Shown here: positions 1 to 64,000 of the stretch, in pieces | Numbering within the stretch: position 1 is the stretch's first letter | Layout: each line of letters starts with the position of its first letter | Notes under the pieces: model-generated | Told to the model about the DNA's origin: nothing | The model's database searches: none | The model's input: the letters and a program-made list of their open reading frames with translations, nothing else | Made by a program: the position numbers and the translations under genes | Assembly (NCBI GenBank): GCA_018303845.1 | Contig: JAGVXH010000008.1 | Coordinates: forward strand, 4,092-68,091 | Reading direction: 5' to 3' | Length of the DNA stretch: 64,000 bases | DNA from: Candidatus Pacearchaeota archaeon | Lineage (GTDB): Archaea; Nanobdellota; Nanobdellia; Pacearchaeales; GW2011-AR1

Positions 1-1
1 G

Positions 2-601
2 ATTGTTGCGCGGGCTGATAAGGATAATATTGATTGGGCTGTTGAAAATGTTGAACGTGGGCTTAGGAATTCGCGAGACATGGAAGAGGGAAAAGAGGAT
101 TTTTCTGTTGAGAGTTTTACTGATATGATTGAGAGTTTTTCTACTGCTATGGATATTATAATTGGGTTTGTTGTTTTGATTGCTTTGATTTCGGTTGTTG
201 TTTCGGCGGTTAATACTGCGAATACTATGATTACTTCGGTGATTGAAAGGACTAAGGAGATTGGTGTGATTAAGTCAATTGGTGGAACGAATAGCGAAGT
301 GTTTGGGATTTTTTTGTTCGAAGCTGGATTCTTAGGATTTGTTGCTGGTGTGATTGGGGTTTTGCTTGGATGGGGTGCTGCTGCTCTTGGAGGATATATT
401 CTAGATAAAGGATTTTATCTTGTCTTATTTGGAAGAGAATTTGGGTTCGGTGGAGGATGGGGCTTTTTGGCTCCGGTGTTTCCTGGTTATTTATTTGGAG
501 GACTGATTGTGTTTGCGGTTTTGACGGGGGCGATTAGTGGAGCGATTCCGGCTTGGAATGCTAGTCGGACAAATATTGTAGATGCTTTGAGATATGAGTG
601 A
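2..601 (+). CDS. ABC transporter permease, FtsX/MacB type, C-terminal part (5' end lies outside the window)
   Basis: The frame is open from base 2. The translation shows the FtsX-family C-terminal helix bundle (SAVNTANTMITSVIERTKEIGVIKSIGGTNSEVFGIFLFEAGFLG ... IPAWNASRTNIVDALRYE). Confidence 0.7.
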   Translation: MVARADKDNIDWAVENVERGLRNSRDMEEGKEDFSVESFTDMIESFSTAMDIIIGFVVLIALISVVVSAVNTANTMITSVIERTKEIGVIKSIGGTNSEVFGIFLFEAGFLGFVAGVIGVLLGWGAAALGGYILDKGFYLVLFGREFGFGGGWGFLAPVFPGYLFGGLIVFAVLTGAISGAIPAWNASRTNIVDALRYE

Positions 602-626
602 CTATATTAGAGATTAGAATTTTGGC

Positions 627-1469
627 TTAATTACTTTTTTTAGACTTCTTGATTTTTCTAAAAATCCAATAACCTAATAATAAAACTATAGCTGCGTAGA
701 AAATATATGTTCCTGTTCCTGTTACTTTTTGATCAGCTTTTCTTTCTGTGAAATATGATGAATCGAAGTTAACTGTTTTTTCTACCGTTCGTCTTACATT
801 GATTGCATCTGAATAGATTAAGTTTACTTTGAACTGCCCGTCGGATAATATTGCCTCGAAGTCTGCAGATGTGTATTCGTTTGAATCTAAATCTCCTACT
901 ACAATTTTATTTGCTCCCTTAATTTGAATTGCATCTTGTTTTGGAATTTCTATTGCTAGTGCTTCTATGTCGGATTCTTTTATGTTTAGAACTTCTATTG
1001 TAATTTCATTTGTTGTATAGCTGTAATCTTTGATGTAGATTTCAAATTCTGCTCTGACGTCGTCTACTTCTATATTGAATGTTTTTGTAACTGGTGCGTC
1101 TCCTTTGCTTTGAACTCTTACTTCTATTGGGTTGCTTCCGTCGAGTGCGTCTTTGTTTATTCTTACTTCATATGGAATTAATAAATTTGTTTCGTAATCT
1201 TTTACGTAATCTAATTTTTTAAAAGTTCTAAGTCCTGATTCTCCTGGATTGAATTCTATTGGATAGTCTGATAATAGATTAAATGTTATATCTTTGCAGT
1301 CTGGTGAGTCTAGACCTTCGACTTGGAATACCAATTTCACATAATCACCTGGGACCGCTGGATAGGGATCTTGATTTAGAAGTGTTGTTGTTAGATCGCA
1401 CGCTGCTACTGCCGACGAGAGTCCTGCCGAAAATAACAGCAATAAAATTAATGTCACATCTTTTCTCAT
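627..1469 (-). CDS. Secreted surface protein with C-terminal TM anchor, COG1361/CARDB-like (function unknown)
   Basis: 280-aa ORF with an N-terminal signal peptide (LILLLLFSAGLSSAVAA) and a C-terminal TM plus basic tail (IFYAAIVLLLGYWIFRKIKKSKK). It lies convergent to the ABC permease, a common archaeal pairing. Confidence 0.5.
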   Translation of the reverse strand: MRKDVTLILLLLFSAGLSSAVAACDLTTTLLNQDPYPAVPGDYVKLVFQVEGLDSPDCKDITFNLLSDYPIEFNPGESGLRTFKKLDYVKDYETNLLIPYEVRINKDALDGSNPIEVRVQSKGDAPVTKTFNIEVDDVRAEFEIYIKDYSYTTNEITIEVLNIKESDIEALAIEIPKQDAIQIKGANKIVVGDLDSNEYTSADFEAILSDGQFKVNLIYSDAINVRRTVEKTVNFDSSYFTERKADQKVTGTGTYIFYAAIVLLLGYWIFRKIKKSKKSN

Positions 1470-1606
1470 TATTGTTAATGATGCCTTTTCTTTTTAAAGT
1501 TTGCTTATTGCCTTAGATTGTTATGTTTAATCTCATAAAAATTTAAAAAGGGATATGAACAGTTTGGTTAAGGTGTAATCTTAAAAGGGGTATACCAAAA
1601 AAAATC

Positions 1607-1840
1607 ATGGCAAAGAAATGTGTTTATTGTTCTGCTGGAATCGCGGAAACTTCCGTCGTGGATATGTGTGAGCGTTGCATGTATGGAGTTTGGGGCGAGA
1701 AGATGGCGAAGACTATTGTTGAAAGCATGGAGAGAGAAAAGAATGCTGGGAACTTGGAACTTGGTCAAGTTGGATCATCAACACCACAAGTAGTTAGTAT
1801 CAAATGCCCAGCTCCAAAAGACTCACTAAAGAAAAAATAA
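1607..1840 (+). CDS. Small zinc-ribbon protein (CxxC ... CxxC), function unknown
   Basis: 77-aa ORF containing CVYC ... CERC. Its coding-like composition differs from the antisense shadow ORF. Confidence 0.4.
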
Positions 1841-2019
1841 TTTTAATAAGAATAGTGTCGAAGCGATTAGCGAAGAGGAATTAATGATGGAATATGCTCA
1901 CTAGTTGCAATTTGATAGGTTGCGGAAAACTTATAAAGGGAATTTTTCTTGATTTGATAGGACATGAAAGTGTTCGAGTTGATTGCAGCGATGAATAAGT
2001 TTCTGTAATTTAAAATACA

Positions 2020-2274
2020 ATGGCAAGAAGAGCAAAGAAGATAAGAGATAAGGGAAAGTTGAAGCTTAGTTCTTACTTTAAGATTATTGAAGATGGCGAG
2101 CGTGTTGCTATTGTCGACGAGAGAGGAATTCGTATGAGCTTTCCTCAAAGGCTTCGAGGAATGAGTGGAAAGGTTGTAAAGAGTCGTGGCAGATTTAAGG
2201 AAGTTGAAATTAAAGATGGTGGCAAGTTGAAGACTTTCATTATTCACCCTGCTCACTTGAAGGTGCTCGGATGA
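2020..2274 (+). CDS. rpl21e: 50S ribosomal protein L21e
   Basis: 84 aa, basic, with an SH3-like pattern (GERVAIVDE ... GKVVKSRGRFKEVEIKDGGKLKTFIIHPAHLK). It sits in the archaeal L21e-RpoF-DUF655 context. Confidence 0.85.
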   Translation: MARRAKKIRDKGKLKLSSYFKIIEDGERVAIVDERGIRMSFPQRLRGMSGKVVKSRGRFKEVEIKDGGKLKTFIIHPAHLKVLG

Positions 2275-2573
2275 TAAAAGATTCTAGGCCTGTTTGTATG
2301 GCTGAAGTTATAGGATTGGTCGGAGATTCTGATAAGGCTGAAGAGATTAAGAAGTTTATTAGAGGTTTTAATGTTTTAGATTTTGATAAGGCCGTTGAAT
2401 TGATGGATGAAATTAGGGCACTTAATTTGATGAAATTGAAAGAAGATTATATTGTAAAGATTGCAGATTTTGTTCCGACTAGTGCTGCTGAATTGAATAA
2501 GGTTATTATTGAGGTGTCCCTTGATCAGGACGAAGTAAATAAGATTTTGGAAGTTACCAAAAAATATAAGTGA
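2271..2573 (+). CDS. rpoF: DNA-directed RNA polymerase subunit F (Rpo4/RpoF)
   Basis: 100 aa with a 4-nt overlap onto L21e. The conserved archaeal position and Rpb4-like helical sequence (MAEV ... AEEIKKFI ... A.ELMDEI) support the call. Confidence 0.65.
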   Translation: MIKDSRPVCMAEVIGLVGDSDKAEEIKKFIRGFNVLDFDKAVELMDEIRALNLMKLKEDYIVKIADFVPTSAAELNKVIIEVSLDQDEVNKILEVTKKYK

Positions 2574-3115
2574 TCAAGATGGCGCGAGAAGATTATGCAA
2601 TTGTTTTAGACTTTTTGCCATATGGCTATCCTTTGGACAATCGTCGGATGCCCTTGGCTCAGGCTATTGGAATTAATGGACTTACTTTGCTACAATTAAT
2701 TCCACGACGAGGCGAAAAGTTTGATGCTGGGGAAAAGGTTTACATTGGGGATGGAAAGAGAGATAAGGTTCAATATATTTTGGGAAGATGCCCGAGAGAA
2801 AAGTTAACTGACGCTGCTAAGGATCGTTTGAAAGATTTTGTTACTGGTGCTGTTAAAGCCGACGAGGAAAGATTTGTGAAATTTTTTAACAAAGCACAAG
2901 CTATAAATACTCGACTTCACCAGTTCGAATTGTTGCCGGGATTGGGAAAGAAGCACACGGCTGCTATTCTTGAGGCACGAGAAGAGAAAGAATTTGAATC
3001 TTTCGACGACATTCGAGAAAGAGTCGCCAATATACCTGCACCTGAGAAGGTTATCGAGAAAAGGATAATGGAGGAGCTGACAGAAATTCAGCGGCACAAT
3101 TTGTTCATTGCATAA
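2570..3115 (+). CDS. DUF655-family RNA-binding protein (OB plus helix-hairpin-helix)
   Basis: 181 aa. It has the typical N-terminus DYAIVLDFLPYGYP and C-terminus LHQFELLPGLGKKHTAAILEAR, and the standard position after RpoF. Confidence 0.7.
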   Translation: MIKMAREDYAIVLDFLPYGYPLDNRRMPLAQAIGINGLTLLQLIPRRGEKFDAGEKVYIGDGKRDKVQYILGRCPREKLTDAAKDRLKDFVTGAVKADEERFVKFFNKAQAINTRLHQFELLPGLGKKHTAAILEAREEKEFESFDDIRERVANIPAPEKVIEKRIMEELTEIQRHNLFIA

Positions 3116-3596
3116 GATGGGAGAAAAGAAAGAATACGTAAGGAAGAAGGAAGAAGAAGTTACTCTTGTTAGAGTTCTTGGTCGAGACATTCGTGGAGAT
3201 ATTAAGATTAGGTCTGCTTTGACTAAAATTAATGGAATTTCGTGGGCGGTTTCTAATGCCGTTTGTAAAATTTTGGAATTGGATAAAGAAAAGAAAATTC
3301 AAGAATTCAGTAAGGATGAATTGGCTAGAATTGAAGATTTTATGAAAGCTCCGGAGCTTCCTTTGTTTTTGAAAAACAGAAGAAACGACCTTGATAGTGG
3401 AAAGGATTTGCATATGAGTGGTATGGATTTGAAGATGAGGAAAGAGTTTGATTTGAAGAGATTGAAGAAGATTAAGTCTTACAAGGGTATTCGACATAAT
3501 GTTGGTTTGCCTGTGCGAGGACAAAGAACTAAAGGAAATTTCAGACGAAATAGAAAACCATCTGTTGCGGCTGCAAAGAAGAAGGTGAAAGTATAA
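3108..3596 (+). CDS. rps13: 30S ribosomal protein S13 (the start may be the ATG at 3117)
   Basis: Contains LVRVLGRDIRGDIKIRSALTKINGI ... YKGIRHNVGLPVRGQRTKGNFRR. It is the first gene of the S13-S4-S11-RpoD block. Confidence 0.9.
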   Translation: MHKMGEKKEYVRKKEEEVTLVRVLGRDIRGDIKIRSALTKINGISWAVSNAVCKILELDKEKKIQEFSKDELARIEDFMKAPELPLFLKNRRNDLDSGKDLHMSGMDLKMRKEFDLKRLKKIKSYKGIRHNVGLPVRGQRTKGNFRRNRKPSVAAAKKKVKV

Positions 3597-3597
3597 G

Positions 3598-4104
3598 ATG
3601 GGAGATATAAGGAAGAAGCATAAAATGTTTAGTCGGCCTAAAAAGTTATTTGACCGAGCTAGAATGGATGAAGAGAATATTCTTGTTAAGAAATATGGGC
3701 TAAAAAATAAGCGAGAGATTTGGAAAGCTAAGAGTGCAGTTTCTGGGATGAGACGAAGGGCTAAGAGTTTAATTGGGAAAAGTGATGAAGACCAGAGAGC
3801 ATTTTTTGATAAATTGAATAAAAAGGGTATGAATGTTGTTAATATTTCTGATGTTTTGGCTTTGACTGAAGAGAATATTTTTGCGAGACGACTTCAGACT
3901 TTTGTTTTCAAAAAGAAATTGGCGACAACAGTTAATGGAGCTCGACAGTTAATTGTTCATAAGAATGTTTTAGTTGATGGTAAGGTTGTTAATATTCCTT
4001 CGTTTGTTGTGACGCTAGATTTGGAAAATAAGCTTTCTTTGAAGGAGCGAGCTGTTAAGGTTGGAAAAAAAATTGAAGCGGAAGACGTGGAGGATGCAGA
4101 ATAA
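3598..4104 (+). CDS. rps4: 30S ribosomal protein S4
   Basis: Contains GDIRKKHKMFSRPKK ... YGLKNKREIWKA ... an S4 RNA-binding domain (ARQLIVHKNVLVDGKVVNIPSFVV). Confidence 0.9.
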   Translation: MGDIRKKHKMFSRPKKLFDRARMDEENILVKKYGLKNKREIWKAKSAVSGMRRRAKSLIGKSDEDQRAFFDKLNKKGMNVVNISDVLALTEENIFARRLQTFVFKKKLATTVNGARQLIVHKNVLVDGKVVNIPSFVVTLDLENKLSLKERAVKVGKKIEAEDVEDAE

Positions 4105-4490
4105 TGGCAAAAGTTGAAGAGAATGTGGGGATTGTGAATGTTTATGCGAGTTTTAACAATACGATTGCGACTGTGACTGACTTGGCTGGGAACACAATTG
4201 GGCGAACTAGTGGTGGGCAGATTACTAAGCATGACAGAATGAGAGCGAACCCGACAATTGCTATGTTTATCGCAAAGAAGATTATTGAAATTTGCAGAGA
4301 CTACAAGATTACATCTGTTTATGTTAGAATGAAAGGACAGACTGGTGAGACTGGAATTGGACCTGGGGCTGGTGCGATTACTAGGACTTTGACGAAAGAA
4401 GGAATGAAGATTTTAAGTATGGCGGAGACGACATGTGTTCCAAGGGGCGGTCCAAAGAAACAAGGAGGTCGAAGAGGTCGAAGACCATAA
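4104..4490 (+). CDS. rps11: 30S ribosomal protein S11
   Basis: Contains GIVNVYASFNNTIATVTDLAGNTI ... GPGAGAITRTL. Confidence 0.9.
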   Translation: MAKVEENVGIVNVYASFNNTIATVTDLAGNTIGRTSGGQITKHDRMRANPTIAMFIAKKIIEICRDYKITSVYVRMKGQTGETGIGPGAGAITRTLTKEGMKILSMAETTCVPRGGPKKQGGRRGRRP

Positions 4491-4523
4491 GGTTTTAAAC
4501 TGAAACTTTGATAAAATATTAAA

Positions 4524-5231
4524 ATGGAAATTATAAAAAATACAAACGAGGAAGTTGTTTTTACAACTAATATCAATGTGAGTTTGGCTAATGCTATACG
4601 AAGAAGTGTTGGCGAGATTCCGGTTTTGGCTGTTGTTGAATGTGATATTTATAAGAATGATTCTGCTCTTTACGATGAGATTATTTCGCATCGATTGGGT
4701 TTGGTTAGTTTGAAAAATCAGAAGATGAAGAAAGATGAATCGGTTGAATTTAAGTTGAAAGCTAAGGGGAAGGGCGATGGGGAGATGGTTTTGGCTGGAG
4801 AAATGGGAGAAGAAGTTGTTTATCCTGATACTCCGATTGTATTATTGGGGGAAGGTCAGGTTTTAGAATTGGTTGCTCGAGCTAGGGCTGGGAAAGGAAT
4901 TGATCATGCTAAATTTATGCCTGGGCTTGCTTATTATAAACATTTACCTAAGATTAAGATTTCTGGAGAGGGCGAGAAACAAACTGAATTGGCGAGTTTG
5001 CATCCTGAAGTTTTTGAAATGTACGGCAATAAGATTAAAGTAAAAGATGCTTGGAAATGTGATTTGGATAATGAGGATATGGAAGAATACAGTGGAGTTT
5101 CGATTTCTTTTGATGATAAGTTAGTTTTCGTTATTGAATCATGGGGGCAGATTGAGGCTAAGAAAATTTTTGTGGAGGCTTGTAAGGCACTGAAAGATAA
5201 TATTCTCGAGGTTTCTAAAGTTTTGAAGTAA
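4524..5231 (+). CDS. rpoD: DNA-directed RNA polymerase subunit D (Rpo3), apparently without the Fe-S cluster cysteines
   Basis: Contains LANAIRRSVGEIPVLAV ... DEIISHRLGLV ... ARAGKGIDHAKF, in the conserved position after S11. Only isolated Cys residues occur in the domain-3 region. Confidence 0.85.
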   Translation: MEIIKNTNEEVVFTTNINVSLANAIRRSVGEIPVLAVVECDIYKNDSALYDEIISHRLGLVSLKNQKMKKDESVEFKLKAKGKGDGEMVLAGEMGEEVVYPDTPIVLLGEGQVLELVARARAGKGIDHAKFMPGLAYYKHLPKIKISGEGEKQTELASLHPEVFEMYGNKIKVKDAWKCDLDNEDMEEYSGVSISFDDKLVFVIESWGQIEAKKIFVEACKALKDNILEVSKVLK

Positions 5232-5232
5232 T

Positions 5233-5595
5233 ATGGAAATTGCAATTAGTAAAACTAAAATTGAAAAGAGAATGCGTGGGAAATTGGACGACGAATTGAT
5301 TAATGCGATTGTTAAGCTGAAAAAGACAAATGTTGAAATGGCAAAAGAATTGGCACGACCTAAAAGACGATGGCCTTCTTTGAATTTGAAAGATATTGAT
5401 ATGGTTAAAGGAGACGTTTTGATTGCTGGTAAAGTTTTGAGTGCTGGAGATTTAAGTGCTCCTAAGAAGATTGTTGCTTGGGCTGCAAGCGATAAGGCTT
5501 TGGCTAAGATTAAAGATGCAAAAGGGACTTTTGTTTCTATTATTGAAGAAATGAAGACTAATCCTGAATTAAATGGTTTTAATATTTTAAGATGA
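5233..5595 (+). CDS. rpl18e: 50S ribosomal protein L18e
   Basis: 120 aa in the conserved position. Contains ELARPKRRWPSLNL ... IAGKVLSAGDL. Confidence 0.8.
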   Translation: MEIAISKTKIEKRMRGKLDDELINAIVKLKKTNVEMAKELARPKRRWPSLNLKDIDMVKGDVLIAGKVLSAGDLSAPKKIVAWAASDKALAKIKDAKGTFVSIIEEMKTNPELNGFNILR

Positions 5596-5831
5596 GTCCC
5601 GTAGGAGAGAGTGCCGTTAGAAATGTTGTTTATTCTGGTATTATAGTTACAGATGCTGGAAAACCTTCTCAAACTATTGAACTATATGGACCTGGAAATT
5701 TTGCACAAGGGAATTATAAAAGTAGGATTGATGAACTTCATGCAATGAAATGTGATCATACTTACCTTTGGAAAACTGGACGACATACTAAGAGTGAACT
5801 TCTTGAAAGCGTGGGGTGTAAAGATGAGTAA
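5592..5831 (+). CDS. Hypothetical 79-aa protein inserted between L18e and L13
   Basis: Its ATG overlaps the L18e stop (ATGA), and its stop overlaps the L13 start by 8 nt. I recognise no family. Confidence 0.35.
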   Translation: MSPVGESAVRNVVYSGIIVTDAGKPSQTIELYGPGNFAQGNYKSRIDELHAMKCDHTYLWKTGRHTKSELLESVGCKDE

Positions 5832-6252
5832 AATTGTTTATGATGGAAGTGAAGCTGTTTTTGGCAGGCTTGCGAGTTTAGTTGCTAAGGATTTGTTAAA
5901 TGGTAATTCTGTTGATGTTATTAATTGTGAGAAGATTATAGTTTCTGGGGATAAGAAGTTGTTTGTTGCGAAGGTTTTGCAGAAGAGAGAGATGGGGACT
6001 GGTGGTTCTATGAAAGGGCCTAAATATCCGCGTGCTGCTGATAGATTAATTAAGCGAATGATTCGAGGTATGCTTCCTTGGGATAGGGCTAAGGGGCGAA
6101 AGGCTTATGAGAATTTGAGATGTTATGTTGGCGGGGATGCCAAGAATGTTGTTAAGTTGAATCATAGGAAGCCGATGAGGTTTTCGACAGTTGAAGAAAT
6201 TGTAAAATCATTAGGTGTTCATAAGGTTACAAGTGTTGGAGGGGCTAAATAA
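5824..6252 (+). CDS. rpl13: 50S ribosomal protein L13
   Basis: MSKIVYDGSEAVFGRLAS is the canonical L13 N-terminus. The upstream ATG at 5752 would add a non-conserved extension. Confidence 0.9.
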   Translation: MSKIVYDGSEAVFGRLASLVAKDLLNGNSVDVINCEKIIVSGDKKLFVAKVLQKREMGTGGSMKGPKYPRAADRLIKRMIRGMLPWDRAKGRKAYENLRCYVGGDAKNVVKLNHRKPMRFSTVEEIVKSLGVHKVTSVGGAK

Positions 6253-6656
6253 TGGCGATTAAAATGGTTGTTTCTGGGAAGAGGAAGACTGCGGTTGCTA
6301 AGGCTACGATTGGTGAAGGAACAGGTGTTGTTAGTTTTAACAAAAGACCATTGGAGTATTTGACTAGTTTGCAGAGATTGGAAATTAGCGAACCTTTGAT
6401 TATTGCTAAAGAGGTTTTGGGAAAATTGGATTTTGATGTTGCTTTGAATGTTAGGGGTGGCGGGACGGCTTGTCAGGTTGAGGCTGGAAGGTTGGCGCTT
6501 GCTAAGGCTATTGTTGATTGGAGTAAGAAAGAAGAGGTTAGAAATGCTTTTTTGTCTTATGATAGGAATATGTTAATTGCTGATACTCGACGAAAAGAGG
6601 CTTGTAAGCCTGGGGATTCTAAGGCAAGGGCTAGCAGACAGACTAGTTTCCGTTAA
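6252..6656 (+). CDS. rps9: 30S ribosomal protein S9
   Basis: Contains GKRKTAVAKA ... GGGTACQVEAGRLALAKAIV ... DTRRKEACKPG ... ARASRQTSFR. Confidence 0.9.
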   Translation: MAIKMVVSGKRKTAVAKATIGEGTGVVSFNKRPLEYLTSLQRLEISEPLIIAKEVLGKLDFDVALNVRGGGTACQVEAGRLALAKAIVDWSKKEEVRNAFLSYDRNMLIADTRRKEACKPGDSKARASRQTSFR

Positions 6657-6799
6657 TCGAGACCAGTATAATAATTTATTTGTGTTAAAGTGTAATATAT
6701 TTTTGTTATAATTTAGATTTATATTTAGGATGGTCGAATCGAAATTTATTGGGATAAGGAATAATGGTGTTCTCTCAAATGAGATGAGAAGAAAAGGTT

Positions 6800-7237
6800 T
6801 TACTGCTCTATTTTGTAATTTCCAGTAGAATTGAATGAGGTCAGTATTGCTGCTGATTCATATAAAGTGACAGGAGGCACTCCCATTAAATTGATGCTGG
6901 ATTTTTTTAGGTGCTCTCTATGGAGTGCTAGACAGGAATTATTTGAGATTCTTTCTAATAAAGTGTCTTTCCCTTCGAAAGGAGAAGCTAAGTCTAAAAG
7001 ACGAAGAAAATCCTCTGACGTATATGGATGTGTCATTTCCATTACTTTTTTATGATCTGTTCCTCTTATAATAAAGGGATTTCCTACTATCGAAGGATGG
7101 GCAGCTCCTAGCCTCCAGTTCCAATCTTTAATTTTTGTTCCCGGAGAATAAATATCACATTTCGGATAAAATATGTATTGGTATCCATTAGCGTCTTTTT
7201 CCATACTCAGGGTTCCTGCTAATAATTTTTTTTCCAT
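6800..7237 (-). CDS. Hypothetical protein (145 aa), co-directional with the recombinase-domain gene
   Basis: Long ORF with no signal peptide and no recognised family. It lies 24 nt downstream of the 7262-7831 gene. Confidence 0.4.
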   Translation of the reverse strand: MEKKLLAGTLSMEKDANGYQYIFYPKCDIYSPGTKIKDWNWRLGAAHPSIVGNPFIIRGTDHKKVMEMTHPYTSEDFLRLLDLASPFEGKDTLLERISNNSCLALHREHLKKSSINLMGVPPVTLYESAAILTSFNSTGNYKIEQ

Positions 7238-7261
7238 GAGTTGTCTTATTCCAATTACTTT

Positions 7262-7831
7262 TTAATTATTATTGTGCTCTATTTTATTAATATGTAAATT
7301 CTTTTTTCTTGGGCTTAAGTAGTCTTTTAATTTTCTTTGTGCTGCGTAGAATATTTCTGGATTGATGATTGCTTGATGATTGCCACGGAAGATTTTGCCG
7401 TCGAATTTTATTTCGCCTAGATAGGTTCTGTTGGTTAGGACTTTTTTTAGACCGTTAACTGAGAGAGAGAAGTTTTTAGAGAGGGAGTTTAGGGAATAGT
7501 TTTTTGAGAGGAAGGTTTTGTAGATAGAACGGACACGAATAGAATCTTGATTTGGTATTAAATTGCCTTGGTTGATGTCGTAGCCTAATGGCGGTCTGCC
7601 TTGAGGCTTTCCTTTTTTTGCTTGGGAATCCATTCCTATTTTTTGCTTATGTCCTCTGGTTTGTCCGTAATTTCTGAAAGTATCTAGGATTTTCCAATCT
7701 ACTTTTTCGTTGGTATAATTTTGGAAGTCTATTGGGTTTGAAGGTGCAAAGGTTGCGCAGATTTTACAAAGCGAAGAGCCGAATAGCTTGGCTTCTTTTT
7801 TTCCCGAATATCCGCATTTTTTGCATGACAT
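7262..7831 (-). CDS. Zinc-ribbon plus 'Recombinase'-domain protein lacking the serine-recombinase (resolvase) catalytic domain
   Basis: CKKCG ... CKIC at the N-terminus, then GRPPLGYD ... IRVRSIYKTFL ... SLNSL ... LKKVLTNRTYLGEIKF ... GNHQAIINPEIFYAAQ. This matches the large-serine-recombinase 'Recombinase' domain. No YxRVSxxxQ-type catalytic N-domain is present. Confidence 0.6.
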   Translation of the reverse strand: MSCKKCGYSGKKEAKLFGSSLCKICATFAPSNPIDFQNYTNEKVDWKILDTFRNYGQTRGHKQKIGMDSQAKKGKPQGRPPLGYDINQGNLIPNQDSIRVRSIYKTFLSKNYSLNSLSKNFSLSVNGLKKVLTNRTYLGEIKFDGKIFRGNHQAIINPEIFYAAQRKLKDYLSPRKKNLHINKIEHNNN

Positions 7832-7873
7832 TATAACAATTGTTTTGAATGGTTTAAATCTATTGTGATAGAA

Positions 7874-8863
7874 TTAGTTTCCAGATGCTTGTGTTGCTCC
7901 GAAAATTATTGATCCGTTGCATGTTCCGGCTACTCCTCTTGGAACGTAGATTCTCCAATAAGATTCTTTTATTGCGTCATTTACCACATCGTCAGTACGA
8001 TAGTTTAATTCAAACCGTTTGGTTACTGCTGCACTTGTTAGGTTTATATAATTAGTTTCGAATGCGGAAAGAGAAAGTGGGCCCGTGGTACTTGCTGTTA
8101 AGTTGTATTTTTCGAATTCTATTGGAATGTAGCCTATATTCCCCAAGCTGCAATTCATTGCTATCCCGTCTCCTTGAGTTGTCCCGTAACCTTCTAATGT
8201 TAAATTTATTTGTACATTTCCAAAATTTGTTATGTTTGTTATGTTTTCATTGGAAACAAATGTTGCGTTAACCGTTCCATATTCTATTACGTCTGGCAAA
8301 CCTAATGCTAGAAGTGGGGAAACTGTTATATCATCTGTTAAATTGCTTGTCCAATCCATTGTGTCTATTGCCGTTACTTCGCATACCCAATCCTCTGGGT
8401 TTGCATAATATTGTACTTGAAATGTGCAATTCGCCAAAGAGTGATATGGATCATCTGCATATCCATTGAAACCAGATGTGTCTGCGATTAATTCGCATGA
8501 TGAATTTGAGTAATGATCATTGTTGTCATTTGCATCTCCTGGAGATGATGCTACCGAATCGTAAAATGTTGCGTTTGCCAATGTTACATCGGCATCTCCG
8601 TTGTATTCTCTTATTACTGCCACGCAAGATACTTTCGTTGTTGCGTTTGGTGTTAATGCAATAGATGCTGCATCATCGTTTATACTTACGTTGATGATGT
8701 CTGGATATGTATTTCCTATTGTTAGGTTGGTTATTACTATGGTACTGGGTGAGCCGATTCCTGCGATTACATTATTTGGAATGAATGTGAAAAGTGCGAG
8801 AAGGAGAGAAACTTCTAGGAAGATTAGACTTACTCCTATTATTATTTCATTTTTTTTCATCAT
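7874..8863 (-). CDS. Secreted protein, local family A (paralog of the C-terminal two-thirds of 38804-39985)
   Basis: Signal/anchor at the N-terminus. Motifs shared with the 393-aa protein: NNDHYSNSSC/NNNHYTNSTC, NCTFQVQYYANPEDWVCEV/NCTFQIEYYADSGNWQCQI, NFGNVQINLTLEGYG/NYGNIQINLTLNGYG, YWRIYVPRG ... C.G.IIFGATQ/YWRVYVPQG ... C.G.IVFAATQ. Confidence 0.75.
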   Translation of the reverse strand: MMKKNEIIIGVSLIFLEVSLLLALFTFIPNNVIAGIGSPSTIVITNLTIGNTYPDIINVSINDDAASIALTPNATTKVSCVAVIREYNGDADVTLANATFYDSVASSPGDANDNNDHYSNSSCELIADTSGFNGYADDPYHSLANCTFQVQYYANPEDWVCEVTAIDTMDWTSNLTDDITVSPLLALGLPDVIEYGTVNATFVSNENITNITNFGNVQINLTLEGYGTTQGDGIAMNCSLGNIGYIPIEFEKYNLTASTTGPLSLSAFETNYINLTSAAVTKRFELNYRTDDVVNDAIKESYWRIYVPRGVAGTCNGSIIFGATQASGN

Positions 8864-8870
8864 GTTCCAT

Positions 8871-9638
8871 TTAGCTTAGTTCTACGTATAGGTAATATGC
8901 TGTTGAACTTGACCATGTATCTAATGCGACTTCTGGTACGAGCATTTGGAAATCGTAATCACTCCCGTCATAACCTGGTTCGTCTTCTTCTAAGATTGTT
9001 GCGAATATTATGTTTGTTGTATCATGAAGAATTACTTCTTCAAAAACTGTTGATTGGGTTGCGTTGTTGACATAGGTGTTTGTTGATGAACACGCTCCTG
9101 CCGATATGGTAGTTCCTGCGACTACAAAAGTTTGTGTGTTTGCGGCTGCTGTGAATGTTGTATTTATTCTGTCTTCTCCATCTTGACTTAATACTATACT
9201 TTCTGCTGTTATTTCAGCCGCGTCTGCGCAAGATATTGTTGCCCAGCTTGCAACACCTGAAGCTCTTGTCGCGTAAACTTCTCCGCCTACTGAAGTCAAT
9301 GTCCAATCATAGATTGTTGAACCTGAAGAATCGTCTAGTGTGAACCTTCCATCTATCCATCCCACGAAAGCTTTCCAATGTGGGTTTTGTACTGATGCTG
9401 TTATGTTGATTTTGGAGATGATTCCGCCTGAGATGTTAACAATTTGGCCAGATGTTGTTGCCCTGGTTTCGTTAGCTGTAATATTAATACTGCTTGGACC
9501 AGTTGGGGTTGCTAGTGCTATTGATGAGAAGAAAAGTATTCCAAAAAGTAATACAGTAAAGACCAGTATTTTTCCCGTGCTTTTTTTCTGATTTTGTTTT
9601 TCCATTGTTTTTTCTCTTTTTCTCTCTTTCTCTTTCAA
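8871..9638 (-). CDS. Secreted stand-alone 'WQG...YVEL' module protein (family C, divergent copy)
   Basis: Signal peptide (ILVFTVLLFGILFFSSIALA). It ends SDYDFQMLVPE ... TAYYLYVELS-stop and sits in tandem with 9673-10407. Confidence 0.7.
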   Translation of the reverse strand: MKEKERKREKTMEKQNQKKSTGKILVFTVLLFGILFFSSIALATPTGPSSINITANETRATTSGQIVNISGGIISKINITASVQNPHWKAFVGWIDGRFTLDDSSGSTIYDWTLTSVGGEVYATRASGVASWATISCADAAEITAESIVLSQDGEDRINTTFTAAANTQTFVVAGTTISAGACSSTNTYVNNATQSTVFEEVILHDTTNIIFATILEEDEPGYDGSDYDFQMLVPEVALDTWSSSTAYYLYVELS

Positions 9639-9672
9639 TGTCCCAAAAAAATTGGGAAAATAAAAAATAAAC

Positions 9673-10407
9673 TTATTCTAGCTCTACGTAAAAGTAGTAG
9701 ACAGTTGTTGCGATATCTGTTCCGTGACCATTTTCTAAGACTAGCATTTCAAAATCATGTAGTGCATCGTCGAAACCTACAACATCTTCTTCATCTAAAA
9801 TAGATGTAAAGATAACTGATGTAGGTGTGCCCGCATCGTCCGTTAATAGAACTTCTTCGAAATGGTTATTAGTGCTTGTGTGCGACCCGTCGTAAATACT
9901 TGTGCTTGCACAATCTCCTGCTGCAAATTGCACGTTATTTGTATAAAATAGGTCGTGAGTTCCTGCATCTGAGAATGTTTCATTTACTCCGTCGACATCA
10001 TCGGAAGCAATTCCGAAAGCTGTTTCCAAATCATCGTGATCATTTACTAGATCAAAACATGCGATTCCTGCCCAGTTCACTGTCACAATTGTTGTCGCGT
10101 AGATTTCACCTTCTGGTGAAGCTATTGACCAATTATACATTTGATGATCGCTTGCGTCCGCCAATTGAATTGTACCCGATACGTTACCGTAATAACCTTG
10201 CCATGACTGCGTTGTAGACATACCCGTAATACTTAATTCGGTTACGTTTCCTGCTAGTGCTGTATGGTTTGAGGGTGCATCCATTGGAGCTCGCTCTGAA
10301 GGCTTTACAATTGTATAATTTGCACCAAACGGTTGAACAGCTAACACGCTCGCCGCCATAAATGTTACTAATAGTAGCGATATTAATGTTAACCTCTCTG
10401 TGTTCAT
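9673..10407 (-). CDS. Secreted stand-alone 'WQG...YVEL' module protein (family C)
   Basis: Signal peptide, then AGNVTELSITG ... TQSWQGYYGNVSGTIQLADAS ... MYNWSIASPEGEIYA ... HDFEMLVLENGHGTDIATTVYYFYVELE-stop. Confidence 0.8.
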   Translation of the reverse strand: MNTERLTLISLLLVTFMAASVLAVQPFGANYTIVKPSERAPMDAPSNHTALAGNVTELSITGMSTTQSWQGYYGNVSGTIQLADASDHQMYNWSIASPEGEIYATTIVTVNWAGIACFDLVNDHDDLETAFGIASDDVDGVNETFSDAGTHDLFYTNNVQFAAGDCASTSIYDGSHTSTNNHFEEVLLTDDAGTPTSVIFTSILDEEDVVGFDDALHDFEMLVLENGHGTDIATTVYYFYVELE

Positions 10408-10493
10408 TTTTTAACCTCCTTTTGATTGTTCATGTCATTGTTCACAACATGTTACCCGCTTTAGATAACAATATTGTTTATAAACTTTCCGTT

Positions 10494-10566
10494 TTTTCAA
10501 AAGTGAAATGTGTTTTCAAAAGTGAAATGTGTTTTCAAAAGTGAAATGTGTTTTCAAAAGTGAAAT
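10494..10566. repeat. 3.8 tandem copies of a 19-bp direct repeat (ttttcaaaagtgaaatgtg) in a divergent promoter region
   Basis: Units lie at 10494-10512, 10513-10531 and 10532-10550, with a partial unit at 10551-10566. The three full units are identical and the array abuts a TATA-like box. Confidence 0.9.
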
Positions 10567-10573
10567 TTATATA
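10566..10573 (+). promoter_or_regulatory. TATA-like box (tttatata) for the wHTH regulator gene
   Basis: It lies 21 nt upstream of the ATG at 10595. The same TATA-to-ATG spacing (19-27 nt) recurs at several genes in the window. Confidence 0.45.
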
Positions 10574-10594
10574 GCTGTATTACATAATATTTTC

Positions 10595-11146
10595 ATGGAA
10601 TTTGGAATTTTGGCTGGACTACTTGATGATAAATTGATTAAGGTTATTTCGGTTTTTATGAAACATCCTTCTAAAAAATTTTATCTTTCGGAAATTTCAA
10701 AAATGAGTGGGGTGAACACTGCTACGACTTTTAGAATTTTAAAGAAGTTAGTTGGACAGGAATTGGTTCATATGGATGTGCTTGGGAAAGTTCGAGTTTA
10801 TCAATTGGGAACAAGTGAGAGGGTAAAAAGTTTGTCTGGGATATTAAAGGACAGCAACATAGAGAAGAAAGATTTACTGGAAGAGTTTTGTGAAAAGGTT
10901 GGAGCGTTGGCACGAGTTCGATTGATTCTGCTTGATTCTCGGACTCATAATGGGGCACGGCTGATTATTGTTGGGGATTTATCCTCTAAAGAAAGGATTG
11001 ATTTGATTTGTAGGGATTTTGTTGAGAATAAGAAATTTATTGTGACCTATATTGAACTTCGGACTACGCAGTATGAAGGACTAAAGAGTTCGCGGGCGTT
11101 TGATATGAATAAGAAAATTTTATTTCAAGATAATTCTTCTAATTAG
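10595..11146 (+). CDS. Winged-helix (MarR/ArsR-like) transcriptional regulator with a C-terminal domain; paralog of 26912-27535
   Basis: Contains FYLSEISKMSGVNTATTFRILKKLVGQELV. The start was moved from 10529 (inside the tandem repeat) to the ATG at 10595 (MEFGILAGLL). Confidence 0.65.
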   Translation: MEFGILAGLLDDKLIKVISVFMKHPSKKFYLSEISKMSGVNTATTFRILKKLVGQELVHMDVLGKVRVYQLGTSERVKSLSGILKDSNIEKKDLLEEFCEKVGALARVRLILLDSRTHNGARLIIVGDLSSKERIDLICRDFVENKKFIVTYIELRTTQYEGLKSSRAFDMNKKILFQDNSSN

Positions 11147-14100
11147 TTAGATAATTTCCAAATAGAAAACTGCAGTTTGTTGATTTGTTGGATCGTAACT
11201 CCTTAAATTTGCTGGGACTCGGAGTTCATAATCGGCGTTTTCATAAGAGCCTGGTTGGTTTTTGCTTATCTTTGTTATGTAAATTATATCTTCTTTTTCT
11301 GTTGAATCATATTCTGTATTTGCGTCGTCAGATGTATCCCACAAAATTCCGGTTTTGAAGTTGGTGGAATTAATTGAAGTTGCTACGGGGACTGCTGTTA
11401 TTGTTTTGGCGAAGACTGTGTAGTCTAAAGTTTCGTTAATTTCTAGTGATGAGTTTAGATAGATTTCCGCATGAGAATCCCTAAAAGATGTCATTGACAA
11501 AGCAGTGTCTAATTCTTGAATATCGTTTGAAGAAGCTGTTCCAGAAATTTTTTTTCCTATTGCTTGAAGGGAAAGCCAGTTTATGTTTGAATCGTAATCT
11601 GCTACATAGATGTTTACTTTTGTTAGATTTGCTAGGTTCCAGTTTGTTAGTTCGTAATTGCTGGAATCGGTTAGCGTAAAATTTGTTCCTGCGTTAATGT
11701 TCCCATAGAAAAAGTGCCAGGACTGTACTGAGATTGAAGAATTTGCTTTGTTGTTCGTTTCGTTTAGTTCCGTTATTGTGTTTGGAAAATCTACTACTGC
11801 GAATACATTTGTTTCTCCGAGTGGTGCGTTCCATTGTATTGAAGTTGTGTTTAGGCTGAATTTATTTATTAAGATTGTTTTTGTTGTTCCGATTTGTGTA
11901 CCTGTGCCTTCTGGGTCTCCGCTATAGAATTTTACTTGGACCGATAAGATGTCTGCTCCGCCAATATTATAAACTGTCGCGTTGATTGTGATTGTTTCGT
12001 TTTCTGTTGGATTGTCGTTGCTGATTGAAATTGAAGTTCCATTGATTAAGAAGTCTGGATATGTATAATTGAAAGACCTCGTTTCCGATGTGTTTGTGTT
12101 TCCTGATGTGTCGGTGCAAGTTACATTCCAGAAATGAGTTCCTATCGAAAGGCCTGAGACTGGTTCTGTTCTTGGGAAACCTGATGTTGCAAAGGAAGTG
12201 TCTTCTATATTTCCGTCTACTACTAGGTCACAAGATAATAATGTATCTAACGCGTCTGTTGTTGTCCAGATAAATATTACATTGCTGTTTGCATTTATTC
12301 CTGCATTATTTTCCGGCGAAGTTAGGTTAATTGTTGGTGGTGTTATATCCCGGTAGAATATTCTTGTTTCCGACATGTTTAGGTTTTCGTCTGAGTCTGC
12401 ACATCCGACTGACCAGTTGTGGACTCCTTCAGATATTCCTGATATTATAAAATTGTTTTGGACGTTTTTGATTATTGATGAGGAGGATTGGTTCCTTGTT
12501 CCATCTAAGTAAATTGAACAATTCATTAGTCCGAGTGCATCAAGTGGCGTATAGCTGAAATTAATGCTTGGCTCTTGAGTATAGGTTCTGTTTGCTGGCG
12601 AGACTAGGTTGATTCTTGGCGGAGCAAAGACTGTGAAATTTGTCGGTGTTGATGTTGCTTGGTTTCCTGCCTCATCGGAACAATTTATTCTATATGTGTG
12701 ATTGCCGTCTACGATTAATAGATTTGTTATTTCTTGAGTTGCGTTAGTTGTGTTGCCTGACCATTCTAGGTCTGTATCAAGATAAAGGTCGCAGGAAATT
12801 TGTGAGTCTAGGTTGTCTGTTATCGTGAAGTTGAAAGTGACATTGTTATCGTTATAGATTTGGCCTTGTGATGGCAGTCCTAATTGGATTGTTGGCACGG
12901 CTGTATCTATGTAAACTTTTCTTGTTTCGCTTTCCCCCACTAGTCCGGTTGCGTCTGTTATATTTACGCTCCAAAGATATATCCCGTCTGCTAAATTTAC
13001 TGTGAAATTATTATTGACTCCGCTTATTATTTCACTTTGGTTTTCCATGGAAACAGCTCCGTTAATTATTAGTTCGGATTTTTGGAATCCTTCATCGTCT
13101 TGTGGGAGATATGTGAAGTTGAATGACCCCGTGTCCATCCATGTGTTGTTTAGAGGGGAGACTAGGTTTATTCCTGGGACTGTGGATTTTGTAAAGTTGT
13201 AAGTTGTACTTGTGTTTAAATTTCCTGCCAGGTCTGAACAGGTTAAGTTCCAGTAATGTACTCCGTCTGTTATTCCGGGGATGGTCCTTGTTATGTTGGT
13301 TGAATTTGAGACATTGAAGTTTGTGTCTCGGATATTTGAGTCTATGGTTAAATTACATTTCAGCGTTGGGCTTAGTGGGTCGAAGACTTCAAATTCGAAA
13401 GAGACATTGCTTGCGTAGACTTCTTCGTTTAATGGGAAATGGGGTGTGATTAAAGGTAGAGAGTTGTCTAGGAATATTTCGTTTTCTTCTGAGACATTTG
13501 ATAATCCGATGCCATCAGTACATTCGATGTAATATGTGTGTCTGCCGTCTGAAACCCCTTCTGCCTCTAAACTGTTTAATGCGCCAATGGATATCCCGCC
13601 TATTTGAGTTGTATTTATGACTCCATCTAGGTAGAATGCACAGGAAGTTATTTGGGTATTATCTGTTGGCGTGAATTCGGCTAGGATTGCGTTTCCTTTT
13701 ATGTATGTTCCATTTGTACTATTCATGTAGACTCTTGGGGATTCAGATATGTTTAGTGTCCATGTTGGGCTTGAAGAAGTATGCGAAGAATTGTCGGTGC
13801 AATCTATTCTCCATGTTCGAAGGCCGTCGGGAAGTCCTGAAAATAATTCGCTAGATATTACTCCGCTTGTTGACTGGAAGTTTGATTCGCTGACTGAGTC
13901 AATAAATAAGCTACAATCTAATTCTGAGTCAATTGAGTCTGTTACGTTGAACTCAAAATTTATTTCGCTTGAGGACGAAGAAGTTTCATTTGCTGGTGAG
14001 ATTAGAGTTATTGCTGGTGGAAATAGGTCTATTAACAATGTTCTGTTTGCTGGCATGACGGAAGTATTACTTAAGTCGAAGCATTGAACTGTCCAGTTAT

Positions 14101-17100
14101 AAATTCCGTCTGGGATTCCTGTGATATTAAACATATTATTTACCCCTAAGTTTATTGAGCTGTTTGTTGAATTTATTTGTCCGTTGATTAATAGCTCACA
14201 TCTGTTCATTCCTGAGTTGTCATCTGGCAAGTAAATGAATTCTATATTTCCTGTTGAGTTTAGGTGATTATCTGCTGGATCGATTAGAGATAATGTTGGC
14301 GGCAAGTCTGTGATGTCGAAGCTCCACATTGGAGTTGTGAAGGTGTTCTTGGCTTCGTCTATACAGGTTGCTTCCCATAGATGAGTTCCTCCTGATAGTG
14401 GGCCTGAAGAGACATTAACTGCTGTGTTATTTGAGACTGGAATGTTTGATTGAATTACTGTTCCGTCTAGCGATACATTACAAGATAAGTTTGAATCCAT
14501 GTTATCCGAGGCGTTGAAGCTTAGATTTAGAAATCCTGATGTGAAATTTGCGGTGTCTTTTGGTGAGATTAAATTTACGACTGGGGAGATTAAGTCTATG
14601 TAGAAAATTCTGGTTTCACTTGTATCTGTTGTTGCGATGTCGCTTAGATTTACGCTCCAATAATATGTTCCTGATGTTAACCCATTGACTGTGAAATTAT
14701 TTGCGCCCTCAATGATTGCGGTTTGGTTGCTTAAATTAAAGACTCCGTTTAGAGTTAAAGCTGAAGATTTGAAATCTCCGTTAACGTCGCTTGCATTGTA
14801 TGTCAGGTTTACGCTACTTTGATTGAACCACGTTCTGTTTGCCGGAGAAAGTAAACTTACTTCTGGGGGAACTCCTGATTGAATGCTTAAGGTATCTGAA
14901 TCTTCTGTAATTATTGTTTTATATCCACTAGTTGCTTTTACCGTGTAACTTCCGAAGACGTCCGTTGAAATAAAACTGTAGTTGAATAGTCCGCTTGCGT
15001 CTGTGAAGGTTCCTGTGTAGTTGAAGTTTAGTGCTTGGACTCGTGGGTTAAATGTTGAGTTGAACGAGCCCATTTCTACACGGTACTCTAGGTATCTTGA
15101 ATAGTTCAAGCTGTCAACGATGCCTTGCCCTTTTGAGAGTTCTGTCCAGCCTGTCCAACTGGATTTGTCGTTTGATGTTCTTACATATACTAGAACTCCA
15201 TTACAGTCTGTTGCGGTGAAGTCTACAGTTAGTCTTGGTCTTTCGCTTGCTGTTGAATACTGGCTACTTCTGAATTTTATTCCGCCTGAGCCTGATGCTT
15301 CTATTACTAATCCGTTATTTGAAATGTTTCGTAATGCCCATTTTGATGTTGTGCTTGATATGTCTAGTGATTTTGTTCCTGTCGTTGCTGTGCTCATTGT
15401 CCCTATTGATACTGTTCCACGAGAGGGAGAGCCAGCAATACTTTCTGAACTCCAGAGGTCTGAGGCTGTTCTGTAAATTGATGTTACTTCGCTTTCGTCC
15501 CATGCTTCTAGTATTTCATAAAATGTTGGATTGTCTCCGCTGTCGAAAAGAGTTAAACGAAGAGTCGCGGCGGAAACTGTTGCTCCATATGGAACTTTGT
15601 TCGCCCCAAAACCGAAAGCTTCTTCAAATTCCACAATGGACTTTTCTACGTCTGGAGATGAATCTATTGTTAGTTCTTCTGATGTTGCGAAGTTTACCGT
15701 TGGATTTCCGCTTGTTATATATGAATCTTTTGTACTGGAGTAACCCCACGAGTTTCCGTTTTGAAAATCTACTGTTCCTGAGCAACTTTGTGCCACATCG
15801 GTCCATGAAACGTTTTCCCAATTGACACGCGCTCCCGCATCTAGGATTCCGGTGAAGCTTCCTGTTGTATTAAGCGAATCTAATGTAAATTCTCCTCCTG
15901 AGTATGTCACGTTGTCATAACTTGAAATTATTTTTATATTGTCTTCGTCAAAATCTAAGACGCTTGCCGATGTGCCTTGATTTGTTAAGTTTGCAAATGG
16001 GATTAGAACGTTATTCCACCAAAAGTTGATTGCGTTATTTGGGATTGCTGTTCCGTTTGAAAATTCTAGAGAACCTGTCATAAAAATGATTTCTGCCCCT
16101 GGGCTTGGGTTTGGATTTATTATTAAATCTAATGTTGCCTTCAGGACTTGGAATGTCCCGTTGTAAGAACCAATTAACCCGGCTGTGTCGTTAGCGTATA
16201 CGGTGTAATTGTAGCTTTCTCCAAAGGTCTCGTCTGTTTCTATTTCTGCGCTCCACCAGTTTCCGAAAATATTTTCTAATACCACTCTTGTTTTTTCCAC
16301 TCCTCCGATTACGCCTTCCCAAATTACTACCCATACGCTGTCTGTTCTTAAGTCATCTACGTCCATGTTGAGCGTTAGGTTTTCGCCTTCTAACAATAAG
16401 TGGCTTGAGTTTACGATTTGCCCAGCTTCATTTGTTTGATTGATTAGGGTTACGGCTGGGGCTGTTGTATCAACTGAAAATGTTATACTTTTTTGCCCTT
16501 GTGAACCTGCTGAATCTTGAGCGTAGACTGTCCATGTGTTTTCTCCGTCTACGCTTGTTATTCCAGTGATGTCATCTCCACAGGTGATTGATGTATTTGT
16601 TGTTCCACCGTTAAGACTATACCAACATGCCACCAAGGTTACTCCAGAAGCATACGAGATTGAATAGTTCATTTTTACAATTTGGGAATTGTATACATAG
16701 GTTTGTGGGTAGTGTATTTCTATTGTTGGCGGAGATTCCCATGTGATGTTTAGGTCGTGGGCCGTAATTGTATTTGGTCCATCTGTTGAATATAAAAAAC
16801 GATAAATTAGATTTGAACCTGCGGCAAATCCCGAGAGGCTTCCTCCATTGGCCACGGTATACCAATTGTTTCCGTTGTCTACGGTTAATTGTAATGAGAT
16901 TGTATTTGTTGCGTCGACTCCTGATTCGGTCCATGAGGCGTGAGAAATTCTTGTTATTTCCTGACTGGTGTTCATTGTGTGTGAGGTGACATTTCCTGTT
17001 CCTCCGGTCATGGTTATGTTTCCATAATTCCATGTTACATTATTTGATATCCTAATTGATGAGTTGTCTAGGAATTCGTCGAAATAATGTTTACCGAAAT

Positions 17101-20100
17101 CTACGTTAAATGTTGTGCTGTTTGTTGAGAGTTGCCCCATTGTGTTGTTGGCGTAGAACCTTATTGTTTGCGTAGACTCATTTAGGACTACTGGAAAAAT
17201 TTGTGAACCTGTGCAATCTGTACAAATTGTTTGATTTGCTCTTCCGTTGATTGACATGATTAGTGCTGCCGCGTCTCCGATGAGTGTTACATTTAGCATA
17301 GGCGTGAAATCCTGTTCTGTTGGGAGGGTAATTCCTTCAATTAGGATTGTCGGCGGTGGATCGATTCCATTTGTCCAACTAATGTTTAAATCTAATAAAG
17401 ACATTATGGAAATATTTTGCGCTTCAAAGAAAAGCCTATACGCAAAATCTTCGCCTGAAGGAATTGTTAGCGAAGAATCTTTTGTGGCTTCATACCAAGT
17501 GTTTCCGTTGTCTACTGTGACTTCTACTCTTAAAATATTGTTTACATTTGTACTGAAACTGTTCCACGTTATGTTTGTGAATTTTGTGATTTCGTTGATT
17601 AATTTTACTGAGTAGGATGTGAAGGTTCCTATTTTTTTACCGCCTGTTATTATGGTTGAAAAATTATCGTAACGAACATTCAAGTTATTTGTATTGAAAA
17701 TTCCCACTTTCCCTTCTGGGAATGAAACATTTGATGCTGTTGCTGTCTGTACTCCATTTATGTAACATGACACTGTTTTATTTTTTATTTCTAGCACGAA
17801 TGTGTTCCATGCACTTAAGGTATACATTGTTGAAGCTGATGCAAGCGAGGTTGATGAGCCTCCTGAAACTCTTTCTATTCCTCCCTGACTTGTCTGCTGG
17901 TAAAGTCTGCACCTATAATAATTTTGAGGGTCTTCGTATGCAAAGACTACTCCTGACTGATCGTTATCTGCTGCATACATGCTAAAGGATATATTGTAAT
18001 CTGTTATGTTATTTAGTATTAGTGTGTCGTAAATTGCCAATGTATCTGCACTATCTAGCGTTTGAATTAACTCTCCAGAACTAAGCTCCCATCTCCCCCC
18101 AGACAGTAACCAGTTTTCGGCATTGTCAAAAGTTTCATTTATGATTGTTTCTCTTGCCAATGATAATGTTATGTTTCCTTCCAACAAATCTAGTTCTTCT
18201 GAATCTAGTTCATAGGAACTGTCTAGATATGTGTCGTAATAGTTATTTCTCATATCTACATTGAAAGAAACTGATTCTGAATTTTCTTCTCCCATTGGAT
18301 TTCTTACGAATACGTTTAGTGTGTAGTTTGCTTCTCTTAGGTATAGGATTTCATCGTTTGAGAAACTGCAAGCTGAACATAATGTTTGATTCGTTCCGCC
18401 GTTTATATTGTACCATAGCGTGTCGCCCTCACCTGTTAGGCTTATATTTAATATTGGTGTTGCATCATTAATTTCTCCTGGAGTTGGATAGTTGATTGTA
18501 ATGTTTGGCAATTCCTGCTCTACTGAAATTGTGACGTTCCATTTAGAAGTTATGTTGCTAGTGGAAAGGTTAGTCGTCATGTTGGCGTAGGCGAAGAAAA
18601 AATATTTCCTAGCCAGTTCTCCTGTTGCGTTTACTAAAAATGTTATTAGTTGACTTTGCCCTTCTGACAAAGAAGAAGTTGTTAAGGGGTTTGATGCGGC
18701 TGTTGTGTAAAATGGAGTTCCTGCATTAACCGGAATTATTCCCTTGTCCATGTTTGGAGTTTGTGTTGTGAAGTTCACTGAATCTATATACCAACCTTCT
18801 TCGTTAACACTTTCGTCTGAGAACCAGTGAAATCTAAACGAAACGTTTTCTGCAGAACTTCCCGATGTGATGTTTGTCATGTTTATTACTACATGCGAAA
18901 AGTTTGAGGATGTTCCTACAAGTCCGTCTCCCCATACTGGCTCTCCCGCTGTTAAGGGTGGTCCGCCCGAATAGACTCTATATATAGTGTTATATCCTCC
19001 TGATATAAAACTTGTAACTTTTTGCCAGGATCCGCCATCTAATTGATATTGCAAATAACCCCCATCGTATGCACCGTTTCCTGCCCCATAAACTTCTGCA
19101 TCCATGTAGTGATAAAAGTCGAATGTTGAATTTGCTATTATATCGTAAGTTGGAGAGACTAGAATTGATTCACTGTAATCTGCGTAGTCTCCTGTTCCAG
19201 TATCTCCCACTTTCCACGATTGGCTTCCGTTGTTGGTATATTCTGTACTTATGTGCCATTCGTCCACCTTGGCGTTTAGCGGAAAATGTTCAAAGCCTTC
19301 TGTTCCTGTTTCGAAATCGCTGTAAGTTTCTTGTATTGGATCTAGTGTCACATTTATTGTTCCACAATTCCCGGCTAGACAGGTTACGTTTAGTGTTACA
19401 TTAAAGAGTTGGTTTTGCTCTACGAAGATGTTATCTCCGATTGGGAAGATTCTTGTTATGCTGATTGAAGGTGGGGCTGAATATGGAAGTATTGTTATTC
19501 CTGTGCTGTTTACCCAGTTGCTGTAATTTTTTCCGTCATAGTATCTTGCCGAACATTTCCAGACTTCGCCTGCCGCTGTTCTGCTTCCTGATAAGGTTAC
19601 ACTGAAATTAGTTGTGCTTGCTACATTGTTTTGAGATGTGTTTGAATCTTGTGAGTCGTTTTTGTACCAGATTACGTAGGCTGTGACTTGGTCCGCGTCG
19701 ATGTCTTCGACTAAGGCTGTACAATTATAATCTGTGACATCGTCGTTTGGTCCGTCTAGGGAATACATTAATGGTGATGGGTCAGTTGGCGCGCTGTTTG
19801 CTGAGTACATTAAGACATTGTCTAGACGTTGAGCATCAACATTTCCAGCTGTCTCTAAATAACTTGAACCTATTCCCACACCTGGAGAACCTGAGTCTAA
19901 ATCCGAATCTGTTGTCGAACAAATTAATGTTGAGCCGTCATAAACTTCTATTGATGTTCCTGTAATTCTTAGGGTTACTATGTCTCCTGTAGTGAATTGG
20001 TTGTCTCCTCCACAATTAGTTTCTAAGACTGTGTTTGTGCTCCCTACTCTTTTCCAAATTCTAGTATTTGCAGCCGTTGTACTAAAACTAAAAATGTAGG

Positions 20101-23100
20101 CATTTGACATTGTTGCGTCGGAGCGAACAATTAGATGAGACAAATCGTCTAGATTATCTTGGACTGCATATGTTGCGGTGACCATTTGATCTGGGTTCCA
20201 AGTATTGGATATTACTCCGATACCTACTGCTCCGTCATTATTTCCGTTGCTGGCGTCTAGCTGATTGGATGTAATTTGAAGAAAGGATGCATCGTTATAG
20301 ATTTGTGACCAGACAACACCTTCATCTGGAGTGTGTGTCGTGAATAGGTTTCCGTTTGCTCCAGTAAATGTATCGTTGAATCTCAGATACATTCCGTAAC
20401 TTAATGGGAGGGGAATTATTGTTAGGTTTCCGCTTTGACTTTCTGTTGTTTTTTCTCCATCGGTAACTATTAAGCGACAGCTCCAGACTTCTCCGTCTGT
20501 TGTATTTGAGCTGCTTAGAGATACTAGGAATTCGGTTCCTGATGAATATGAATTGTTGTAACTCGTGGTGGAATATATCCCTGCATTTCTATACCAGATG
20601 GCTGTCACATTCATTAAATTTGATTCTGGGTCCGTTAATGTTGCAAAGCAGTTTAGGTCTGAAGTTGTGTAGTTGGTTCCTGTTGTCGAATTTATTTGGG
20701 CTTCTAATGAAGGTGGAAGATTCGCACTTAGGATTGTTAGAGAATTAGATGTTGATGTTGTACCTTCTAGTGCCCCGTCATTTGGAGTTGCTTCGCATGA
20801 CCAGACTTCGCCCGTCGTTGTTTCTTGCGAAACGATTGTATTGTAGTTTTGATTGTAGAGTACGGCTATTTGTTCTGCGCTCATTACGAAAGGGAAGGCT
20901 AAAAAGTTATCTAAGCTTCCATTGAAATAAACTCTAGTTGCGGCCTCGAGGACACCTATCTCGTTAAAGGCTGTTGTTTTTAGTCCTGTTTCTGAATTTG
21001 CTTGGGAATTGAAGTTTCCGTCTACATACATCTGGACTAAGCCCGTTGTGGAATTTCTTGTCATCGCCACATGATGCCATGCGTTGTTGTTGATTGGATT
21101 TGTCGAATATGCCTGTGCCCCATTTCCAGCGCTAATACCAATTCTACCTGCTGCGGATAGGTGCCCCCAGAAAATGTCATTTCCATTTCCTGCCGCTTCT
21201 GTTCCGAAAATTGTTGGAGCTTGCCAGATTGTGTCTGACCCTGGCTGAGTCGTTCTTATCCAAAACATTACAGTTCCTGTATCCCCAAAAATTGCGGACA
21301 TGTCTTGGCTGATTGTTAATGAGGTTGACCCGTTGAAATTATAGTAGCCTGTTGAATCGTGGGAGCCTGTTGATTGATATGATGCAGTTGATGAGACTGT
21401 GTAAGTTGTTGCGTAGTTTGGAGTTGATGAGGATGTGCTTCCCATGTTGAAGGGAAGATTTAAGGTTGCATAATCGCTTCCATTTTTTATCCAATTATAT
21501 GTTTGATATATTGTGTCACCGTCTATGTCTGCTGAAGTTGGATTACAGGTTAGGTTTTCTGTTGTCATGTTTGTATTGAGACTTGAGTTTAAAATTATTG
21601 AAGATGTTGTCGGGGTTGTGTTTAGTAAAATATTTACATTAATGTCATCAAGCCAAATGTTTTCTCCGTTTGCTAGGTTCGCGTTGAATCCTATTCTAAA
21701 ACTAGAAATGAAATATTGGGAATCTGTTGTTATATATTCTTTGTAGTACCACGTGTCTTCCGTTGCCTGATCTGCTCCAAAACTATCTATTAAATCATAA
21801 GTGGTTCCATCATAAAAATACACATCTATGTCTGTGTCTTCTAGGTCGTCTTCATTGTACCAGAAAGTTGCGTTGATTGAAGATGCTTGGCTTGCATCAA
21901 TGTTTACAGATTGTAAGTCTCCTTCATTATTGTTTGCTGCTCTTACTGCTTGGCTTCCTGAATGTGTTCTGTCGGATACTATGTCCCATCCTCCTACTGT
22001 TCCCCATTGAGCAAAGGCTGTTTCGAATCCTTCTGAAAAAACGGATGGGATTGAAGGGTCAACAATGTAATCGAAAAGAATTGCTCCTCCTACTACTAAT
22101 AAATCAAATGTATCTTGTGGAGAACTTAGATTTGTTAGTAGTATTTGGTATTTTTTGTTTTCTTGAATTGGTCCAAAATCTGCTAGTTTTATATCAGAAT
22201 CTTTTTCATAAACTTCAACTGTTGCATTGGTTGAATTTGATTCTGCGTAAATTGTGATATCATTTTTATTTGTTAGTTCTTTCTCGAAGACGATTCTAAG
22301 AAAATTGTTTTCTGGGATTAAGTGAAAAATCTTATCTAAGGCTTTAACTTTTTCGAAGATGTCTTCTATGAAGTTTTTATTTTCGTCTAAGTGTTCTGCT
22401 TTCGTGATTATTATTATTTCGAAGGTTTGGGTTGATAGGTGTGGGACTGTCCACTCGATTGTGTCTAGAAGCGAGTTGTTGTTTGTGTCTAGGGCTTGGA
22501 ATGGTAAGAATTTGCCTTCTTCTTTCCAGTAAACCTTTATTGAAGATTCCTTTGATTGATTTAATTCTTCCTGAAGTGATGTCGAGACTAGGACATTTTC
22601 ATAATGTAATTCTGCGGAGATTTCTACTTCCTTTCTATCAGAAGAAATTATTTTCTCTTTCTTTATTGGGGAAGGAGTTTCGTAGCTTAAGACTGTATCT
22701 TGTGGGGCTCTTGATATTGCTATGGTTTTTTGAGGATCTTCTGAAATTAGGTTTGAGATGGTATCTGTTAGCGAGGTTTTTATTTTAAAATCCAGTGAGA
22801 TATTACTTGACAGGATTGTGATGTTGCTTGAGGATTCTGGGATTTTGATTTGGATATTTTCTCCTGATGTAATTTCCTTTTCCCATTTGACTGGGAGTCC
22901 GACTTTAATTTGAGTTTGGGTTGAGTTGATGTCTATCACTTCTGACTGCTGGGGACTTGGGGGAGTATGATTTATTTTTTCTAGTGGCACAAGAGCCGTG
23001 TTTTCTTCTGTTGTTGTTTCGAAATCTGGCTGGACTTCGAACATGATTTGTTTTGATGTTGATTCTGATTTGATGTTGATTGCGAAGTCGCCTGATGTAT

Positions 23101-23335
23101 CTGGCTGAAAGATGAAATAAGGTTTGTCTGATTTGTAGAATAGCGGTCCGGTCGGTGTTTTGATTTCTAAAGTGTAGTTGCCAATTTCACCGATTTCTAT
23201 TTTTATTTTTTCGCCTAGTATGTATTGGTCTTCGGTCGCTGAGGCCACGAAGATTAATAGAATTATTATTAAAACGAAGGCTAACGCCAACATTAAACTT
23301 ACAGTTCCCACTTTTGACATACATTTCTTGTTCAT
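11147..23335 (-). CDS. Giant (4062 aa) secreted adhesin-like surface protein
   Basis: Uninterrupted 12.2-kb ORF with an N-terminal signal/anchor (VSLMLALAFVLIIILLIFVASA). It has an N-module shared with the 4903-aa giant, several jelly-roll/ConA-like domains, one LamG domain and Ig-like repeat arrays. It ends in a CARDB domain followed by the C-terminal WQG...YLEII module. There is no C-terminal TM. Confidence 0.9.
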   Translation of the reverse strand: MNKKCMSKVGTVSLMLALAFVLIIILLIFVASATEDQYILGEKIKIEIGEIGNYTLEIKTPTGPLFYKSDKPYFIFQPDTSGDFAINIKSESTSKQIMFEVQPDFETTTEENTALVPLEKINHTPPSPQQSEVIDINSTQTQIKVGLPVKWEKEITSGENIQIKIPESSSNITILSSNISLDFKIKTSLTDTISNLISEDPQKTIAISRAPQDTVLSYETPSPIKKEKIISSDRKEVEISAELHYENVLVSTSLQEELNQSKESSIKVYWKEEGKFLPFQALDTNNNSLLDTIEWTVPHLSTQTFEIIIITKAEHLDENKNFIEDIFEKVKALDKIFHLIPENNFLRIVFEKELTNKNDITIYAESNSTNATVEVYEKDSDIKLADFGPIQENKKYQILLTNLSSPQDTFDLLVVGGAILFDYIVDPSIPSVFSEGFETAFAQWGTVGGWDIVSDRTHSGSQAVRAANNNEGDLQSVNIDASQASSINATFWYNEDDLEDTDIDVYFYDGTTYDLIDSFGADQATEDTWYYKEYITTDSQYFISSFRIGFNANLANGENIWLDDINVNILLNTTPTTSSIILNSSLNTNMTTENLTCNPTSADIDGDTIYQTYNWIKNGSDYATLNLPFNMGSTSSSTPNYATTYTVSSTASYQSTGSHDSTGYYNFNGSTSLTISQDMSAIFGDTGTVMFWIRTTQPGSDTIWQAPTIFGTEAAGNGNDIFWGHLSAAGRIGISAGNGAQAYSTNPINNNAWHHVAMTRNSTTGLVQMYVDGNFNSQANSETGLKTTAFNEIGVLEAATRVYFNGSLDNFLAFPFVMSAEQIAVLYNQNYNTIVSQETTTGEVWSCEATPNDGALEGTTSTSNSLTILSANLPPSLEAQINSTTGTNYTTSDLNCFATLTDPESNLMNVTAIWYRNAGIYSTTSYNNSYSSGTEFLVSLSSSNTTDGEVWSCRLIVTDGEKTTESQSGNLTIIPLPLSYGMYLRFNDTFTGANGNLFTTHTPDEGVVWSQIYNDASFLQITSNQLDASNGNNDGAVGIGVISNTWNPDQMVTATYAVQDNLDDLSHLIVRSDATMSNAYIFSFSTTAANTRIWKRVGSTNTVLETNCGGDNQFTTGDIVTLRITGTSIEVYDGSTLICSTTDSDLDSGSPGVGIGSSYLETAGNVDAQRLDNVLMYSANSAPTDPSPLMYSLDGPNDDVTDYNCTALVEDIDADQVTAYVIWYKNDSQDSNTSQNNVASTTNFSVTLSGSRTAAGEVWKCSARYYDGKNYSNWVNSTGITILPYSAPPSISITRIFPIGDNIFVEQNQLFNVTLNVTCLAGNCGTINVTLDPIQETYSDFETGTEGFEHFPLNAKVDEWHISTEYTNNGSQSWKVGDTGTGDYADYSESILVSPTYDIIANSTFDFYHYMDAEVYGAGNGAYDGGYLQYQLDGGSWQKVTSFISGGYNTIYRVYSGGPPLTAGEPVWGDGLVGTSSNFSHVVINMTNITSGSSAENVSFRFHWFSDESVNEEGWYIDSVNFTTQTPNMDKGIIPVNAGTPFYTTAASNPLTTSSLSEGQSQLITFLVNATGELARKYFFFAYANMTTNLSTSNITSKWNVTISVEQELPNITINYPTPGEINDATPILNISLTGEGDTLWYNINGGTNQTLCSACSFSNDEILYLREANYTLNVFVRNPMGEENSESVSFNVDMRNNYYDTYLDSSYELDSEELDLLEGNITLSLARETIINETFDNAENWLLSGGRWELSSGELIQTLDSADTLAIYDTLILNNITDYNISFSMYAADNDQSGVVFAYEDPQNYYRCRLYQQTSQGGIERVSGGSSTSLASASTMYTLSAWNTFVLEIKNKTVSCYINGVQTATASNVSFPEGKVGIFNTNNLNVRYDNFSTIITGGKKIGTFTSYSVKLINEITKFTNITWNSFSTNVNNILRVEVTVDNGNTWYEATKDSSLTIPSGEDFAYRLFFEAQNISIMSLLDLNISWTNGIDPPPTILIEGITLPTEQDFTPMLNVTLIGDAAALIMSINGRANQTICTDCTGSQIFPVVLNESTQTIRFYANNTMGQLSTNSTTFNVDFGKHYFDEFLDNSSIRISNNVTWNYGNITMTGGTGNVTSHTMNTSQEITRISHASWTESGVDATNTISLQLTVDNGNNWYTVANGGSLSGFAAGSNLIYRFLYSTDGPNTITAHDLNITWESPPTIEIHYPQTYVYNSQIVKMNYSISYASGVTLVACWYSLNGGTTNTSITCGDDITGITSVDGENTWTVYAQDSAGSQGQKSITFSVDTTAPAVTLINQTNEAGQIVNSSHLLLEGENLTLNMDVDDLRTDSVWVVIWEGVIGGVEKTRVVLENIFGNWWSAEIETDETFGESYNYTVYANDTAGLIGSYNGTFQVLKATLDLIINPNPSPGAEIIFMTGSLEFSNGTAIPNNAINFWWNNVLIPFANLTNQGTSASVLDFDEDNIKIISSYDNVTYSGGEFTLDSLNTTGSFTGILDAGARVNWENVSWTDVAQSCSGTVDFQNGNSWGYSSTKDSYITSGNPTVNFATSEELTIDSSPDVEKSIVEFEEAFGFGANKVPYGATVSAATLRLTLFDSGDNPTFYEILEAWDESEVTSIYRTASDLWSSESIAGSPSRGTVSIGTMSTATTGTKSLDISSTTSKWALRNISNNGLVIEASGSGGIKFRSSQYSTASERPRLTVDFTATDCNGVLVYVRTSNDKSSWTGWTELSKGQGIVDSLNYSRYLEYRVEMGSFNSTFNPRVQALNFNYTGTFTDASGLFNYSFISTDVFGSYTVKATSGYKTIITEDSDTLSIQSGVPPEVSLLSPANRTWFNQSSVNLTYNASDVNGDFKSSALTLNGVFNLSNQTAIIEGANNFTVNGLTSGTYYWSVNLSDIATTDTSETRIFYIDLISPVVNLISPKDTANFTSGFLNLSFNASDNMDSNLSCNVSLDGTVIQSNIPVSNNTAVNVSSGPLSGGTHLWEATCIDEAKNTFTTPMWSFDITDLPPTLSLIDPADNHLNSTGNIEFIYLPDDNSGMNRCELLINGQINSTNSSINLGVNNMFNITGIPDGIYNWTVQCFDLSNTSVMPANRTLLIDLFPPAITLISPANETSSSSSEINFEFNVTDSIDSELDCSLFIDSVSESNFQSTSGVISSELFSGLPDGLRTWRIDCTDNSSHTSSSPTWTLNISESPRVYMNSTNGTYIKGNAILAEFTPTDNTQITSCAFYLDGVINTTQIGGISIGALNSLEAEGVSDGRHTYYIECTDGIGLSNVSEENEIFLDNSLPLITPHFPLNEEVYASNVSFEFEVFDPLSPTLKCNLTIDSNIRDTNFNVSNSTNITRTIPGITDGVHYWNLTCSDLAGNLNTSTTYNFTKSTVPGINLVSPLNNTWMDTGSFNFTYLPQDDEGFQKSELIINGAVSMENQSEIISGVNNNFTVNLADGIYLWSVNITDATGLVGESETRKVYIDTAVPTIQLGLPSQGQIYNDNNVTFNFTITDNLDSQISCDLYLDTDLEWSGNTTNATQEITNLLIVDGNHTYRINCSDEAGNQATSTPTNFTVFAPPRINLVSPANRTYTQEPSINFSYTPLDALGLMNCSIYLDGTRNQSSSSIIKNVQNNFIISGISEGVHNWSVGCADSDENLNMSETRIFYRDITPPTINLTSPENNAGINANSNVIFIWTTTDALDTLLSCDLVVDGNIEDTSFATSGFPRTEPVSGLSIGTHFWNVTCTDTSGNTNTSETRSFNYTYPDFLINGTSISISNDNPTENETITINATVYNIGGADILSVQVKFYSGDPEGTGTQIGTTKTILINKFSLNTTSIQWNAPLGETNVFAVVDFPNTITELNETNNKANSSISVQSWHFFYGNINAGTNFTLTDSSNYELTNWNLANLTKVNIYVADYDSNINWLSLQAIGKKISGTASSNDIQELDTALSMTSFRDSHAEIYLNSSLEINETLDYTVFAKTITAVPVATSINSTNFKTGILWDTSDDANTEYDSTEKEDIIYITKISKNQPGSYENADYELRVPANLRSYDPTNQQTAVFYLEII
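11150..11725 (-). other. C-terminal 'WQG...YVEL'-type module of the 4062-aa giant (approximate bounds)
   Basis: SWHFFYGNINAG ... NIYVADYDSNINWLSLQAIG ... GILWDTSDD ... EDIIYITKI ... ADYELRVPANLRSYD ... TAVFYLEII-stop. The motif order is the same as in family C and in the 616-aa protein. Confidence 0.65.
11730..12050 (-). other. CARDB-like domain in giant 1 (approximate)
   Basis: ETITINATVYNIGGADILSVQVKFY ... FAVVDFPNTITELNETNN. Confidence 0.6.
12060..14880 (-). repeat. Array of about 10 Ig-like ~90-aa repeats in giant 1, alternating between two subtypes (approximate)
   Basis: Repeat starts: PPEVSLLSP, SPVVNLISP, PPTLSLIDP, PPAITLISP, SPRVYMNST, LPLITPHFP, VPGINLVSP, VPTIQLGLP, PPRINLVSP, PPTINLTSP. 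Odd units carry (E/A)L.(L/I)NG ... G.Y.WSVN/WTVQC. Even units carry D..DS.L.C.(V/L) ... G.H.W...C.D..GN. Confidence 0.7.
20850..21470 (-). other. LamG/ConA-like (Laminin_G_3-type) domain in giant 1 (approximate)
   Basis: GTVMFWIRTTQPG ... NAWHHVAMTRNSTTGLVQMYVDGN ... FNGSLDNFLAFPFVMSAEQIAVLY. Confidence 0.65.
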
Positions 23336-23357
23336 TTTCTCCCAATTTTTTGGCTAC

Positions 23358-23567
23358 TTAGCTTGCCAGAGGTTTATTCTCCCGACTCCCGAATCCTATG
23401 ATTTTATTGTCGATTTGTAATCTTAGGCAACGTGTTTGGATTGAGTGCCATGGACTAAATTTGAAAATCTTACGATTTTCAAGACGTGCCCCATAGTTTA
23501 TTCCATGCAAAATTACGGCATCTTCGACGCCGTATTTCGCATGGATGATTTTTACCTTTGTTTTCAT
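23358..23567 (-). CDS. Small chimeric paralog (69 aa) carrying only the C-terminal half of the adjacent wHTH protein
   Basis: Its C-terminal PWHSIQTRCLRLQIDNKIIGF matches PWHSIQTRCLRLQIENKITGF in the upstream gene. The N-terminal 38 aa are unrelated. It ends 22 nt before the giant gene, with a GGGAG upstream of the giant ATG. Confidence 0.5.
   Translation of the reverse strand: MKTKVKIIHAKYGVEDAVILHGINYGARLENRKIFKFSPWHSIQTRCLRLQIDNKIIGFGSRENKPLAS
23361..23453. repeat. Copy 1 of a ~93-bp imperfect direct repeat (copy 2 at 23571-23662)
   Basis: Both copies start gcttgccaga and end aacgtgtttggattgagtgccatgg. By-eye alignment shows a minority of mismatches and one 1-nt indel. Confidence 0.85.
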
Positions 23568-23764
23568 TTTGCTTGCCAGAGATTTATTCTCCCGACTCTG
23601 AATCCTGTTATTTTATTTTCTATTTGTAATCTTAAGCAACGTGTTTGGATTGAGTGCCATGGTTTTTGTAGTTCTGTTGAGATGTCTTGGGTTGATATTG
23701 GATTGGCGTTTTTTTGAATGATTTTTAGAATGTTTTTTCTAAGATTATCAGCCTCTTTTATCAT
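23564..23764 (-). CDS. Small winged-helix DNA-binding protein (66 aa from ATG 23764; the ORF is open to a TTG at 23857)
   Basis: LRKNILKIIQKNANPISTQDISTELQKPWHSIQTRCLRLQIENKITGFRVGRINLW. A TATA-like tttataaaa (plus-strand 23785-23793) lies 20 nt upstream of ATG 23764. Confidence 0.55.
   Translation of the reverse strand: MIKEADNLRKNILKIIQKNANPISTQDISTELQKPWHSIQTRCLRLQIENKITGFRVGRINLWQAK
23571..23662. repeat. Copy 2 of the ~93-bp imperfect direct repeat
   Basis: See copy 1. The repeats correspond to the 3' halves of the two small genes. Confidence 0.85.
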
Positions 23765-23967
23765 AGCTTGTCTTGGGTATTTTGTTTTATAAACATTGTT
23801 GTGCATGGTATTGTTTACGGTATGATTTATAGTACGATTTATCGCAGGTTTTATCAAGACTTTGTTTTGCTGGAATGTTAGAACTATGAGCTGTTTAAGA
23901 TGATGTAATTTAATTAGTTGATTTGATTTGGAGGTAAATTTATTAGGTTGATTTTCATAGATTTTTT

Positions 23968-24309
23968 ATGGAAATTAAATGCAATGGAATTTTAAATGAC
24001 GTTTTGCCTGAGGATTTTTTGGAATTGGGCGATGGGAGAATTGTTCGGAATTTGAGAGATTTGGTTATAGCTTTAGAGAGAATGAAAGAAGAAGATTTTA
24101 GATTGCATGTTTATGGGGAACAGAATGATTTTGCGGAATGGGTTTTGGAAGGCTATTGTGATGAAAATTTAACCAAGAAGATTTTCGCAGTTCGGGACAA
24201 GGGGAAGATGATTAAATTGCTTCGAAAGGTTTTGAATAAAGAAGAGGGGAAGAGGTTTGAGAAGGGTGGGAAGAAGGATGTTTTGAGAAAGATCAGCGAG
24301 ATGAGATAA
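23968..24309 (+). CDS. Small protein (113 aa) sharing a ~60-aa domain with the C-terminus of the 1153-aa ATPase
   Basis: FLELGDGRIVRNLRDLVIALERMKEEDFRLHVYGEQNDFAEWV aligns with ITFDNGMMVSTLAELKDVLPNMDDDIFKIHVNETKNEIAAWF in the ATPase. Confidence 0.6.
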   Translation: MEIKCNGILNDVLPEDFLELGDGRIVRNLRDLVIALERMKEEDFRLHVYGEQNDFAEWVLEGYCDENLTKKIFAVRDKGKMIKLLRKVLNKEEGKRFEKGGKKDVLRKISEMR

Positions 24310-24366
24310 TTTTTTAATTCGGATTGTTTTGGGAAGTTTCTTAAATTGGGTTTGTATTGATTTGTT

Positions 24367-25059
24367 ATGAGTAAGGTTGTTGGGATTATGTCGTTTAAAG
24401 GTGGTGTTGGGAAAAGTGTTTGTGCTATAAATTTGGCGAGTGGTTTGCAGAGATTGGGGAAAAGGGTTTTGGTTGTTGATGGGAATTTTTTGAGCCCGAA
24501 TTTACATTTGTATCTTGGGTTATTGAATCCGGGAAAGACTTTGAAGGAAATTATTCGAGAAGGGATTTCTCCGCAGAATGCTATTTATACACATAAGTCT
24601 GGCATTCATTTGCTGCCTTGTAATTTTTATAAGGATGTTAATTTTGGAAAATTTCGGGATATTATCAATGGATTGAGGGAGCGCTATGATTTTATTATTG
24701 TTGATTCGGGTCCGAGTTACAGCGAAGAAGTTATTGCGGTTTTGATGGTTAGTGATGAATTGCTTTTTGTTGCGACGCCTGATTATCCGACTTTAGCTGC
24801 GACTGTTCGGGCGAGTAAGTTTGCGAAATTTAAAGATGTTAAGGTTCGGGGAATTGTTGTCAATAGGAAAAGGGGAAGGGGTTTTGAGGTCAAGAAGCTG
24901 GAGATTGAGCGGACTGTTGGTGTTCGGGTAATTTCGGAGATTAAGGAAGATTTGAAGATGATGAAAGCTGTTAAATTATTTGTTCCTGTTGTTTGGGAAT
25001 ATAAATGGAGTTCGAGTGGTCGGAGTTTTATGAAATTGGCTAGGGAAATTAATTCTTGA
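24367..25059 (+). CDS. MinD/ParA-family P-loop ATPase
   Basis: Deviant Walker A SFKGGVGKSV, then VLVVDGN, and a Walker B-like FIIVDSGP. Confidence 0.8.
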   Translation: MSKVVGIMSFKGGVGKSVCAINLASGLQRLGKRVLVVDGNFLSPNLHLYLGLLNPGKTLKEIIREGISPQNAIYTHKSGIHLLPCNFYKDVNFGKFRDIINGLRERYDFIIVDSGPSYSEEVIAVLMVSDELLFVATPDYPTLAATVRASKFAKFKDVKVRGIVVNRKRGRGFEVKKLEIERTVGVRVISEIKEDLKMMKAVKLFVPVVWEYKWSSSGRSFMKLAREINS

Positions 25060-26169
25060 TTATTCCACTCTGGATTTTACTAGAAGTGCTAGGCTAAAAG
25101 TTGTTGTAGCTATTCCTAAAATTAGAGTGAAAGCTGCAATTGCTTTTGAGAAATTTAACGCTATCATGTCTAGATAGGAAATTATTAAGTTGAAACCCAC
25201 CATTTGCAAAGCTAATTCTTTGATGAATTTTCCGCCGCCGAAGAGAAGGAAGAATGCAATTAAAAATGGGAATAGGACACCGCCAAGAATCCAGCGATTT
25301 TGTAAACTCGTGTCCTCGCATTTTATTTCTGTATGGGGAAGTCCTTGTAGCTCATAGATGATTTTGCTTTCTTCGCAGTTTGATTGAGATGATGTTATAA
25401 GATGCCCAAATTCATGTATACTAATGGTTCCGATGAACATGAAGTTTGTGATGATTATAATGAAGACAAAATGTTTTAGAAAATGTATTAATGGGGACTC
25501 TGGTTCTTGTGGTAGTGGAAAATATTGTTCTGGATTTTGCTTAAGAAATTTTAGGAAATGAATTATAAAGATTAGAAAAAGAATACTTGAGATTAGGGCT
25601 AGAATTGATATAAGGTTTTGCCAGAAGATTGCGAAGAGATAAAGGAAGAGGGAAATTGAGGTATAGATAATTATGTGTTTTGTGATTTTTTCTTGGATGT
25701 TGGTTGCTACTAGGAATGTTAAGAGAGTTACGAAAAATGATATTGGTATCGTAAGATGGATTGACTGTGGGGCATAGAATATTAGAGGGATTAGAAATGT
25801 GAATGGGATTAGTGCGTAAAATATTTTTTTATTTTTTCTTATTTTATATAGGATTGTTAAGAGGCATATGGTTTGAATTGTTAAAACTGCCGAAAAGACT
25901 GTGAGAAAATCTGTTGTATCAAAAGAGAAAAAGTTTGTTGTCCAAAGGAGTAGAAGGATTGCAAGAATGAGATAGATTAGCCCTAGGACGATGAGGGGAA
26001 TTTCCTTGGAATTGAAAGATGAGGTTTTGATTTCTTTGATTAGAGAAATGAATATTATTAGAAATATTGCAGAAGTTATGATTGATGCCAGTAGGAGGAT
26101 TATTTCCATTGCATATTGAAAGGCAATGTTGTTTAAAAGTTTTGAGTAATAAAAAAAATTGCTCCCCAT
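25060..26169 (-). CDS. Polytopic membrane protein with an HExxH motif (putative intramembrane/membrane-embedded metalloprotease)
   Basis: 369 aa with about 10 hydrophobic helices. The motif ISIHEFGHLITS lies between helices. It is the last gene of the minus-strand string that starts at 33073. Confidence 0.5.
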   Translation of the reverse strand: MGSNFFYYSKLLNNIAFQYAMEIILLLASIITSAIFLIIFISLIKEIKTSSFNSKEIPLIVLGLIYLILAILLLLWTTNFFSFDTTDFLTVFSAVLTIQTICLLTILYKIRKNKKIFYALIPFTFLIPLIFYAPQSIHLTIPISFFVTLLTFLVATNIQEKITKHIIIYTSISLFLYLFAIFWQNLISILALISSILFLIFIIHFLKFLKQNPEQYFPLPQEPESPLIHFLKHFVFIIIITNFMFIGTISIHEFGHLITSSQSNCEESKIIYELQGLPHTEIKCEDTSLQNRWILGGVLFPFLIAFFLLFGGGKFIKELALQMVGFNLIISYLDMIALNFSKAIAAFTLILGIATTTFSLALLVKSRVE

Positions 26170-26191
26170 AAGGGGAGCTTGATTTTAAAAT

Positions 26192-26905
26192 TTATTCGAG
26201 TTCTATGTAAAAGAAATATGGAGTTGTGGCTACATCGCCAGCATGTCCATCTTCTAAAACTAGCATTTCGAAATCATGACTTATTGAGTCAAAGCCCGAC
26301 ATATCGTTTTCTAGTAGAGATGCGAAAACTGTAGTCGTACCGTCGTGCAATAACACTTCTTCGAAATTGCCATCTGTGCTTGTCTCGGCACTATCGAATA
26401 TATCAGTACTCATACATTCACCTGCTGTGAATTCTTCGCTCCCAACATAGAACGCGGCATGTGAATTAGCTCCAGTAAAAGTTTCATTAACACCGTCTGC
26501 TGAATCGTCGATGTTAAAAGTTGTTTCTAGCGCTGCTCCGTAAGTTGCCCAATCGAAACATGCTATGCTTGCCCATGTGATTGAGTTTGCTGTAGAAGCA
26601 AAGACTTCACCACTTGGAGAGGCCAGGGACCAGTTGTACATTGGATTTCCTGAGGCATCTGTCAACTTAATTGCTCCTGAAACATTACCGAAATAACCTT
26701 GCCAAGATTGTGTAATTGAATTTCCAACAATTGTTAATTCCGTAACATTTCCTGCGGTTGCTGAATGATTTGCCGCGATGTCTGCTGCTCCTCTAGTGCT
26801 TGCGCCTGGGGTAGCTGTCAAAACTCCGTTTGGATCTGCGAGAACAAAACCAAAACTTGAAACTGTTAGTATCGCTAATAATAAAAATGCGTTTATTCTA
26901 TTCAT
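26192..26905 (-). CDS. Secreted stand-alone 'WQG...YVEL' module protein (family C)
   Basis: Signal peptide, then AGNVTELTIVG ... TQSWQGYFGNVSGAIKLTDAS ... MYNWSLASPSGEVFA ... HDFEMLVLEDGHAGDVATTPYFFYIELE-stop. Confidence 0.8.
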   Translation of the reverse strand: MNRINAFLLLAILTVSSFGFVLADPNGVLTATPGASTRGAADIAANHSATAGNVTELTIVGNSITQSWQGYFGNVSGAIKLTDASGNPMYNWSLASPSGEVFASTANSITWASIACFDWATYGAALETTFNIDDSADGVNETFTGANSHAAFYVGSEEFTAGECMSTDIFDSAETSTDGNFEEVLLHDGTTTVFASLLENDMSGFDSISHDFEMLVLEDGHAGDVATTPYFFYIELE

Positions 26906-26911
26906 CTTATT

Positions 26912-27535
26912 TTATTTTAAACCTCCTTTCAGATTTGATTCGTCTTTCGCAGTTTCCCGCGAGACGTATATCGAGAAAAGGTGCTCAGGGTCCAGCTTCT
27001 CCAGAGAGGCGGAAGAAGTTGTCACCTGAAAAGTGACCTTGTTCTCTAAATTTTTTTGAACCTCATTTATTAGATGAGTGATAGAATCGTCTTGTGATAC
27101 GATGTATATTTTTGGAATTGCAGTTTTTGTGTAAACTGACATTGCCTTTATTTTATCTAGTTGATTTTGTATTTGCCAGAAGAATTTTTGCAAGATAATT
27201 TGATGCTCAGAATTTTTTAGGCACCAAATGTTTATGATTGTTTTGTTTTCTTTTGATAGTGGAAGAAGGGTTTTGCCTGGGGCATTTTTTGCAAGAGGAA
27301 TTAGATAAAGGGATTCTTCCGATATTGAAAAGAGTGTTCTTGGTTTTCCTTTTTCGAAGGCTCCCGTTTTTTGTTTTTTAACTAGACCTGCTGCTTCTAG
27401 GAGCTTTAGCTGCTGGCTCACAAAGGAAGTTGTTGTTTGTAAGGATTCTGAAATTTCCATCGGGGACGAAGGCTGCTCTATTATCATTTTCAATATGTCC
27501 CATCTGGGATTACTAAGAAAAGAATCAAGCTCCAT
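26912..27535 (-). CDS. ArsR-like winged-helix regulator with a C-terminal domain; paralog of 10595-11146
   Basis: NPRWDILKMIIEQPSSPMEISESLQTTTSFVSQQLKLLEAAGLVKKQK. A TATA-like tttaaata lies about 20 nt upstream of the ATG. Confidence 0.7.
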   Translation of the reverse strand: MELDSFLSNPRWDILKMIIEQPSSPMEISESLQTTTSFVSQQLKLLEAAGLVKKQKTGAFEKGKPRTLFSISEESLYLIPLAKNAPGKTLLPLSKENKTIINIWCLKNSEHQIILQKFFWQIQNQLDKIKAMSVYTKTAIPKIYIVSQDDSITHLINEVQKNLENKVTFQVTTSSASLEKLDPEHLFSIYVSRETAKDESNLKGGLK

Positions 27536-27697
27536 AACTAGAATATATTCATAAAACCTATTTAAATGTTTTGTTAATTAGGTGTATTAGTAATTTGGGC
27601 AAAGTAGTAATTTTGATTATTTTGTTGATTATTTTAACTTATTTAATTGGCTATTTAATTTATTAGTTGATTAGTAATATAAAAAAATAATTTGGGC

Positions 27698-28471
27698 TTA
27701 TTCCAGTTCTACGTAGAAGTAATATGGCGTTGTTGCGGTATCTGTTCCGTGACCGTCTTCTGTTACTAACATTTCAAAGTCATGTGTTCTTCCGTCGAAG
27801 CCCAGAACATCTTCGTTTAATAGTGATGTGAAAATTACGCTTTGGCTAGTCGGTTCGTAAAGTAAAACTTCTTCGAATTTGTCATTTTCTCCAGCTCCCG
27901 TATTACTGAAAAGTCTTGTGCTTTGACATTCGCCTTCTGAAAATTCAAAGTTGCTTGTATAGAATGTGTTATGAGTTCCGGCTCCTATTAGATTGAAAGT
28001 TTCATCTATTCCGTCTACATCGTCGAATTTTATGTTAAATAATTCTTCTAATTGTGTTAAGTTTGTTCCATATCTGGAAGTCGTTCCGCCGTTTCCAGAT
28101 TCACTTGCGTATGATCCATTGGCGCTATAGTTGAAGCACTGAACATTTGCCCAACTTATTGAGTTTGATGTTGATGCGTAAATTTCACCTTGAGGAGAAG
28201 CCAACGTCCAATTATACATTTGGTTGTCACTTGCGTCGGATAGTTGGATTGTACCTGTTATATTACCGAAATATCCTTGCCAACTTTGAGTTATTGTGAA
28301 CCCATCTATGTTGATTTCCGTTACATTTCCTGCTTGAGCGGGAATTGATGCTGGGGCATCTGGAGTTGCCCTTGTTGAATTAATTATTGTGTAATTTGCC
28401 CCGAAGGGTTCAACTGCTAGGACTGGAGAAATTATGGACAGAATTAATAGTGCCAAAACTAATCTCTTCAC
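27698..28471 (-). CDS. Secreted stand-alone 'WQG...YVEL' module protein (family C), co-operonic with the ATPase
   Basis: Signal peptide, then AGNVTEINIDG ... TQSWQGYFGNITGTIQLSDAS ... MYNWTLASPQGEIYA ... HDFEMLVTEDGHGTDTATTPYYFYVELE-stop. Its start overlaps the stop of 28468-29301 by 4 nt. Confidence 0.8.
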   Translation of the reverse strand: MKRLVLALLILSIISPVLAVEPFGANYTIINSTRATPDAPASIPAQAGNVTEINIDGFTITQSWQGYFGNITGTIQLSDASDNQMYNWTLASPQGEIYASTSNSISWANVQCFNYSANGSYASESGNGGTTSRYGTNLTQLEELFNIKFDDVDGIDETFNLIGAGTHNTFYTSNFEFSEGECQSTRLFSNTGAGENDKFEEVLLYEPTSQSVIFTSLLNEDVLGFDGRTHDFEMLVTEDGHGTDTATTPYYFYVELE

Positions 28472-29301
28472 TTTATCCCTTCCATAATAACCTTTAGTTG
28501 GTCGATGTCTCGAGAAAAAGAAGTTTTCTTTTGAATTTCGTTGAGCGAGTTAATATAAGTTTGAAGCTTTGCCACGAGTTTATCTAGCTCAGATTTTTCT
28601 GCCAGGTTTGTAATTTTGTTTTTCACAAATTCTACATCCTTTGCATTTTGTTCTATTGAGGCTTTTGCATCCATGGTTTGTGATTTGAATGCGTCGAGAT
28701 CCTGGATTCTTGTTCGCATTTCTGCGTAAATTGTTTGGACCTTGTCTGTTTGCGTGTTAATTCTTCCTTCGACTTTTTTTATTTCTATTAGTTCTGATTT
28801 GACTTCTTCTGAAAGTTTTATGACTTCTTCTATTCCTCTGAAAAATTCTATTTTCTTTCTAGTCTCTCTTAGTTCTTCCATGATTCGGTTCATTATTGAT
28901 TCGTTTCCTTCTAGGTTTGCTTTTAGTGCTTCAATTTTTACTTCTTGCTTTTGGACTTCAGTCATTAATTTTTCTGGCTGGACTGAGGCTACTAAATCCG
29001 AAGACTTAACTGCCTTTAATTCAACCTCTTGAATTGTTCGGTCTCGCTCTAGAATCATTGACCTAAGTTCACCAATTTGTTCGGAAGTTCTTGTAAATCT
29101 TTCTGAAAAAGAAGCTCTAACTTCTTTGAAAGCTTCAGAACTTGCTTTTAACTTTTCTATTTCTGTCTTTAATTTTATTATGTCCGCAGATGCTTCTTTT
29201 GAGACTTCCACTGGTGCCACTTCTATTTCTTTTTCTGGCTTTTCTTCAGAAGATTCTTCAGAAGATTCTTCATCTTTTTTCTTTTTTAGGAAGTCGAACA
29301 T
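28468..29301 (-). CDS. Coiled-coil protein (277 aa) with an acidic Ser/Glu-rich N-terminus
   Basis: Strongly heptad-like, E/K-rich sequence throughout, with no TM and no signal peptide. It overlaps both neighbouring genes. Confidence 0.6.
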   Translation of the reverse strand: MFDFLKKKKDEESSEESSEEKPEKEIEVAPVEVSKEASADIIKLKTEIEKLKASSEAFKEVRASFSERFTRTSEQIGELRSMILERDRTIQEVELKAVKSSDLVASVQPEKLMTEVQKQEVKIEALKANLEGNESIMNRIMEELRETRKKIEFFRGIEEVIKLSEEVKSELIEIKKVEGRINTQTDKVQTIYAEMRTRIQDLDAFKSQTMDAKASIEQNAKDVEFVKNKITNLAEKSELDKLVAKLQTYINSLNEIQKKTSFSRDIDQLKVIMEGIK

Positions 29302-29615
29302 TTTATTTCATGCTCTATTTCTTGGATTAGTTTTAGGAGAATATCGTAGTCATGCTTATCATATGTAGACTCAAAAATTTTGATTTTTGATTTTAGCAAT
29401 GTTAATTTTGACCTTACTAACAATGCCTCTTTTTTGTCGATCTCCCCTGATGCTAACTCCAGTTCTAAGAGCTTTAATTTTAGTTTAGAAGCTACAAGAT
29501 ATTTTAAACCTTCTGTCCTCTCGGTATAGCAAGATATTTTTTGTATCTTTTTGTATTGTTCATTTGGGATTATTTTCTTTGATATGCCTTTTATCCTTAA
29601 GTATTCTTTTTTCAT
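29286..29615 (-). CDS. Small helical/coiled-coil protein (109 aa)
   Basis: Contains KLKLKLLELELASGEIDKKEALLVRSKLTLLKSKIKIFE. It has a 4-nt overlap with the ATPase gene and a 16-nt overlap with the next gene. Confidence 0.5.
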   Translation of the reverse strand: MKKEYLRIKGISKKIIPNEQYKKIQKISCYTERTEGLKYLVASKLKLKLLELELASGEIDKKEALLVRSKLTLLKSKIKIFESTYDKHDYDILLKLIQEIEHEIKCSTS

Positions 29616-32600
29616 TTAGTCCTAGAAGGGAAATTATTTATTTCTTCGATCATTTTAGTTTTTTCCATTATCGGATTTAGCTTGGTTGCAAATTCTGGTG
29701 AAAGCTGTTTAAACCATGCTGCAATTTCATTTTTTGTTTCGTTAACATGTATTTTGAAAATATCATCGTCCATATTTGGAAGAACATCTTTTAGTTCTGC
29801 TAGTGTTGAAACCATCATCCCGTTGTCGAAAGTTATTGGCTCTAGTTGTTTTTCTTCCATATTTTCTTCTTTATTATAAGTTACTTTCTCTTCTATTGCC
29901 TGAATCTTTTCCTTGTCTTCTATCTTTGATCTTTCTCTTTGTGCTTCCTCTACTGACCTTTTTATTTCGTCCATATCTGCCAATTCAATTTGCTTTTTCT
30001 TCGGTGTCTTGCCTAATTTTTCCCATTGCTTTACAATTCGTGGTTTTAATCCTTCTAGATAAATATCAACTACTGAAAAGTTTCCTACCATAATTTTATC
30101 TTTGACTAGTTTTAATTCCATTTTCAAATCGAAGACATCAATTTTTAATTCTTCGAGTTGTGATTTTAAGAAACTGTCTCCATATTTTGATTTTATTCGT
30201 TCTAAATCGCCTTCTTCTACTGTACGGGTCTGGATTTCTGTATTGATATTTGCTTTAATTTCTCCTACAAAATCATTCATAACCTGGGAGATTAATAACT
30301 GCCCAATTCCCCATTTACGGAATTCTCGACAGCCTCTTTCAATTTGAAGGAAACCTTCCCCTTGTCCACCAAACTTAGGAAGAAGACGATGAACTTCATC
30401 AAATACTAATAATATCTTTAATTCTGGGGATTCTTTTGGATCGGACTTGAAAACTTGTCTAATTACATTTGCTACAAAAATGTCCATGTCTTTTGGCTGA
30501 AGTTTGTTTAAGGTGAAAATTTGTACGTGACCTGGTGCGAAATATTTATTTATGTCAATTATTTGCCTTGCATCTTTTACGGCTCGGATATTTCCTGGGA
30601 AGCCTCTAGCGTCGGAAGGCTTTAGTCCGAATTTTGGATAGAAAGATATCATTTTTTTGTCTTCGCATTTTCGCAGCATTCCTGACCATTGGGCTGTTGG
30701 ATCGAACACTATGACGCAGACATTTTTCATTAGGGCTTCTTCTATTAAGACTTGGGCAGAAATGGACTTACCCATACCTGTTGCACCGGCTACAATTGTA
30801 TGTACTGTTAGTCTATCAATTTCGAAGAGTGCATTTTTATTTGTCTCTGCAATGTGCCCTAGGCTTATTACTCGCGATCCTGGTTGAGGGAGAGTTGAAT
30901 AATCAACTGCTACTTTGTATCTTTTCATTTTATCTAGATGTCTTTTGTAGATGAAAAGGGATAATAGAATAAAGCTTAAGAATGAAATTATAGCTAGGTA
31001 CATCCAAAGTGGAATTCCAAAGAAAGCATAAAGGTAGAGAGGTTGTGTTACTTGAAATGGGACTGTAATTCTCGAGACGAGATTAAAATATTTGGCCTCA
31101 ATTTCTAGATGGTATTCTCCATTTGGAATGTCATCAGGGAGCTGTAATTCTTCCAGAAGAGTCAGCATAGTTTGGATTTCTTCATTTGTTTGTTTTTCTG
31201 CGTAAACTTTTGAACCGTTTGTTGCTACCGCTTCTGCTTTTATTGAGACTAAATAATTTTGTTCGCTTAGAAGATTTTGTAGAGAAAGTTTGTATTTTAG
31301 GGTATCGCCCTTATTTACTTTTGTATTAAAAAGATCCGCCTTAATTAGCATCGCTTCAATTGGCATTCGTCTCTCTACTATTTTTATTGTGATTGGGATA
31401 TTTTGCTCTAGCGAACCTGATATCGAAAGGTTCCCGACATATGTCCCTAGTGGTGCCGTTCCATAAATTGTCATTTTTAATTCTCCAAATGAATCAGGTT
31501 GGATTGTTAGGGATTTTTGCTCTAGAATTATTATATCTTCAAGTTCTGGAGGAAGAGAAAATACCAAGGACATTGCTTCTCCGAAATTATAAATTCCTAC
31601 ACTCTCTTCTGCGAAAGTATTTCGCCTTACCTCTTTTTTTATTTCTTTTGTACTAATCCAGTAATCATCTCCATTTTTCCTTGCTGCTTCTATTATTTCT
31701 GCTAGCTTGTTTTCTTCTGTATATGGTCCTGTTGGGAACACCAATTGTTCTTGAACTGGATTTATTTCAGTTAGTGTTAAATTAACTTTGACTTCAGTTG
31801 GGCTGGAAGAAAAGTCAATAATAGAATAATTGTTGTTGTAACCTTCTAGTGTTGCGATGAGGCTGTGATTTTGAGTTGTAAGGGATGGGTACAATGAGTA
31901 GTAACCGTAAATATCTGTTGTCGTAGAGGACCCTGATATCGAGACTTGGGAGTCTAAAAGCGGAAGATCACTTGTGTCTAAAATGTAGCCATGAATATGC
32001 GGGATTATTGTTTCGAATACTCCTGGTGTTGCCGGAGAAAGTGTTATATTTTTTTGGATTGTATAATTTTCAAAAGAGATATTAATGTATTCGAATTTGT
32101 CATCGTATGCTAACTTTTGTGCTATTATATTGTATGTTCCTGGGATTAGTGTTGTTGTGAAATTGTAATATCCTGTTGAGGTTGTGTTTTTTGTTATGCC
32201 TGCGAATGTTACGGATGCATTTGCGATTGGGTTTCCTAGCGTGTCTTTTACGAAACCGAAAACTGTTGCTTCTACGGTTGTTCCTATGCCGCCGCCTGCT
32301 GGACATTCGTCATTTGGATCCGTGAAGAAGTAATATGTTATTGAAGTTGATTCTGGTGTTGGGATTAACATTTGGTAATTCACAGTTACATTGGGCGAAT
32401 ATCCTTTTTGTAAATTTGAAATATGGGAGACATATACGATATTGCCAGAAGCGTCTTTTAGGATTCCGATGTCGAATATGTTATTTTCTCCATCCCATCG
32501 GTAAGTATGTGTTGATGGAATGTCTGTTACATTTCGTGAGCCTATCATTATCCACATGGAGGATGTAAATGTGTTGACTGCACAATCTACCCTGCCAGAA

Positions 32601-33073
32601 CAGCCTATATATGTGTCGACTTCTTCTGGGGTTGCTGGGACTAGCGAGCTGAAGTCTATTGTTAAAACAGTTGACGCGTAAACCTCATTTCCACCTTCCG
32701 CCGCTGTGTCTATGCAATCAAAAAAGAGGTCCTGTCTACCAATTTCTCCTGAGAAAGTTTCTGATAGCTGTTCCGTAAAGCCTGGCACTCGAAGAGCCAA
32801 TCCGTAGATTCCGTTCCAATAGAGCGTTGGGAATGTCCGTTCAATTACTATTTGCGTGATATCTCCGGCCCTACTTTCTACGTAGACTGCGTAACCAGTT
32901 GAGAGATAGTGGGAAGTGAAAAGTAATATGAAGGATGTCGTTGAAAGGATTGCTAGGAAAAGAAGAAACATCTCTATATTTTTTTCGCGGGATTCTTTTT
33001 GAAGTTCGGTTCGTAGAGTTGCTAAAGCGGTGTTTGACTTAGCAGTATACTTTTGAGATCTCCCTTCTTTCAT
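29612..33073 (-). CDS. Membrane-anchored HerA/FtsK-superfamily (DUF87/VirB4-like) ATPase with a ~630-aa ectodomain
   Basis: TM1 is near aa 35-55. The ectodomain has two CarboxypepD_reg-like repeats (FGFVKDTLGNPIANASVTFAG ... GTYNIIAQKLAY; HGYILDTSDLPLLDSQVSISG) and CARDB/COG1470-like beta domains. TM2 is IPLWMYLAIISFLSFILLSLFIY. The motifs are Walker A (VAGATGMGKS), Walker B (LLVFDEVHRLLP) and CREFRKWGIGQLLISQ. A C-terminal ~60-aa domain is shared with 23968-24309. Confidence 0.75.
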   Translation of the reverse strand: MKEGRSQKYTAKSNTALATLRTELQKESREKNIEMFLLFLAILSTTSFILLFTSHYLSTGYAVYVESRAGDITQIVIERTFPTLYWNGIYGLALRVPGFTEQLSETFSGEIGRQDLFFDCIDTAAEGGNEVYASTVLTIDFSSLVPATPEEVDTYIGCSGRVDCAVNTFTSSMWIMIGSRNVTDIPSTHTYRWDGENNIFDIGILKDASGNIVYVSHISNLQKGYSPNVTVNYQMLIPTPESTSITYYFFTDPNDECPAGGGIGTTVEATVFGFVKDTLGNPIANASVTFAGITKNTTSTGYYNFTTTLIPGTYNIIAQKLAYDDKFEYINISFENYTIQKNITLSPATPGVFETIIPHIHGYILDTSDLPLLDSQVSISGSSTTTDIYGYYSLYPSLTTQNHSLIATLEGYNNNYSIIDFSSSPTEVKVNLTLTEINPVQEQLVFPTGPYTEENKLAEIIEAARKNGDDYWISTKEIKKEVRRNTFAEESVGIYNFGEAMSLVFSLPPELEDIIILEQKSLTIQPDSFGELKMTIYGTAPLGTYVGNLSISGSLEQNIPITIKIVERRMPIEAMLIKADLFNTKVNKGDTLKYKLSLQNLLSEQNYLVSIKAEAVATNGSKVYAEKQTNEEIQTMLTLLEELQLPDDIPNGEYHLEIEAKYFNLVSRITVPFQVTQPLYLYAFFGIPLWMYLAIISFLSFILLSLFIYKRHLDKMKRYKVAVDYSTLPQPGSRVISLGHIAETNKNALFEIDRLTVHTIVAGATGMGKSISAQVLIEEALMKNVCVIVFDPTAQWSGMLRKCEDKKMISFYPKFGLKPSDARGFPGNIRAVKDARQIIDINKYFAPGHVQIFTLNKLQPKDMDIFVANVIRQVFKSDPKESPELKILLVFDEVHRLLPKFGGQGEGFLQIERGCREFRKWGIGQLLISQVMNDFVGEIKANINTEIQTRTVEEGDLERIKSKYGDSFLKSQLEELKIDVFDLKMELKLVKDKIMVGNFSVVDIYLEGLKPRIVKQWEKLGKTPKKKQIELADMDEIKRSVEEAQRERSKIEDKEKIQAIEEKVTYNKEENMEEKQLEPITFDNGMMVSTLAELKDVLPNMDDDIFKIHVNETKNEIAAWFKQLSPEFATKLNPIMEKTKMIEEINNFPSRTK
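30150..30900 (-). other. P-loop ATPase core of the 1153-aa protein (approximate)
   Basis: Walker A is encoded near 30765-30790 and Walker B near 30388-30417. Confidence 0.7.
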
Positions 33074-33125
33074 GGGTTTTCATAGGGATTTGGGAATTTA
33101 AAGTTTGGGTTGATAGGTCGAAAGG

Positions 33126-33134
33126 TATATAAAA
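33126..33134 (+). promoter_or_regulatory. TATA-like box (tatataaaa) upstream of 33171
   Basis: It lies 36 nt upstream of the ATG, with a gaggag about 12 nt upstream of the ATG. Confidence 0.35.
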
Positions 33135-33170
33135 TAATTTAGGTTGTTATTGTCGAGGAGATTAACTGTT

Positions 33171-33824
33171 ATGGGATTTTTGAGTAAAAGTAGCGCGCCG
33201 AGTGAACTGCCAGATTTGGCTATAGAAAGTCTTGGAAGGAGTGCACCCATAGAAAGTGCTCGGCAATATACTCAACCTATTGTTAGCCAGCCTTTGCCTA
33301 TTTTGCCCAAGCCTATTATTATCCCTCAGTCCCAAAAGAAAGAAGTTGTAAGAGAAGATTGCCTTGAATTTTCACGCGATGCAATTCAGGATAAACCTGC
33401 ACATGATGATATTAAGAAAGCTATTGATAATAATCTTTTGAGGGCGAGTGAAAGTGGGAAATTGTCTAAGTCTGGATTTTTTGATCAGGTTTTGGATGAT
33501 ATTAATGGTGAGATTAAGGACCTTGGGAATCTTGAAGATTGGTATGAGAAAAAGTTTTTGAAGCAAGATGTTGTTTCGAACATGAAGGGATATTGGGAAG
33601 AGAATAAAGCAGATATTATTATTGAAAGTTTTGGGGCTGAGTATAAGAGACAGATTAATGATAAAGTTAAGGTTTTGCAAGAGCTTGAAGAAGATTGGCG
33701 CGAGATTTATTTTAGGTTGGTTAAGAAGGAGGAGGAAATGAAGAAAGAAGAGCGGGAGTTAAAGGAGACTTTGAGTGAGTTTGTAAATTTATGTAAGAGG
33801 AAAAAGGGTGGAGATGAAAAGTAA
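33171..33824 (+). CDS. Hypothetical protein with a C-terminal coiled coil (start taken at ATG 33171; the ORF track begins at a TTG at 33144)
   Basis: MGFLSKSSAPSELPDL ... EDWREIYFRLVKKEEEMKKEERELKETL. It is transcribed divergently from the ATPase operon. Confidence 0.5.
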   Translation: MGFLSKSSAPSELPDLAIESLGRSAPIESARQYTQPIVSQPLPILPKPIIIPQSQKKEVVREDCLEFSRDAIQDKPAHDDIKKAIDNNLLRASESGKLSKSGFFDQVLDDINGEIKDLGNLEDWYEKKFLKQDVVSNMKGYWEENKADIIIESFGAEYKRQINDKVKVLQELEEDWREIYFRLVKKEEEMKKEERELKETLSEFVNLCKRKKGGDEK

Positions 33825-34206
33825 GATTTCTAAAGGACAGAAGAAGAAGAATGGGGCTGTCAAGATTAGTATTAGTGGAAATGGAAAAATTGGGGCTGCT
33901 CGGAGGCTAAAGAATAGGAAGGTTGTTATTTTGTTGTTTTTTGGTGTTGGTATTTTAGTTGTGGGCTTGGTTTTACTAATAATGTCTAGCGTTGGGTTTT
34001 TTGAAAAATTTGAAGAAGAGAAATATTTTGATATTAAAGATGAGTGTGGGATTATTCTTGGAAATTTGGTTCATCAGGTTCGAGACGAAGGAGAGTGTAG
34101 GCTTAAGTGTGTGAATGAGTGCGATGTTCGTGGGATGGATTTTGTTAGATTTGGGTTTGAAGGGAAGATTGAGGATTGTAATTCTTGTGACTGTTGGTGC
34201 AAATAG
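33808..34206 (+). CDS. Single-pass membrane protein with a Cys-rich extracytoplasmic domain (132 aa)
   Basis: TM is VVILLFFGVGILVVGLVLLIMSSV, followed by 9 Cys in about 55 aa (ECGII ... ECRLKCVNECD ... CNSCDCWCK). It overlaps the upstream gene by 17 nt. Confidence 0.5.
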   Translation: MEMKSKISKGQKKKNGAVKISISGNGKIGAARRLKNRKVVILLFFGVGILVVGLVLLIMSSVGFFEKFEEEKYFDIKDECGIILGNLVHQVRDEGECRLKCVNECDVRGMDFVRFGFEGKIEDCNSCDCWCK

Positions 34207-34567
34207 GGTTAGGGATTTTGTGAATTTACAAAACATAGAAATCCATTCAAAATCATGGGACAACGTCTGAATGATTTCTAATGGATAATAATTGATATTT
34301 TTATTTTATTTATAGGAGATATTTTGAAACCGTTTCGAGAGTTGGTTCTTATTGAGCACACTAACGGATTGGAAATGTATCCCGCATCGGTTTCCCCAAT
34401 AGGAGATATATTCTACTTTCCTAGATAAAATTTTAAGTTGTCTGTCAACCCTTATGAAAATTTTAGTTTTGAGAAATGGGACATTTTTCAAGAGAGAAGG
34501 TTTCTAAAAAATTACGAGGACCTGGGGCTTTGGGAAAAGGCTAGTTTAATAATTTGGTTTGCTTAAG

Positions 34568-34577
34568 TTTAAAATAA
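34568..34577 (+). promoter_or_regulatory. TATA-like box (tttaaaataa) upstream of 34597
   Basis: It lies 19 nt upstream of ATG 34597. Confidence 0.4.
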
Positions 34578-34596
34578 ATGGATGGTTTGTGTTTTA

Positions 34597-35214
34597 ATGG
34601 GAGATATTGATGATTTATATAAACAAGAAGCCGAAGATATTGATTCGAATTTTTTGGATGAGTTGAAAGTCAGTAAAGATCATAATAAAAGTTTTGAACG
34701 ATATAGAAAAAATTTGGCTAGATCTAGGGAAAAGTTTAGCAAGAGTTATGATAAGTTTAATCAGCTTGAGACTTTGCGACTTCGGAATATGAAGAAGAAG
34801 ATTGCGGGTTATGATAAATTTAAGCATTTGGAGATTTCGCATTTTAGTTTTGAGTTTGGATTTTGGGAAAGGACTCGGATGCGATTTGAAGTTATGTGGT
34901 TTAATTTTGGGCGACGGGTTGCTAGATTTTGGGCATGGATTTTTCCTGATTGGTTGATTTATGCTTGGTGCAAGGTTCGAGATTTTGCCTTGACGACTTG
35001 GAGGGATTTTGTTAGATTTATTGATGAAAATTGGACGAGGTTTAGTGAAGCTGCTGTAAAGAGTTGGAATTTTGTTTGGAGCTGGATTGTTTCTGGATGG
35101 AATGATTTTGTTGGGCTATTGAAGAAAGGAATGTTTTGGAAAAAGGTTAAGGTCGAGGAGAAGAAAGAAGAAGGCGAAAAGAAAGTTTCAGCGGATGGTA
35201 AGGATGTTGATTGA
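34597..35214 (+). CDS. Trp/Phe-rich hypothetical protein (205 aa from ATG 34597)
   Basis: The C-terminal half has repeated W-x-DFV / W-x-F motifs (TTWRDFVRFIDENWTRF ... SWNFVWSWIVSGWNDFVGLL). Confidence 0.5.
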   Translation: MGDIDDLYKQEAEDIDSNFLDELKVSKDHNKSFERYRKNLARSREKFSKSYDKFNQLETLRLRNMKKKIAGYDKFKHLEISHFSFEFGFWERTRMRFEVMWFNFGRRVARFWAWIFPDWLIYAWCKVRDFALTTWRDFVRFIDENWTRFSEAAVKSWNFVWSWIVSGWNDFVGLLKKGMFWKKVKVEEKKEEGEKKVSADGKDVD

Positions 35215-35232
35215 GTAGAATAAAAAATTGTG

Positions 35233-35541
35233 CTAATATTTTAATTGAACTGTTATTGTTTGATTTGTGTATATTTCATAGTTCTTGGTAGGTTCAATTA
35301 AAAAGTTTGTTCCAATTCCTCCGAGAGTGTTTAGATAACCGAAAGTTTGCCCGTATTGACTAATTGAGATGGATTGAATTTGTGGATTTTCTTGAACGAA
35401 TTCGCTTACGTATATTGATGGGAAATATTCGGTGACTATGAAGTTTGATTGTCCTTGTGGGATTTCTATGGAGAGAGGATTTTCTGCTATGATTGTTGTT
35501 AAGGTTAGGATTAGTGTTAGTAATAGTATTTGTTTTTTCAT
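35233..35541 (-). CDS. Small secreted protein (102 aa), last gene of the 39985->35233 operon
   Basis: It has a signal peptide and a 4-nt overlap with the upstream gene. There is a tentative resemblance (NF.IEP...YEI) to the duplicated C-terminal domain of the 4903-aa giant. Confidence 0.5.
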   Translation of the reverse strand: MKKQILLLTLILTLTTIIAENPLSIEIPQGQSNFIVTEYFPSIYVSEFVQENPQIQSISISQYGQTFGYLNTLGGIGTNFLIEPTKNYEIYTNQTITVQLKY

Positions 35542-37565
35542 TGTTTCGTTAGATGTTTTATTTCCTGGAAGACTTCGCGTTTTTGGCTGCCTGATAATCC
35601 TATATATTCTATTTTTAGTTGGTCATATAATTTGTTTGCCTCTTCTAGTTTGCCGTCTTTTTGTAAGAGTTTTACTTGCTTTGCTTTTTCTAGGAATTCT
35701 AAAGAAATTTGTTTTTTCTGTTGTTGTTTCACAAAGAATAGATATCCGATTAATCCTGATGCAATGAGGACTAAATATGTTGCGATACTTGAGCCAGTGG
35801 TGGGGACAGAAGAAAGGAAATGACCTGTTAGTGGGGTTGTTTCTTCTTGCAGTGAGATTAGGGAGACTGAGATTAGAGAAAGAGTTTGTGTGTCGAGTTT
35901 TTGGTTGAATGTGTATGTTATTTTTTTTGTATCGGTTTCAAAACTTATTAGGCCCTCTTGCTCTGGGGTGTAGTCTATGTTTTTCATTATGAGGGAGCTT
36001 AGGTCAAGGGAGCCTGATGGAAACTGGAGAAGGAATTTTGTGTTTTCCGTTTTTTCTAGTTCTGAATTTAGGGAGTGTTCTATAATTGAAAAGTCTTCTT
36101 TGTTGCCGTCGAGATATGTGACTTGGAAAACTCCTAGCTTGGATTTTATTTGAAGGTTTTCGTCTTCTATAAGTTGCATGGATTTTTTTACCGTTTTGTC
36201 AATTAGGCTTGGGGAAAATTCTGGGGAATACTCCAAGATTGCTTTTCGGATTAAGTCTTCCGTTGATGTTTGAGTTATTTCTAGAGAGTCTGTTGTTGAA
36301 AATGTGTCTGGTATTTTTTTTCTTAAGATGCTTAATTTTACTCTTGCCGAATTTAGTCTGCTGTCTAGCAAATCTTTTGCTAGATCTGTTGACTTGTAAT
36401 TTTCAACTGTTTTTTTTAAGTTGGCTAATTCTAACTTTGCGCTTTCGAAGTTGTCTGTTATTTTGAAGGTTTTCATATATTCTGTTTCTGAAGGAGTTAA
36501 ATCGGATATCATGTCGTCTGAATTTTCTATGTCAGATTGCAATAGTTCTATTTCTGAAAGAAGTGCGTCAACTGACCCAACTAGAGAAGCTGATAGCCCC
36601 GAAGTTGATGACGATGTTTTTGAGAGAAGGCTTGTTGCTGAGACTTCACGGGATAAGTCTGCCGTGTTTCCGGCTGCATCTGAAGAGGATATTCTATAGT
36701 AATATGTTTTCCCGTTTTTGACTCCTGTGTCGGTGTATTCTTCTTTTGTGCCTTCTAGTTTTTTGTAAAAATTTGTTAGGTCAACATTTGGGTTTTCTGA
36801 TTTGTAAATGTTTATTTCTTCTATGTCTTCTTTTTTGTCCAAGAACCAATCTAATTTTATTTGGCCGTATTCACCTGAAGCTTCTAGCGAAGTTATTAGT
36901 GGGGGGGCTCTTGTGTCTACTATGAAGACGTTGTTTCCAATGATTTGTGTCCCGGTTCTTCCCTCTAAGTCTCTTGCCTCGAATTTGAATGAGCCGACCT
37001 CTTCTTCCATTGTTGAAGAAATTACAAGGAATCCTTCCCATGAATTTTCGGAGCCGTAGAGGATTATTGGGTTATAGGTTATCCCGTCGAATGAATATTT
37101 CAGCAGTGGTGTTGTGGCCGGGATTTTTGTTGTTAGTAAGCTCACTTCATATTTGCCTGCTTTTAGTGGGGACTGACTTAGGGAAATTTGTGCTGAGATT
37201 GGGTTACTTATTTTGAAGACGGCTTCGAGCTGGGCGACTCCTGTTGATGCGTTGTTCGGGTCTGCTATTGGTCGGCATTTTACATAGTATTTGTAGACTC
37301 CATCATGCAAATTTATTAGAGTTTTTTTATGGATTGTTTCAAAATTGTCATCGAATCCTTCCATTGAAACGAAGGGGGTGTCTTTTGTTGTACTGTATCT
37401 GCAAAGGACTTGAGAAGTTGTTGTGATTTGGAGGACAATTGAGTTTTCGTAGATTATATTTGGATTCGTTTGGGATGAGTCTTGGTTTGGGTCAAAGTTG
37501 AAACTAACTGTTGATGCTGTTGCTAATGTTGTGCATAATAGTATTAGGAATATTATTTTTTTCAT
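35538..37565 (-). CDS. Type I membrane protein (675 aa): signal peptide, Ig-like and FN3 domains, coiled coil, TM, ~75-aa cytoplasmic tail
   Basis: FN3-like stretch: IKLDWFLDKKEDIEEINIYKSE ... YTDTGVKNGKTYYYRISSSDAAGN. TM is IATYLVLIASGLIGYLFFV, followed by a Lys-rich helical tail. Confidence 0.65.
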   Translation of the reverse strand: MKKIIFLILLCTTLATASTVSFNFDPNQDSSQTNPNIIYENSIVLQITTTSQVLCRYSTTKDTPFVSMEGFDDNFETIHKKTLINLHDGVYKYYVKCRPIADPNNASTGVAQLEAVFKISNPISAQISLSQSPLKAGKYEVSLLTTKIPATTPLLKYSFDGITYNPIILYGSENSWEGFLVISSTMEEEVGSFKFEARDLEGRTGTQIIGNNVFIVDTRAPPLITSLEASGEYGQIKLDWFLDKKEDIEEINIYKSENPNVDLTNFYKKLEGTKEEYTDTGVKNGKTYYYRISSSDAAGNTADLSREVSATSLLSKTSSSTSGLSASLVGSVDALLSEIELLQSDIENSDDMISDLTPSETEYMKTFKITDNFESAKLELANLKKTVENYKSTDLAKDLLDSRLNSARVKLSILRKKIPDTFSTTDSLEITQTSTEDLIRKAILEYSPEFSPSLIDKTVKKSMQLIEDENLQIKSKLGVFQVTYLDGNKEDFSIIEHSLNSELEKTENTKFLLQFPSGSLDLSSLIMKNIDYTPEQEGLISFETDTKKITYTFNQKLDTQTLSLISVSLISLQEETTPLTGHFLSSVPTTGSSIATYLVLIASGLIGYLFFVKQQQKKQISLEFLEKAKQVKLLQKDGKLEEANKLYDQLKIEYIGLSGSQKREVFQEIKHLTKQ

Positions 37566-38776
37566 CGTCTTGATTTTAGGTTTAGGTAAGACCTCCGTTC
37601 TTTTCTGATTTTGTAGACTAGAATTGAGATGATAAGGATTAGGAAAATATATGAGGCTGTTTTCAGGATTTGGGTTATTGAGTTTTTTGGATTTACGTTT
37701 AGAATTACGGACTGTTCGTAACTCTGTTTGTTGTCGTAGAAGACTCTGCCTGAAATTATATATTTGCCTGCTTTTTGTGGGGTGAAATAGAATTGGAAAT
37801 TGTCTTGTGCTGAGAGTGGAATAAAGAGTGGCTCGTCGCTTTCTAGTAGTTGAATGATTTTGTTTTCGTGCATTATTTTACCGATGAATCTTGCCTCTAG
37901 GGGTTTTTCTCCTGTGTTTTGAAAAATTGCGGTAATTGGGACTATGTCGTCTATATCTGCCCATGGTTCTACGATTATTTTTTGCAGAGTCCCAGCTGCG
38001 TAGAGTGATCCTTCTTCTAAAATATCGAATGTTAGAATTTGTGACGAGTAACAATCTGGGACTGAAATTTCTACCCAATATTGTCCTATGTCTAAATCTG
38101 TGGATGGTATTTTGAAAAGGAACTGACCTTGCTTTGTTGGTGTTATTTGGGATGGAAAGAATTCCTTTTGTGCTATCAAGTTTGTTGAAGATTGGTCCCA
38201 GATATCTAGAGATATTTTTGGAGATATTTTTATGTTGCCTCGGTTTTCCATGTCTAAAGTTAGAATCACGTCTTCGCCTTGTTCGGCATTAGAGATTTTG
38301 AAATTTGAGGCCTCACATTGTTGTATTTCCTGGTCTGTTATTTCTGTTACTATGTATACATCTAGTGTTGGGAGAACGAGTCCTGTCGCATGACCTTCTT
38401 TCGAGTCACCAAGTCTTGAAGATTTGATTCTTAGGAATCCGGTATAATTTCCATTTGGGACGTCGGAAGGTGGGCTTACTGAGATGATTATTTGTAAAGG
38501 ATTTCCTTTTGATACAGATAGAGTTTTTGATGTAAAATTTATCCAGTCTGATATGTTGCCGTAAGTTTCAAATTCTACTTCGGTTGAAATTTCTGAATCT
38601 ATTGTTAGTGTTATTGGACGCTGTGCATATCCTGACCTTAGGACATTTTGGAAATTAATTCCTGCCGGGCTGACTCCAATATTTGCAGCGGATGATAGTT
38701 GCATTAAAATTATTAGGGCCGCTACTATTGTTAAGACCGTTCTCCCTCTTTTGCTTTCTCCCATTTTTTCTCCCAT
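37562..38776 (-). CDS. Signal peptide plus COG1470/CARDB-like beta domains plus C-terminal TM anchor (404 aa)
   Basis: Contains ANIGVSPAGINF ... VPNGNYTGFLRIKS ... and the TM/basic tail ASYIFLILIISILVYKIRKERR. It has a 4-nt overlap with the next gene. Confidence 0.6.
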   Translation of the reverse strand: MGEKMGESKRGRTVLTIVAALIILMQLSSAANIGVSPAGINFQNVLRSGYAQRPITLTIDSEISTEVEFETYGNISDWINFTSKTLSVSKGNPLQIIISVSPPSDVPNGNYTGFLRIKSSRLGDSKEGHATGLVLPTLDVYIVTEITDQEIQQCEASNFKISNAEQGEDVILTLDMENRGNIKISPKISLDIWDQSSTNLIAQKEFFPSQITPTKQGQFLFKIPSTDLDIGQYWVEISVPDCYSSQILTFDILEEGSLYAAGTLQKIIVEPWADIDDIVPITAIFQNTGEKPLEARFIGKIMHENKIIQLLESDEPLFIPLSAQDNFQFYFTPQKAGKYIISGRVFYDNKQSYEQSVILNVNPKNSITQILKTASYIFLILIISILVYKIRKERRSYLNLKSRR

Positions 38777-38803
38777 TTTATATTTGTATTTATGTTTATT
38801 AAA

Positions 38804-39985
38804 TTACCCTTGCGTCGCGGCAAAGACGATGTTTCCCATGCAGTCGTCGCTTATTCCTTGTGGGACATAGACTCGCCAATAGGTACTTTTGTTTGCCTCA
38901 TTTTCCATGTCGTTTTGCCTTGAGTCTAAGTTAAATTCATGTGTTGTTGGTGAAGATGTTAGGTTTTGATATATTGTTTCTAATTGTTGCAAAGTTAGTC
39001 CGCTTGAGTTTGAAGCTGTTAGGTTGAATTTCATGTAGTCAATTGGAATGTCTGTTGTGCCGCATTCCATTGCTTTTCCGTCTAGAGGAGTTTGCCCGTA
39101 GCCGTTTAGTGTTAGATTGATTTGTATGTTGCCGTAATTTGTTACCCTTGCTTCTGCTTCTGGGCTGACTTCTTCTAATTCCATTTCTCCGAATTCCATT
39201 GGTGAGTTTACGCCTAGTGCTAGGAGCGTGTTGATTGACGTTGTGTCTGAAGTTAGGATTGAAGATGAGTAATTGTCTGTCGTGTTGATTTGGCACTGCC
39301 AGTTCCCTGAGTCGGCGTAGTATTCTATTTGGAATGTGCAATTTATCATGGCTTGGTTTTCGTTTCCGTAAGATGTGTCTATTCCGCAGGTTGAGTTTGT
39401 ATAGTGATTGTTATTGTCATCTGATGCGCCGAACGAGGAAGAGGTTGAGAATAGTTCTGCTAAAACTGATTGCATTGATGTTGCACCTTCGTAATCTGAG
39501 ACTACTCCGAAGCAGTTTGCCTGTGTTTGTGTTGCTGGGGTTAGGTCAATTTCATTTTGTGGCGAGGTTAGAAAGTCTTCTATTGTTATGTTGATGAAAA
39601 CTGGAGGTGTATTGATTGAGAGATTTTGCGCCATGTCGAAGCCGGCTCCCGTGACTGTTACTTGTGTTGTTTTTTTTGCGGTGTAACCTGATGCATCGTT
39701 TACAATTGTTAGGTTTAGCTTGTCCCCAATTTGGCAAGGAGTTGCTAGCATTTCGCAATCTATCATGTAGATGTTTGGCGTGCTTGAAAGTCCAGTTGGT
39801 CCAACGATTCCGAAAGTTTCTTGTCCGTTGGCTTCGTTCCATAGTCTAACTGTTCTGCCATCCGGTGAAGTCGTGTCTAATGCGTTTTCTACATAGCCTG
39901 CGATCCAATGAGCGGATGTTGTAAATGGCGTCACTAATAATGATGTTAACAATAGTATGGTGAAAAAAAAATTATTTCTTTTCAT
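38804..39985 (-). CDS. Secreted protein (393 aa): N-terminal 'HWIxG' domain (family B) fused to the family A domain
   Basis: SA|HWIAGYVENALD ... DGRTVRLWN ... YMIDCEML ... VTVTGAGFDMAQNLSINTPP parallels the N-terminus of 60072-61922. The C-terminal part parallels 7874-8863. Confidence 0.75.
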   Translation of the reverse strand: MKRNNFFFTILLLTSLLVTPFTTSAHWIAGYVENALDTTSPDGRTVRLWNEANGQETFGIVGPTGLSSTPNIYMIDCEMLATPCQIGDKLNLTIVNDASGYTAKKTTQVTVTGAGFDMAQNLSINTPPVFINITIEDFLTSPQNEIDLTPATQTQANCFGVVSDYEGATSMQSVLAELFSTSSSFGASDDNNNHYTNSTCGIDTSYGNENQAMINCTFQIEYYADSGNWQCQINTTDNYSSSILTSDTTSINTLLALGVNSPMEFGEMELEEVSPEAEARVTNYGNIQINLTLNGYGQTPLDGKAMECGTTDIPIDYMKFNLTASNSSGLTLQQLETIYQNLTSSPTTHEFNLDSRQNDMENEANKSTYWRVYVPQGISDDCMGNIVFAATQG

Positions 39986-40139
39986 CTTTGATGTCCAGAG
40001 TTAGTTTATTTGTTTCGAGATTGAAATTGATTATGACCTCTTGTCCTTCTTTGAGGTTTAGCGTGTCGACTATGGCTTTTGGTATTTTTACCCTATATCC
40101 TTTTTGGATCTTGCCATCCTTGAAAATCATCTCTTTCAT
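39972..40139 (-). CDS. AbrB/SpoVT-like small DNA-binding protein (55 aa; below the ORF-track size cutoff)
   Basis: My translation is MKEMIFKDGKIQKGYRVKIPKAIVDTLNLKEGQEVIINFNLETNKLTLDIKDEKK. R-V-K-I-P-K-A-I-V-D-x-L-x-L-K-E-G is the SpoVT/AbrB swapped-hairpin signature. The 3' end overlaps the start of 38804-39985 by 14 nt. Confidence 0.6.
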   Translation of the reverse strand: MKEMIFKDGKIQKGYRVKIPKAIVDTLNLKEGQEVIINFNLETNKLTLDIKDEKK

Positions 40140-40166
40140 GGTTCTTTTTAAAGTCTTTTTTGGTTC

Positions 40167-40174
40167 TTATTATA
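40167..40174 (-). promoter_or_regulatory. TATA-like box (tataataa on the minus strand) for the AbrB-like gene/operon
   Basis: It lies 27 nt upstream of ATG 40139. Confidence 0.4.
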
Positions 40175-40252
40175 GACTTTTTAAAGTATTTAAGGTTTGG
40201 GATTTATATGAGCTATAGAAATAAATAAAAATCTTATTGTTTCGGCATTTTT

Positions 40253-40657
40253 ATGAATATTATAAATCGGATTGAGGTTGGGAATGTTGAGAAGAAATTA
40301 GAGATAGGCAGGAATTTTCATAGGTTTATTGTTGTTAGGGATGATGATAAGTTAGTTTATCATGCGGCTGATGTGGATTATCATAATTATGTTCCTGGTA
40401 ATTGCGCTAGTGAGAAAGATGTTTTGGGCGGAGGGAAAGTTGGCATTTATCAGCTTGTTCCTGACGGATTAGTGTTTGGTGGAGATTCTGGGAGATTTGG
40501 GAAGCTACCGAATGAATTGATGGAGCTGTATGCTTCTATGCTTTTGGATTATTATAGGGAAGAGAATTCCCAGTTGGAAAAGTTTGAGGTTGATATGAGT
40601 GGAAAACTTACAATGAAAATGTTTTGTTTTTTGAAAGAGTTGGAATTTAATTTGTAG
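40253..40657 (+). CDS. Hypothetical protein (134 aa)
   Basis: Clean ORF with no recognised motif. Confidence 0.45.
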   Translation: MNIINRIEVGNVEKKLEIGRNFHRFIVVRDDDKLVYHAADVDYHNYVPGNCASEKDVLGGGKVGIYQLVPDGLVFGGDSGRFGKLPNELMELYASMLLDYYREENSQLEKFEVDMSGKLTMKMFCFLKELEFNL

Positions 40658-40698
40658 GAACTGGAAATACTTTTAACGGCAGTTTTCTTGTTTTCTTT

Positions 40699-41025
40699 AT
40701 GGAAGAAGTTTTTGTGCAACATAGGGATAAGGAGCCATTTGATAATATTTTGGCCGGGGTTAAGACGATGGAAATTCGGTTGAATGATTTGAAGCGACAG
40801 GGGATAAAGTTGGGGCAAAAGATTAAGGTTGTTAATAGAAGTGATGAATCGCAAATTTTGTTTACGCGAGTTATTGGGCTGTCTCGATTTTCGAGTTTTG
40901 AGGACTTGTATAAAGTTATGGGAGATAGGGTTAAGGATTATGAGAGGGAGATTTTGGAGCGGGTTTATTCTAAAGAGAAGGTTTTAGAGTTTGGGGTTTT
41001 GGTTATTCATTTTGAGTTGGGGTGA
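40699..41025 (+). CDS. ASCH (PUA-like) domain protein
   Basis: PFDNILAGVKTMEIRLNDLKRQGIKLGQKIKV is a typical ASCH N-terminal pattern. Confidence 0.6.
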   Translation: MEEVFVQHRDKEPFDNILAGVKTMEIRLNDLKRQGIKLGQKIKVVNRSDESQILFTRVIGLSRFSSFEDLYKVMGDRVKDYEREILERVYSKEKVLEFGVLVIHFELG

Positions 41026-41089
41026 GGGAGAATTGTTTATATTTCGCACACGGATTCTCACGTATTTTTTATCTTGAACTTTATTGTTT

Positions 41090-41129
41090 CCATAAAAAAT
41101 CATGGGCTTCGCCACATGATTTCTTATGG
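41090..41129. other. Imperfect palindrome/hairpin (15-bp arms) embedding the ATG of 41126
   Basis: Arms are ccataaaaaatcatg | ggcttcgcca | catgatttcttatgg. It is related in sequence to the palindrome at 42241-42284. Confidence 0.6.
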
Positions 41130-41395
41130 GAGGTAAACATATTAAACTAAATTCTAATCTATCGTTTATGTTTACTAAAAAATATGTTGAAAAGATAAAG
41201 GGTATTTTTATTGCTGTACTTATTGTTATTATTCTTATTTCAGCTTTTCTTTATTTCTTGTATAACTGGAATAAAATGTTTTTCTGGGTCCTAATATTCT
41301 TAATTATAGTCTATTTGCTTTATGCTCTTTTCCTTTTTATAAAGAAGTGTATTAATAAACTGAGGAGCGACCCTCTCCAAAATATCGCAGCCTAA
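41126..41395 (+). CDS. Small two-TM membrane protein (89 aa)
   Basis: Two hydrophobic helices (IFIAVLIVIILISAFLYFLY; FFWVLIFLIIVYLLYALFLFI). Confidence 0.45.
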   Translation: MGGKHIKLNSNLSFMFTKKYVEKIKGIFIAVLIVIILISAFLYFLYNWNKMFFWVLIFLIIVYLLYALFLFIKKCINKLRSDPLQNIAA

Positions 41396-42195
41396 ATAAG
41401 CGGCGAGACATAAACTTCTAAGATTGCTGAAAATAGGAGGAGTAGGATTGCGATTAGGATTAGGGATAAAGTGTCTAATATAATTCTTTTTAATTTGTCT
41501 TTGTTTGTTAAGTCGCCTTTGATGAAAGCGAAGTAAAGTATTCCGCCGGCTATTGCTGCTAAGATGTAGGCTAACATTTCTGGAATTCCATGGAGAAAAT
41601 ATTTTGCGAAGGAGATTGGAAGGGCAGCTAATCCAAATGTTTCTCTTGCGACGGAGCCGATTACGAAACCCATTACAGAAGCGTTCCATGCTATTATGTA
41701 TATTGCTCCTGCGCCGTAGAATATCGCAAAGACTAAAGATATTAGAATTATTTTTGTGTTATTTTTGAAAATGTTTGTTATGGTGGATGTTGTGTCTGTT
41801 GCTTTGCCTGTGATTAGTTTAATGTGATCTACTGAGGAGCCTTGCATCTCGAAAACTGTTTGCGAGATTTCTGGAGGGAAGAAGAAGGAAGACATCGCGA
41901 AAGAAAATGTGAAGCCAAGAAAGAGCATTAGGATTAGGATTGCTATGGATTTGTGCTGTTGGAGCAACCAAGATTCATCGTTCCAATTTTTTTCTTTTTT
42001 CTCTTCCATTTTTATTGCGCCCTGGACAACATAGAGGCAAGAAAGGGTTGTTAGAAATATTATTGCTAGGGAAGTTGAGTCTTTGAAAATCCATAGGCCT
42101 AAGACGATTGAGAGGATGGAATAAAATGAGGCAATTATTAGAATTTCAATTGGGTGGCGTTCGGCTTTTTCTGGGTTGAATAGGAGGTCTAGCAT
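41392..42195 (-). CDS. SpoIIM-like (DUF95) integral membrane protein
   Basis: Contains FKNNTKIILISLVFAIFYGAGAIYIIAWNASVMGFVIG ... FLHGIPEMLAYILAAIAGG. Confidence 0.65.
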   Translation of the reverse strand: MLDLLFNPEKAERHPIEILIIASFYSILSIVLGLWIFKDSTSLAIIFLTTLSCLYVVQGAIKMEEKKEKNWNDESWLLQQHKSIAILILMLFLGFTFSFAMSSFFFPPEISQTVFEMQGSSVDHIKLITGKATDTTSTITNIFKNNTKIILISLVFAIFYGAGAIYIIAWNASVMGFVIGSVARETFGLAALPISFAKYFLHGIPEMLAYILAAIAGGILYFAFIKGDLTNKDKLKRIILDTLSLILIAILLLLFSAILEVYVSPLI

Positions 42196-42240
42196 ACAAT
42201 GTTGTAGATGATATCGTTTTTAATGCTTTTAATTAATTCT

Positions 42241-42284
42241 TCCATGAAAAATTGCGCCACCTTCGGCAGCGCATTTCTCATGGA
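42241..42284. other. Imperfect palindrome/hairpin between divergent promoters
   Basis: Arms are tccatgaaaaattgcgc | caccttcggca | gcgcatttctcatgga. The 13-mer tccatgaaaaatt recurs at 59107-59119. Confidence 0.6.
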
Positions 42285-42297
42285 TGACTTCGTAAAC

Positions 42298-42307
42298 TTT
42301 ATATAAA
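42298..42307 (+). promoter_or_regulatory. TATA-like box (tttatataaa) for the RidA gene
   Basis: It lies 19 nt upstream of ATG 42327. Confidence 0.45.
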
Positions 42308-42326
42308 TCTTTTATCTGATTCTCTT

Positions 42327-42710
42327 ATGGTTAGAAAAATGCTTCGTGCTTCCGATGGACTGCCTTTTTCTAAGGCTGTTATTTCTGGCGAAAAATATAT
42401 TATGGAAATCTCTGGGCAAATTGGGTTGAATAATGATGGCGAGTTGACTAAGGGGATTGAGGCTCAAACCAGAAAAGCTTTAGAAAATGTTGGAGATATT
42501 TTGAAAGAAATTGGGTGGAGTTTTGAAAATATTATTAAGGTTAGAATTTTTCTTGCTGATATGGGGGATTACTCTATTGTTAATAAAATCTATTCTGGAT
42601 ATTTTAAGGAAGGCTTTCCTTCTAGGGTTGCTTTGGCGGTCAAAGAATTGCCTCTTGGTGCTTTAATTGAGTTCGATTGTACGGCTTGTGGTGATGAATA
42701 TAATTTTTGA
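42327..42710 (+). CDS. ridA: RidA/YjgF/L-PSP family protein
   Basis: Contains SGQIGLNNDGELTKGIEAQTRKALENVGDILKE ... IIKVRIFLADMGDYSIVNKIYSGYF ... PSRVALAVKELPLGALIEFDCTA. Confidence 0.85.
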   Translation: MVRKMLRASDGLPFSKAVISGEKYIMEISGQIGLNNDGELTKGIEAQTRKALENVGDILKEIGWSFENIIKVRIFLADMGDYSIVNKIYSGYFKEGFPSRVALAVKELPLGALIEFDCTACGDEYNF

Positions 42711-42962
42711 TTACCAGAATTTTAGTTTGTCTAGAAAATTTAAAATTTTATCGAAAATTGTTAAGGAGTTTTTTTCTGCTAGGATGAAAATTTCATCTAA
42801 GGGATCTTCTGACTCGAATCTGTATTTTATTGTGTTTTCTGTTGTCCCGATTACCCCGCCAGTTATTTTTAGGAATTTGCCGGCGTTTTTTTCGAAGAAG
42901 CCTATTTCTTTGTAATTATTTTCTTCTAGGAAAGTTTTGTTTATCTCGTATTCGAATACCAT
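42711..42962 (-). CDS. Hypothetical protein (83 aa)
   Basis: ORF only, with no recognised family. Confidence 0.3.
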   Translation of the reverse strand: MVFEYEINKTFLEENNYKEIGFFEKNAGKFLKITGGVIGTTENTIKYRFESEDPLDEIFILAEKNSLTIFDKILNFLDKLKFW

Positions 42963-43026
42963 TTTTCCTTGTTCTGTTTTGTTTAGAGTTGTTTGAACTT
43001 GGTATGATTTTAGATAGTCATATTGT

Positions 43027-44109
43027 CTAAAGATTGAATGCGCTTTGTTCTATTGGCTGACTTGAATAAAGTGCTGCGGTTAGTCCTTTGTCTTTGAAGA
43101 TTAGGGGAAATGCTTCTGATACTTTTGAAAAATTTTTTGGATTAAAACACCAACCTCCGAGATATGGCTTTGGGGTTATTGGAAGTGGGATGAATTTATA
43201 GACTTCTACTTTTGCTTCGTTTATTTCATTTTTATCTAGTTGTGTTTTGAATACGAACTCCTCTGGCTGGGATTTTATTTTTGGGGATTTTATTTGATAG
43301 CTGAAAGTGAAATTATCACCACTTACTTGCCATGTGATTACATTGTATTGGGGAGTTGAAAATTGAGCTACGCCATTATTTGATATGTTCGATATTTCCC
43401 ACGACGACGGGACATATTCTTTTAATTGGATGCCTTCTACTTCATGGGAAAGTCTTGCTTGTAGGGTGATTGTCCCTTCCGCATCACTTCTTATTTTTGG
43501 TTTATTTTTATTTTTGCTGAATTGTTCTGAATATTGTTTTTGGAATGTTAAATTTTGGATTAGAAAAAATGTTTTATTTTCTGTGAATATTTCGTTGTTA
43601 CATATTGCTAGAGTTGTTATGATGTTTTTCCCTAGGGCTAGGTTAGCTTGAGAAAGTGTTTGATTTGTACATGATTGTGAGAAGTTGAGCTCGATTGGGA
43701 TTTGTGATTCTGATATTGTTAGGGTTGTGTTTGGTTGGATTATTCTAATTGCTTTTTCTAGTATTAAAGTTGGTGCGACATCGTAGCCCTCTCCTGATAG
43801 TGTTAGGTTTTTTGGAGTCGCGAAGTAGCCTGAGCTTTTGTCTGTTATTTTTGTTTTGAAGATATCTCCAGATTTCCATTGATATCCTGTTCTGTCTTTT
43901 ATTACGTCGAGGTCACAGCAATATCTGTTATTTGCCGGAGAGACTTGGCAATTTGAAAAATAATTTTCGTTTGTTGCTAAATATGTTTTTACTTCGAACC
44001 AAGATGGGGACATGCTGTCTGTTGACTGAACTTCTCCGCAGATGAATTTGGCAGAAGCTGGGCTAGTTAGTAGTAATAATAATATTATGTATTTTAGTTT
44101 TGTGTCCAT
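43027..44109 (-). CDS. Secreted protein (360 aa) with a divergent family-B-like N-terminal domain; overlaps the 3' end of the 4903-aa gene
   Basis: Signal peptide ending SPASA|KFICGEVQ ..., then GDIFKTKITD ... NLTLSGEGYDVAPTLIL. Compare VTVTGAGFDMAQNLSI in the 393-aa protein. It has a 16-nt overlap with the giant gene. Confidence 0.6.
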   Translation of the reverse strand: MDTKLKYIILLLLLTSPASAKFICGEVQSTDSMSPSWFEVKTYLATNENYFSNCQVSPANNRYCCDLDVIKDRTGYQWKSGDIFKTKITDKSSGYFATPKNLTLSGEGYDVAPTLILEKAIRIIQPNTTLTISESQIPIELNFSQSCTNQTLSQANLALGKNIITTLAICNNEIFTENKTFFLIQNLTFQKQYSEQFSKNKNKPKIRSDAEGTITLQARLSHEVEGIQLKEYVPSSWEISNISNNGVAQFSTPQYNVITWQVSGDNFTFSYQIKSPKIKSQPEEFVFKTQLDKNEINEAKVEVYKFIPLPITPKPYLGGWCFNPKNFSKVSEAFPLIFKDKGLTAALYSSQPIEQSAFNL

Positions 44110-47100
44110 TGTGTTGATGAAGTTACAGAAACTTCATAGCCCTCTTCTAAATTTAATTGGAAATTGTTTCCGATGAATCCTGGTATCCACGGGAAAGGTG
44201 AAGGGATTAGCCCTTGTGAGCCTTGTGTGGTCGGGTTCCATTTTGATATTGCATCTGCATTTGGAATGCTCATTATTAATCCTTGCGCATTTGAACGTGT
44301 TGTATTCGCATAAAGTGCTATCCAGTTTTTACCGAAGCTAGTTGCGTTTTTTGTCAAGTCTATTGTTTGACTCGGATAAACTTTTCCGACCACACTCCAG
44401 TTAATTGTTTGTGATAATGATGTGTTGATATTTACTTCGTAGCCTTTTCCTGATTCTATTTCGAAGTTGCAATTTGTTGCGGTACACGAGAAGCTTTCTG
44501 GGCATGAGAAGTTGTTGCAAGTAACTCTGCTTTGTGTTATTGAGTTGAATGTTGTAAAAGCTGTGCTTTGAGGTATTTCGTTTAATGTTTCGTTTGCGTT
44601 TTTCAAATAACTGGCGTTTGACGGGAATGCAATCCAATTTTGCGATTTTACGATGTTGTGCCTTAATTCGTAGAGATGCGCGCCGAATATATCAGATGCG
44701 TTTTGTCCGGTTGGGTTTGTCGCGATGACTTGGTAGAATCTTCGTTTTTGCCCTGCAAATGTAATATCAGTATAATTTAGATTTGTTGTTTCGGTTACGT
44801 AAGTTAGAGTTGGAATTGTTGAGCCGGCGTAGATTTTGTATCTTTCTGAGTGCTCTGATGCGTTCCATGACAAGATGATGTTTCCTGTTCCGTCGTTTGA
44901 GGTTTGGTTTATGTTATATATTGTTGGTGTTGTTGGTGGTAAAAATGCGGCGAATGTGAAATTGCTTGAGCCCCATGCTGTGTTTTGATATGCGTCTGTG
45001 CATTTTACATTCCATGTGTAATAACCATCTGATTCAACTTCTATCGACGAGAAGTTTAGTATTATATCTTTTGCTGGGTTAGAAATTGTTTGATTTAGGT
45101 GCCAGCCGCCTGACCAGTTTCCGTAGAGTGAGCAGTTTAGGACTTGAGATTCATCTGACAATGTGAAGTTGAATGAGGGAATTGTGTAAGTTGAAAAATT
45201 TGCTGTGTTGATTGGATATGTTAATGTTATCTCTGGCGCGTCTAGTTCTGTGATTTCGATTGCCGACCAACTGGTTGTTCCCGCTCCAGCTGCTACTCCT
45301 TTTTGTAAAACTATTGCGGTTTTATTGTATATATTTTGCGTTAGATATGATGTTGCGAATGACGTTGAGGCTCCTGAGTTTTCGTTTGAGTGGATGTCAA
45401 AAGACCTTGTTGTGTTTACTAGGGGCATAGAAATTGTTGCGTATTGTGGGGATGAGGAAATTGTGTGTGAATGTGTTCCATGTTGTGCGGCGAAGAGGTC
45501 TGATTCAACTGTAAACCATTCGATATCTAATGCTCCTGCTATACCCTCTCTTGTAAAATTTAATGTTGTTGAATTTTTTATTTGTCCCTTTGTCATTGCG
45601 TTTTGAATCAGTGTGTCTGTTGACCTTTTTGAAAATATCATGAATGTTTTATTTGTGTTTATTTGTGATATTGTCTTTTCTGTTGCACTTCCTGTGTTTG
45701 AAATTTGCGCGAAACCTCTTTGCGTTGAAACTTCTTTCCAGCTTACGATTTGGTAAGACAATGTCCCGTTTGCTAGATTTGAAGATCTTGTGAAATTTAC
45801 ATTTGAATCATCTATAAATTTGCCAGTCCAGAATCCGTCAATGTTCTGAGCTGAGGTACTTGAGTCTAGCCTGTTGTTTACTATGATGAAGGAATTTGAT
45901 AAATTGACTTGGGTAATCGATAGAGATAATGTGTTTTCGTTTGTATATGAGATTTCTCCTCTTTGAACTGTTATGTTTGGCCCTGCTACTAGCGACCATT
46001 CAACAATTGCACCTGAACCAGATTCGTAGTTTTTGAAAATGATTTCTTCTGGATCTGTAAAGTCAGATGTTATTTGTAATGTTGCTGGGTCTGAAGTTCC
46101 TGCTCTTACCGTGTGTAAGATAAATCCTTTTGTTGGATGAATTTCTTCTATCGATTGAATGGAAGTTCCATCAGTAAATATTGAACCACGTTGGACTGAA
46201 TATGTTTCTGGCAATTTTATTAGGGATGAATTTACGAAGAATGTTACGTTTCTTGAGGTTGTATATCCCATACTATCGTTTGTATAAACTTGTAGGAAAT
46301 GTGATTGCTCGTCTGCTACATTGATTGCCACACCTTGACAGTTTGGCATTGTCACATTCTCTCCAAAGTTTAGTCTATACCAACATTTGTCCAGATGGAT
46401 GTCATATGCGCTGTAATCTACTCTAAGGCTTGTGTTGTAGGTGTATGTTTTGTTTTGTGGCGAAGTTAGTGTTAGAGTTGGGAATACGGTATCTATTAGT
46501 GTTATATTCCTCGTCGCTGCTGATGCCTTATTTCCCGATGTGTCGTAAGTTGTTGCGTTGTAAAAATATGTCTTGTTTGTTCCTGATGCTTGAAAATTTA
46601 TTTGGGTTATTTGTGATTGGTAGGTTGTTTGATTTAATAGATGTGTTTGATTGTATAGGTAGAATGTTATATTTTTGAAATTTGTTTCTGAGAGAAATGT
46701 GTTTAGGTTGATTAATTCTTGTTCGAGAGATACTCCGGAATCTTCAGTTGGTGCTATGAAAAAAAGAATTGGATTTGTAGTGTCTAATGTTATTTTTCTT
46801 GTGGAGAGATTGAATGTTAATCCGGACTTGTCCGTAATTGTTGCGTTGTAGAAATATGTCCCGTCTGCTAAATTTGTGAAATTAATTTGTCCCGTTTTTG
46901 ACTCAGATGTTGTTGTATTAATTAGTGTACCTGCCAGATAAAGTCTAAATGTTATGTTTGCAAAATTTGTTTCCTGAATTGAAGTATTTATGAAAATGAA
47001 ACTTTGTGATTTGTTGGCTGCGTTAACTTCTGTTGGCGAGACGTATGAAGCTGATGGTGGGAGGTTGTCTAATGTTATGATTCTTGTTTCTGATGTGTTT

Positions 47101-50100
47101 TTATTTCCGGCAAGGTCTAGTGATGTTACATTGTAAAAATATTCGTCGTCTGGCAAAAGCGTATAATTGATGTCTCGTTTCGTGGAAGTGAATGTGTATG
47201 AATCGTAAAGTCCCTCTCCATTAAATAAACTAAATGTTATATTTTTGAAATTTGTTTCTACGACTGATGTGTTTATGTAAATGTAGTTTTGTGTAATGTC
47301 GGTGTTATTGGGAAGGGTCGGCGAGATGAAATTTATTTGAGGCAGTGTCGTGTCAATTGTTATTGTGTAGTTTGTTGTATTGAATTTGTTTCCGACTATG
47401 TCTTCTGCTTGGTAGAACCAGTTGTAAATTCCGTCGGACAAGAAGTTGTATACTGTTCCTATGATTATTGAAAGCTCTCCTGAAAGTGGGATTATTGACG
47501 AGTAGACAAAATCTGTTTGGTTGAAGACATAAAGGACGGCTTGTGCTAATCCGTTTTCGTCTGATAATGTTGCAGTCAGATTCTGTGAAGGGTTGTTTGT
47601 GATTAGGTTGTTTGTTGGAGATGTCGGATTTCCGGTTGGTGAAATTGTATCTAAAAGTATTATTCTTGTTGGGGAATTTCCGTATCTTCCTGCTGAATCA
47701 AAGACTGTTATATTGTAATAGTATTTTTTATCTGGCAAAGTTGTGAAGGTGTGATCTCTAGTTGAATCATTTTGGAAATAGGTTGTGACCAGTCCTGTTG
47801 AATTGTATAAAAAGAATGTCATGTTGCGGAAATTGTTTTCTATTATACTTGAGTTTATGTAAATGAAATTTTGTGAGATGTTTGTGTTATCTGGTAATGT
47901 GTTTAGTCCAAAGTCTACGACTGGGTCTGTCACGTCGAATGTGACTGAATAATTTGATACGGAGGAAGTTACGTAGCCTAGCGTGTCGTTGCAGAAGACG
48001 TTCCATTCAGAAGTTCCTTCTTGCGAAAGGTTGAGTGTAAAATTTCCGTAGGGCTTGTTGCTGGCTGGGACATAACTTATGTTTATATCATCGATTGCCA
48101 TATCGCTTGTGTATGCGGAACCGGTTATACTTCTGAATCTTATTTTTATTGTCCCTTCATAATCTGCTAAACTTCTTGAGACATAGATATATGGAGCCGT
48201 TTGGACTGTTTGATTTTGTCCGACTTGGGACCAAATGGATGTCCAGCTTGAACCATCGTAAACTTCTAGGAATAGACTTCCCATTCCTGCTCCGTACATG
48301 TGAAACCAGAAACTTACATTATAATCGTTTAGGTCTGCATTTAAGTTTTCACTTTCTAACACGGCCTGAGGAGAGCCTGCGTCAAACGCACAAGGTTGCC
48401 CCGAACTTGCTTCGATAAATAGGAAGTGTCCTGCTATTGTTTGAAGTGTATGGTCCGCCTCTGGGCCGGTTGAACCTGAAGGTGTCCCATCGTTGTCTAA
48501 GTTTCTTGACCAATCGCAATTATCTGTTGTGCTTTGTGTCCAATTCCAGCCAGAAGCTACTTCGAAATTATCGAAAAATTTTCCCGTCTCTCCTCTTATC
48601 CAGTCAGAATCTGTTTGGTTTAAATGCCATCCTCCGTTCCATGTCCCCCATAGACTACAACTTCGAGTTAAATCTGGGTCCTCTGCTGTATAATTGAAGA
48701 GAATACTTGTTTCTTGTGAATAGAATGAGTTATCTGATGGTTCTAATAGTTGGATTGCCGGGCCTGTTGTTGAAACTAGGAAGGTTACATTTTTGTAGGC
48801 TAGGTTATTGAAAGTGTCGTTTGCGAAAAAATGAAGTGTGTGTCCGCCGTCTGTTGTGTTAAAGGTTGTTGATGCCGCACAGTTTACTGTTGTGTTTGCT
48901 GTGTTGTCTATATTATACCAGCATGTGCTGACTCCCACTATTTCATCTGTGACTGAATAGTCTAGCGGAAGACTTATGTTTGTTCCATAGGCTTTTGGTT
49001 TTGGATTTATTATTTGGATTACTGGACCTAAATAGTCAATTCCGATTCTTCGTTCTTCTGTTGAATTTGTATTGCCTGCTTTATCCTGAGTCGTTACATT
49101 GTATTTGTAGACTTTGGACGGAAGGTTTGTAAAATTGATTGACCTTGTTGTTCCTGTGTATGTTGTTTGGTTGATTAGAGTTATTCCGTCATAAAGGTTG
49201 AAAGTTATGTTTTGGAAGTTTATTTCTGATATTGTTGTGTTGATGAAAATCCAGTTTCCGGTTTTGTTGAAGTTATTGCTTTCTGTTGGAGAGACGAATT
49301 GTATTATTGGGCTGACTGAATCTAGTGTTGTATATCTAGTTTCTGAGACTCCTAAATTTGAAGCTTTATCGTAAGATATTATTTGGTACCAATATTGTGT
49401 GTTTGCTAGGTTTGTGAAGTTGATTTGTCGTGTCGTGTCTGTGAATGTTGATTGCGCGACTTGCCCGGTGGAGTTGTATAATGTGAATGTTATGTTTTGG
49501 AAGTTTTCTTCTACAAGAGTTGCGGCTACTAAAATCCAATTTTGGTTTATGTGTGTGTTATTAGCAAGTGTTCCAAAGCCATAGGTTATTTGTGGTTCTG
49601 TGTCGTCGAGAGTTATTGATCTTGTTAGAGTTGAAGTTGAATGGCTTACTTTGTCTACAACTGTTACATTGTAGTAATATGTTCCTTGTGAAAGTAGATT
49701 CCATGTTAGCCCCCTTTGTGGGTTTGTGTATGTGTTTGTTTTTATGTTGAAGCCGGTTGCGTTGTAAAGGTTGAATGTTATATTTGCTTCGTTGGCTTCT
49801 GTGACTTCGACACCTACTGTTATTGAATCTCCTGATGCGAAAGATCCTGATGGTTTTGTTGAACTTGAGAAATCTATAGTTGGGGCTAAGTTATCTAATG
49901 TTAAGTTTCTGATTGTTGTTGTATTTGAATTTCCTGCTAGATCGTAAGCCGTTACATTGTAAAAATATACTTCGTCTGGAAGGAGCGTCCAGTTAATTTG
50001 TAATGTCCCATCGGAGAATGAGTGAGAGAAGACTTGGGAGTCCGAATCATAAAGGCTGAATGTTATGTTTTTCCAGTATGTATCTGATGAGGTTACATTT

Positions 50101-53100
50101 ACGAAAATGTTTTCTCGTTCGAAAATTAATCCTGACTCTTCTGTTCCTATCCCATATTCTATTAGTGGTTGTGTTGTGTCAATTGTTAGTGTGTTTGTAG
50201 TTGTATTCATTTTGTTCCCGACTGTGTCTTCGACTTGATAGAACCATCTGTAAATTCCTTCGGTTAGAAAATTATATACTATTCCTACCGTTGATGATAA
50301 TGCCCCTCCTAGCCCGACTACTTGCGTATGAATGATTTGTCCTGTTGCGTTTAGGATATAGAGTGTTGCGTTTAGTAGACCTGTTGTGTCAGAAAATGTT
50401 GCAGTTAGATTTTGGTTTAAGTTATTTAGGTATGAGTTGTTTGCTGGCGTGCCTAGGTTCCCGCTTGGTGCTATTAGATCTAAATTTATTTTCCTTGTTT
50501 CGGAGTATCCTACATGATTTGCCTTGTCAAAGACTGTGACGTTGTAGTAATATGTTCCGCTTGCAAGGTTTGTGAAGTTGGTTTGTCTGGTTGAATCTGT
50601 GTAGCTGTTTGTTCTTGGGAAACCTGTTGAGTTGTATAAATTGAATGTTATGTTTTTGAAATTATTCTCTATTAGGTTTACATCTGCGAATACCCAGTTT
50701 CGTCCGACGTTTGAATTGTTGGCTTCTGTGCCACTTCCGAAGAAAATTTGAGGGTCTGTCACGTCTACTATGAAGGTGAAATTATTTAATCCAAATGAAT
50801 CGTAGCCTATTGTGTCGTTGCATTTTATGTTCCATTTATATGAGCCTTCTTCTTGTATCGGGACTTGGAATGCTGTGAAATTTTGCTCTTGCCCTAATGT
50901 TGTTGTTGATTCGTAGTTTGTGATTTGTTGATATGATTGATTTATCCAGTCGGCGCTTCTAAATGTTGAAGAGACTCTGATTTCATCTAGGGTTCCTATA
51001 AAATTATGTGCAACATTGTCATAGAATACTGGATTTGCACCTGTTGCTGCACCTATTCTTGCATTGTCTGTTCCGGAGAGACCATCTCCTTGTGTTGCCG
51101 AACCCGATAGGCTTCCATCAACATATAAGAATTGCACTGTCCCGGTATGTCCTCCGCAAACGTAATGCCATGAGTCGTCCGCGTATGTTGTTCCTGAATC
51201 TATTGGGTTAAATGCGTTATTGTAACATTCTGCATATCGAATTGCTCCTGATGTTGTTACACCCAAACCTGTTCCGTCAGTTGTTCCTCCATCTTCCAAA
51301 ATTGTTCCATTGTGGTTTGATGCAAATTTTATCCATGCACAATATGTGTGCGCTCCATCTACATTCCATTCTGGGTTTGTTCCTAGATAGTCTGTTCCAT
51401 CAAAGTAATCTGCTCCGCCTATCTTTCCTGATGTGTTCATGTTTGAGTCTGGGTCTATTCCGTCTTCTGTATTCCAATTTCCAAGTGTATCGAATGCTGT
51501 TCCTGATGTTTGGTCTAAGTGATATACGGAAGTGTATGAAGCACTCCAAACTGATGCTGGTGTTTCTGTGCTTTCTGCATCTGGGTTTTTGTAATACATA
51601 CAAATTGTATTTGTTCCAACTGTAAAGCTTGGAATTTTTAGCCAGACGTTTGCTTGTCTAGAAGTGTAGTCTTCTATTTCGTAACTTAGGGCTGTGCCTG
51701 CGGAATCACAAGTTCCTGAAAAAAATAATAAATCAGCGTAGTCTCCTGTTTCTGTATGATAGGATGAAATGTTGAGATAGATTGGAAAGTCGGTTAGCGT
51801 TGTACTGCCTGTGTTTGTAATGTTTATCTCTCGTCTGTTTTCTGATGCGACGTCTTGCCAATTCCCTGAATATGTTTCGTTTTGGTGCCATGCTCCGTTC
51901 CAGTTCCCGTAAAGCGAGCAGGTGTCTACATCATCTGGATCATATGCTGAAAAGGAAAAGTTTAACTCCGTTCCTGCTCCATAGAATGTGTCATTTATTG
52001 GGGCGATTAATTCTATTGCTGGTCCTGTGATTGAAATGAAGAACGATACGGAGTCTTGTCCTATGTTCCCAAAGGTGTCGTTTGCGTAGAAGTATAATGT
52101 ATGTGATGCGACTGAAGTGTTAAAGGTTGTTGTTGTCCCGCAGGTGATTGATTGGTTCTCTCCATTGTCTAAATTCCACCAACAGGCCTGCACACTTGAA
52201 ACTTTATCTGAGACTGTGTGCTCTAAAGACAAGGATTCATTGTAGCCATATGTTTTAGCCCTTGGTTTTGTTATTGTTACAACTGGGCCGCTTGAATCCA
52301 ATCCTATACTTCTTGTTTCGCTTGAGTTTGTGTTTCCTGCCCAATCTATTGATGTTACGTTGTATTGGTAATTTTCGTCTGGAAGATCTGTAAAGTTGTA
52401 TGCTCTTGTCAAGTCGGTAAATGTTTCTTCGGAGATTAATCCTTCTGGGCCGTATAGGTTAAATGTTATTTGCTTGAAGTTTTGTTCGGTGACTGTTGTG
52501 TTAAGATAAACCCAATTCCTGTTTCTTATTGCTCCGTCATTTTCCGTTGGTGATGTAAAGGATATTATTGGAAGAATTGTATCTAGCGTTATTGTTCTTG
52601 TTTGGCTTGATGAGTTTTGGCTTGCTTTGTCGAAGACTGTGATATTATAGGAATAGATTTCGTTTGGGAGATTTGTGAAATTGTGTGCTCTGGTGCTGTC
52701 ATTGTAGGTTTGGCTTGATACTAGCCCTGTTGAATTAAACAAGAAGAATGTTATGTTTTGGAAGTTTAATTCTGTTAGGCTCGTATTTATGAATATCCAG
52801 TTTTGGGATTTGTTTGTGTTTGAATCTTCTGTCGGTGCAGAGAAGTCTATAGCTGGAGCCGTGTTATCTAATGTTATTTTTCTGGTCTCAGTTGACCCTT
52901 TCTGGCTTACCTTGTCTATTAGAGTTACATTATAGAAGTATATTCCCTCACTTAGCAATGTCCATGTTACTGCTCTACGCCCGTCGGTGAATATGCTTAA
53001 AGGCTTTGCTAGTCCGCCTGTTTCATTGTATAATGCGAAGGTTATGTTTTGCTCGTTGACTTCTGTTGCTGAGACTTCTGCTGTTATGATTGTACCTGTT

Positions 53101-56100
53101 ATGACTGAATCGTTTGACTTTGTTGCTCCAGAAAAAGTTACTACGGGCGGAGTTGTGTCTAATGTTATTGTTCTTGTTTCGGAATAACCCTCGTTTCCTG
53201 CTAGGTCATATGAGGTTACGTTGTAGTAATATTTATCATCTGAAAGGACTGTCCAATTGATTTGTCTTGTGCTGTCGGAGAATGAGTTCGGACTTGGTGA
53301 GACTATGCCTTCGTCGTTATATAGCCAGAAAGTTATGTTCTTGTAATTTCTTTCGTAGATGGATGTATTTATTGTTATGTAATCTCGAAGGACAATACTA
53401 TTGGTGTTTTCTGTTGGCGCAATGAGTGTTATCGTTGGTGCTGTTGAGTCTATCTCAATTGAGTTTGCTGTTGTATTGAATTCGTTGTTGACTGAATCTC
53501 GGACTCGGTAGAACCATGTGAAAACATCGTCGTATAGGAATTCGTAGATTATTCCGACTGTTGCAGATGTTAATCCGACTAGAGAAATCAGTGAAGAATA
53601 AATTGTGTGGCCTGTTGAGTTGACTACGAAAAGTGTTGCATCTTTTAACTCAAGGGAATCTGAGACTGTTGCGGTTAGGTTTTGGGTTTTATTTTTTGTG
53701 AAATATCCGTTTCCTGGTGAGTCGGAGGTTCCTGTTGGAGAAGTTGTATCTAGTTCTATTGCTCTTGTCAAACTTGATGAGTATCTTCCTGATTTATCAT
53801 AGGCTGTGAAGTTGTAATAGTATGTCTGGTCTGACAAACTTGTCCATGTTATGTTTTTTGTTCCGTCGGAGAATATTTGGGAATTAATTAGGAAATTGCT
53901 TGAGTTGAATAAGAAGAATGTTATGTTTTTTGGATTTGTTTCTACTACGCTTGTGTTGACGTAGATTTCGTTGTCGCTTACTCTTGAATTATCCGAGAGC
54001 GTTCCTTCCCCGAAGTCTACTACTGGATTTGTTAGGTCGATTCCGACTGAGTAATTGTTTAGTGCTGTTGACTTGTAGCTTAAGGAATCGTTGCACTCTA
54101 TATTCCATTTGTATTCTCCTTCTGTTGTTAGGTTGACTGTGAAGTTGGCGAAGGTTTTTGCGGCGACTACAGTGAAGTTTGTGTCGTCGTTGTCGAAGTA
54201 TGTTCCTTGATCTACGCAGAAATTTGCTAGTGCATTGGGATCGTCGTCATATCCGATACCGCATCTTACCCAGTGTGTCCCGATTACATTATCTACCGTG
54301 AAACTTCGTGTTAGGTTGTAGTTTGTTCCGCTTGGAGCCGTTCCAGAATAGATTGTCTTCCACCCTGTTCCATTGTAATACCACATGTAGACTTCGTTTG
54401 TCGTTCCATATGGGTCAATGTAACAGATTGCTTGTAGCGTTGTTCCTGGTATTGTTTTTGTGTAACTTAGCCACATTTGTTCTATTGATTCGTCTGCTGA
54501 GGTTCCTTGTGAGGCGCATGTATTCCACGTATTGTCTCCTTCTGCTGAAAGTGGACTTGCTCCACAATCTAGACTTGGCCATGTTTGGCTACACGTTTTG
54601 ACTGTCGTGTTTGTTAGTAAAGCATAACTTGAGTCGGTTTGATTTAGATGCCATCCTCCATTCCATGTTCCAAAAAGAGAACAGGACTGAACTCCGTCTG
54701 GGTCGGTTGCTGAATAATTGAATAATGTGTTTGTTGCCGAGGGGTAGAAGGTGTCGTTTGCTGGGTTGTATAGAGATATTGCTGGTCCTGTTGTTGAGAC
54801 TAGGAATGTGACTTGGGAATTTGATGGGTTTCCGAATGTATCGTTTGCAAAGAACCACAGAGTGTGTGAGCCGTCTGTGACTGTGAATTGCGATGAGCCT
54901 GTGCAACTAACTGTTGTGTTTGCTCCGTTGTTTATGTTGAACCAGCAAGTGTGTGGTTGTGCGATTGGATCTGAGATGGTGTATGTTAGTGGTATGTCGG
55001 TTCCGTTTCCGTAGGCTTTTGATTGAGGGGAAGTTATTGATATTATAGGTCCCGATGTATCTAGCCCGATTATTCGGGTTGAACTTGATGCGAAATTTCC
55101 TGCTAGGTCGTAAGCTGTAAAATTGTAGTTGTAAAAGTTTGTTTGTAGATTTGTGAAATTAATTTGTCTTTGTGATGTTGTTGTTTGGTTGACTAAGCCT
55201 GACGGTCCGTAAACGTAAAATGTTATGTTTGCGAAGTTTGTTTCGATTAGGCTCGTATTTATGAAGAGCCATGTTTGACTTAGGTTGGATAAGTTGTTTG
55301 GCGTTGGACTTGAAAAATTTACTATTGGCGATATTGTATCTAATGTTGTTTTTCTTGTAGTTGAATAACCTAAGTTGTTCGCTTTATCTGCGACTGTTAT
55401 ATTGTAGAAATATTCTGTATTCGGAATATTTGTAAAGTTATATGCCCTTGTCCCGTCTGTGAAAATTTGTGAGGCGACTAGGTTTGTTAAATTGTATAAA
55501 TTGAATGTTATGTTTGCGAAGTTTGTTTCTGTTAGACTCGAGTTTATGTAGATGAAATTTTGTGAAAGGTAGGAGTTGTCTGGATATGTTGGCTCGGAAT
55601 AATTTACTATCGGGACTTGGTTGTCTAAGGTTATTTTCCTAGTTTCTGTTGAACTGTTTTTCCCGAAGATATTGAATACTGTTACATTGTAAAAATATGT
55701 CCCTTCTGGGAGAAATGTCCATGAAATTGTTCGCCGCGCATCTGTATAAGTTGATGGTGTTCTTTCTGGGAATCCTGTTTCATTAAAAATATAAAATGTT
55801 ATGTTTGCTTCGTTTTCCTCTATTACGCTTACTTCTGCTGTTAGTGTTGTGCCTGATATTGTTGCGTTTGTTGGATATGTTTGTCCTGAGAATGTTACTA
55901 TTGGATTTGTTGAACTTACTCGGACTATTCTTGTTTCGGTTGAGTTTGATTGATTGGCTAAGTCATAAACTGTTGCACGGTATGAATAATTTCCGTTTGG
56001 TAGTCCTAGGAAATTATGTGTTGTTGTCTTTGTTGTGTAAGTTGTTTGACTAAATAATCCTGTTGTATTATAAATTGAATATGTTACATTTTTAAAATTT

Positions 56101-58805
56101 ATTTCTGTTATGTTCAAATCAATTGTGAAAGAATTATCTCCTATTAGGGAATTGTTTTCTGGTGTATTTGGCGAGACGAAATTTACTAAAGGCAAGCTTG
56201 TATCTAGGATTATGTTTCTTGTTTGACTGCTTCCACTGTAACCTACTTTATCAAAGACTGTAATGTTGTAGGAGTATTGTGTGTTTGGTAGGTTTGTGAA
56301 ATTGTAGACTGATGTTTTGTTTGGGAAGAATTGTGTTGAGACTAGGGACGTTAGATTGTATAGGTAGAATGTTGTGTTGGCTGTGTTGTTTTCTGTTATG
56401 GTTAGGTTGATTAATATTGAGGTTGCGTTTGCGGCTGCTCCATCTGCTTGAGTTGGTGAGGCGAAATCTATCGTTGGTGCGGTATGGTCTATTGCTAAAG
56501 ATGTGTTTAGCGAATATGGAGAGTTGGCTGAGTTGCTGCCTGTTAAATCGTAGGCTCTACATGTGAAGTTTACGCTAGAGGTTTCGGACAGTGATGTTGT
56601 ATTCCATGTGAATGTTGAACTTGCGGTGTGGTTTCCGATGTATCCGCTTGTGGTGTTTATCATGTATGTTATTTGGTCTGCATCTATATCTGTTGAGCCT
56701 GAACAATTTAGTGTTACGCTTTTGTCTACTGTGATATTGCATGAGCCACCGTTACAAGTTAGGTTTGTTGGGGTTGTCGGAGGAAGGTTTGGTCTAGTTC
56801 TAATTGCGATTTGAAAATATGCTGAACTATCTGCAACGGCATGCGCTACCGTGGCAGTTCCAGTTGCTCCCGCTAGTGTTTGGTCTTTTGTTCCCCATGT
56901 TCCTCCTGCTCCTCCTGCCGTTCCATCTGCTTCTTGCTCGCCAGACTCAGACCATCCTGTTCCAGAAACTGAAAAGGGGTCCCCATCTCCTCCATCAAAA
57001 GATAGTCCGTAAATTGCTAGGGAATTGTTATACGTTGTTGCTATTGATGGGATTATACGGCTGGCTACACTTCCTGCTGCTGCAAAATTACTATTATCTA
57101 TAGGAGTTGTTGTATCTGCTCCTGATATACGAATATACCAACCGAAAATATTATTTGCAGCTTGGGCTGTTACGGATACTGTTCCTTCTGTTCCATCTGC
57201 TTTCTTCCAGTAGGCTGCGATGTGGGCGTCGGAAGTAGTTGTCCCGCTTTGTCCTATCATGTTCCAGCCGGCAACATTATCTGAGAATTGTTGTGTAGAT
57301 GTAGCTGCATCGTTTCCAACAATTATTAACAAAAGTTCTCCTTCGGTGATTCCTGAGGGTGCGGCTAAGTTTATGGTGGCGGCTGTTGTTGTTCCCAAAC
57401 TTGTTGCTTGGAATCCTTCTACAATTGGAGTTGGTGGGTCAATTATATAATCAAACTCCAAACTTCCTTCTAAAACTTTTAAGTCAAAAGTATCTTGTGG
57501 GTTTTCTAAATTTGTTAGGTAAACTTTATTTTTCCCGTCTACTAAATTTGTAAATTCCGTTATTATTTCATTTGAATCTTTTTCATAGACTTCTATTTTT
57601 GGGTTCCCTGTTATTGTTCTTGAATAAATTGTAATATCTTTTGTTGAATCTAGCGGTCGTTCAAAAGTTACTCTTGCGAATTCGTTTTCGTTTATTTTTT
57701 CGGACCAGATATCGTCCAAATCTTTTATTTCTTCGTATATATTTGAGAGGAATTCTTTATTTTTATCTAGGTGCGTGGCTCTTGTGACTACAATTATTTC
57801 GAAGGTTTGGTTGCTTAGATGCGGGACTGTCCACTCGATGTAGTCGTAGATTCCGTTATTATTTGTGTCTTCTAGCTTTGTTGGGATGATTTGCTTGGAT
57901 TCTTCTACCCAATTTATTTTGACATCTTGTTGGTTTTTGATTTTGAATTCTTCACTTAGGTTTGTGAAAGCTAGGACTTCTTCATAATGAGTTTTGGAAT
58001 AGATTAGGACTTCTTTCCCGTTTGGCTTTGTTGTTTCTTCTATTTTTGGGGCTGGTGTTTCGTATGTTATTTCTATGTGGGTTTCTTCTGATTCTTCTGA
58101 TGCTGTTATGCCAAAGGATTGTGATTGTGAATTTTCTGGGGCTTCTTTTATCTTTAGTGTTTTTTTAATTTCTTCTGCTTCTTGAGGAATTTGAATTTCT
58201 ATGTTGGAATCGTTTGTGTAGATTTTTTTTGTCCACTTTACTTTTTCTCCCACGACTGCTTCGCCTTGAATTAGTTCTACTCTTAATTCAGATTCGTTGA
58301 TTAGTTCTGAGATTGTTTGGTTTGTTTGGTTTGTTTGGTTTTGTTCTGGGGCTAGGGTTGTTTGGTTTTGTTCTGGGGTTAGGGTTGTTTGGTTTTGTTC
58401 TGGATATTCGTTGGTTGAATTGAATTGGGATTCTTCTTCGGATTGGTTGGATTCTGCTGGGGTTGTTTGGTTGGATTCTGCTGGGGTTGTTTGGTTGGAT
58501 TCTGCTGGGGTTGTTTGGTTGGATTCTGCTGGAGTTGTTTGGTTGGATTCTATCGTGATATTTTCTAATAGCTCGTCATTTTCTTCTGTTATGGAATTTT
58601 GTTGTTCGGGTTGTTGTTCGGGTTGTTGTTCGGGTTGTTGTTCGGGTTGTTGTTCAGGTGTTTCTGTACTTGGATTTGTTGAGAAAGGGCTGGAGTTGTC
58701 TGAAATTGAAATGTCTGTTGAAATAGCAACGTTTGTCATTAGAAGAATGTAGATCAGGAAGATTACTCCAAAGTCTCGCAATTCTAGTTCTCCCCTTTTG
58801 TTCAT
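44094..58805 (-). CDS. Giant (4903 aa) secreted adhesin-like surface protein
   Basis: Uninterrupted 14.7-kb ORF with an N-terminal signal/anchor (FGVIFLIYILLMTNVAIS). After low-complexity tandem repeats comes the N-module shared with giant 1. The body is dozens of ~95-aa Ig-like repeats organised in 3-4 super-repeats, with nested unknown, DUF2341+LamG and MAM-like inserts. The C-terminal part holds 4 'QRG' repeats, an FN3-like domain and a duplicated C-terminal domain. There is no C-terminal TM. Confidence 0.9.
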   Translation of the reverse strand: MNKRGELELRDFGVIFLIYILLMTNVAISTDISISDNSSPFSTNPSTETPEQQPEQQPEQQPEQQPEQQNSITEENDELLENITIESNQTTPAESNQTTPAESNQTTPAESNQTTPAESNQSEEESQFNSTNEYPEQNQTTLTPEQNQTTLAPEQNQTNQTNQTISELINESELRVELIQGEAVVGEKVKWTKKIYTNDSNIEIQIPQEAEEIKKTLKIKEAPENSQSQSFGITASEESEETHIEITYETPAPKIEETTKPNGKEVLIYSKTHYEEVLAFTNLSEEFKIKNQQDVKINWVEESKQIIPTKLEDTNNNGIYDYIEWTVPHLSNQTFEIIVVTRATHLDKNKEFLSNIYEEIKDLDDIWSEKINENEFARVTFERPLDSTKDITIYSRTITGNPKIEVYEKDSNEIITEFTNLVDGKNKVYLTNLENPQDTFDLKVLEGSLEFDYIIDPPTPIVEGFQATSLGTTTAATINLAAPSGITEGELLLIIVGNDAATSTQQFSDNVAGWNMIGQSGTTTSDAHIAAYWKKADGTEGTVSVTAQAANNIFGWYIRISGADTTTPIDNSNFAAAGSVASRIIPSIATTYNNSLAIYGLSFDGGDGDPFSVSGTGWSESGEQEADGTAGGAGGTWGTKDQTLAGATGTATVAHAVADSSAYFQIAIRTRPNLPPTTPTNLTCNGGSCNITVDKSVTLNCSGSTDIDADQITYMINTTSGYIGNHTASSTFTWNTTSLSETSSVNFTCRAYDLTGSNSANSPYSLNTSLAIDHTAPTIDFASPTQADGAAANATSILINLTITENNTANTTFYLYNLTSLVSTQFFPNKTSVYNFTNLPNTQYSYNITVFDKVGYSGSSQTRNIILDTSLPLVNFVSPNTPENNSLIGDNSFTIDLNITEINFKNVTYSIYNTTGLFSQTTYTTKTTTHNFLGLPNGNYSYRATVYDLANQSNSTETRIVRVSSTNPIVTFSGQTYPTNATISGTTLTAEVSVIEENEANITFYIFNETGFPERTPSTYTDARRTISWTFLPEGTYFYNVTVFNIFGKNSSTETRKITLDNQVPIVNYSEPTYPDNSYLSQNFIYINSSLTETNFANITFNLYNLTNLVASQIFTDGTRAYNFTNIPNTEYFYNITVADKANNLGYSTTRKTTLDTISPIVNFSSPTPNNLSNLSQTWLFINTSLIETNFANITFYVYGPSGLVNQTTTSQRQINFTNLQTNFYNYNFTAYDLAGNFASSSTRIIGLDTSGPIISITSPQSKAYGNGTDIPLTYTISDPIAQPHTCWFNINNGANTTVSCTGSSQFTVTDGSHTLWFFANDTFGNPSNSQVTFLVSTTGPAISLYNPANDTFYPSATNTLFNYSATDPDGVQSCSLFGTWNGGWHLNQTDSSYALLTNTTVKTCSQTWPSLDCGASPLSAEGDNTWNTCASQGTSADESIEQMWLSYTKTIPGTTLQAICYIDPYGTTNEVYMWYYNGTGWKTIYSGTAPSGTNYNLTRSFTVDNVIGTHWVRCGIGYDDDPNALANFCVDQGTYFDNDDTNFTVVAAKTFANFTVNLTTEGEYKWNIECNDSLSYKSTALNNYSVGIDLTNPVVDFGEGTLSDNSRVSDNEIYVNTSVVETNPKNITFFLFNSSNFLINSQIFSDGTKNITWTSLSDQTYYYNFTAYDKSGRYSSSLTRAIELDTTSPTGTSDSPGNGYFTKNKTQNLTATVSDSLELKDATLFVVNSTGHTIYSSLISLVGLTSATVGIIYEFLYDDVFTWFYRVRDSVNNEFNTTANSIEIDSTAPTITLIAPTENTNSIVLRDYITINTSIYERNYKNITFWLYNDEGIVSPSPNSFSDSTRQINWTVLSDDKYYYNVTSYDLAGNEGYSETRTITLDTTPPVVTFSGATKSNDSVITGTIITAEVSATEVNEQNITFALYNETGGLAKPLSIFTDGRRAVTWTLLSEGIYFYNVTLIDKVSQKGSTETRKITLDNTAPAIDFSAPTEDSNTNKSQNWIFINTSLTELNFQNITFFLFNSTGLVSSQTYNDSTRAHNFTNLPNEIYSYNITVFDKASQNSSSQTRTITLDTILPIISFTSPTENDGAIRNRNWVYLNTTVTEQNFKQITFNLYGPEGLISEETFTDLTRAYNFTDLPDENYQYNVTSIDWAGNTNSSETRSIGLDSSGPVVTITKPRAKTYGYNESLSLEHTVSDKVSSVQACWWNLDNGENQSITCGTTTTFNTSVASHTLYFYANDTFGNIGQDSVSFFISITGPAIELIAPINDTFYGAGTELNFSFSAYDPDDVDTCSLYGNWNGAWHQNETYSGNWQDVASENRREINITNTGSTTLTDFPIYLNISSYHTETGDYADLLFFSGTCDSAGTALSYEIEDYTSRQANVWLKIPSFTVGTNTICMYYKNPDAESTETPASVWSASYTSVYHLDQTSGTAFDTLGNWNTEDGIDPDSNMNTSGKIGGADYFDGTDYLGTNPEWNVDGAHTYCAWIKFASNHNGTILEDGGTTDGTGLGVTTSGAIRYAECYNNAFNPIDSGTTYADDSWHYVCGGHTGTVQFLYVDGSLSGSATQGDGLSGTDNARIGAATGANPVFYDNVAHNFIGTLDEIRVSSTFRSADWINQSYQQITNYESTTTLGQEQNFTAFQVPIQEEGSYKWNIKCNDTIGYDSFGLNNFTFIVDVTDPQIFFGSGTEANNSNVGRNWVFADVNLIENNFKNITFNLYNSTGFPRTNSYTDSTRQTNFTNLASGTYYYNVTVFDKANHVGYSETRKINLDLIAPSGNLGTPANNSYLNNLNQNLTATFSDTTGLLNATLYILNATGQIIHTQVVGLGGALSSTVGIVYNFLTEGIYRWFYQVEDTVGNKMNTTTNTLTIDTTQPLIEYGIGTEESGLIFERENIFVNVTSSDTYWKNITFSLYDSDSQVFSHSFSDGTLQINWTLLPDEVYFYNVTAYDLAGNSNTTTIRNLTLDNLAPTIDFSSSTKPSGSFASGDSITVGVEVTEANEANITFNLYNATGFNIKTNTYTNPQRGLTWNLLSQGTYYYNVTVVDKVSHSTSTLTRSITLDDTEPQITYGFGTLANNTHINQNWILVAATLVEENFQNITFTLYNSTGQVAQSTFTDTTRQINFTNLANTQYWYQIISYDKASNLGVSETRYTTLDSVSPIIQFVSPTESNNFNKTGNWIFINTTISEINFQNITFNLYDGITLINQTTYTGTTRSINFTNLPSKVYKYNVTTQDKAGNTNSTEERRIGIDYLGPVIQIINPKPKAYGTNISLPLDYSVTDEIVGVSTCWYNIDNTANTTVNCAASTTFNTTDGGHTLHFFANDTFNNLAYKNVTFLVSTTGPAIQLLEPSDNSFYSQETSILFNYTAEDPDLTRSCSLWGTWNGGWHLNQTDSDWIRGETGKFFDNFEVASGWNWTQSTTDNCDWSRNLDNDGTPSGSTGPEADHTLQTIAGHFLFIEASSGQPCAFDAGSPQAVLESENLNADLNDYNVSFWFHMYGAGMGSLFLEVYDGSSWTSIWSQVGQNQTVQTAPYIYVSRSLADYEGTIKIRFRSITGSAYTSDMAIDDINISYVPASNKPYGNFTLNLSQEGTSEWNVFCNDTLGYVTSSVSNYSVTFDVTDPVVDFGLNTLPDNTNISQNFIYINSSIIENNFRNMTFFLYNSTGLVTTYFQNDSTRDHTFTTLPDKKYYYNITVFDSAGRYGNSPTRIILLDTISPTGNPTSPTNNLITNNPSQNLTATLSDENGLAQAVLYVFNQTDFVYSSIIPLSGELSIIIGTVYNFLSDGIYNWFYQAEDIVGNKFNTTNYTITIDTTLPQINFISPTLPNNTDITQNYIYINTSVVETNFKNITFSLFNGEGLYDSYTFTSTKRDINYTLLPDDEYFYNVTSLDLAGNKNTSETRIITLDNLPPSASYVSPTEVNAANKSQSFIFINTSIQETNFANITFRLYLAGTLINTTTSESKTGQINFTNLADGTYFYNATITDKSGLTFNLSTRKITLDTTNPILFFIAPTEDSGVSLEQELINLNTFLSETNFKNITFYLYNQTHLLNQTTYQSQITQINFQASGTNKTYFYNATTYDTSGNKASAATRNITLIDTVFPTLTLTSPQNKTYTYNTSLRVDYSAYDIHLDKCWYRLNFGENVTMPNCQGVAINVADEQSHFLQVYTNDSMGYTTSRNVTFFVNSSLIKLPETYSVQRGSIFTDGTSIQSIEEIHPTKGFILHTVRAGTSDPATLQITSDFTDPEEIIFKNYESGSGAIVEWSLVAGPNITVQRGEISYTNENTLSLSITQVNLSNSFIIVNNRLDSSTSAQNIDGFWTGKFIDDSNVNFTRSSNLANGTLSYQIVSWKEVSTQRGFAQISNTGSATEKTISQINTNKTFMIFSKRSTDTLIQNAMTKGQIKNSTTLNFTREGIAGALDIEWFTVESDLFAAQHGTHSHTISSSPQYATISMPLVNTTRSFDIHSNENSGASTSFATSYLTQNIYNKTAIVLQKGVAAGAGTTSWSAIEITELDAPEITLTYPINTANFSTYTIPSFNFTLSDESQVLNCSLYGNWSGGWHLNQTISNPAKDIILNFSSIEVESDGYYTWNVKCTDAYQNTAWGSSNFTFAAFLPPTTPTIYNINQTSNDGTGNIILSWNASEHSERYKIYAGSTIPTLTYVTETTNLNYTDITFAGQKRRFYQVIATNPTGQNASDIFGAHLYELRHNIVKSQNWIAFPSNASYLKNANETLNEIPQSTAFTTFNSITQSRVTCNNFSCPESFSCTATNCNFEIESGKGYEVNINTSLSQTINWSVVGKVYPSQTIDLTKNATSFGKNWIALYANTTRSNAQGLIMSIPNADAISKWNPTTQGSQGLIPSPFPWIPGFIGNNFQLNLEEGYEVSVTSSTQWTQN
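48085..48590 (-). other. MAM-like domain nested in giant 2 (approximate)
   Basis: FDNFEVASGWNWTQSTTDNCDWSRNLDNDGTPSGSTGPEADHTLQTIAGHFLFIEASSG ... AVLESENL ... YNVSFWFHMYGAGMGSLFLEVYDGSSWTSIWSQVGNQ ... IKIRFRSITGSAYTSDMAIDDINISY. Confidence 0.6.
50930..51830 (-). other. DUF2341-like plus LamG-like domain pair nested in giant 2 (approximate)
   Basis: DUF2341-like: RREINITNTGSTTLTDFPIYLNIS ... DLLFFSG ... LSYEIEDYTSRQANVWLKIPSF ... ICMYYKNPDA. LamG-like: VYHLDQTSGTAFDT ... GGADYFDG ... WHYVCGGHTGTVQFLYVDGS ... FIGTLDEIRVSSTFRSADWI. Confidence 0.6.
58337..58403. repeat. 2.5 copies of a 27-bp tandem repeat inside giant 2 (encodes PEQNQTTL(T/A))
   Basis: Units at 58337-58363 and 58364-58390, plus a partial unit. 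There is one mismatch between the full units. Confidence 0.85.
58447..58550. repeat. 4.3 copies of a 24-bp tandem repeat inside giant 2 (encodes ESNQTTPA)
   Basis: ttggattctgctggggttgtttgg at 58447, 58471, 58495 and 58519 (one mismatch at 58533), plus a partial fifth copy. Confidence 0.9.
58599..58658. repeat. 5 copies of a 12-bp tandem repeat inside giant 2 (encodes PEQQ)
   Basis: ttgttgttcggg occurs four times perfectly, plus one copy with one mismatch. Confidence 0.9.
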
Positions 58806-58990
58806 TTTTTCTTTTCCTTAGATTTAATTTTTTTGGGGATATTCCAGTAGGGAGATTTGCATTTTGGGCAGACTAGGGGTTTTTTATCGATGGACTGGAT
58901 GAGTCTTGGTACCCAGATATGTTTGCATCTCTCACATATATATCCATCTAACTTTATTTCTCCCATTTTTTTAAAGACTATTGTAGTCAA
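58802..58990 (-). CDS. Small zinc-ribbon protein (62 aa from TTG 58990, or 54 aa from ATG 58966), translationally coupled to giant 2
   Basis: Contains CERC ... 22 aa ... CPKC and a Lys-rich tail. Its stop overlaps the giant ATG (ATGA). A TATA-like box lies 19 nt upstream of the TTG. Confidence 0.55.
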   Translation of the reverse strand: MTTIVFKKMGEIKLDGYICERCKHIWVPRLIQSIDKKPLVCPKCKSPYWNIPKKIKSKEKKK

Positions 58991-59009
58991 TGTTGATTAT
59001 GATGTTGAG

Positions 59010-59017
59010 TTTAAATA
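59010..59017 (-). promoter_or_regulatory. TATA-like box (tatttaaa on the minus strand) for the zinc-ribbon/giant-2 operon
   Basis: It lies 19 nt upstream of position 58990. Confidence 0.4.
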
Positions 59018-59066
59018 CGTTATCTTTGGTATATGAGTTTTGGTATATTACTAATAGGTAGATATT

Positions 59067-59101
59067 AGATTTTAGATTTTAGATTTTAGATTTTAGATTT
59101 T
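59067..59101. repeat. 5 perfect tandem copies of the heptamer agatttt
   Basis: It sits in the 138-nt gap between the patatin gene's 3' end and the zinc-ribbon/giant-2 promoter. Confidence 0.9.
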
Positions 59102-59128
59102 GGAATTCCATGAAAAATTTAAATGGAT

Positions 59129-59953
59129 TTATTTTAGAAAGCGTTTCAATTCTGCATTGTCTCTTGTATCTTCATATCCTAGATTAAAAGCTTCCTCAAG
59201 ATGTTTCTTTTTGTTATCTAGGGCACTAATACTAAGCTTCTTTGTTGGAGAGATATATATTACGTCAACTCCGACTATCTCTTTTTGTATATGTTTTTTG
59301 TTTGAATATTCCACAACTGCCTTACTTAGTCCTTTATTCACAAAAAGAGAGTATGTTTTCCAAAAATATGCAGATTTGCTTGGCCCACTATTTTCATCAT
59401 CTATTATAATTATTTTTTTTGCTCCTTCTTCTACTGCTTTTTCCAAAGTTTTTTCCATTGGCGCGCTAATTGATCCATCTATGTATTTTTTTCCATTAAT
59501 TTCTACTCTTTTTCCATAACATATTGGAACTGCTTTTGATGCCCTTAATGCTTCAAAAATATCTACATTCTGATGGTTACTGAAAAATCTCTTTCCCCCT
59601 GTTGTATATTCTGTTGCTCCAATGAAGAAATTTGTTTTGGATTTTCTTATTGCCTTGTAATTTAATGGTTCTAATTCTTTGAAGATCTTAATTACGTAGT
59701 CCACATCCAAAACTCTATTAATCCTTAATAAAGATACGAACTTTTTTGATGCTAAAAGATTTGTCCATATATTTTTTATTTCTGGATATTGCCCTGCCAC
59801 ATAATAGGCGAGGGACCCTGTGCTTCCTGAGCTTCCAACTACAATATCTGGTTTTTTTATTCCATGAACTTCTGCTAATGAACACAGAGCTCCGGCCGAA
59901 TAAGCACATCTTGCTCCGCCGCCGTTTGTGACTATGGCAAGTTTTTTCTTCAT
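59129..59953 (-). CDS. Patatin-like phospholipase
   Basis: It has the oxyanion-hole motif TNGGGARCAYSAG, a nucleophile-elbow variant VVGSSGSTG (GxSxS rather than GxSxG) and the catalytic Asp motif YIDGSISAP. No signal peptide is present. Confidence 0.7.
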   Translation of the reverse strand: MKKKLAIVTNGGGARCAYSAGALCSLAEVHGIKKPDIVVGSSGSTGSLAYYVAGQYPEIKNIWTNLLASKKFVSLLRINRVLDVDYVIKIFKELEPLNYKAIRKSKTNFFIGATEYTTGGKRFFSNHQNVDIFEALRASKAVPICYGKRVEINGKKYIDGSISAPMEKTLEKAVEEGAKKIIIIDDENSGPSKSAYFWKTYSLFVNKGLSKAVVEYSNKKHIQKEIVGVDVIYISPTKKLSISALDNKKKHLEEAFNLGYEDTRDNAELKRFLK

Positions 59954-60071
59954 AGAATAATGCTTGATTGAAATCTTTTAAAACTTAATTGTTAAAAAAT
60001 GGTCAATTTTTATTCAATAAGAAATTACGTCTTTTTCAACTTCGGATTTCTTTTGGAAATTTACTCTTACT

Positions 60072-61922
60072 ATGGGTAGATTTATTAAATTTGGTTTGAT
60101 TTTATTGACGATGAAGAAGTTGGGAGTTTTTTTGCTGATTGTAGTTTTTGCTCATTTTGCTAGTTCGGCACATTGGATTAGTGGATTTGCCGAAGATGCT
60201 CTTGATAGTGAGGGAAGTGATGGGAAGGAAGTTGTTATGTGGAACCCTTTATTTGGAAGCACTGATAATGTTAGCGATATTGTTGGCGTACTTGGGATGA
60301 GTGGAGTTAGTGGAGTTTATTTGTTAGATTGTGAAATGCTTGGCAGTGGCTGTGTAGTTGGCAATATCTTGAGTTTGAAAATTTTTGGAACTAGATATAT
60401 TTCGTGGGTTGTTAATGTGACAGTTAGTGGGGCCGGTTATGATGTTGTCGGGAATTTAAGCTTAAACTCTCCACCTTCTGTTAGTTTGGTTGCTCCAGAA
60501 AATTTTGGATATAGTGACTCTAGTGTTGATTTTAATTGTTCTTTTGCGGATTACGATGATAACGTTGTGCGAATTGCTTTGTGGGGGAACTGGTCTGGAG
60601 GTTGGTCGGAGAAGGCTTTTGTTGATTCGGATTTTGATAATAATTATGTTATTTTTAGTGAAGATTTAGTACAAGGAAGTTATAAATGGAATTGTTTTGT
60701 CGAAGATGATTTAGGAATAGGAAGTTTTGACACTAATAACAACAGTTTTTTTGTAGATGCTACTGCGCCTTTTATTTTGGACGTCAGTAGTGTGACGGAT
60801 GTTTGCGGATTCGGTTCTATCCCAATTGAATGTAGCGTTAGTGATAATATCGGCGTTGGAAGTGTTGTTATTCGAGCTCGGGCTCCGAATGGCTCTTTGA
60901 CTAATTATTCTGCTTCATTTATTTCTGGTAATATATATAGGGCTAATGTTGATTTAGGTGAAGCAGGAGTTTGGGGCTTTGAGTGTTTTGGGTTTGATAT
61001 TGTTGAAAATGCGAATTATTCTGTCGGGGATTTTGTTACGGTTGGTTCTTTAAATGCGGAAATTAGTTTTGTTGGAGAAGTTAATTTTGACAAGAGCCCT
61101 AGCGTAGAGGGAGAAGTCTTAAATGTTTCAGTTAATATGACAAATGTTGGATGTGTTGATTCTGGAAATTTCACTGTTGGATTTTTTGATGATGATGTTA
61201 ATTTTTGGAACGCAACTGCTTTTATTGGAGTTGATAGTTTCTTGAAAGTTTATGCAAATTGGAGTGTTAATATTGGGAGTTCGGAAATTTTGATTTATGC
61301 GGATTTGGAAGATGTGTTGGATGAAGATAATGAGTCGAATAATGAAATTGTTGGCTCTACTTATCTGAAGGCTTGGCAGGGAATTTATGGGAATGTTAGT
61401 TTAGACTTGGTTTTGGCCGGCGAGGAAAATAAAATTGGAGCATGGGACGATGTTGTAAGTTTTGCTGGAAATGTTTTTGTAACAGATAGCGAGGCCAATG
61501 TTGAATGGAATAATTTGCAAGCTGTTGGTCGGACAAAGTTGGAGTTGCCTAGTTCTGATGATTTTAGTGAAATTGATTCTTTACTTGGGATGAGTTTTTA
61601 TAATGATTCTTTGGCTGAACTTTTTAGCTCTTCTGAAGTTTCGAATTTTAGTGTATTTGGTTCAGATATTGAAAATGTGGCTTATGTTAATAGTAGCTCA
61701 AATGGGAATTTTATTACGGGGGTTTTATGGGACATGAGTGATTCGGTTGATTTAGAATATGATTCTTCGGAAGGTGAGGATGTTGTATTTGTTGCGAAGA
61801 TTAATGGCGGGAAAATTGGAACTCATGGTGTTTACGATTATGAGATTATTGTTCCGTCAAAACTTAGGGGTTATGATAATACGGATGAAGAGAAAGTTTA
61901 TTTGTATTATGATTTAAGGTAG
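60072..61922 (+). CDS. Secreted 616-aa mosaic protein: family-B 'HWIxG' domain, NWSGGW Ig-like domain, further Ig-like domains, CARDB, C-terminal WQG...YDLR module (alternative start ATG 60111)
   Basis: SSA|HWISGFAEDALD ... YLLDCEML ... VTVSGAGYDVVGNLSLNSPP; LWGNWSGGWSEKAF ... GSYKWNCFVEDD; CARDB ending DEDNESNN; then AWQGIYGNVS ... YDYEIIVPSKLRGYD ... KVYLYYDLR-stop. Confidence 0.8.
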   Translation: MGRFIKFGLILLTMKKLGVFLLIVVFAHFASSAHWISGFAEDALDSEGSDGKEVVMWNPLFGSTDNVSDIVGVLGMSGVSGVYLLDCEMLGSGCVVGNILSLKIFGTRYISWVVNVTVSGAGYDVVGNLSLNSPPSVSLVAPENFGYSDSSVDFNCSFADYDDNVVRIALWGNWSGGWSEKAFVDSDFDNNYVIFSEDLVQGSYKWNCFVEDDLGIGSFDTNNNSFFVDATAPFILDVSSVTDVCGFGSIPIECSVSDNIGVGSVVIRARAPNGSLTNYSASFISGNIYRANVDLGEAGVWGFECFGFDIVENANYSVGDFVTVGSLNAEISFVGEVNFDKSPSVEGEVLNVSVNMTNVGCVDSGNFTVGFFDDDVNFWNATAFIGVDSFLKVYANWSVNIGSSEILIYADLEDVLDEDNESNNEIVGSTYLKAWQGIYGNVSLDLVLAGEENKIGAWDDVVSFAGNVFVTDSEANVEWNNLQAVGRTKLELPSSDDFSEIDSLLGMSFYNDSLAELFSSSEVSNFSVFGSDIENVAYVNSSSNGNFITGVLWDMSDSVDLEYDSSEGEDVVFVAKINGGKIGTHGVYDYEIIVPSKLRGYDNTDEEKVYLYYDLR

Positions 61923-62054
61923 AGTGAATTTTATTTAAAGTTTAGCTAAAGATACTAGATAAAATTATATGCTTAGATTTTTATAATAATTTTTAATTAA
62001 TATTGAGAATTTAACGAAGAGAAAGTTTATATAATAGTTTTGTGAAGGTTGGTT

Positions 62055-63725
62055 ATGGGAGAAAGAATAGTTGGGAGACTTATTATATTACTTGGGATTT
62101 TGTTTTTGAGTAGCTGTGTTTTAGCCGAAGTTCATGTTATTAGTAATTCAGAGAACTGGAGAGATGTTTATTCCTCTATGTTATTTGCTAGTTTAAATGG
62201 GGACTCTGGGGATTTTTTGGCGAGCACACAACATGGTCCGGTTTTGCTTAATGGAATTCCAAAAAATAATGATATTGTTCTTTTGAATTCTAATGATAAG
62301 CCGTTTGTTTTTAATTATGGTAGCATGATTGAGGCGCGGGACTATGCTTCGGTTGAAGAGAGAAGTTATGATGATTTTAATTTGGAGTTGGTTGATGAGT
62401 TGGATGTTAATAATTTTATTATTGTAGATGGGTCTTATGGATATAGTGCTATGGCAGTTACTCCCTATGCTGTTTTGACCGATGCTTGGGTTTTTTTTGC
62501 GGATAGGGTAAATATTGCTGAGGTTGAAGCAATTTTAGCTAGGAAAGATGTTAATTCTATTGTTGTTTATGGTTATGTTGACCGAGAGGTTAATGATGCA
62601 TTAGTTGCGTATAATCCGAAGGTAATTAATTCTGGAGATAGGTTTCAAGATAATGTTTTGATTGTTGAGGAATACAAGAAGTTAAGTGATGCGAAACAGG
62701 TTTTGCTTAGTAATGGAGAATTTATTGAAAGAGAATTGATGATGGGAGCGCATCCAATTTTGTTTACTGGGAGAGAAAATGTTCCTGATGGCATTGCTGA
62801 TTATTTGCAACGAAGTGATATTGAGGTTGGGGTTTTGATTGGGAACGAGTTGATTAATGCGGCTACAAATATTAGGCGAAGTGCTGGAATTAGTGTTATG
62901 GTTAAGTTTGCTCAAGGGGCAAGAAGTCAGACCGCCGGAGTTTCTGCCGTTGAAGGATTGGATTTGTTTTATCTTCCTACGCCTAGTTTAAATTTAGAAA
63001 TTAATTCTGTTAAGTATAATAGGGCCGCTAAACAAGTTGAAGTTACTTATCACAGTACTGCTAATGTTCCAATTTATGTTAAGGGAACGCTGACTCTTTT
63101 GGGCGATGATGGGACTAAGAAGGTTGGGGATTTGGATTCTGTATTTATTGCTCCAAGTGATTTTAAGACTTTGATTTACCCTGATGTTGAGTTGACTGGG
63201 AATGATTTGAAGGCTGAAGTTTATGCTTTGTTTGGTGAGGTCAAGAGTTCGCTTGATAGGGAATTGCGTGGTAGTTATGATATGGGTGTGATTAATGTTT
63301 TGGATGATTGTGAGGTTGAGATAACTGGAGTTAAGTATAATAAACAGAAGAATATGTTTATTGTTGGAATTGATAATGTTGGGGACGTTGGTTGCTATGT
63401 TGATGTTGAGTTAAATGATGTTGTGGTTAATCGAGTGAAGCAAACTATTGGTGGAGAGGGCTCGGTTTTTGTTAAGGGTGGGAAAAGTGGGAAGATTGAG
63501 TTGACGCAGAGAATGGATGATGCGGATTTGATTGACAATCCCTATGTGAATTTGGTTGCTTATTATGGGGAAAGGGAAGAGAGTTTGGTTGGGGTTTTCA
63601 GAGGAAAGTTTGAGCTTGATGTTGATATGTTTAGTGGGACGACTTATCTGATTGTTGTCTGTTTAATTTTGTTGTTGCTGTTGTTGATAGTTTTGTGGCG
63701 AAAGAAACAAGATAATGAGTGGTAA
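62055..63725 (+). CDS. Signal peptide plus possible cell-wall-binding-repeat-like (CW_binding_2/COG2247-like) region plus beta domains plus C-terminal TM anchor (start taken at ATG 62055)
   Basis: Contains NSENWRDVYSSMLFASLNG ... and SYGYSAMAVTPYAVLTDAWVFFAD. The TM/basic tail is YLIVVCLILLLLLLIVLWRKKQ. The domain assignment is tentative. Confidence 0.45.
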   Translation: MGERIVGRLIILLGILFLSSCVLAEVHVISNSENWRDVYSSMLFASLNGDSGDFLASTQHGPVLLNGIPKNNDIVLLNSNDKPFVFNYGSMIEARDYASVEERSYDDFNLELVDELDVNNFIIVDGSYGYSAMAVTPYAVLTDAWVFFADRVNIAEVEAILARKDVNSIVVYGYVDREVNDALVAYNPKVINSGDRFQDNVLIVEEYKKLSDAKQVLLSNGEFIERELMMGAHPILFTGRENVPDGIADYLQRSDIEVGVLIGNELINAATNIRRSAGISVMVKFAQGARSQTAGVSAVEGLDLFYLPTPSLNLEINSVKYNRAAKQVEVTYHSTANVPIYVKGTLTLLGDDGTKKVGDLDSVFIAPSDFKTLIYPDVELTGNDLKAEVYALFGEVKSSLDRELRGSYDMGVINVLDDCEVEITGVKYNKQKNMFIVGIDNVGDVGCYVDVELNDVVVNRVKQTIGGEGSVFVKGGKSGKIELTQRMDDADLIDNPYVNLVAYYGEREESLVGVFRGKFELDVDMFSGTTYLIVVCLILLLLLLIVLWRKKQDNEW

Positions 63726-63748
63726 AGTCGTGGCTTTGTGATTAGAGA

Positions 63749-64000
63749 ATTATATTTTGATTTTTTCTTCTCTTTGTGGGACTGTTCTTTTTCCGAATCT
63801 GGCGATTCCTCTTTCAACCTGGTCGTTTCCTATGAATAGATGGTAATTATTTCGTCCGGGCCCGCTAAATATTTGCCCTGAATAGTCTATGCTCCAATGC
63901 GTTGATGAAGACGTTTTTTTCCTAATTGCTTTTCCTGATTTTTTTAATAAATCTATTAGTCTCTCATGCTTCTTTTTCTTTTCAGAAGATATTGGTTGTG
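63749..64000 (-). CDS. 3' end of an unidentified gene (5' end outside the window)
   Basis: A minus-strand frame is open from the window edge to the stop at 63749-63751. It translates to ... THWSIDYSGQIFSGPGRNNYHLFIGNDQVERGIARFGKRTVPQREEKIKI. No family is recognised. Confidence 0.3.

Follow-up and report, generated by a model that had tools for sequence, protein, structure and literature searches.

A previously undescribed extracellular module shared by small secreted proteins, giant adhesin-like proteins and a membrane ATPase of DPANN archaea

Introduction

In a 64,000-nt stretch of Candidatus Pacearchaeota DNA (GCA_018303845.1, JAGVXH010000008.1:4092-68091; hereafter the window), a module of ~190 residues recurs in secreted proteins of very different sizes, which raises the question of what it does at the cell surface. 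A preliminary description had recognized six copies, four as small stand-alone proteins and two at the C-termini of a 4062-aa giant and a 616-aa protein, and regarded the small proteins as subunits and the large ones as adhesins of a polymer. All six ORFs are present on the strands and at the coordinates given in Table 1, but the window contains seven copies, the additional one being linked to an ATPase in a 1153-aa protein. Our favoured reading, to which we give an even chance, is that the module is a homotypic protein-protein assembly domain of one surface polymer (fibre, lattice or tube).

Table 1. Coordinates of module copies, associated domains and neighbouring genes in the window
Feature	Position	Strand	Remarks
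Stand-alone A type, 255 aa as ORF listed	8871..9638	(-)	divergent paralogue
Stand-alone B type, 244 aa	9673..10407	(-)	Sec-type signal, VQPFGANYT segment, module ending YYFYVELE
Stand-alone C type, 237 aa	26192..26905	(-)	
Stand-alone D type, 257 aa	27698..28471	(-)	
C-terminal module of giant, last ~195 aa	11150..11734	(-)	whole gene (4062 aa) 11147-23335
CARDB of giant	11741..12058	(-)	Pfam PF07705; immediately before module
C-terminal module of 616-aa protein	61338..61919	(+)	whole gene 60072-61922
CARDB of 616-aa protein	61092-61346	(+)	Pfam; residues 341-425
Seventh module copy, 1153-aa protein	32321..32893	(-)	residues ~61-251; whole gene 29612-33073
HerA/FtsK-superfamily P-loop ATPase domain, 1153-aa protein	30014..30886	(-)	cytoplasmic; Walker A GATGMGKS
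Coiled-coil protein, 277 aa	28468..29301	(-)	cytoplasmic; between ATPase gene and stand-alone D
ArsR/MarR-type winged-helix regulator	26912..27535	(-)	Pfam HTH_5 + MarR_2
Polytopic membrane protein, 369 aa	25060..26169	(-)	~10-12 TM; HEFGH motif
MarR/IclR-like regulator	10529..11146	(+)	divergent from stand-alone B
Secreted protein, 329 aa	7874..8863	(-)	15 sequons; after A-type gene
Type-I membrane protein, 558 aa	62049..63725	(+)	signal + C-terminal TM; adjoins 616-aa protein
Two type-I membrane proteins, 675 aa + 404 aa	35538..38776	(-)	

Stand-alone and fused copies of the module are homologous

The four small proteins belong to one family, as had been proposed: identity among the B, C and D types is 49-58% across their whole length, and the A type shares 31-35% identity with them (BLASTP E 1e-28 to 3e-36). 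The motifs quoted in the preliminary description are found in the translations, except that the A type lacks several of them and carries SGGIISK where the others have AGNVTE and NPHWKAF where they have TQSWQGY. Its true start is probably an internal ATG near 9605, because the orthologue match begins there. Direct reading of the stand-alone proteins agreed with the Sec-type signals assigned before, with a charged N-terminus, a hydrophobic core and an A-x-A-like site, and no hydrophobic helix remains in the mature proteins. The mature B protein has a pI of ~4, 36 D+E against 2 K+R and 6 sequons; the mature small proteins in general have pI values of ~4, with 31-36 acidic versus 2-6 basic residues in the B/C/D types and 25 versus 6 in A. 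With 5-8 sequons and two conserved Cys in each mature protein, this composition is like that of archaeal envelope and filament glycoproteins, and the small acidic subunits are probably glycosylated. Acidic and aromatic residues are invariant at many positions of the class, which also has an HDFEMLV..GH motif and, at the mature N-terminus, the segment AVQPFGANYT, which is exclusive to it. We found 867 homologues with the B protein. Even where MAGs carry the labels of different candidate phyla, their stand-alone proteins share 50-90% identity, an unusual degree of conservation for surface subunits.

Over 192 aa, the C-terminal 200 residues of the giant and of the 616-aa protein share 33% identity. 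When 397 ORFs of the window were searched with a stand-alone HMM, the 616-aa protein was matched at E 1.6e-7 (HMM positions 57-241) and the giant at E 1.1e-5. Stand-alone and fused copies resemble each other weakly in pairwise comparison (26-32% identity), and homology had been made to depend beforehand on a profile-profile comparison as the refuting test; this aligned 173 columns reaching both C-termini (hhalign 95.7%, E 9.2e-9). In a MAFFT alignment of the classes, the motifs fall in common columns and G74, D139 and F183 are invariant. Pfam also bore out the CARDB domain noted immediately upstream of the module in both large proteins; in the giant it spans residues 3760-3865 (PF07705, E 6e-10 with the whole protein and 4e-12 with the C-terminal fragment) and is accompanied by Laminin_G_3 and Big_13 domains. 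A second giant of the window (4903 aa) has no module by HMM search, so that some large surface proteins do not use it.

The module family comprises 1922 clusters of 50% identity at E <= 1e-3. Among the best 150 representatives (198-6770 aa), the module ends within four residues of the C-terminus in all but one.

A seventh copy is extracellular in a membrane ATPase protein

The seventh copy was reached by tblastn with the 349/360-aa proteins of the genomes L003/L004 and by HMM matches. It is homologous to both the stand-alone family (hhalign 99.1%, E 3.9e-19) and the fused family (95.5%, E 1.4e-8). According to topology prediction, it forms part of the extracellular N-terminal portion of a two-TM protein, and the module is hence not strictly C-terminal in every copy as had been claimed. 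The extracellular loop of 630 aa contains the module and CarboxypepD_reg domains, and the ATPase domain comes after the second TM helix (residues ~685-708). The protein matched Pfam DUF87 (37.5 bits, cut-off 23.2), HerA_C and PDB HerA chains (E ~3e-7), and its 93 homologues at E <= 1e-5 are mostly near full length (about 1,100-1,350 aa). It shares the P-loop core with FtsK, VirD4/TraD, T7SS EssC and archaeal CedB-type DNA importers, and the two-TM-then-ATPase topology with coupling proteins. In contrast to these members of the HerA/FtsK superfamily, it has the long loop with the module and CarboxypepD_reg, and its scores come nowhere near any NCBIfam family cut-off (HerA, 30.9 bits where 800 are required; CedD, 28 where 600 are). 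No NurA, VirB or Ced partners were found near the gene.

The T7SS uses an FtsK-like ATPase, and the module might likewise be a C-terminal export or sorting signal read by the HerA/FtsK-type machine, similar to the T9SS C-terminal domain or T7SS substrates, with the small proteins as small substrates. The module's C-terminal location in 149 of the 150 best representatives and its constant linkage to this ATPase and other membrane proteins are in line with such a role. We consider it very unlikely, however, as every carrier is already equipped with an N-terminal Sec-type signal, 190 aa is large for a signal, and there was no match to Pfam Por_Secre_tail or another sorting domain. Moreover, the ATPase domain is cytoplasmic but its own module copy is extracellular and thus cannot serve as a cytoplasmic recognition signal.

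The module has no match among known families and folds

The module had not been recognized as a named family, and our searches agree. The module matched no Pfam or NCBIfam family and no PDB sequence, Foldseek with the module models retrieved nothing from the PDB (library current to April 2026) or BFVD, and no description was found in the literature. We take it for a domain not described before, extracellular and mostly beta, that belongs to Pacearchaeota/Woesearchaeota-type DPANN archaea.

Conservation across the classes is limited to a few core residues, as would suit a common scaffold better than a common catalytic or ligand site. This bears on the idea that the module is an enzymatic or ligand-binding domain (for instance for a host-surface glycan) which acts as a monomer, without self-association, and was spread by domain shuffling. 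The acidic and aromatic residues and the HDFEMLV..GH motif of the stand-alone class could bind a metal or a sugar, and the carriers are adhesin-like (Laminin_G_3, Big_13, CARDB). Yet the fused and ATPase-linked classes do not keep these residues, confinement to the extreme C-terminus, beside the cell-proximal end, would be unexpected, and no known binding domain or enzyme matched in fold or sequence; we regard this explanation as quite unlikely.

AF2 modelled the B monomer with a pLDDT of 79.5 and the giant's module with a pLDDT of 83 and a pTM of 0.83 in the best model, only one of five models being confident. Neither model matched the fold of threads, bundling pili, cannulae, chaperone-usher pilins or other PDB entries, and the lack of similarity to threads and bundling pili remarked before extends to both fold and sequence. 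The monomer models show complete beta structures with no visible open groove. The terminal aromatic/aliphatic strand, suggested earlier as a donated strand, is in place within the module's own sheet (pLDDT about 80-85), so that its donation is unsupported. If any strand is donated, the models would favour AVQPFGANYT as the better candidate, because this segment is >80% conserved, absent from the fused copies and unstructured in the monomer (pLDDT <50).

Module genes lie in two conserved clusters

A survey of MAGs for co-occurring stand-alone and fused copies had been proposed, and 80 loci from Pacearchaeota, Woesearchaeota and Nanoarchaeota MAGs were compared. In all 80, the small module genes lie within two conserved clusters, which are merged into one in L053, L067 and L083. 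The first runs from the giant through a MarR gene (in some cases) to the B/D type, the A type and the 329-aa protein, and the second from the 558-aa protein through the ATPase, coiled coil, D type, HTH and C type to the HExxH membrane protein, a 360-aa protein and a giant. In 37 of 38 cases an A-type gene comes after one of B/D type, and in 20 of 20 the D type follows the coiled-coil gene, while the C type is the commonest occupant of the slot after the HTH gene (12/27). Such fixed positions of ancient paralogues are expected for distinct places in one assembly. In the distant genomes L003 and L004, divergent stand-alone proteins, CARDB+module proteins and proteins joining the module to a Cys-rich region and a TM anchor are encoded together.

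The coiled-coil protein has no signal or TM helix and matches only SMC/Rad50-like coiled coils. In each of the 34 loci that have its gene, this lies after the ATPase gene and before a stand-alone gene, and in the window its stop overlaps the start of stand-alone D by 4 bases. The 369-aa membrane protein, encoded downstream of stand-alone C and conserved in 22 loci, has no family match. The 329-aa protein is present in 50 of 84 loci and has a 393-aa paralogue at 38804-39985 (41% identity). In other genomes, the 558-aa protein is encoded upstream of the ATPase gene, and the 675-aa and 404-aa proteins inside the merged cluster (L053, L067, L083, L014, L052).

A Recombinase-domain gene closes the first cluster, and PRD1-like viruses and sphaerolipoviruses package DNA by FtsK/HerA-type ATPases and have two small beta capsid proteins. 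The cluster could on this basis be a provirus or virus-derived particle system of single-jelly-roll capsid proteins and a packaging ATPase. This is largely refuted and extremely improbable: the small proteins carry Sec signals and sequons, the ATPase has its 630-aa extracellular loop, BFVD and the PDB gave no fold match, the recombinase-like gene encodes a 189-aa protein whose sole match is PF07508, and the cluster occupies the same chromosomal place beside ribosomal protein genes, syntenic across many genomes.

The fixed gene order also bears on an SLH-like role, in which the module would anchor proteins to the envelope by binding some component of the cell's own surface, either non-protein or part of the S-layer. 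Large proteins would thereby be held on the cell, and stand-alone copies would form a coat or occupy the same sites. The strict C-terminal position across very many different large proteins speaks for anchoring, and the high stand-alone conservation would suit an invariant ligand. Nevertheless, it is difficult to see why anchor-only proteins should persist as three to four ancient paralogues in fixed order, or what use an integral membrane ATPase would have for such an anchor. The three residues invariant across classes make no shared binding site evident, and lectin, CBM and SLH structures gave no fold match. We judge anchoring unlikely.

A possible surface assembly and its relation to known systems

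If the module is a homotypic assembly domain, its copies would bind one another, and the Sec-exported, acidic, sequon-bearing A and B/C/D paralogues would be the repeated blocks of a surface polymer. The giant, the 616-aa protein and thousands of other adhesin-like proteins (<=6770 aa) may join it via the extreme C-terminal copy directly behind CARDB. The copy in the extracellular loop of the two-TM HerA/FtsK-type ATPase protein would tie the polymer to the cell, giving a putative order tip-shaft-base. Assembly of the structure, or transport through it, might involve the ATPase, its coiled-coil partner or the HExxH membrane protein. An integral membrane protein needs no anchoring domain, and its module copy is most simply explained by a homotypic partner. 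If this reading is true, the small proteins, large adhesins and membrane ATPase are parts of one cell-surface structure. Of the original polymer proposal, the sharing of a module by small subunits and large adhesins is thus strengthened by the membrane-anchored copy, the strict stand-alone/fused synteny and the C-terminal position in the best representatives, whereas donation of the C-terminal strand is not. Counting against homotypic assembly are the complete monomer models, the low confidence of four of the five models of the fused copy, the module-less 4903-aa giant and the stand-alone conservation, for which an invariant ligand would be another possible cause.

The same logic is found in chaperone-usher pili (FimH/PapG tips, FimA/PapA shaft, PapH terminator), where small repeated subunits and the tip adhesin's C-terminal domain have one fold and the latter lacks the N-terminal extension. 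The fused copies here similarly lack the small proteins' conserved N-terminal segment, which has alternating hydrophobic residues (F-G-A-N-Y-T-I). However, there is no sequence or fold similarity, chaperone or usher, the archaeon has a single membrane and the base would be a HerA-type ATPase; donor-strand exchange is a candidate only. In type V pili of Bacteroidia (FimA/Mfa1), anchor, stalk and tip share one fold, the anchor stays membrane-bound and assembly is protease-dependent. The conserved HExxH membrane protein might be a protease, but this is a guess. Those pili differ in being outer-membrane lipoproteins that exchange a C-terminal strand following Rgp cleavage, and show no sequence or fold similarity to the module. 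The T9SS C-terminal domain and SLH likewise place one conserved terminal module on many varied big secreted proteins, but the present module is double their size, occurs as stand-alone paralogues and within a membrane ATPase as well, and has no Pfam match; T9SS and SLH partners are absent.

Archaeal non-type-IV filaments include Sulfolobus threads, TasA-like Pyrobaculum bundling pili and Pyrodictium cannulae (PMC9715654, PMC9245690, PMC12518558). The proposed subunits would resemble those of these filaments, which are Sec-exported, glycosylated and beta-rich and form extracellular polymers with no type IV machine. Calcium coordination, named in the title of the cannulae paper, would suit the very acidic small subunits. 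These filaments gave no match to the module in either fold or sequence, and we know of none described with its subunit fold on giant adhesins or a membrane ATPase.

Regulatory genes and a promoter repeat

The ArsR/MarR-type regulator gene keeps its position between stand-alone D and C in 31 loci. A 19-bp repeat in 3.8 perfect copies (10494-10566) lies in the promoter region shared by the MarR/IclR-like regulator and stand-alone B, and its core, TTTCAYTTTTGAAA, is also present at the corresponding intergenic position in L001, L005, L006, L007, L046, L065 and L083.

Stand-alone and fused copies of the module are homologous

The window has a G+C content of ~37%, and the nearest relatives of its proteins are found in MAGs of Pacearchaeota, Woesearchaeota and Nanoarchaeota, with identities of up to 91-95% to metagenomic proteins and 75% to the best species-representative genome. 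The six open reading frames in which the preliminary description had located the module are all present with the ends and strands listed in the table, and their translations contain the motifs quoted for them. Among the small Sec-type proteins, B, C and D are 49-58% identical end to end, and A is a divergent fourth stand-alone member (31-35% identity to B, C and D; E of 1e-28 to 3e-36 by BLASTP). The two fused copies, compared as the C-terminal 200 residues of the 4062-aa giant and the 616-aa protein (p616), share 33% identity over 192 residues. Pfam confirmed the CARDB domain described ahead of the module in both (PF07705; 46.7 bits for the C-terminal fragment of the giant and 25.6 bits for p616, gathering cut-off 22.7), and the same domain scores in 11 of the 37 alignment members.

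Positions of the module proteins and associated features in the window, and of related proteins in two loci from other genomes (L003 and L004)
Feature	Position	Strand	Remarks
189-aa protein	7262-7831	-	N-terminal CxxC...CxxC
329-aa protein	7874-8863	-	sequon-rich
A	8871-9638	-	stand-alone module
B	9673-10407	-	stand-alone module
Shine-Dalgarno region	10408-10440	-	upstream of B
19-bp tandem repeat	10494-10566		3.8 perfect copies, intergenic between B (10407) and MarR-like gene (10529)
4062-aa giant	11147-23335	-	ends in CARDB and module
ParA/MinD-type ATPase	24367-25059	+	adjoins HExxH membrane protein
HExxH membrane protein	25060-26169	-	369 aa, polytopic, HEFGH
C	26192-26905	-	stand-alone module
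D	27698-28471	-	stand-alone module
1153-aa protein	29612-33073	-	membrane ATPase with module
393-aa protein	38804-39985	-	mosaic of two surface-protein sequences
SpoIIM-family membrane protein	41392-42195	-	between surface-protein clusters
360-aa protein	43027-44109	-	start overlaps stop of 4903-aa giant by 16 bp
4903-aa giant	44094-58805	-	without module
Short DNA tandem arrays	58331-58659		three, periods 27, 24 and 12, in 4903-aa giant
p616	60072-61922	+	ends in CARDB and module
N-terminus of p616	60072-60470	+	39% identical to 393-aa protein
Membrane-anchored module protein, 349/360 aa	L003 11001-12050, L004 10917-11999	-	Cys-rich GYCGD(G/K)IC...C..C..C

The pairwise link between stand-alone and fused copies is weak. 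A small-family alignment of 48 sequences, whose search gave 867 homologues, and a fused-family alignment of 18 sequences matched in hhalign with 95.7% probability (E 9.2e-9) over 173 columns reaching both C-termini. The preliminary description had staked the common module on such a profile-profile comparison, which upheld the homology. The small-family HMM, searched against 397 six-frame ORFs of the window, likewise matched both large proteins (E 1.6e-7 and 1.1e-5), and MAFFT placed SWQGYYG/SWHFFYG/AWQGIYG, FEEVLL/TGILWD, VIFTS/IIYIT, HDFEMLV/ADYELRV and YYFYVELE/AVFYLEII in common columns. Chance similarity between the copies is ruled out by the BLASTP, HMM and hhalign statistics. The observation of a shared module is confirmed and, by sequence comparison, extended.

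A seventh copy lies in a membrane ATPase

The 1153-aa protein carries a seventh copy of the module, because of which the claim that the module is strictly C-terminal in all copies is limited to six of the seven. A basic N-terminal tail and a TM helix (residues 34-54) are followed by ~630 extracellular residues comprising the module (~61-251), two CarboxypepD_reg domains and more beta-rich sequence, and then by a second TM helix (~685-708) and, over residues ~720-1153, a cytoplasmic HerA/FtsK-superfamily ATPase. An alignment of ten anchor-class sequences matched the small family (hhalign 99.1%, E 3.9e-19, 177 columns) and the fused family (95.5%, E 1.4e-8). Further copies were sought in the 4903-aa giant and the 329-, 360-, 393-, 404-, 558- and 675-aa proteins; none was significant, the giant giving only a partial match of 14.8 bits.

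The ATPase falls in the FtsK-HerA P-loop superfamily (PF01935, DUF87, 37.5 bits against 23.2; HerA_C, 22.9 against 22), GATGMGKS (Walker A) and LLVFDEVH can be read in its sequence, and its best sequence relatives in the PDB are HerA chains (E ~3e-7). It scores far below the NCBIfam equivalog cut-offs of HerA, CedD and TraD (30.9 vs 800, 28.1 vs 600 and 24.5 vs 366 bits, respectively). The protein has 93 homologues at E ≤ 1e-5; among those listed, most keep the whole architecture at ~1,100-1,350 aa and the rest are shorter, several being labelled partial. Those with a name are called only 'DUF87 domain-containing protein'.

L003 and L004, loci around distant CARDB and module proteins, also encode a divergent 248-aa stand-alone protein and a 349/360-aa protein composed of a signal, the module, a Cys-rich linker and a C-terminal TM helix. 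The best match of the latter in the window is the N-terminus of the 1153-aa protein (30% over 259 aa, E 1e-18); it lacks the ATPase domain, and ATPase genes are also absent within 10 kb.

The module usually ends the protein

A combined profile of the three classes was run against 1.84 billion representative proteins and matched 1922 clusters at E ≤ 1e-3, 834 of them at E ≤ 1e-30. Among the best 150 of the 1922 clusters, the module ends ≤4 residues from the C-terminus in 149, the single exception having an acidic insertion inside the module. These carriers are 198-6770 aa long, 61 of them having ≥1000 aa, and CARDB ending NE(T/S)NN directly precedes the module in all of the sequences inspected. 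In P0150, a 394-aa protein with CARDB and module, an acidic insertion of ~90 residues in which D, E, N and S abound separates the GILWD and EDVV strands, and this loop therefore tolerates large insertions.

The module system also acts like C-terminal anchoring modules such as SLH and the T9SS CTD. That the module is an anchor to an envelope ligand is nevertheless rather improbable, since an integral membrane protein needs no anchoring domain. A sorting signal, which we regard as very unlikely, shares a further difficulty with the anchor, namely that a protein consisting of an anchor or signal alone would be purposeless.

Stand-alone, fused and anchor genes form conserved clusters

A pattern scan that covered a single genome of each species yielded 242 relatives, and 80 loci were kept, from MAGs of Pacearchaeota, Woesearchaeota, Nanoarchaeota and unclassified archaea and from one contig labelled 'Diapherotrites'. 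Cluster 1 consists, in order, of a giant with C-terminal module, (a divergent MarR-like regulator), a B/D-type protein, an A-type protein, one or two copies of the 329-aa sequon-rich protein and the 189-aa Recombinase-domain protein. Cluster 2 comprises (a 616-aa-like protein), a 558-aa type-I membrane protein, the module-ATPase, a 277-aa coiled-coil protein, a D type, an ArsR/MarR regulator, a C type, (an A type), the HExxH polytopic membrane protein, a 360-aa protein and a giant. The full patterns of clusters 1 and 2 occur in 29 and 19 of the 80 loci, respectively; nearly all of the other 32, mostly short contigs, have parts of these clusters, and two have a stand-alone gene only. The A type follows a B/D-type gene in 37/38 cases and the D type follows the coiled-coil gene in 20/20, while the C type is the commonest small protein after the regulator gene. 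In three loci (L053, L067 and L083) clusters 1 and 2 and the 404-, 675- and 393-aa proteins form one unbroken block, and we therefore treat the two clusters as one system. The window carries all cluster genes, scattered over 7262-33073, 35538-44109 and 60072-63725.

Predicted structure and composition

The AF2 model of a stand-alone protein, built from the 48-sequence alignment, is mostly beta with two short helices (mean pLDDT 79.5, pTM 0.69), and block-mean pLDDT is mostly ~80-94 in its core (residues 57-243). The YYFYVEL strand is placed inside its own fold in this monomer model, which gives no support to the C-terminal donor strand envisaged in the preliminary description; the homology and the shared-module logic proposed there hold, and the strictly C-terminal position does not. 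Residues 26-53 follow the predicted signal cleavage site, have pLDDT <50 and include AVQPFGANYT, which is conserved in >80% of 123 sequences. The low pLDDT of this conserved segment may hint, indirectly, at donor-strand complementation between subunits. For the fused copies, one model was confident (pLDDT 83, pTM 0.83) and the other four were poor. Foldseek of these two models of moderate quality (pLDDT 79.5 and 83) against the PDB gave best E values of 1.1 (stand-alone) and 0.49 (fused), and in BFVD, searched with the stand-alone model, nothing matched at E <0.09, with TM-scores <0.25 throughout. Within the reach of two moderate-quality AF2 models, the fused one being the confident one of five, these searches point to no known fold.

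The mature small proteins have a pI of ~4, with 31-36 acidic and 2-6 basic residues in B, C and D and 25 and 6 in A, and all carry 5-8 N-glycosylation sequons and two conserved cysteines. Fused copies begin right after CARDB and are without the conserved N-terminal segment of the small proteins, a polarity like that of FimH/FimA/PapH by analogy of sequence pattern only. The anchor class has a short conserved TGY(A/S)TY(I/V) segment after the TM helix, ahead of the first strand of the module. Only G74, D139 and F183 are invariant across the three classes, and what these share is, as judged from sequence, a scaffold and not a site. A role of the module as a ligand-binding or enzymatic domain appears distinctly unlikely.

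Comparison with known families and systems

Pfam-A gave no match for the four stand-alone proteins and NCBIfam none for B, and in 37 members of the three classes the upstream CARDB alone scores in either. The module had been thought to belong to no named family, which the lack of matches in Pfam, NCBIfam and PDB sequence profiles bears out; a known sequence family is ruled out by these results.

The module system shares a tip/shaft/anchor logic with chaperone-usher and type V pili. Foldseek against the PDB, however, reached the chaperone-usher pilin fold only as SafA and FaeG at E >3 and TM <0.15, and Pfam scans of the cluster genes found no chaperone or usher genes. CooC_C gave a 17-bit sub-threshold match on the CarboxypepD_reg region only. 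With archaeal threads, bundling pili and cannulae the system has Sec export, probable glycosylation and acidity in common. No similarity to their solved subunits (TasA-like bundling pili included) was found: one PDB sequence-profile search gave 0 matches and another a single match, to a protease at E 0.2, and Foldseek against the PDB gave nothing at E <0.4. The N-termini of the small proteins, read directly, lack the class III signal of type IV pilins and archaellins, (K/R)-(G/A) before a hydrophobic stretch, and the hydrophobic N-terminal helix that these retain after cleavage. They consist of charged residues and a hydrophobic core followed by VLA-VQP, VLA-DPN, VLA-VEP or ALA-TPT (hyphen, predicted cleavage), and the AF2 N-terminal helix is limited to residues 3-19. 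No Pfam/NCBIfam match to T9SS CTD, PGF-CTERM, SLH or cohesin-dockerin was found in the 37 members or the window proteins, nor a C-terminal TM helix in module carriers. Neither the module nor the cluster nor the fusion to an ATPase turned up in the full-text literature available without subscription. The module appears to be new to the literature, as does its gene system, and both are remote from known kinds in sequence and fold.

A possible surface assembly

Pacearchaeota and Woesearchaeota rank with the most widespread of uncultured archaea, and a life attached to other cells is assumed for them. The module ties together giant adhesin-like proteins (up to 6770 aa), highly conserved small secreted proteins and a membrane ATPase of a DNA-pump superfamily, which were previously unconnected. 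All three belong to a single conserved gene system, for which no relative could be detected among known pili, S-layer anchors and secretion signals. At minimum, it represents a large new domain family of ~1,900 clusters at 50% identity, which is worth naming.

The function of the module system we infer. Homotypic assembly, in which copies of the module would associate with each other into a single surface structure, has in our judgment an even chance of being correct. It is the simplest account of one fold that occurs in three settings, alone as several ancient paralogues, at the cell-proximal end of very many large adhesin-like proteins and on the outer side of a protein integral to the membrane, and we place it above an anchor, a ligand-binding or enzymatic domain and a sorting signal on the grounds raised above against anchors and signals. 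The membrane-protein copy would be the base of the assembly, the small proteins its repeating part and the large proteins its decorations or tips, and the whole might take the form of a fibre, a two-dimensional lattice or a ring stack. A provirus or capsid reading of the cluster was rejected. If true, homotypic assembly would constitute a new class of archaeal surface structure and offer about ten genes as concrete targets for study of DPANN-host contact.

The HerA/FtsK-type ATPase is presumably hexameric, as its relatives are. It is a long shot that the six extracellular copies of the module in a hexamer of this kind serve as a template on which the small paralogues stack in rings, making a hollow trans-envelope stalk with giant-adhesin tips, through which DNA or other macromolecules would be pumped between the DPANN cell and its host. 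Such a structure would amount to an archaeal nanomachine of a new kind, and it could be a feeding or gene-exchange organelle because archaea of this type are usually described as having few biosynthetic pathways.

Other genes and DNA features near the clusters

The core of the 19-bp repeat next to B reads TTTCACTTTTGAAAA on the other strand, a TTTCA/TGAAA palindrome. Two to four copies occur in the same divergent promoter region of seven other loci (L001, L005, L006, L007, L046, L065 and L083), between two TATA-like boxes, and the repeat is probably the operator of the adjoining 205-aa MarR-like regulator. Because the listed GTG start of this gene overlaps the repeat, its true start is probably the ATG near 10596. 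B is preceded by a strong Shine-Dalgarno sequence, AAAAGGAGGTTAAAAA, immediately before the ATG and conserved in orthologous loci, which fits high translation of the small subunit.

Domains of the cluster surface proteins are shuffled among them. The first ~125 residues of the 393-aa protein (HWIAGY...) resemble p616, and the remainder is 41% identical to the 329-aa protein. The 329-aa family, with homologues in ~40 loci, has a conserved (I/L)FLE whose glutamate, reminiscent of prepilins, lies within a hydrophobic N-terminal helix ending in a conserved (V/I)(I/F)AG-(V/I)G(S/E)xN(V)TV. The AG-VG site is Sec-like, and a (K/R)-G cleavage site is not conserved. The 189-aa protein matches in Pfam the Recombinase domain (PF07508) alone and not the resolvase catalytic domain; it closes cluster 1 in 18 loci and adjoins ribosomal protein genes in L001.

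The HEFGH string of the 369-aa membrane protein also occurs in site-2 proteases; membership of M50 was rejected, with no Pfam/NCBIfam match even at E 5. The gene keeps its place downstream of the C type in 22 loci, and its product is a candidate enzyme for processing of the small proteins. The ParA/MinD-type ATPase is found beside it elsewhere only in L008, L017, L043 and L044, whose cluster proteins rank among the closest to those of the window.

The tandem arrays of the 4903-aa giant encode PEQQ and ESNQTTPA peptide repeats near its N-terminus. The 360-aa gene, which follows this giant on the - strand, lies directly upstream of a giant in other genomes. No tRNA genes were found in the 64-kb window. 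GC skew (G over C, + strand) is positive in 15/16 4-kb windows, and the cumulative skew climbs throughout except in the bin 28001-32000 (-0.013), though most long genes are on the - strand.

What the first reader, a model, noticed from the sequence alone, without database searches (positions are those of the whole stretch)
44094..58805. The 4903-aa giant is built from ~1000-aa super-repeats in which one Ig-like host domain carries a different nested insert at the same loop
Seen: a ~100-aa host domain recurs four times.
- Copy 1: TTGPAISLYNPANDTFY ... CSLFGTWNGGWHLNQTDS.
- Copy 2: ITGPAIELIAPINDTFY ... CSLYGNWNGAWHQNETYS.
- Copy 3: TTGPAIQLLEPSDNSFY ... CSLWGTWNGGWHLNQTDS.
- Copy 4: APEITLTYPINTANF ... 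CSLYGNWSGGWHLNQTIS.
- Each copy closes with G(E/S)YKWNI(E/K)CND, TSEWNVFCND or GYYTWNVKCTD.

In copy 4, and in the homologous domain of the 616-aa protein (LWGNWSGGWSEKAF ... GSYKWNCFVEDD), the two halves are only ~30 aa apart. In copies 1-3 they are split by inserts:
- Copy 1 has a ~150-aa Cys-containing domain I cannot name (approx 54180-54600).
- Copy 2 has a DUF2341-like plus LamG-like pair (approx 50930-51830).
- Copy 3 has a MAM-like domain (approx 48085-48590).

Each host copy is preceded by the same domain order: several ~95-aa repeats (consensus ITLDTxxPxxxFxxPT ... NITFxLYNxTG ... FTNLP ... YxYNVTxxDxAGN ... ETR), then a CW(F/W/Y)N(I/L) ... HTL.F(F/Y)ANDTFGN domain.

Inference: large segmental duplications were followed by payload swapping. 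That gives a display scaffold presenting different putative ligand-binding domains, consistent with multivalent host or substrate adhesion.
Basis: partly seen in the sequence, partly recalled or inferred. Interest (0 to 1): 0.75.

Follow-up and report, generated by a model that had tools for sequence, protein, structure and literature searches.

The report
Archaeal giant protein with nested swappable domains
A 4903-residue surface protein of a tiny DPANN archaeon is a long stalk of antibody-like domains in which one domain type is repeatedly split open, at the same loop, to carry a different probable binding module, and related archaea carry different modules at the same sites.

Summary
ORF 44094-58805 (-) encodes 4903 aa, and every quoted motif is at the stated place. 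Three collinear super-repeats (period 919-1091 aa, about 50% identity) lose similarity exactly where a ~95-aa Ig-like host domain is interrupted.

The interruptions are a 154-aa Cys-rich domain with no family match, a DUF2341 + Laminin_G_3 pair, and a MAM domain. A fourth copy and the copy in the neighbouring 616-aa protein are uninterrupted.

Nesting is well supported. A profile built only from 250 uninterrupted foreign copies matches the halves as complementary pieces. A Cys in each half covaries across 1185 copies. Copy 4 models as one seven-stranded sandwich, with the insertion site in the loop between strands 4 and 5. The direct AF2 test on a split copy was inconclusive.

Assembly artefact is excluded by several independent assemblies, three diverged collinear orthologues, and DNA repeats of at most 83% identity.

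Payload swapping is supported. One orthologue has MAM where the others have the Cys-rich domain, another has a non-MAM domain where the others have MAM, and the DUF2341-LamG payloads form two deep classes on 70-77% identical hosts.

The principle matches the "split domains" of bacterial RTX adhesins but is not homologous to them. Adhesive function is inferred, not shown.

The parts
44094..58805 (-). Giant ORF, 4903 aa plus stop codon
   Evidence: From aa 185 onward it is 100% identical to the public protein P0158. A 4903-aa gene is called on ENA and JGI contigs of 226 kb and 492 kb.
58296..58805 (-). aa 1-170: basic N-terminus, a ~17-aa hydrophobic segment (signal peptide or signal anchor), then low-complexity PEQQ and ESNQTTPA repeats
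   Evidence: Read from the sequence. The 24-nt tandem repeat is at 58419-58562. The anchoring role is inferred.
57396..58295 (-). aa 171-470: N-terminal module shared with the second giant of the window; probably lies close to the cell
   Evidence: BLASTP of aa 140-466 against second-giant aa 113-438 gives 40% identity, E 1e-62. No Pfam hit.
56496..57395 (-). aa 471-684: Gly/Ala/Thr-rich region with no family hit. aa 685-770: a small Cys-containing Ig-like domain
55068..56495 (-). R1-R5: five ~95-aa Big_13-type Ig-like repeats (super-repeat 1 stalk)
   Evidence: Repeat HMM, E 1e-25 to 3e-42. Pfam Big_13.
54795..55067 (-). CW1 domain (CWFNI...HTLWFFANDTFGN)
54624..54794 (-). Host copy 1, N-half (strands 1-4)
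   Evidence: Independent profile, positions 2-63, E 7e-16.
54162..54623 (-). INS1: 154-aa domain with six Cys, no family assignment; nested payload at site 1
   Evidence: No Pfam, NCBIfam or PDB sequence match. 74% identical in orthologue P0018 and 51% in L008. Replaced by MAM in L007. Also occurs in other contexts, in fragments P0156 and P0157.
54045..54161 (-). Host copy 1, C-half (strands 5-7)
   Evidence: Independent profile, positions 46-98, E 1e-10.
52305..54044 (-). Super-repeat 2 stalk: R6, X1, R7-R10
52032..52304 (-). CW2 domain
51861..52031 (-). Host copy 2, N-half
   Evidence: Profile positions 3-58, E 1e-15.
50889..51860 (-). INS2: DUF2341 + Laminin_G_3 pair (324 aa); nested payload at site 2
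   Evidence: Pfam E 1e-12 and 4e-14. 72% identical to L007 but only 32-37% to P0018 and L008.
50772..50888 (-). Host copy 2, C-half
   Evidence: Profile positions 51-98, E 2e-11.
49044..50771 (-). Super-repeat 3 stalk: R11, X2, R12-R15
48771..49043 (-). CW3 domain
48600..48770 (-). Host copy 3, N-half
   Evidence: E 1e-16.
48060..48599 (-). INS3: MAM domain (180 aa); nested payload at site 3
   Evidence: Pfam MAM E 1.4e-18, profile positions 2-153 of 158. 75% identical to L007 and 43% to P0018. L008 has a non-MAM domain at this site.
47943..48059 (-). Host copy 3, C-half
   Evidence: Profile positions 57-98, E 1.5e-8.
46503..47942 (-). Partial super-repeat 4 stalk: R16, X3, R17-R19
46236..46502 (-). 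CW4 domain (degenerate)
45240..46235 (-). 332-aa region (aa 4191-4522) with no family hit, between CW4 and host copy 4; by eye it appears to contain three ~110-aa repeats. It is a tandem element, not a nested one
   Evidence: No Pfam or NCBIfam hit. 60% identical in P0018. The internal repeat is read by eye only.
44949..45239 (-). Host copy 4, uninterrupted (97 aa)
   Evidence: Independent profile positions 3-96, E 8e-30. AF2 pLDDT 75, pTM 0.68, seven strands. Ig/Fn3/PKD-like matches with TM 0.6-0.69.
44097..44948 (-). Fn3-like domain (aa 4620-4710) and a 193-aa C-terminal domain with 4 Cys and no hydrophobic anchor; probably the distal tip
   Evidence: 76-77% identical in P0018.
60477..60758 (+). 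Uninterrupted host-type domain in the neighbouring 616-aa secreted protein

Best explanation
**What it is.** This is a giant, secreted, heavily N-glycosylated cell-surface fibre of a DPANN archaeon from groundwater. Its named relatives are Woesearchaeota and Pacearchaeota.

**Architecture.**
- An N-terminal signal or anchor segment and a conserved N-terminal module probably hold the protein at the cell.
- About 30 Ig-like domains of one superfamily (subtypes R, X, CW and host) then form a stalk.
- Once per ~1000-aa super-repeat, the host subtype is split in the loop between its fourth and fifth beta-strands.
- A complete, independently folding beta-sandwich module is nested in that loop: a Cys-rich domain, DUF2341 + LamG, or MAM.
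- The two host halves re-associate into one sandwich, probably tied by a Cys-Cys pair across the halves. The module therefore projects sideways from the stalk.
- These modules are most likely the ligand-binding parts (glycan or protein). They would give multivalent, multi-specific attachment to a host cell or substrate.

**Evolution.**
- The super-repeat was duplicated before the four known orthologues diverged.
- The loop has since served as a site where payloads are replaced, both by other fold types and by distant members of the same type.
- The scaffold meanwhile stays 60-80% identical between orthologues.

**Shown here:**
- the architecture;
- that the insertions sit at homologous positions;
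- that nesting follows from homology and covariation;
- that payloads differ between orthologues;
- that the gene is archaeal.

**Inferred:**
- the anchoring topology;
- glycosylation;
- the disulfide;
- ligand binding and adhesion;
- the recombination mechanism.
For: **Architecture.**

**The halves belong to one domain.**
- A profile built from 250 uninterrupted copies of unrelated proteins matches copy 4 end to end (E 8e-30). It matches the split copies as complementary N-pieces and C-pieces.
- The top 150 family proteins hold 1569 uninterrupted copies and only 7 split ones.
- Cys36 and Cys80, one in each half, occur together in 957 copies, are both absent in 171, and occur singly in 57. The odds ratio is 535. 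Both are kept in every split copy except P0111, which like the 616-aa protein has neither at these positions.
- The AF2 model of copy 4 has pLDDT 75, pTM 0.68 and seven strands. The insertion point falls in the loop at residues 54-60.
- Foldseek matches Ig, Fn3, PKD, macroglobulin and SiiE BIg domains at TM 0.57-0.69 over the whole domain.

**Not an artefact.**
- The identical gene is present in ENA, JGI and NCBI assemblies.
- Three diverged collinear orthologues exist.
- DNA repeats are at most 83% identical over at most 117 nt, apart from one 24-nt tandem repeat.

**Payload exchange.**
- L007 has MAM at site 1 (Pfam E 5e-13). It is 68% identical to the site-3 MAM of P0018 but only 48% identical to L007's own site-3 MAM.
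- L008's site-3 payload is not MAM (no Pfam hit; hhalign probability 0.3%).
- Site-2 payloads fall into two classes: 72% and 60% identity within a class, 32-37% between classes.
- The flanking host halves stay 68-78% identical.
- Which orthologue is closest to the window changes along the gene, so the gene is a mosaic.
- Non-orthologous family members carry DUF2341+LamG, DUF2341+another domain, or a DNRLRE/CBM96-like module in the same loop.

**Display or adhesin reading.**
- MAM and LamG/ConA-like domains are binding folds (established knowledge).
- N-x-S/T sequons number 225, against 116 +/- 9 in shuffled sequence. They run at 5-7 per 100 aa in the repeat blocks but 1.5-2.6 per 100 aa in the payloads.
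- Bacterial RTX adhesins are shown experimentally to project ligand-binding domains from Ig-like split domains (PMC12077191, PMC10865825).
- Giant DPANN surface proteins are generally proposed to mediate host contact (PMC10266531).

**Archaeal origin.** An archaeal-type operon of uS13, uS4, uS11, RpoD, L18e, L13 and uS9 lies at 3108-6656.
Against: - The direct structural test is missing. The AF2 model of split copy 3 had mean pLDDT 54 and pTM 0.41. Its host halves scored 59-80 and formed 4 + 3 strands. Its coordinates could not be inspected, so packing of the halves was not seen. Foldseek on that model was uninformative.
- The Cys covariation statistic is not corrected for the relatedness of the copies.
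- No ligand, glycan, localisation or expression data exist.
- INS1 has no recognisable fold, so its binding role is a guess.
- The two site-2 payload classes could in principle reflect very fast divergence rather than replacement. Only the change of fold at site 1, and probably that at site 3, are unambiguous.
- There is no C-terminal anchor, and the N-terminal segment could be a cleaved signal peptide. How the protein stays on the cell is therefore unknown.
Confidence: 0.7

Rival explanations
1. Simple tandem arrangement. The ~57-aa and ~39-aa flanks would be separate short elements or linkers, and the "inserts" would be ordinary domains in a linear chain rather than nested ones.
For: AF2 on the split copy did not give a confident two-domain model. 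In the same protein the 332-aa region before copy 4 is a tandem element, not a nested one.
Against: - The flanks match complementary halves of a ~95-aa single-domain profile built from foreign sequences.
- 1569 uninterrupted copies exist.
- In a seven-stranded Ig sandwich, a four-strand N-piece cannot close either sheet by itself (established fold knowledge; strand map).
- A Cys in each half covaries.
- Both halves are as conserved between orthologues as the intact domains are, at 67-75%.
Confidence: 0.04
2. Assembly artefact. The super-repeats, or the insert junctions, would come from collapse, expansion or chimerism of a repetitive gene in short-read metagenome assembly.
For: Several short-read (Logan and ENA) contigs that carry the neighbouring gene end at or just inside the giant gene (loci L003-L005). 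So the gene may be hard to assemble. The 24-nt tandem repeat at 58419-58562 could vary in copy number.
Against: - The same 4903-aa gene is called on a 226-kb ENA scaffold and a 492-kb JGI contig, and a 100% identical protein is in NCBI.
- Three orthologues at 45-80% identity, from other samples, have the same order of CW, split host and payload.
- Intragenic DNA repeats are only 60-83% identical and at most 117 nt long.
Confidence: 0.02
3. The nested architecture is real, but the payloads differ between orthologues only because they evolve very fast in place (diversifying selection). There would be no cassette replacement.
For: - The type is conserved at site 2 in all four orthologues.
- INS1 is conserved at 74% between the window and P0018.
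- The ~35-43% identity values could be a saturation floor for these folds. The window's MAM is as far from P0018's MAM (43%) as from a Bacteroidia MAM (42%).
Against: - Site 1 changes fold family, from the Cys-rich domain to MAM, between orthologues whose host halves are 62-68% identical.
- The MAM at L007 site 1 is 68% identical to the MAM at P0018 site 3. That points to movement between sites or lineages.
- Payload identities are bimodal (60-75% or 32-44%) rather than uniformly lowered.
- The scaffold similarity ranking changes along the gene.
Confidence: 0.15
4. The protein is a display scaffold, but its role is not attachment to a host cell. It could capture polysaccharide or particulate substrate, build a matrix or sheath, or act as an S-layer-like envelope component.
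For: - LamG, DUF2341, MAM and DNRLRE/CBM96-like modules are typical carbohydrate-binding folds.
- No secretion ATPase or effector domain lies within the protein.
- The source is groundwater, which is rich in particulate material.
Against: - DPANN archaea with ~1-Mb genomes are typically episymbionts, and their giant surface proteins are generally linked to host contact (PMC10266531).
- Payload turnover on a conserved scaffold is the pattern expected of partner recognition.
- Neither point is a test.
Confidence: 0.3

Closest known systems
Split domains of Gram-negative RTX adhesins (MpIBP, FrhA, AhLap; Davies laboratory: PMC12077191, PMC10865825, PMC5550230; Graham et al. 2024, Proteins 92:933)
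   Same: - A very long fibre of tandem Ig-like extender domains.
- Ligand-binding modules (CBM, PA14, vWFA, peptide-binding) bud out of an Ig-like domain whose fold is completed after the insert.
- The N- and C-termini of the insert lie next to each other.
- Several different ligand-binding modules sit in one protein.
   Different: - The organism is archaeal, with no outer membrane and no type 1 secretion system.
- No RTX or HemolysinCabind repeats are found.
- There is an N-terminal signal or anchor instead of a C-terminal secretion signal.
- The host domain belongs to a different sequence family.
- The payloads are spaced once per ~1000-aa super-repeat along the stalk, not clustered at the distal end.
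- The stalk is rich in sequons rather than in Ca2+ linkers.
- Payload exchange between orthologues is documented here.
Giant surface proteins of DPANN archaea, such as the nanohaloarchaeal SPEARE-type proteins SVXNc_0300 and BNXNv_0298 (PMC10266531)
   Same: - They come from DPANN archaea with small genomes.
- They have a Sec-type N-terminus.
- Most of the protein is tandem ~100-aa Ig-like domains.
- LamG-containing surface proteins occur in the same genomes.
- A role in host interaction has been proposed.
   Different: - SPEARE-type proteins end in a transmembrane segment and a VirB4/TraG-like ATPase. This protein has neither.
- In the literature I could search, nested payloads and super-repeats are not described for them.
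Integrin beta subunit, where the beta-I domain is nested in the Ig-like hybrid domain (from my own knowledge, not tested here)
   Same: A ligand-binding domain is inserted into a loop of an Ig-like beta-sandwich, which is completed after the insert.
   Different: It is eukaryotic and unrelated in sequence. It has a single insertion, with no repeats and no payload variation.
Module exchange in phage tail-fibre and receptor-binding proteins (from my own knowledge; analogy only)
   Same: A conserved scaffold carries specificity modules that are replaced by recombination between relatives. This gives mosaic similarity along the gene.
   Different: Phage modules are exchanged end to end, usually at the C-terminal tip. 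Here the exchange happens inside a loop of a folded domain.

Membership tests
RTX adhesin (LapA / FrhA / MpIBP type) | C-terminal RTX nonapeptide beta-roll (Pfam HemolysinCabind) and a type 1 secretion signal | tested here: not met
   A whole-protein Pfam scan at E <= 1 gives only MAM, Big_13 and DUF2341, plus two weak Ig-like hits. The C-terminal 302 aa have no such hit.
RTX adhesin (LapA / FrhA / MpIBP type) | Gram-negative bacterial host with an outer membrane and a retention module | tested here: not met
   The window carries an archaeal-type ribosomal protein and RpoD operon. Relatives are named Woesearchaeota and Pacearchaeota.
RTX adhesin (LapA / FrhA / MpIBP type) | Ligand-binding domains projecting from Ig-like split domains | tested here: met
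   Three split host domains carry complete MAM, DUF2341+LamG and Cys-rich modules. This is a resemblance in how it works, not membership of the family.
Unnamed ~95-aa Ig-like host domain family of DPANN giant proteins | End-to-end match to a profile of uninterrupted copies, including the CSLxGxWxGxW and YxWNxxCxD motifs | tested here: met
   Copy 4 scores E 8e-30 over profile positions 3-96. The split copies match as N-pieces and C-pieces. 4814 clusters in the 1.84-billion-protein library contain the domain.
Pfam MAM (PF00629) | Score above the gathering cut-off with near-full profile coverage | tested here: met
   62.6-67.7 bits against a cut-off of 26.4, covering profile positions 2-153 of 158.
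Pfam DUF2341 (PF10102) + Laminin_G_3 (PF13385) | Scores above the gathering cut-offs | tested here: met
   48.7 bits (cut-off 23.4) and 53.3 bits (cut-off 27.6).
SPEARE-type nanohaloarchaeal giant protein | C-terminal transmembrane segment followed by a VirB4/TraG-like ATPase domain | tested here: not met
   No ATPase family hit anywhere in the protein. The C-terminus is hydrophilic.
Nested (domain-insertion) architecture in general | The two flanks form one compact fold in three dimensions | tested here: inconclusive
Indirect evidence from homology, covariation and the copy 4 model is strong.
Diversity-generating retroelement target | A template/variable repeat pair and a reverse transcriptase nearby | tested here: not met
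   The 64-kb window has no near-identical repeat pair involving the payloads. No reverse transcriptase appeared among the neighbouring proteins I scanned; not every ORF was scanned.

The most novel reading that the evidence does not exclude
The loop between strands 4 and 5 of this Ig-like domain family would be a conserved "socket". DPANN archaea would use it to exchange ligand-binding cassettes by recombination, between sites of one protein, between paralogous giants, and between lineages.

The giant fibres would then act as reprogrammable host-range or partner-range determinants. That would be an archaeal, intra-domain counterpart of module swapping in phage receptor-binding proteins.

Hints that other Ig-like host types in the family are also split by DUF2341 or LamG modules would make nesting the general building rule of these proteins.
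Probability: 0.3. Interest if true: 0.8.

Novelty: new variant of a known kind. Interest (0 to 1): 0.66.

Why it matters
DPANN archaea are a large, mostly uncultured radiation of tiny cells. They live attached to other microbes, and how they recognise their partners is largely unknown.

- **Where to look for specificity.** This protein points to the nested payloads rather than the ~30 stalk domains. It also gives a simple sequence rule for finding such payloads in thousands of related giant proteins: a split host domain that follows a CW domain.
- **Convergent design.** The split-domain display principle, so far established in Gram-negative RTX adhesins, has also arisen in archaea on an unrelated scaffold.
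- **A testable prediction.** Payloads turn over between orthologues while the scaffold stays conserved. That is the signature expected of a partner-specificity determinant.
- **Practical use.** The payload boundaries defined here can be used directly to design expression constructs.

Tried and rejected
- **Whole-protein homologue search.** It timed out and was not counted.
- **Word-indexed searches.** They found very few relatives. They missed even the near-identical public copy, so the exhaustive profile search and the genome scan were needed.
- **Adding a MAM homologue to the AF2 alignment.** MAFFT misaligned it to the host halves (alignments A4 and A5), so it was dropped.
- **AF2 on split copy 3.** Confidence was low. 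Foldseek on that model gave only weak MAM and CBM hits.
- **Second AF2 job.** I spent it on uninterrupted copy 4 rather than on copy 1.
- **Naming INS1.** Nothing significant came from Pfam, NCBIfam, PDB phmmer or a PDB profile search. The best hits were Afp11 at E 0.013-0.015 and Ig_2 at E 5e-4, below the cut-off.
- **A second split host type.** I asked whether the ~55 aa before DUF2341 modules in other family giants are divergent N-halves of this host domain. They are not. They look like halves of a different Ig-like domain, but Pfam gave nothing.
- **L008's site-3 payload as a divergent MAM.** The hhalign probability was 0.3%, so this was rejected.
- **DGR-type mutagenesis as the cause of payload divergence.** No template/variable repeat pair was found.
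- **The host domain in the window's second giant.** The window-derived profile found none. The broader foreign-copy profile matches twelve uninterrupted Ig-like domains there, at up to E 7e-20, and no split ones.
Full report
**1. The observation**

The ORF on the minus strand at 44094-58805 is intact and encodes 4903 aa. Window coordinates follow from high = 58808 - 3a and low = 58806 - 3b for residues a to b.

A self-comparison in 300-aa chunks gives long collinear HSPs at about 50% identity, with E down to 4e-93. The offset between super-repeats changes exactly at the proposed inserts:
- 919 to 1091 for repeat 1 against repeat 2.
- 1087 to 943 for repeat 2 against repeat 3.
- 2006 to 2033 for repeat 1 against repeat 3.

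So the super-repeats are collinear except for a non-homologous block at one position.

Pfam identifies two of the three blocks:
- aa 3403-3582 is MAM (E 1.4e-18, nearly the full profile).
- aa 2316-2639 is DUF2341 plus Laminin_G_3.
- aa 1395-1548, with six Cys, has no match in Pfam, NCBIfam or the PDB sequences.

**2. Domain map**

| Residues | Element |
|---|---|
| 1-170 | Signal or anchor segment, then low-complexity repeats |
| 171-470 | N-terminal module, shared at 40% identity with the window's other giant protein |
| 471-684 | Region with no family match |
| 685-770 | Small Ig-like domain |
| 771-1587 | R x5, CW, host(INS1) |
| 1588-2678 | R, X, R x4, CW, host(INS2) |
| 2679-3621 | R, X, R x4, CW, host(INS3) |
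| 3622-4190 | R, X, R x3, CW |
| 4191-4522 | 332-aa region with no family match |
| 4523-4619 | Uninterrupted host domain (copy 4) |
| 4620-4710 | Fn3-like domain |
| 4711-4903 | C-terminal domain with no hydrophobic tail |

- There is an extra X subtype of Ig-like domain.
- Copy 4 is not directly preceded by its CW domain.

**3. Is the insert nested?**

A profile of the host domain, built from window pieces only (alignment A3), was run against 1.84 billion representative proteins. It found 4814 clusters at E <= 1e-3. Many are giant proteins with up to 35 matched stretches.

In the 150 best proteins there are 1569 uninterrupted copies and only 7 split ones.

To avoid circularity I rebuilt the profile from 250 uninterrupted copies, none from the window or its orthologues:
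- Copy 4 matches end to end (E 8e-30).
- The N-halves of copies 1-3 match profile positions 2-63, 3-58 and 2-84 (E about 1e-15 to 1e-16). The last alignment runs on into the insert.
- The C-halves match positions 46-98, 51-98 and 57-98 (E 1e-10 to 1.5e-8).
- The R, X and CW modules also match weakly over their full length. The whole stalk is therefore one Ig-like superfamily.

Across 1185 uninterrupted foreign copies, the Cys at the start of strand 3 and the Cys in strand 6 covary:

| State | Copies |
|---|---|
| Both present | 957 |
| Both absent | 171 |
| One present | 57 |

The odds ratio is 535 and Fisher p is 2e-150, not corrected for relatedness. One Cys lies in each half. Every split copy keeps both, except P0111, which like the 616-aa protein lacks both at these positions.

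AF2 on copy 4 gives pLDDT 75 and pTM 0.68, with seven strands. The insertion point falls in the loop at residues 54-60, between strands 4 and 5. Foldseek matches Ig, Fn3, PKD, macroglobulin and SiiE BIg domains at TM 0.57-0.69 over the whole 97 residues.

AF2 on split copy 3 had low confidence: pLDDT 54, with the host halves at 59-80 and 4 + 3 strands. I could not read its coordinates.

On homology, covariation and fold logic, nesting is very likely. A four-strand piece cannot close an Ig sandwich by itself.

**4. Not an artefact**
- From aa 185 onward the protein is 100% identical to a public NCBI/ENA protein.
- A 4903-aa gene is called on a 226-kb ENA scaffold and on a 492-kb JGI contig.
- DNA repeats inside the gene are only 60-83% identical and at most 117 nt long. 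The exception is a 24-nt tandem repeat in the low-complexity N-terminus.

**5. Orthologues and payload exchange**

Three collinear orthologues were found:
- P0018, from a Logan assembly.
- L007, "MAG: archaeon isolate SMBSF31".
- L008, a Candidatus Woesearchaeota MAG.

All three have CW followed by a split host at three sites, then a fourth CW and an uninterrupted host domain.

The host halves are orthologous site by site, at 62-78% identity. The payloads are not always orthologous:

| Site | Window | P0018 | L007 | L008 |
|---|---|---|---|---|
| 1 | Cys-rich domain | Cys-rich (74% to window) | MAM (Pfam E 5e-13) | Cys-rich (51% to window) |
| 2 | DUF2341+LamG, class a | class b | class a (72% to window) | class b (60% to P0018) |
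| 3 | MAM | MAM (43% to window) | MAM (75% to window) | 187-aa domain, not MAM |

Further detail:
- The MAM at L007 site 1 is 68% identical to the MAM at P0018 site 3, but only 48% identical to L007's own site-3 MAM.
- The two site-2 classes are 32-37% identical to each other.
- L008's site-3 domain has no Pfam hit, and hhalign against a MAM alignment gives probability 0.3%.
- The window's MAM is as distant from P0018's (43%) as from a Bacteroidia MAM (42%).
- Which orthologue is closest to the window changes along the gene, so the gene is a mosaic. L007 is closest around aa 2200-2800 and 3400-3600. L008 and P0018 are closest in the last 900 aa.

Outside the orthologues, other family members carry different modules in the same loop:
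- DUF2341+LamG in P0145.
- DUF2341 plus another domain in P0154.
- A DNRLRE/CBM96-like module in P0111, a Woesearchaeota protein.

CW followed by an uninterrupted host is the common state (32 cases). CW followed by a split host is rare (5 cases; a sixth, P0002, is a protein that ends inside the N-half). Insertion is therefore the derived state.

No DGR-type repeat pair explains the payload divergence.

**6. Organism and context**

The window carries an archaeal-type operon of uS13, uS4, uS11, RpoD, L18e, L13 and uS9. Its GC content is 35-40%. The neighbouring 616-aa protein lies on contigs of up to 965 kb. Named relatives are Woesearchaeota and Pacearchaeota. This is a DPANN archaeon.

Sequons (N-x-S/T) number 225, against 116 +/- 9 in shuffled sequence. 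They are dense in the repeat blocks (5-7 per 100 aa) and sparse in the payloads (1.5-2.6 per 100 aa). That fits a glycosylated stalk carrying exposed binding modules, but this reading is an inference.

**7. Comparison with known systems**

The closest known principle is the split domain of Gram-negative RTX adhesins. There, ligand-binding domains project from an Ig-like domain that is completed after the insert (PMC12077191, PMC10865825).

This protein works in the same way but is not a member of that family:
- It has no RTX repeats.
- It has no type 1 secretion signal.
- It is archaeal.
- Its host domain belongs to a different family.
- Its payloads are spaced periodically rather than clustered at the distal end.

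It also differs from SPEARE-type nanohaloarchaeal giants, which end in a transmembrane segment and a VirB4-like ATPase (PMC10266531).

I found no description of nested payloads in DPANN giant proteins in the searchable literature. That search covers open-access papers only.

**8. Verdict**

The interpretation (duplication, nesting, payload swapping, display scaffold) is supported. Two points remain open: the direct structural proof and the function. This is a new variant of a known design principle, and the comparative data give a concrete, testable hypothesis about how DPANN archaea recognise their partners.

Noticed in passing
window 11147-23335 (-): This is a second giant ORF, 4062 aa.
- Pfam finds Laminin_G_3 (two stretches), a 3-keto-disaccharide-hydrolase-like ConA fold, Big_13 and CARDB.
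- A profile built from foreign copies finds twelve uninterrupted Ig-like domains near its C-terminus.
- Its N-terminal ~330 aa are 40% identical to those of the studied giant.
- Around aa 600-880, a LamG appears to sit between 'YNWIKNG' and 'GEVWSCEATPNDG'. These look like the two halves of a small Ig/PKD-like domain, so this may be another nested payload on a different host type. I did not verify this.
   Followed up: partly
proteins P0007, P0024, P0055, P0093, P0098, P0114 and about 70 more DUF2341 sites: In other giants of the family, DUF2341 modules are usually not inside this host domain.
- In many cases they start ~55-70 aa after a complete host copy.
- In the six cases examined, the ~55 aa before the module (motif 'VNVTTDKxxYExGE...D.FGN.L') and the ~60 aa after it (motif 'ATGTDG.W...GNYS...FEIVPD') look like the two halves of a second Ig-like domain type.
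- Pfam finds nothing in the joined halves.
- If this is real, nesting of DUF2341 modules is the rule in these proteins.
   Followed up: partly
window 59129-59953 (-): A patatin-like phospholipase (274 aa, Pfam E 4e-16) lies immediately upstream of the giant on the same strand. The same neighbour is seen in the other assemblies of this genome. It may act on membranes during host interaction.
   Followed up: no
window 43027-44109 (-): A 360-aa ORF overlaps the last 16 nt of the giant ORF (stop codon included), which suggests translational coupling. Its only family hit is a weak, sub-threshold B9-C2 match (E 4e-4).
   Followed up: no
window 60072-61922 (+) and 11150-12400 (-): The 616-aa protein combines an uninterrupted host domain with a CARDB domain and a ~200-aa C-terminal domain. 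Its C-terminal ~300 aa (CARDB plus that domain) are homologous to the C-terminus of the second giant (28% identity, E 2e-41). Small and giant surface proteins in this genome therefore share modules.
   Followed up: partly
window 23391-23453 and 23600-23662: Two 63-nt direct repeats, 92% identical and 209 nt apart, lie in the intergenic region just upstream of the second giant's start codon. They could be regulatory or a small RNA. I did not examine them.
   Followed up: no
window 58419-58562: A 24-nt tandem repeat of about five copies, up to 100% identical, encodes ESNQTTPA. PEQQ repeats lie nearby. This is the only part of the gene where copy number could be misassembled. The public protein P0158 starts at aa 185, downstream of this region.
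   Followed up: partly
window 29612-33073 (-): A 1153-aa protein has a CarboxypepD_reg-like beta-sandwich followed by a HerA/FtsK/DUF87-type P-loop ATPase. This recalls the secretion ATPases linked to giant proteins in nanohaloarchaea (PMC10266531). A second DUF87/HerA protein lies just beyond the window in locus L001.
   Followed up: no
window 9657-9789, 26176-26308 and 27682-27814: Three copies of a 133-nt segment, 64-76% identical. They sit at or near the starts of three minus-strand ORFs, so they probably mark a small paralogous gene family.
   Followed up: no
protein P0156 (GOS fragment): Here the Cys-rich INS1-type domain follows 'ITCNGDTC...DADGDQITYYID'. That sequence resembles the N-part of the small Ig-like domain at aa 685-770 of the giant. 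The same payload type may therefore be nested in yet another host type. The fragment ends before this can be checked.
   Followed up: no
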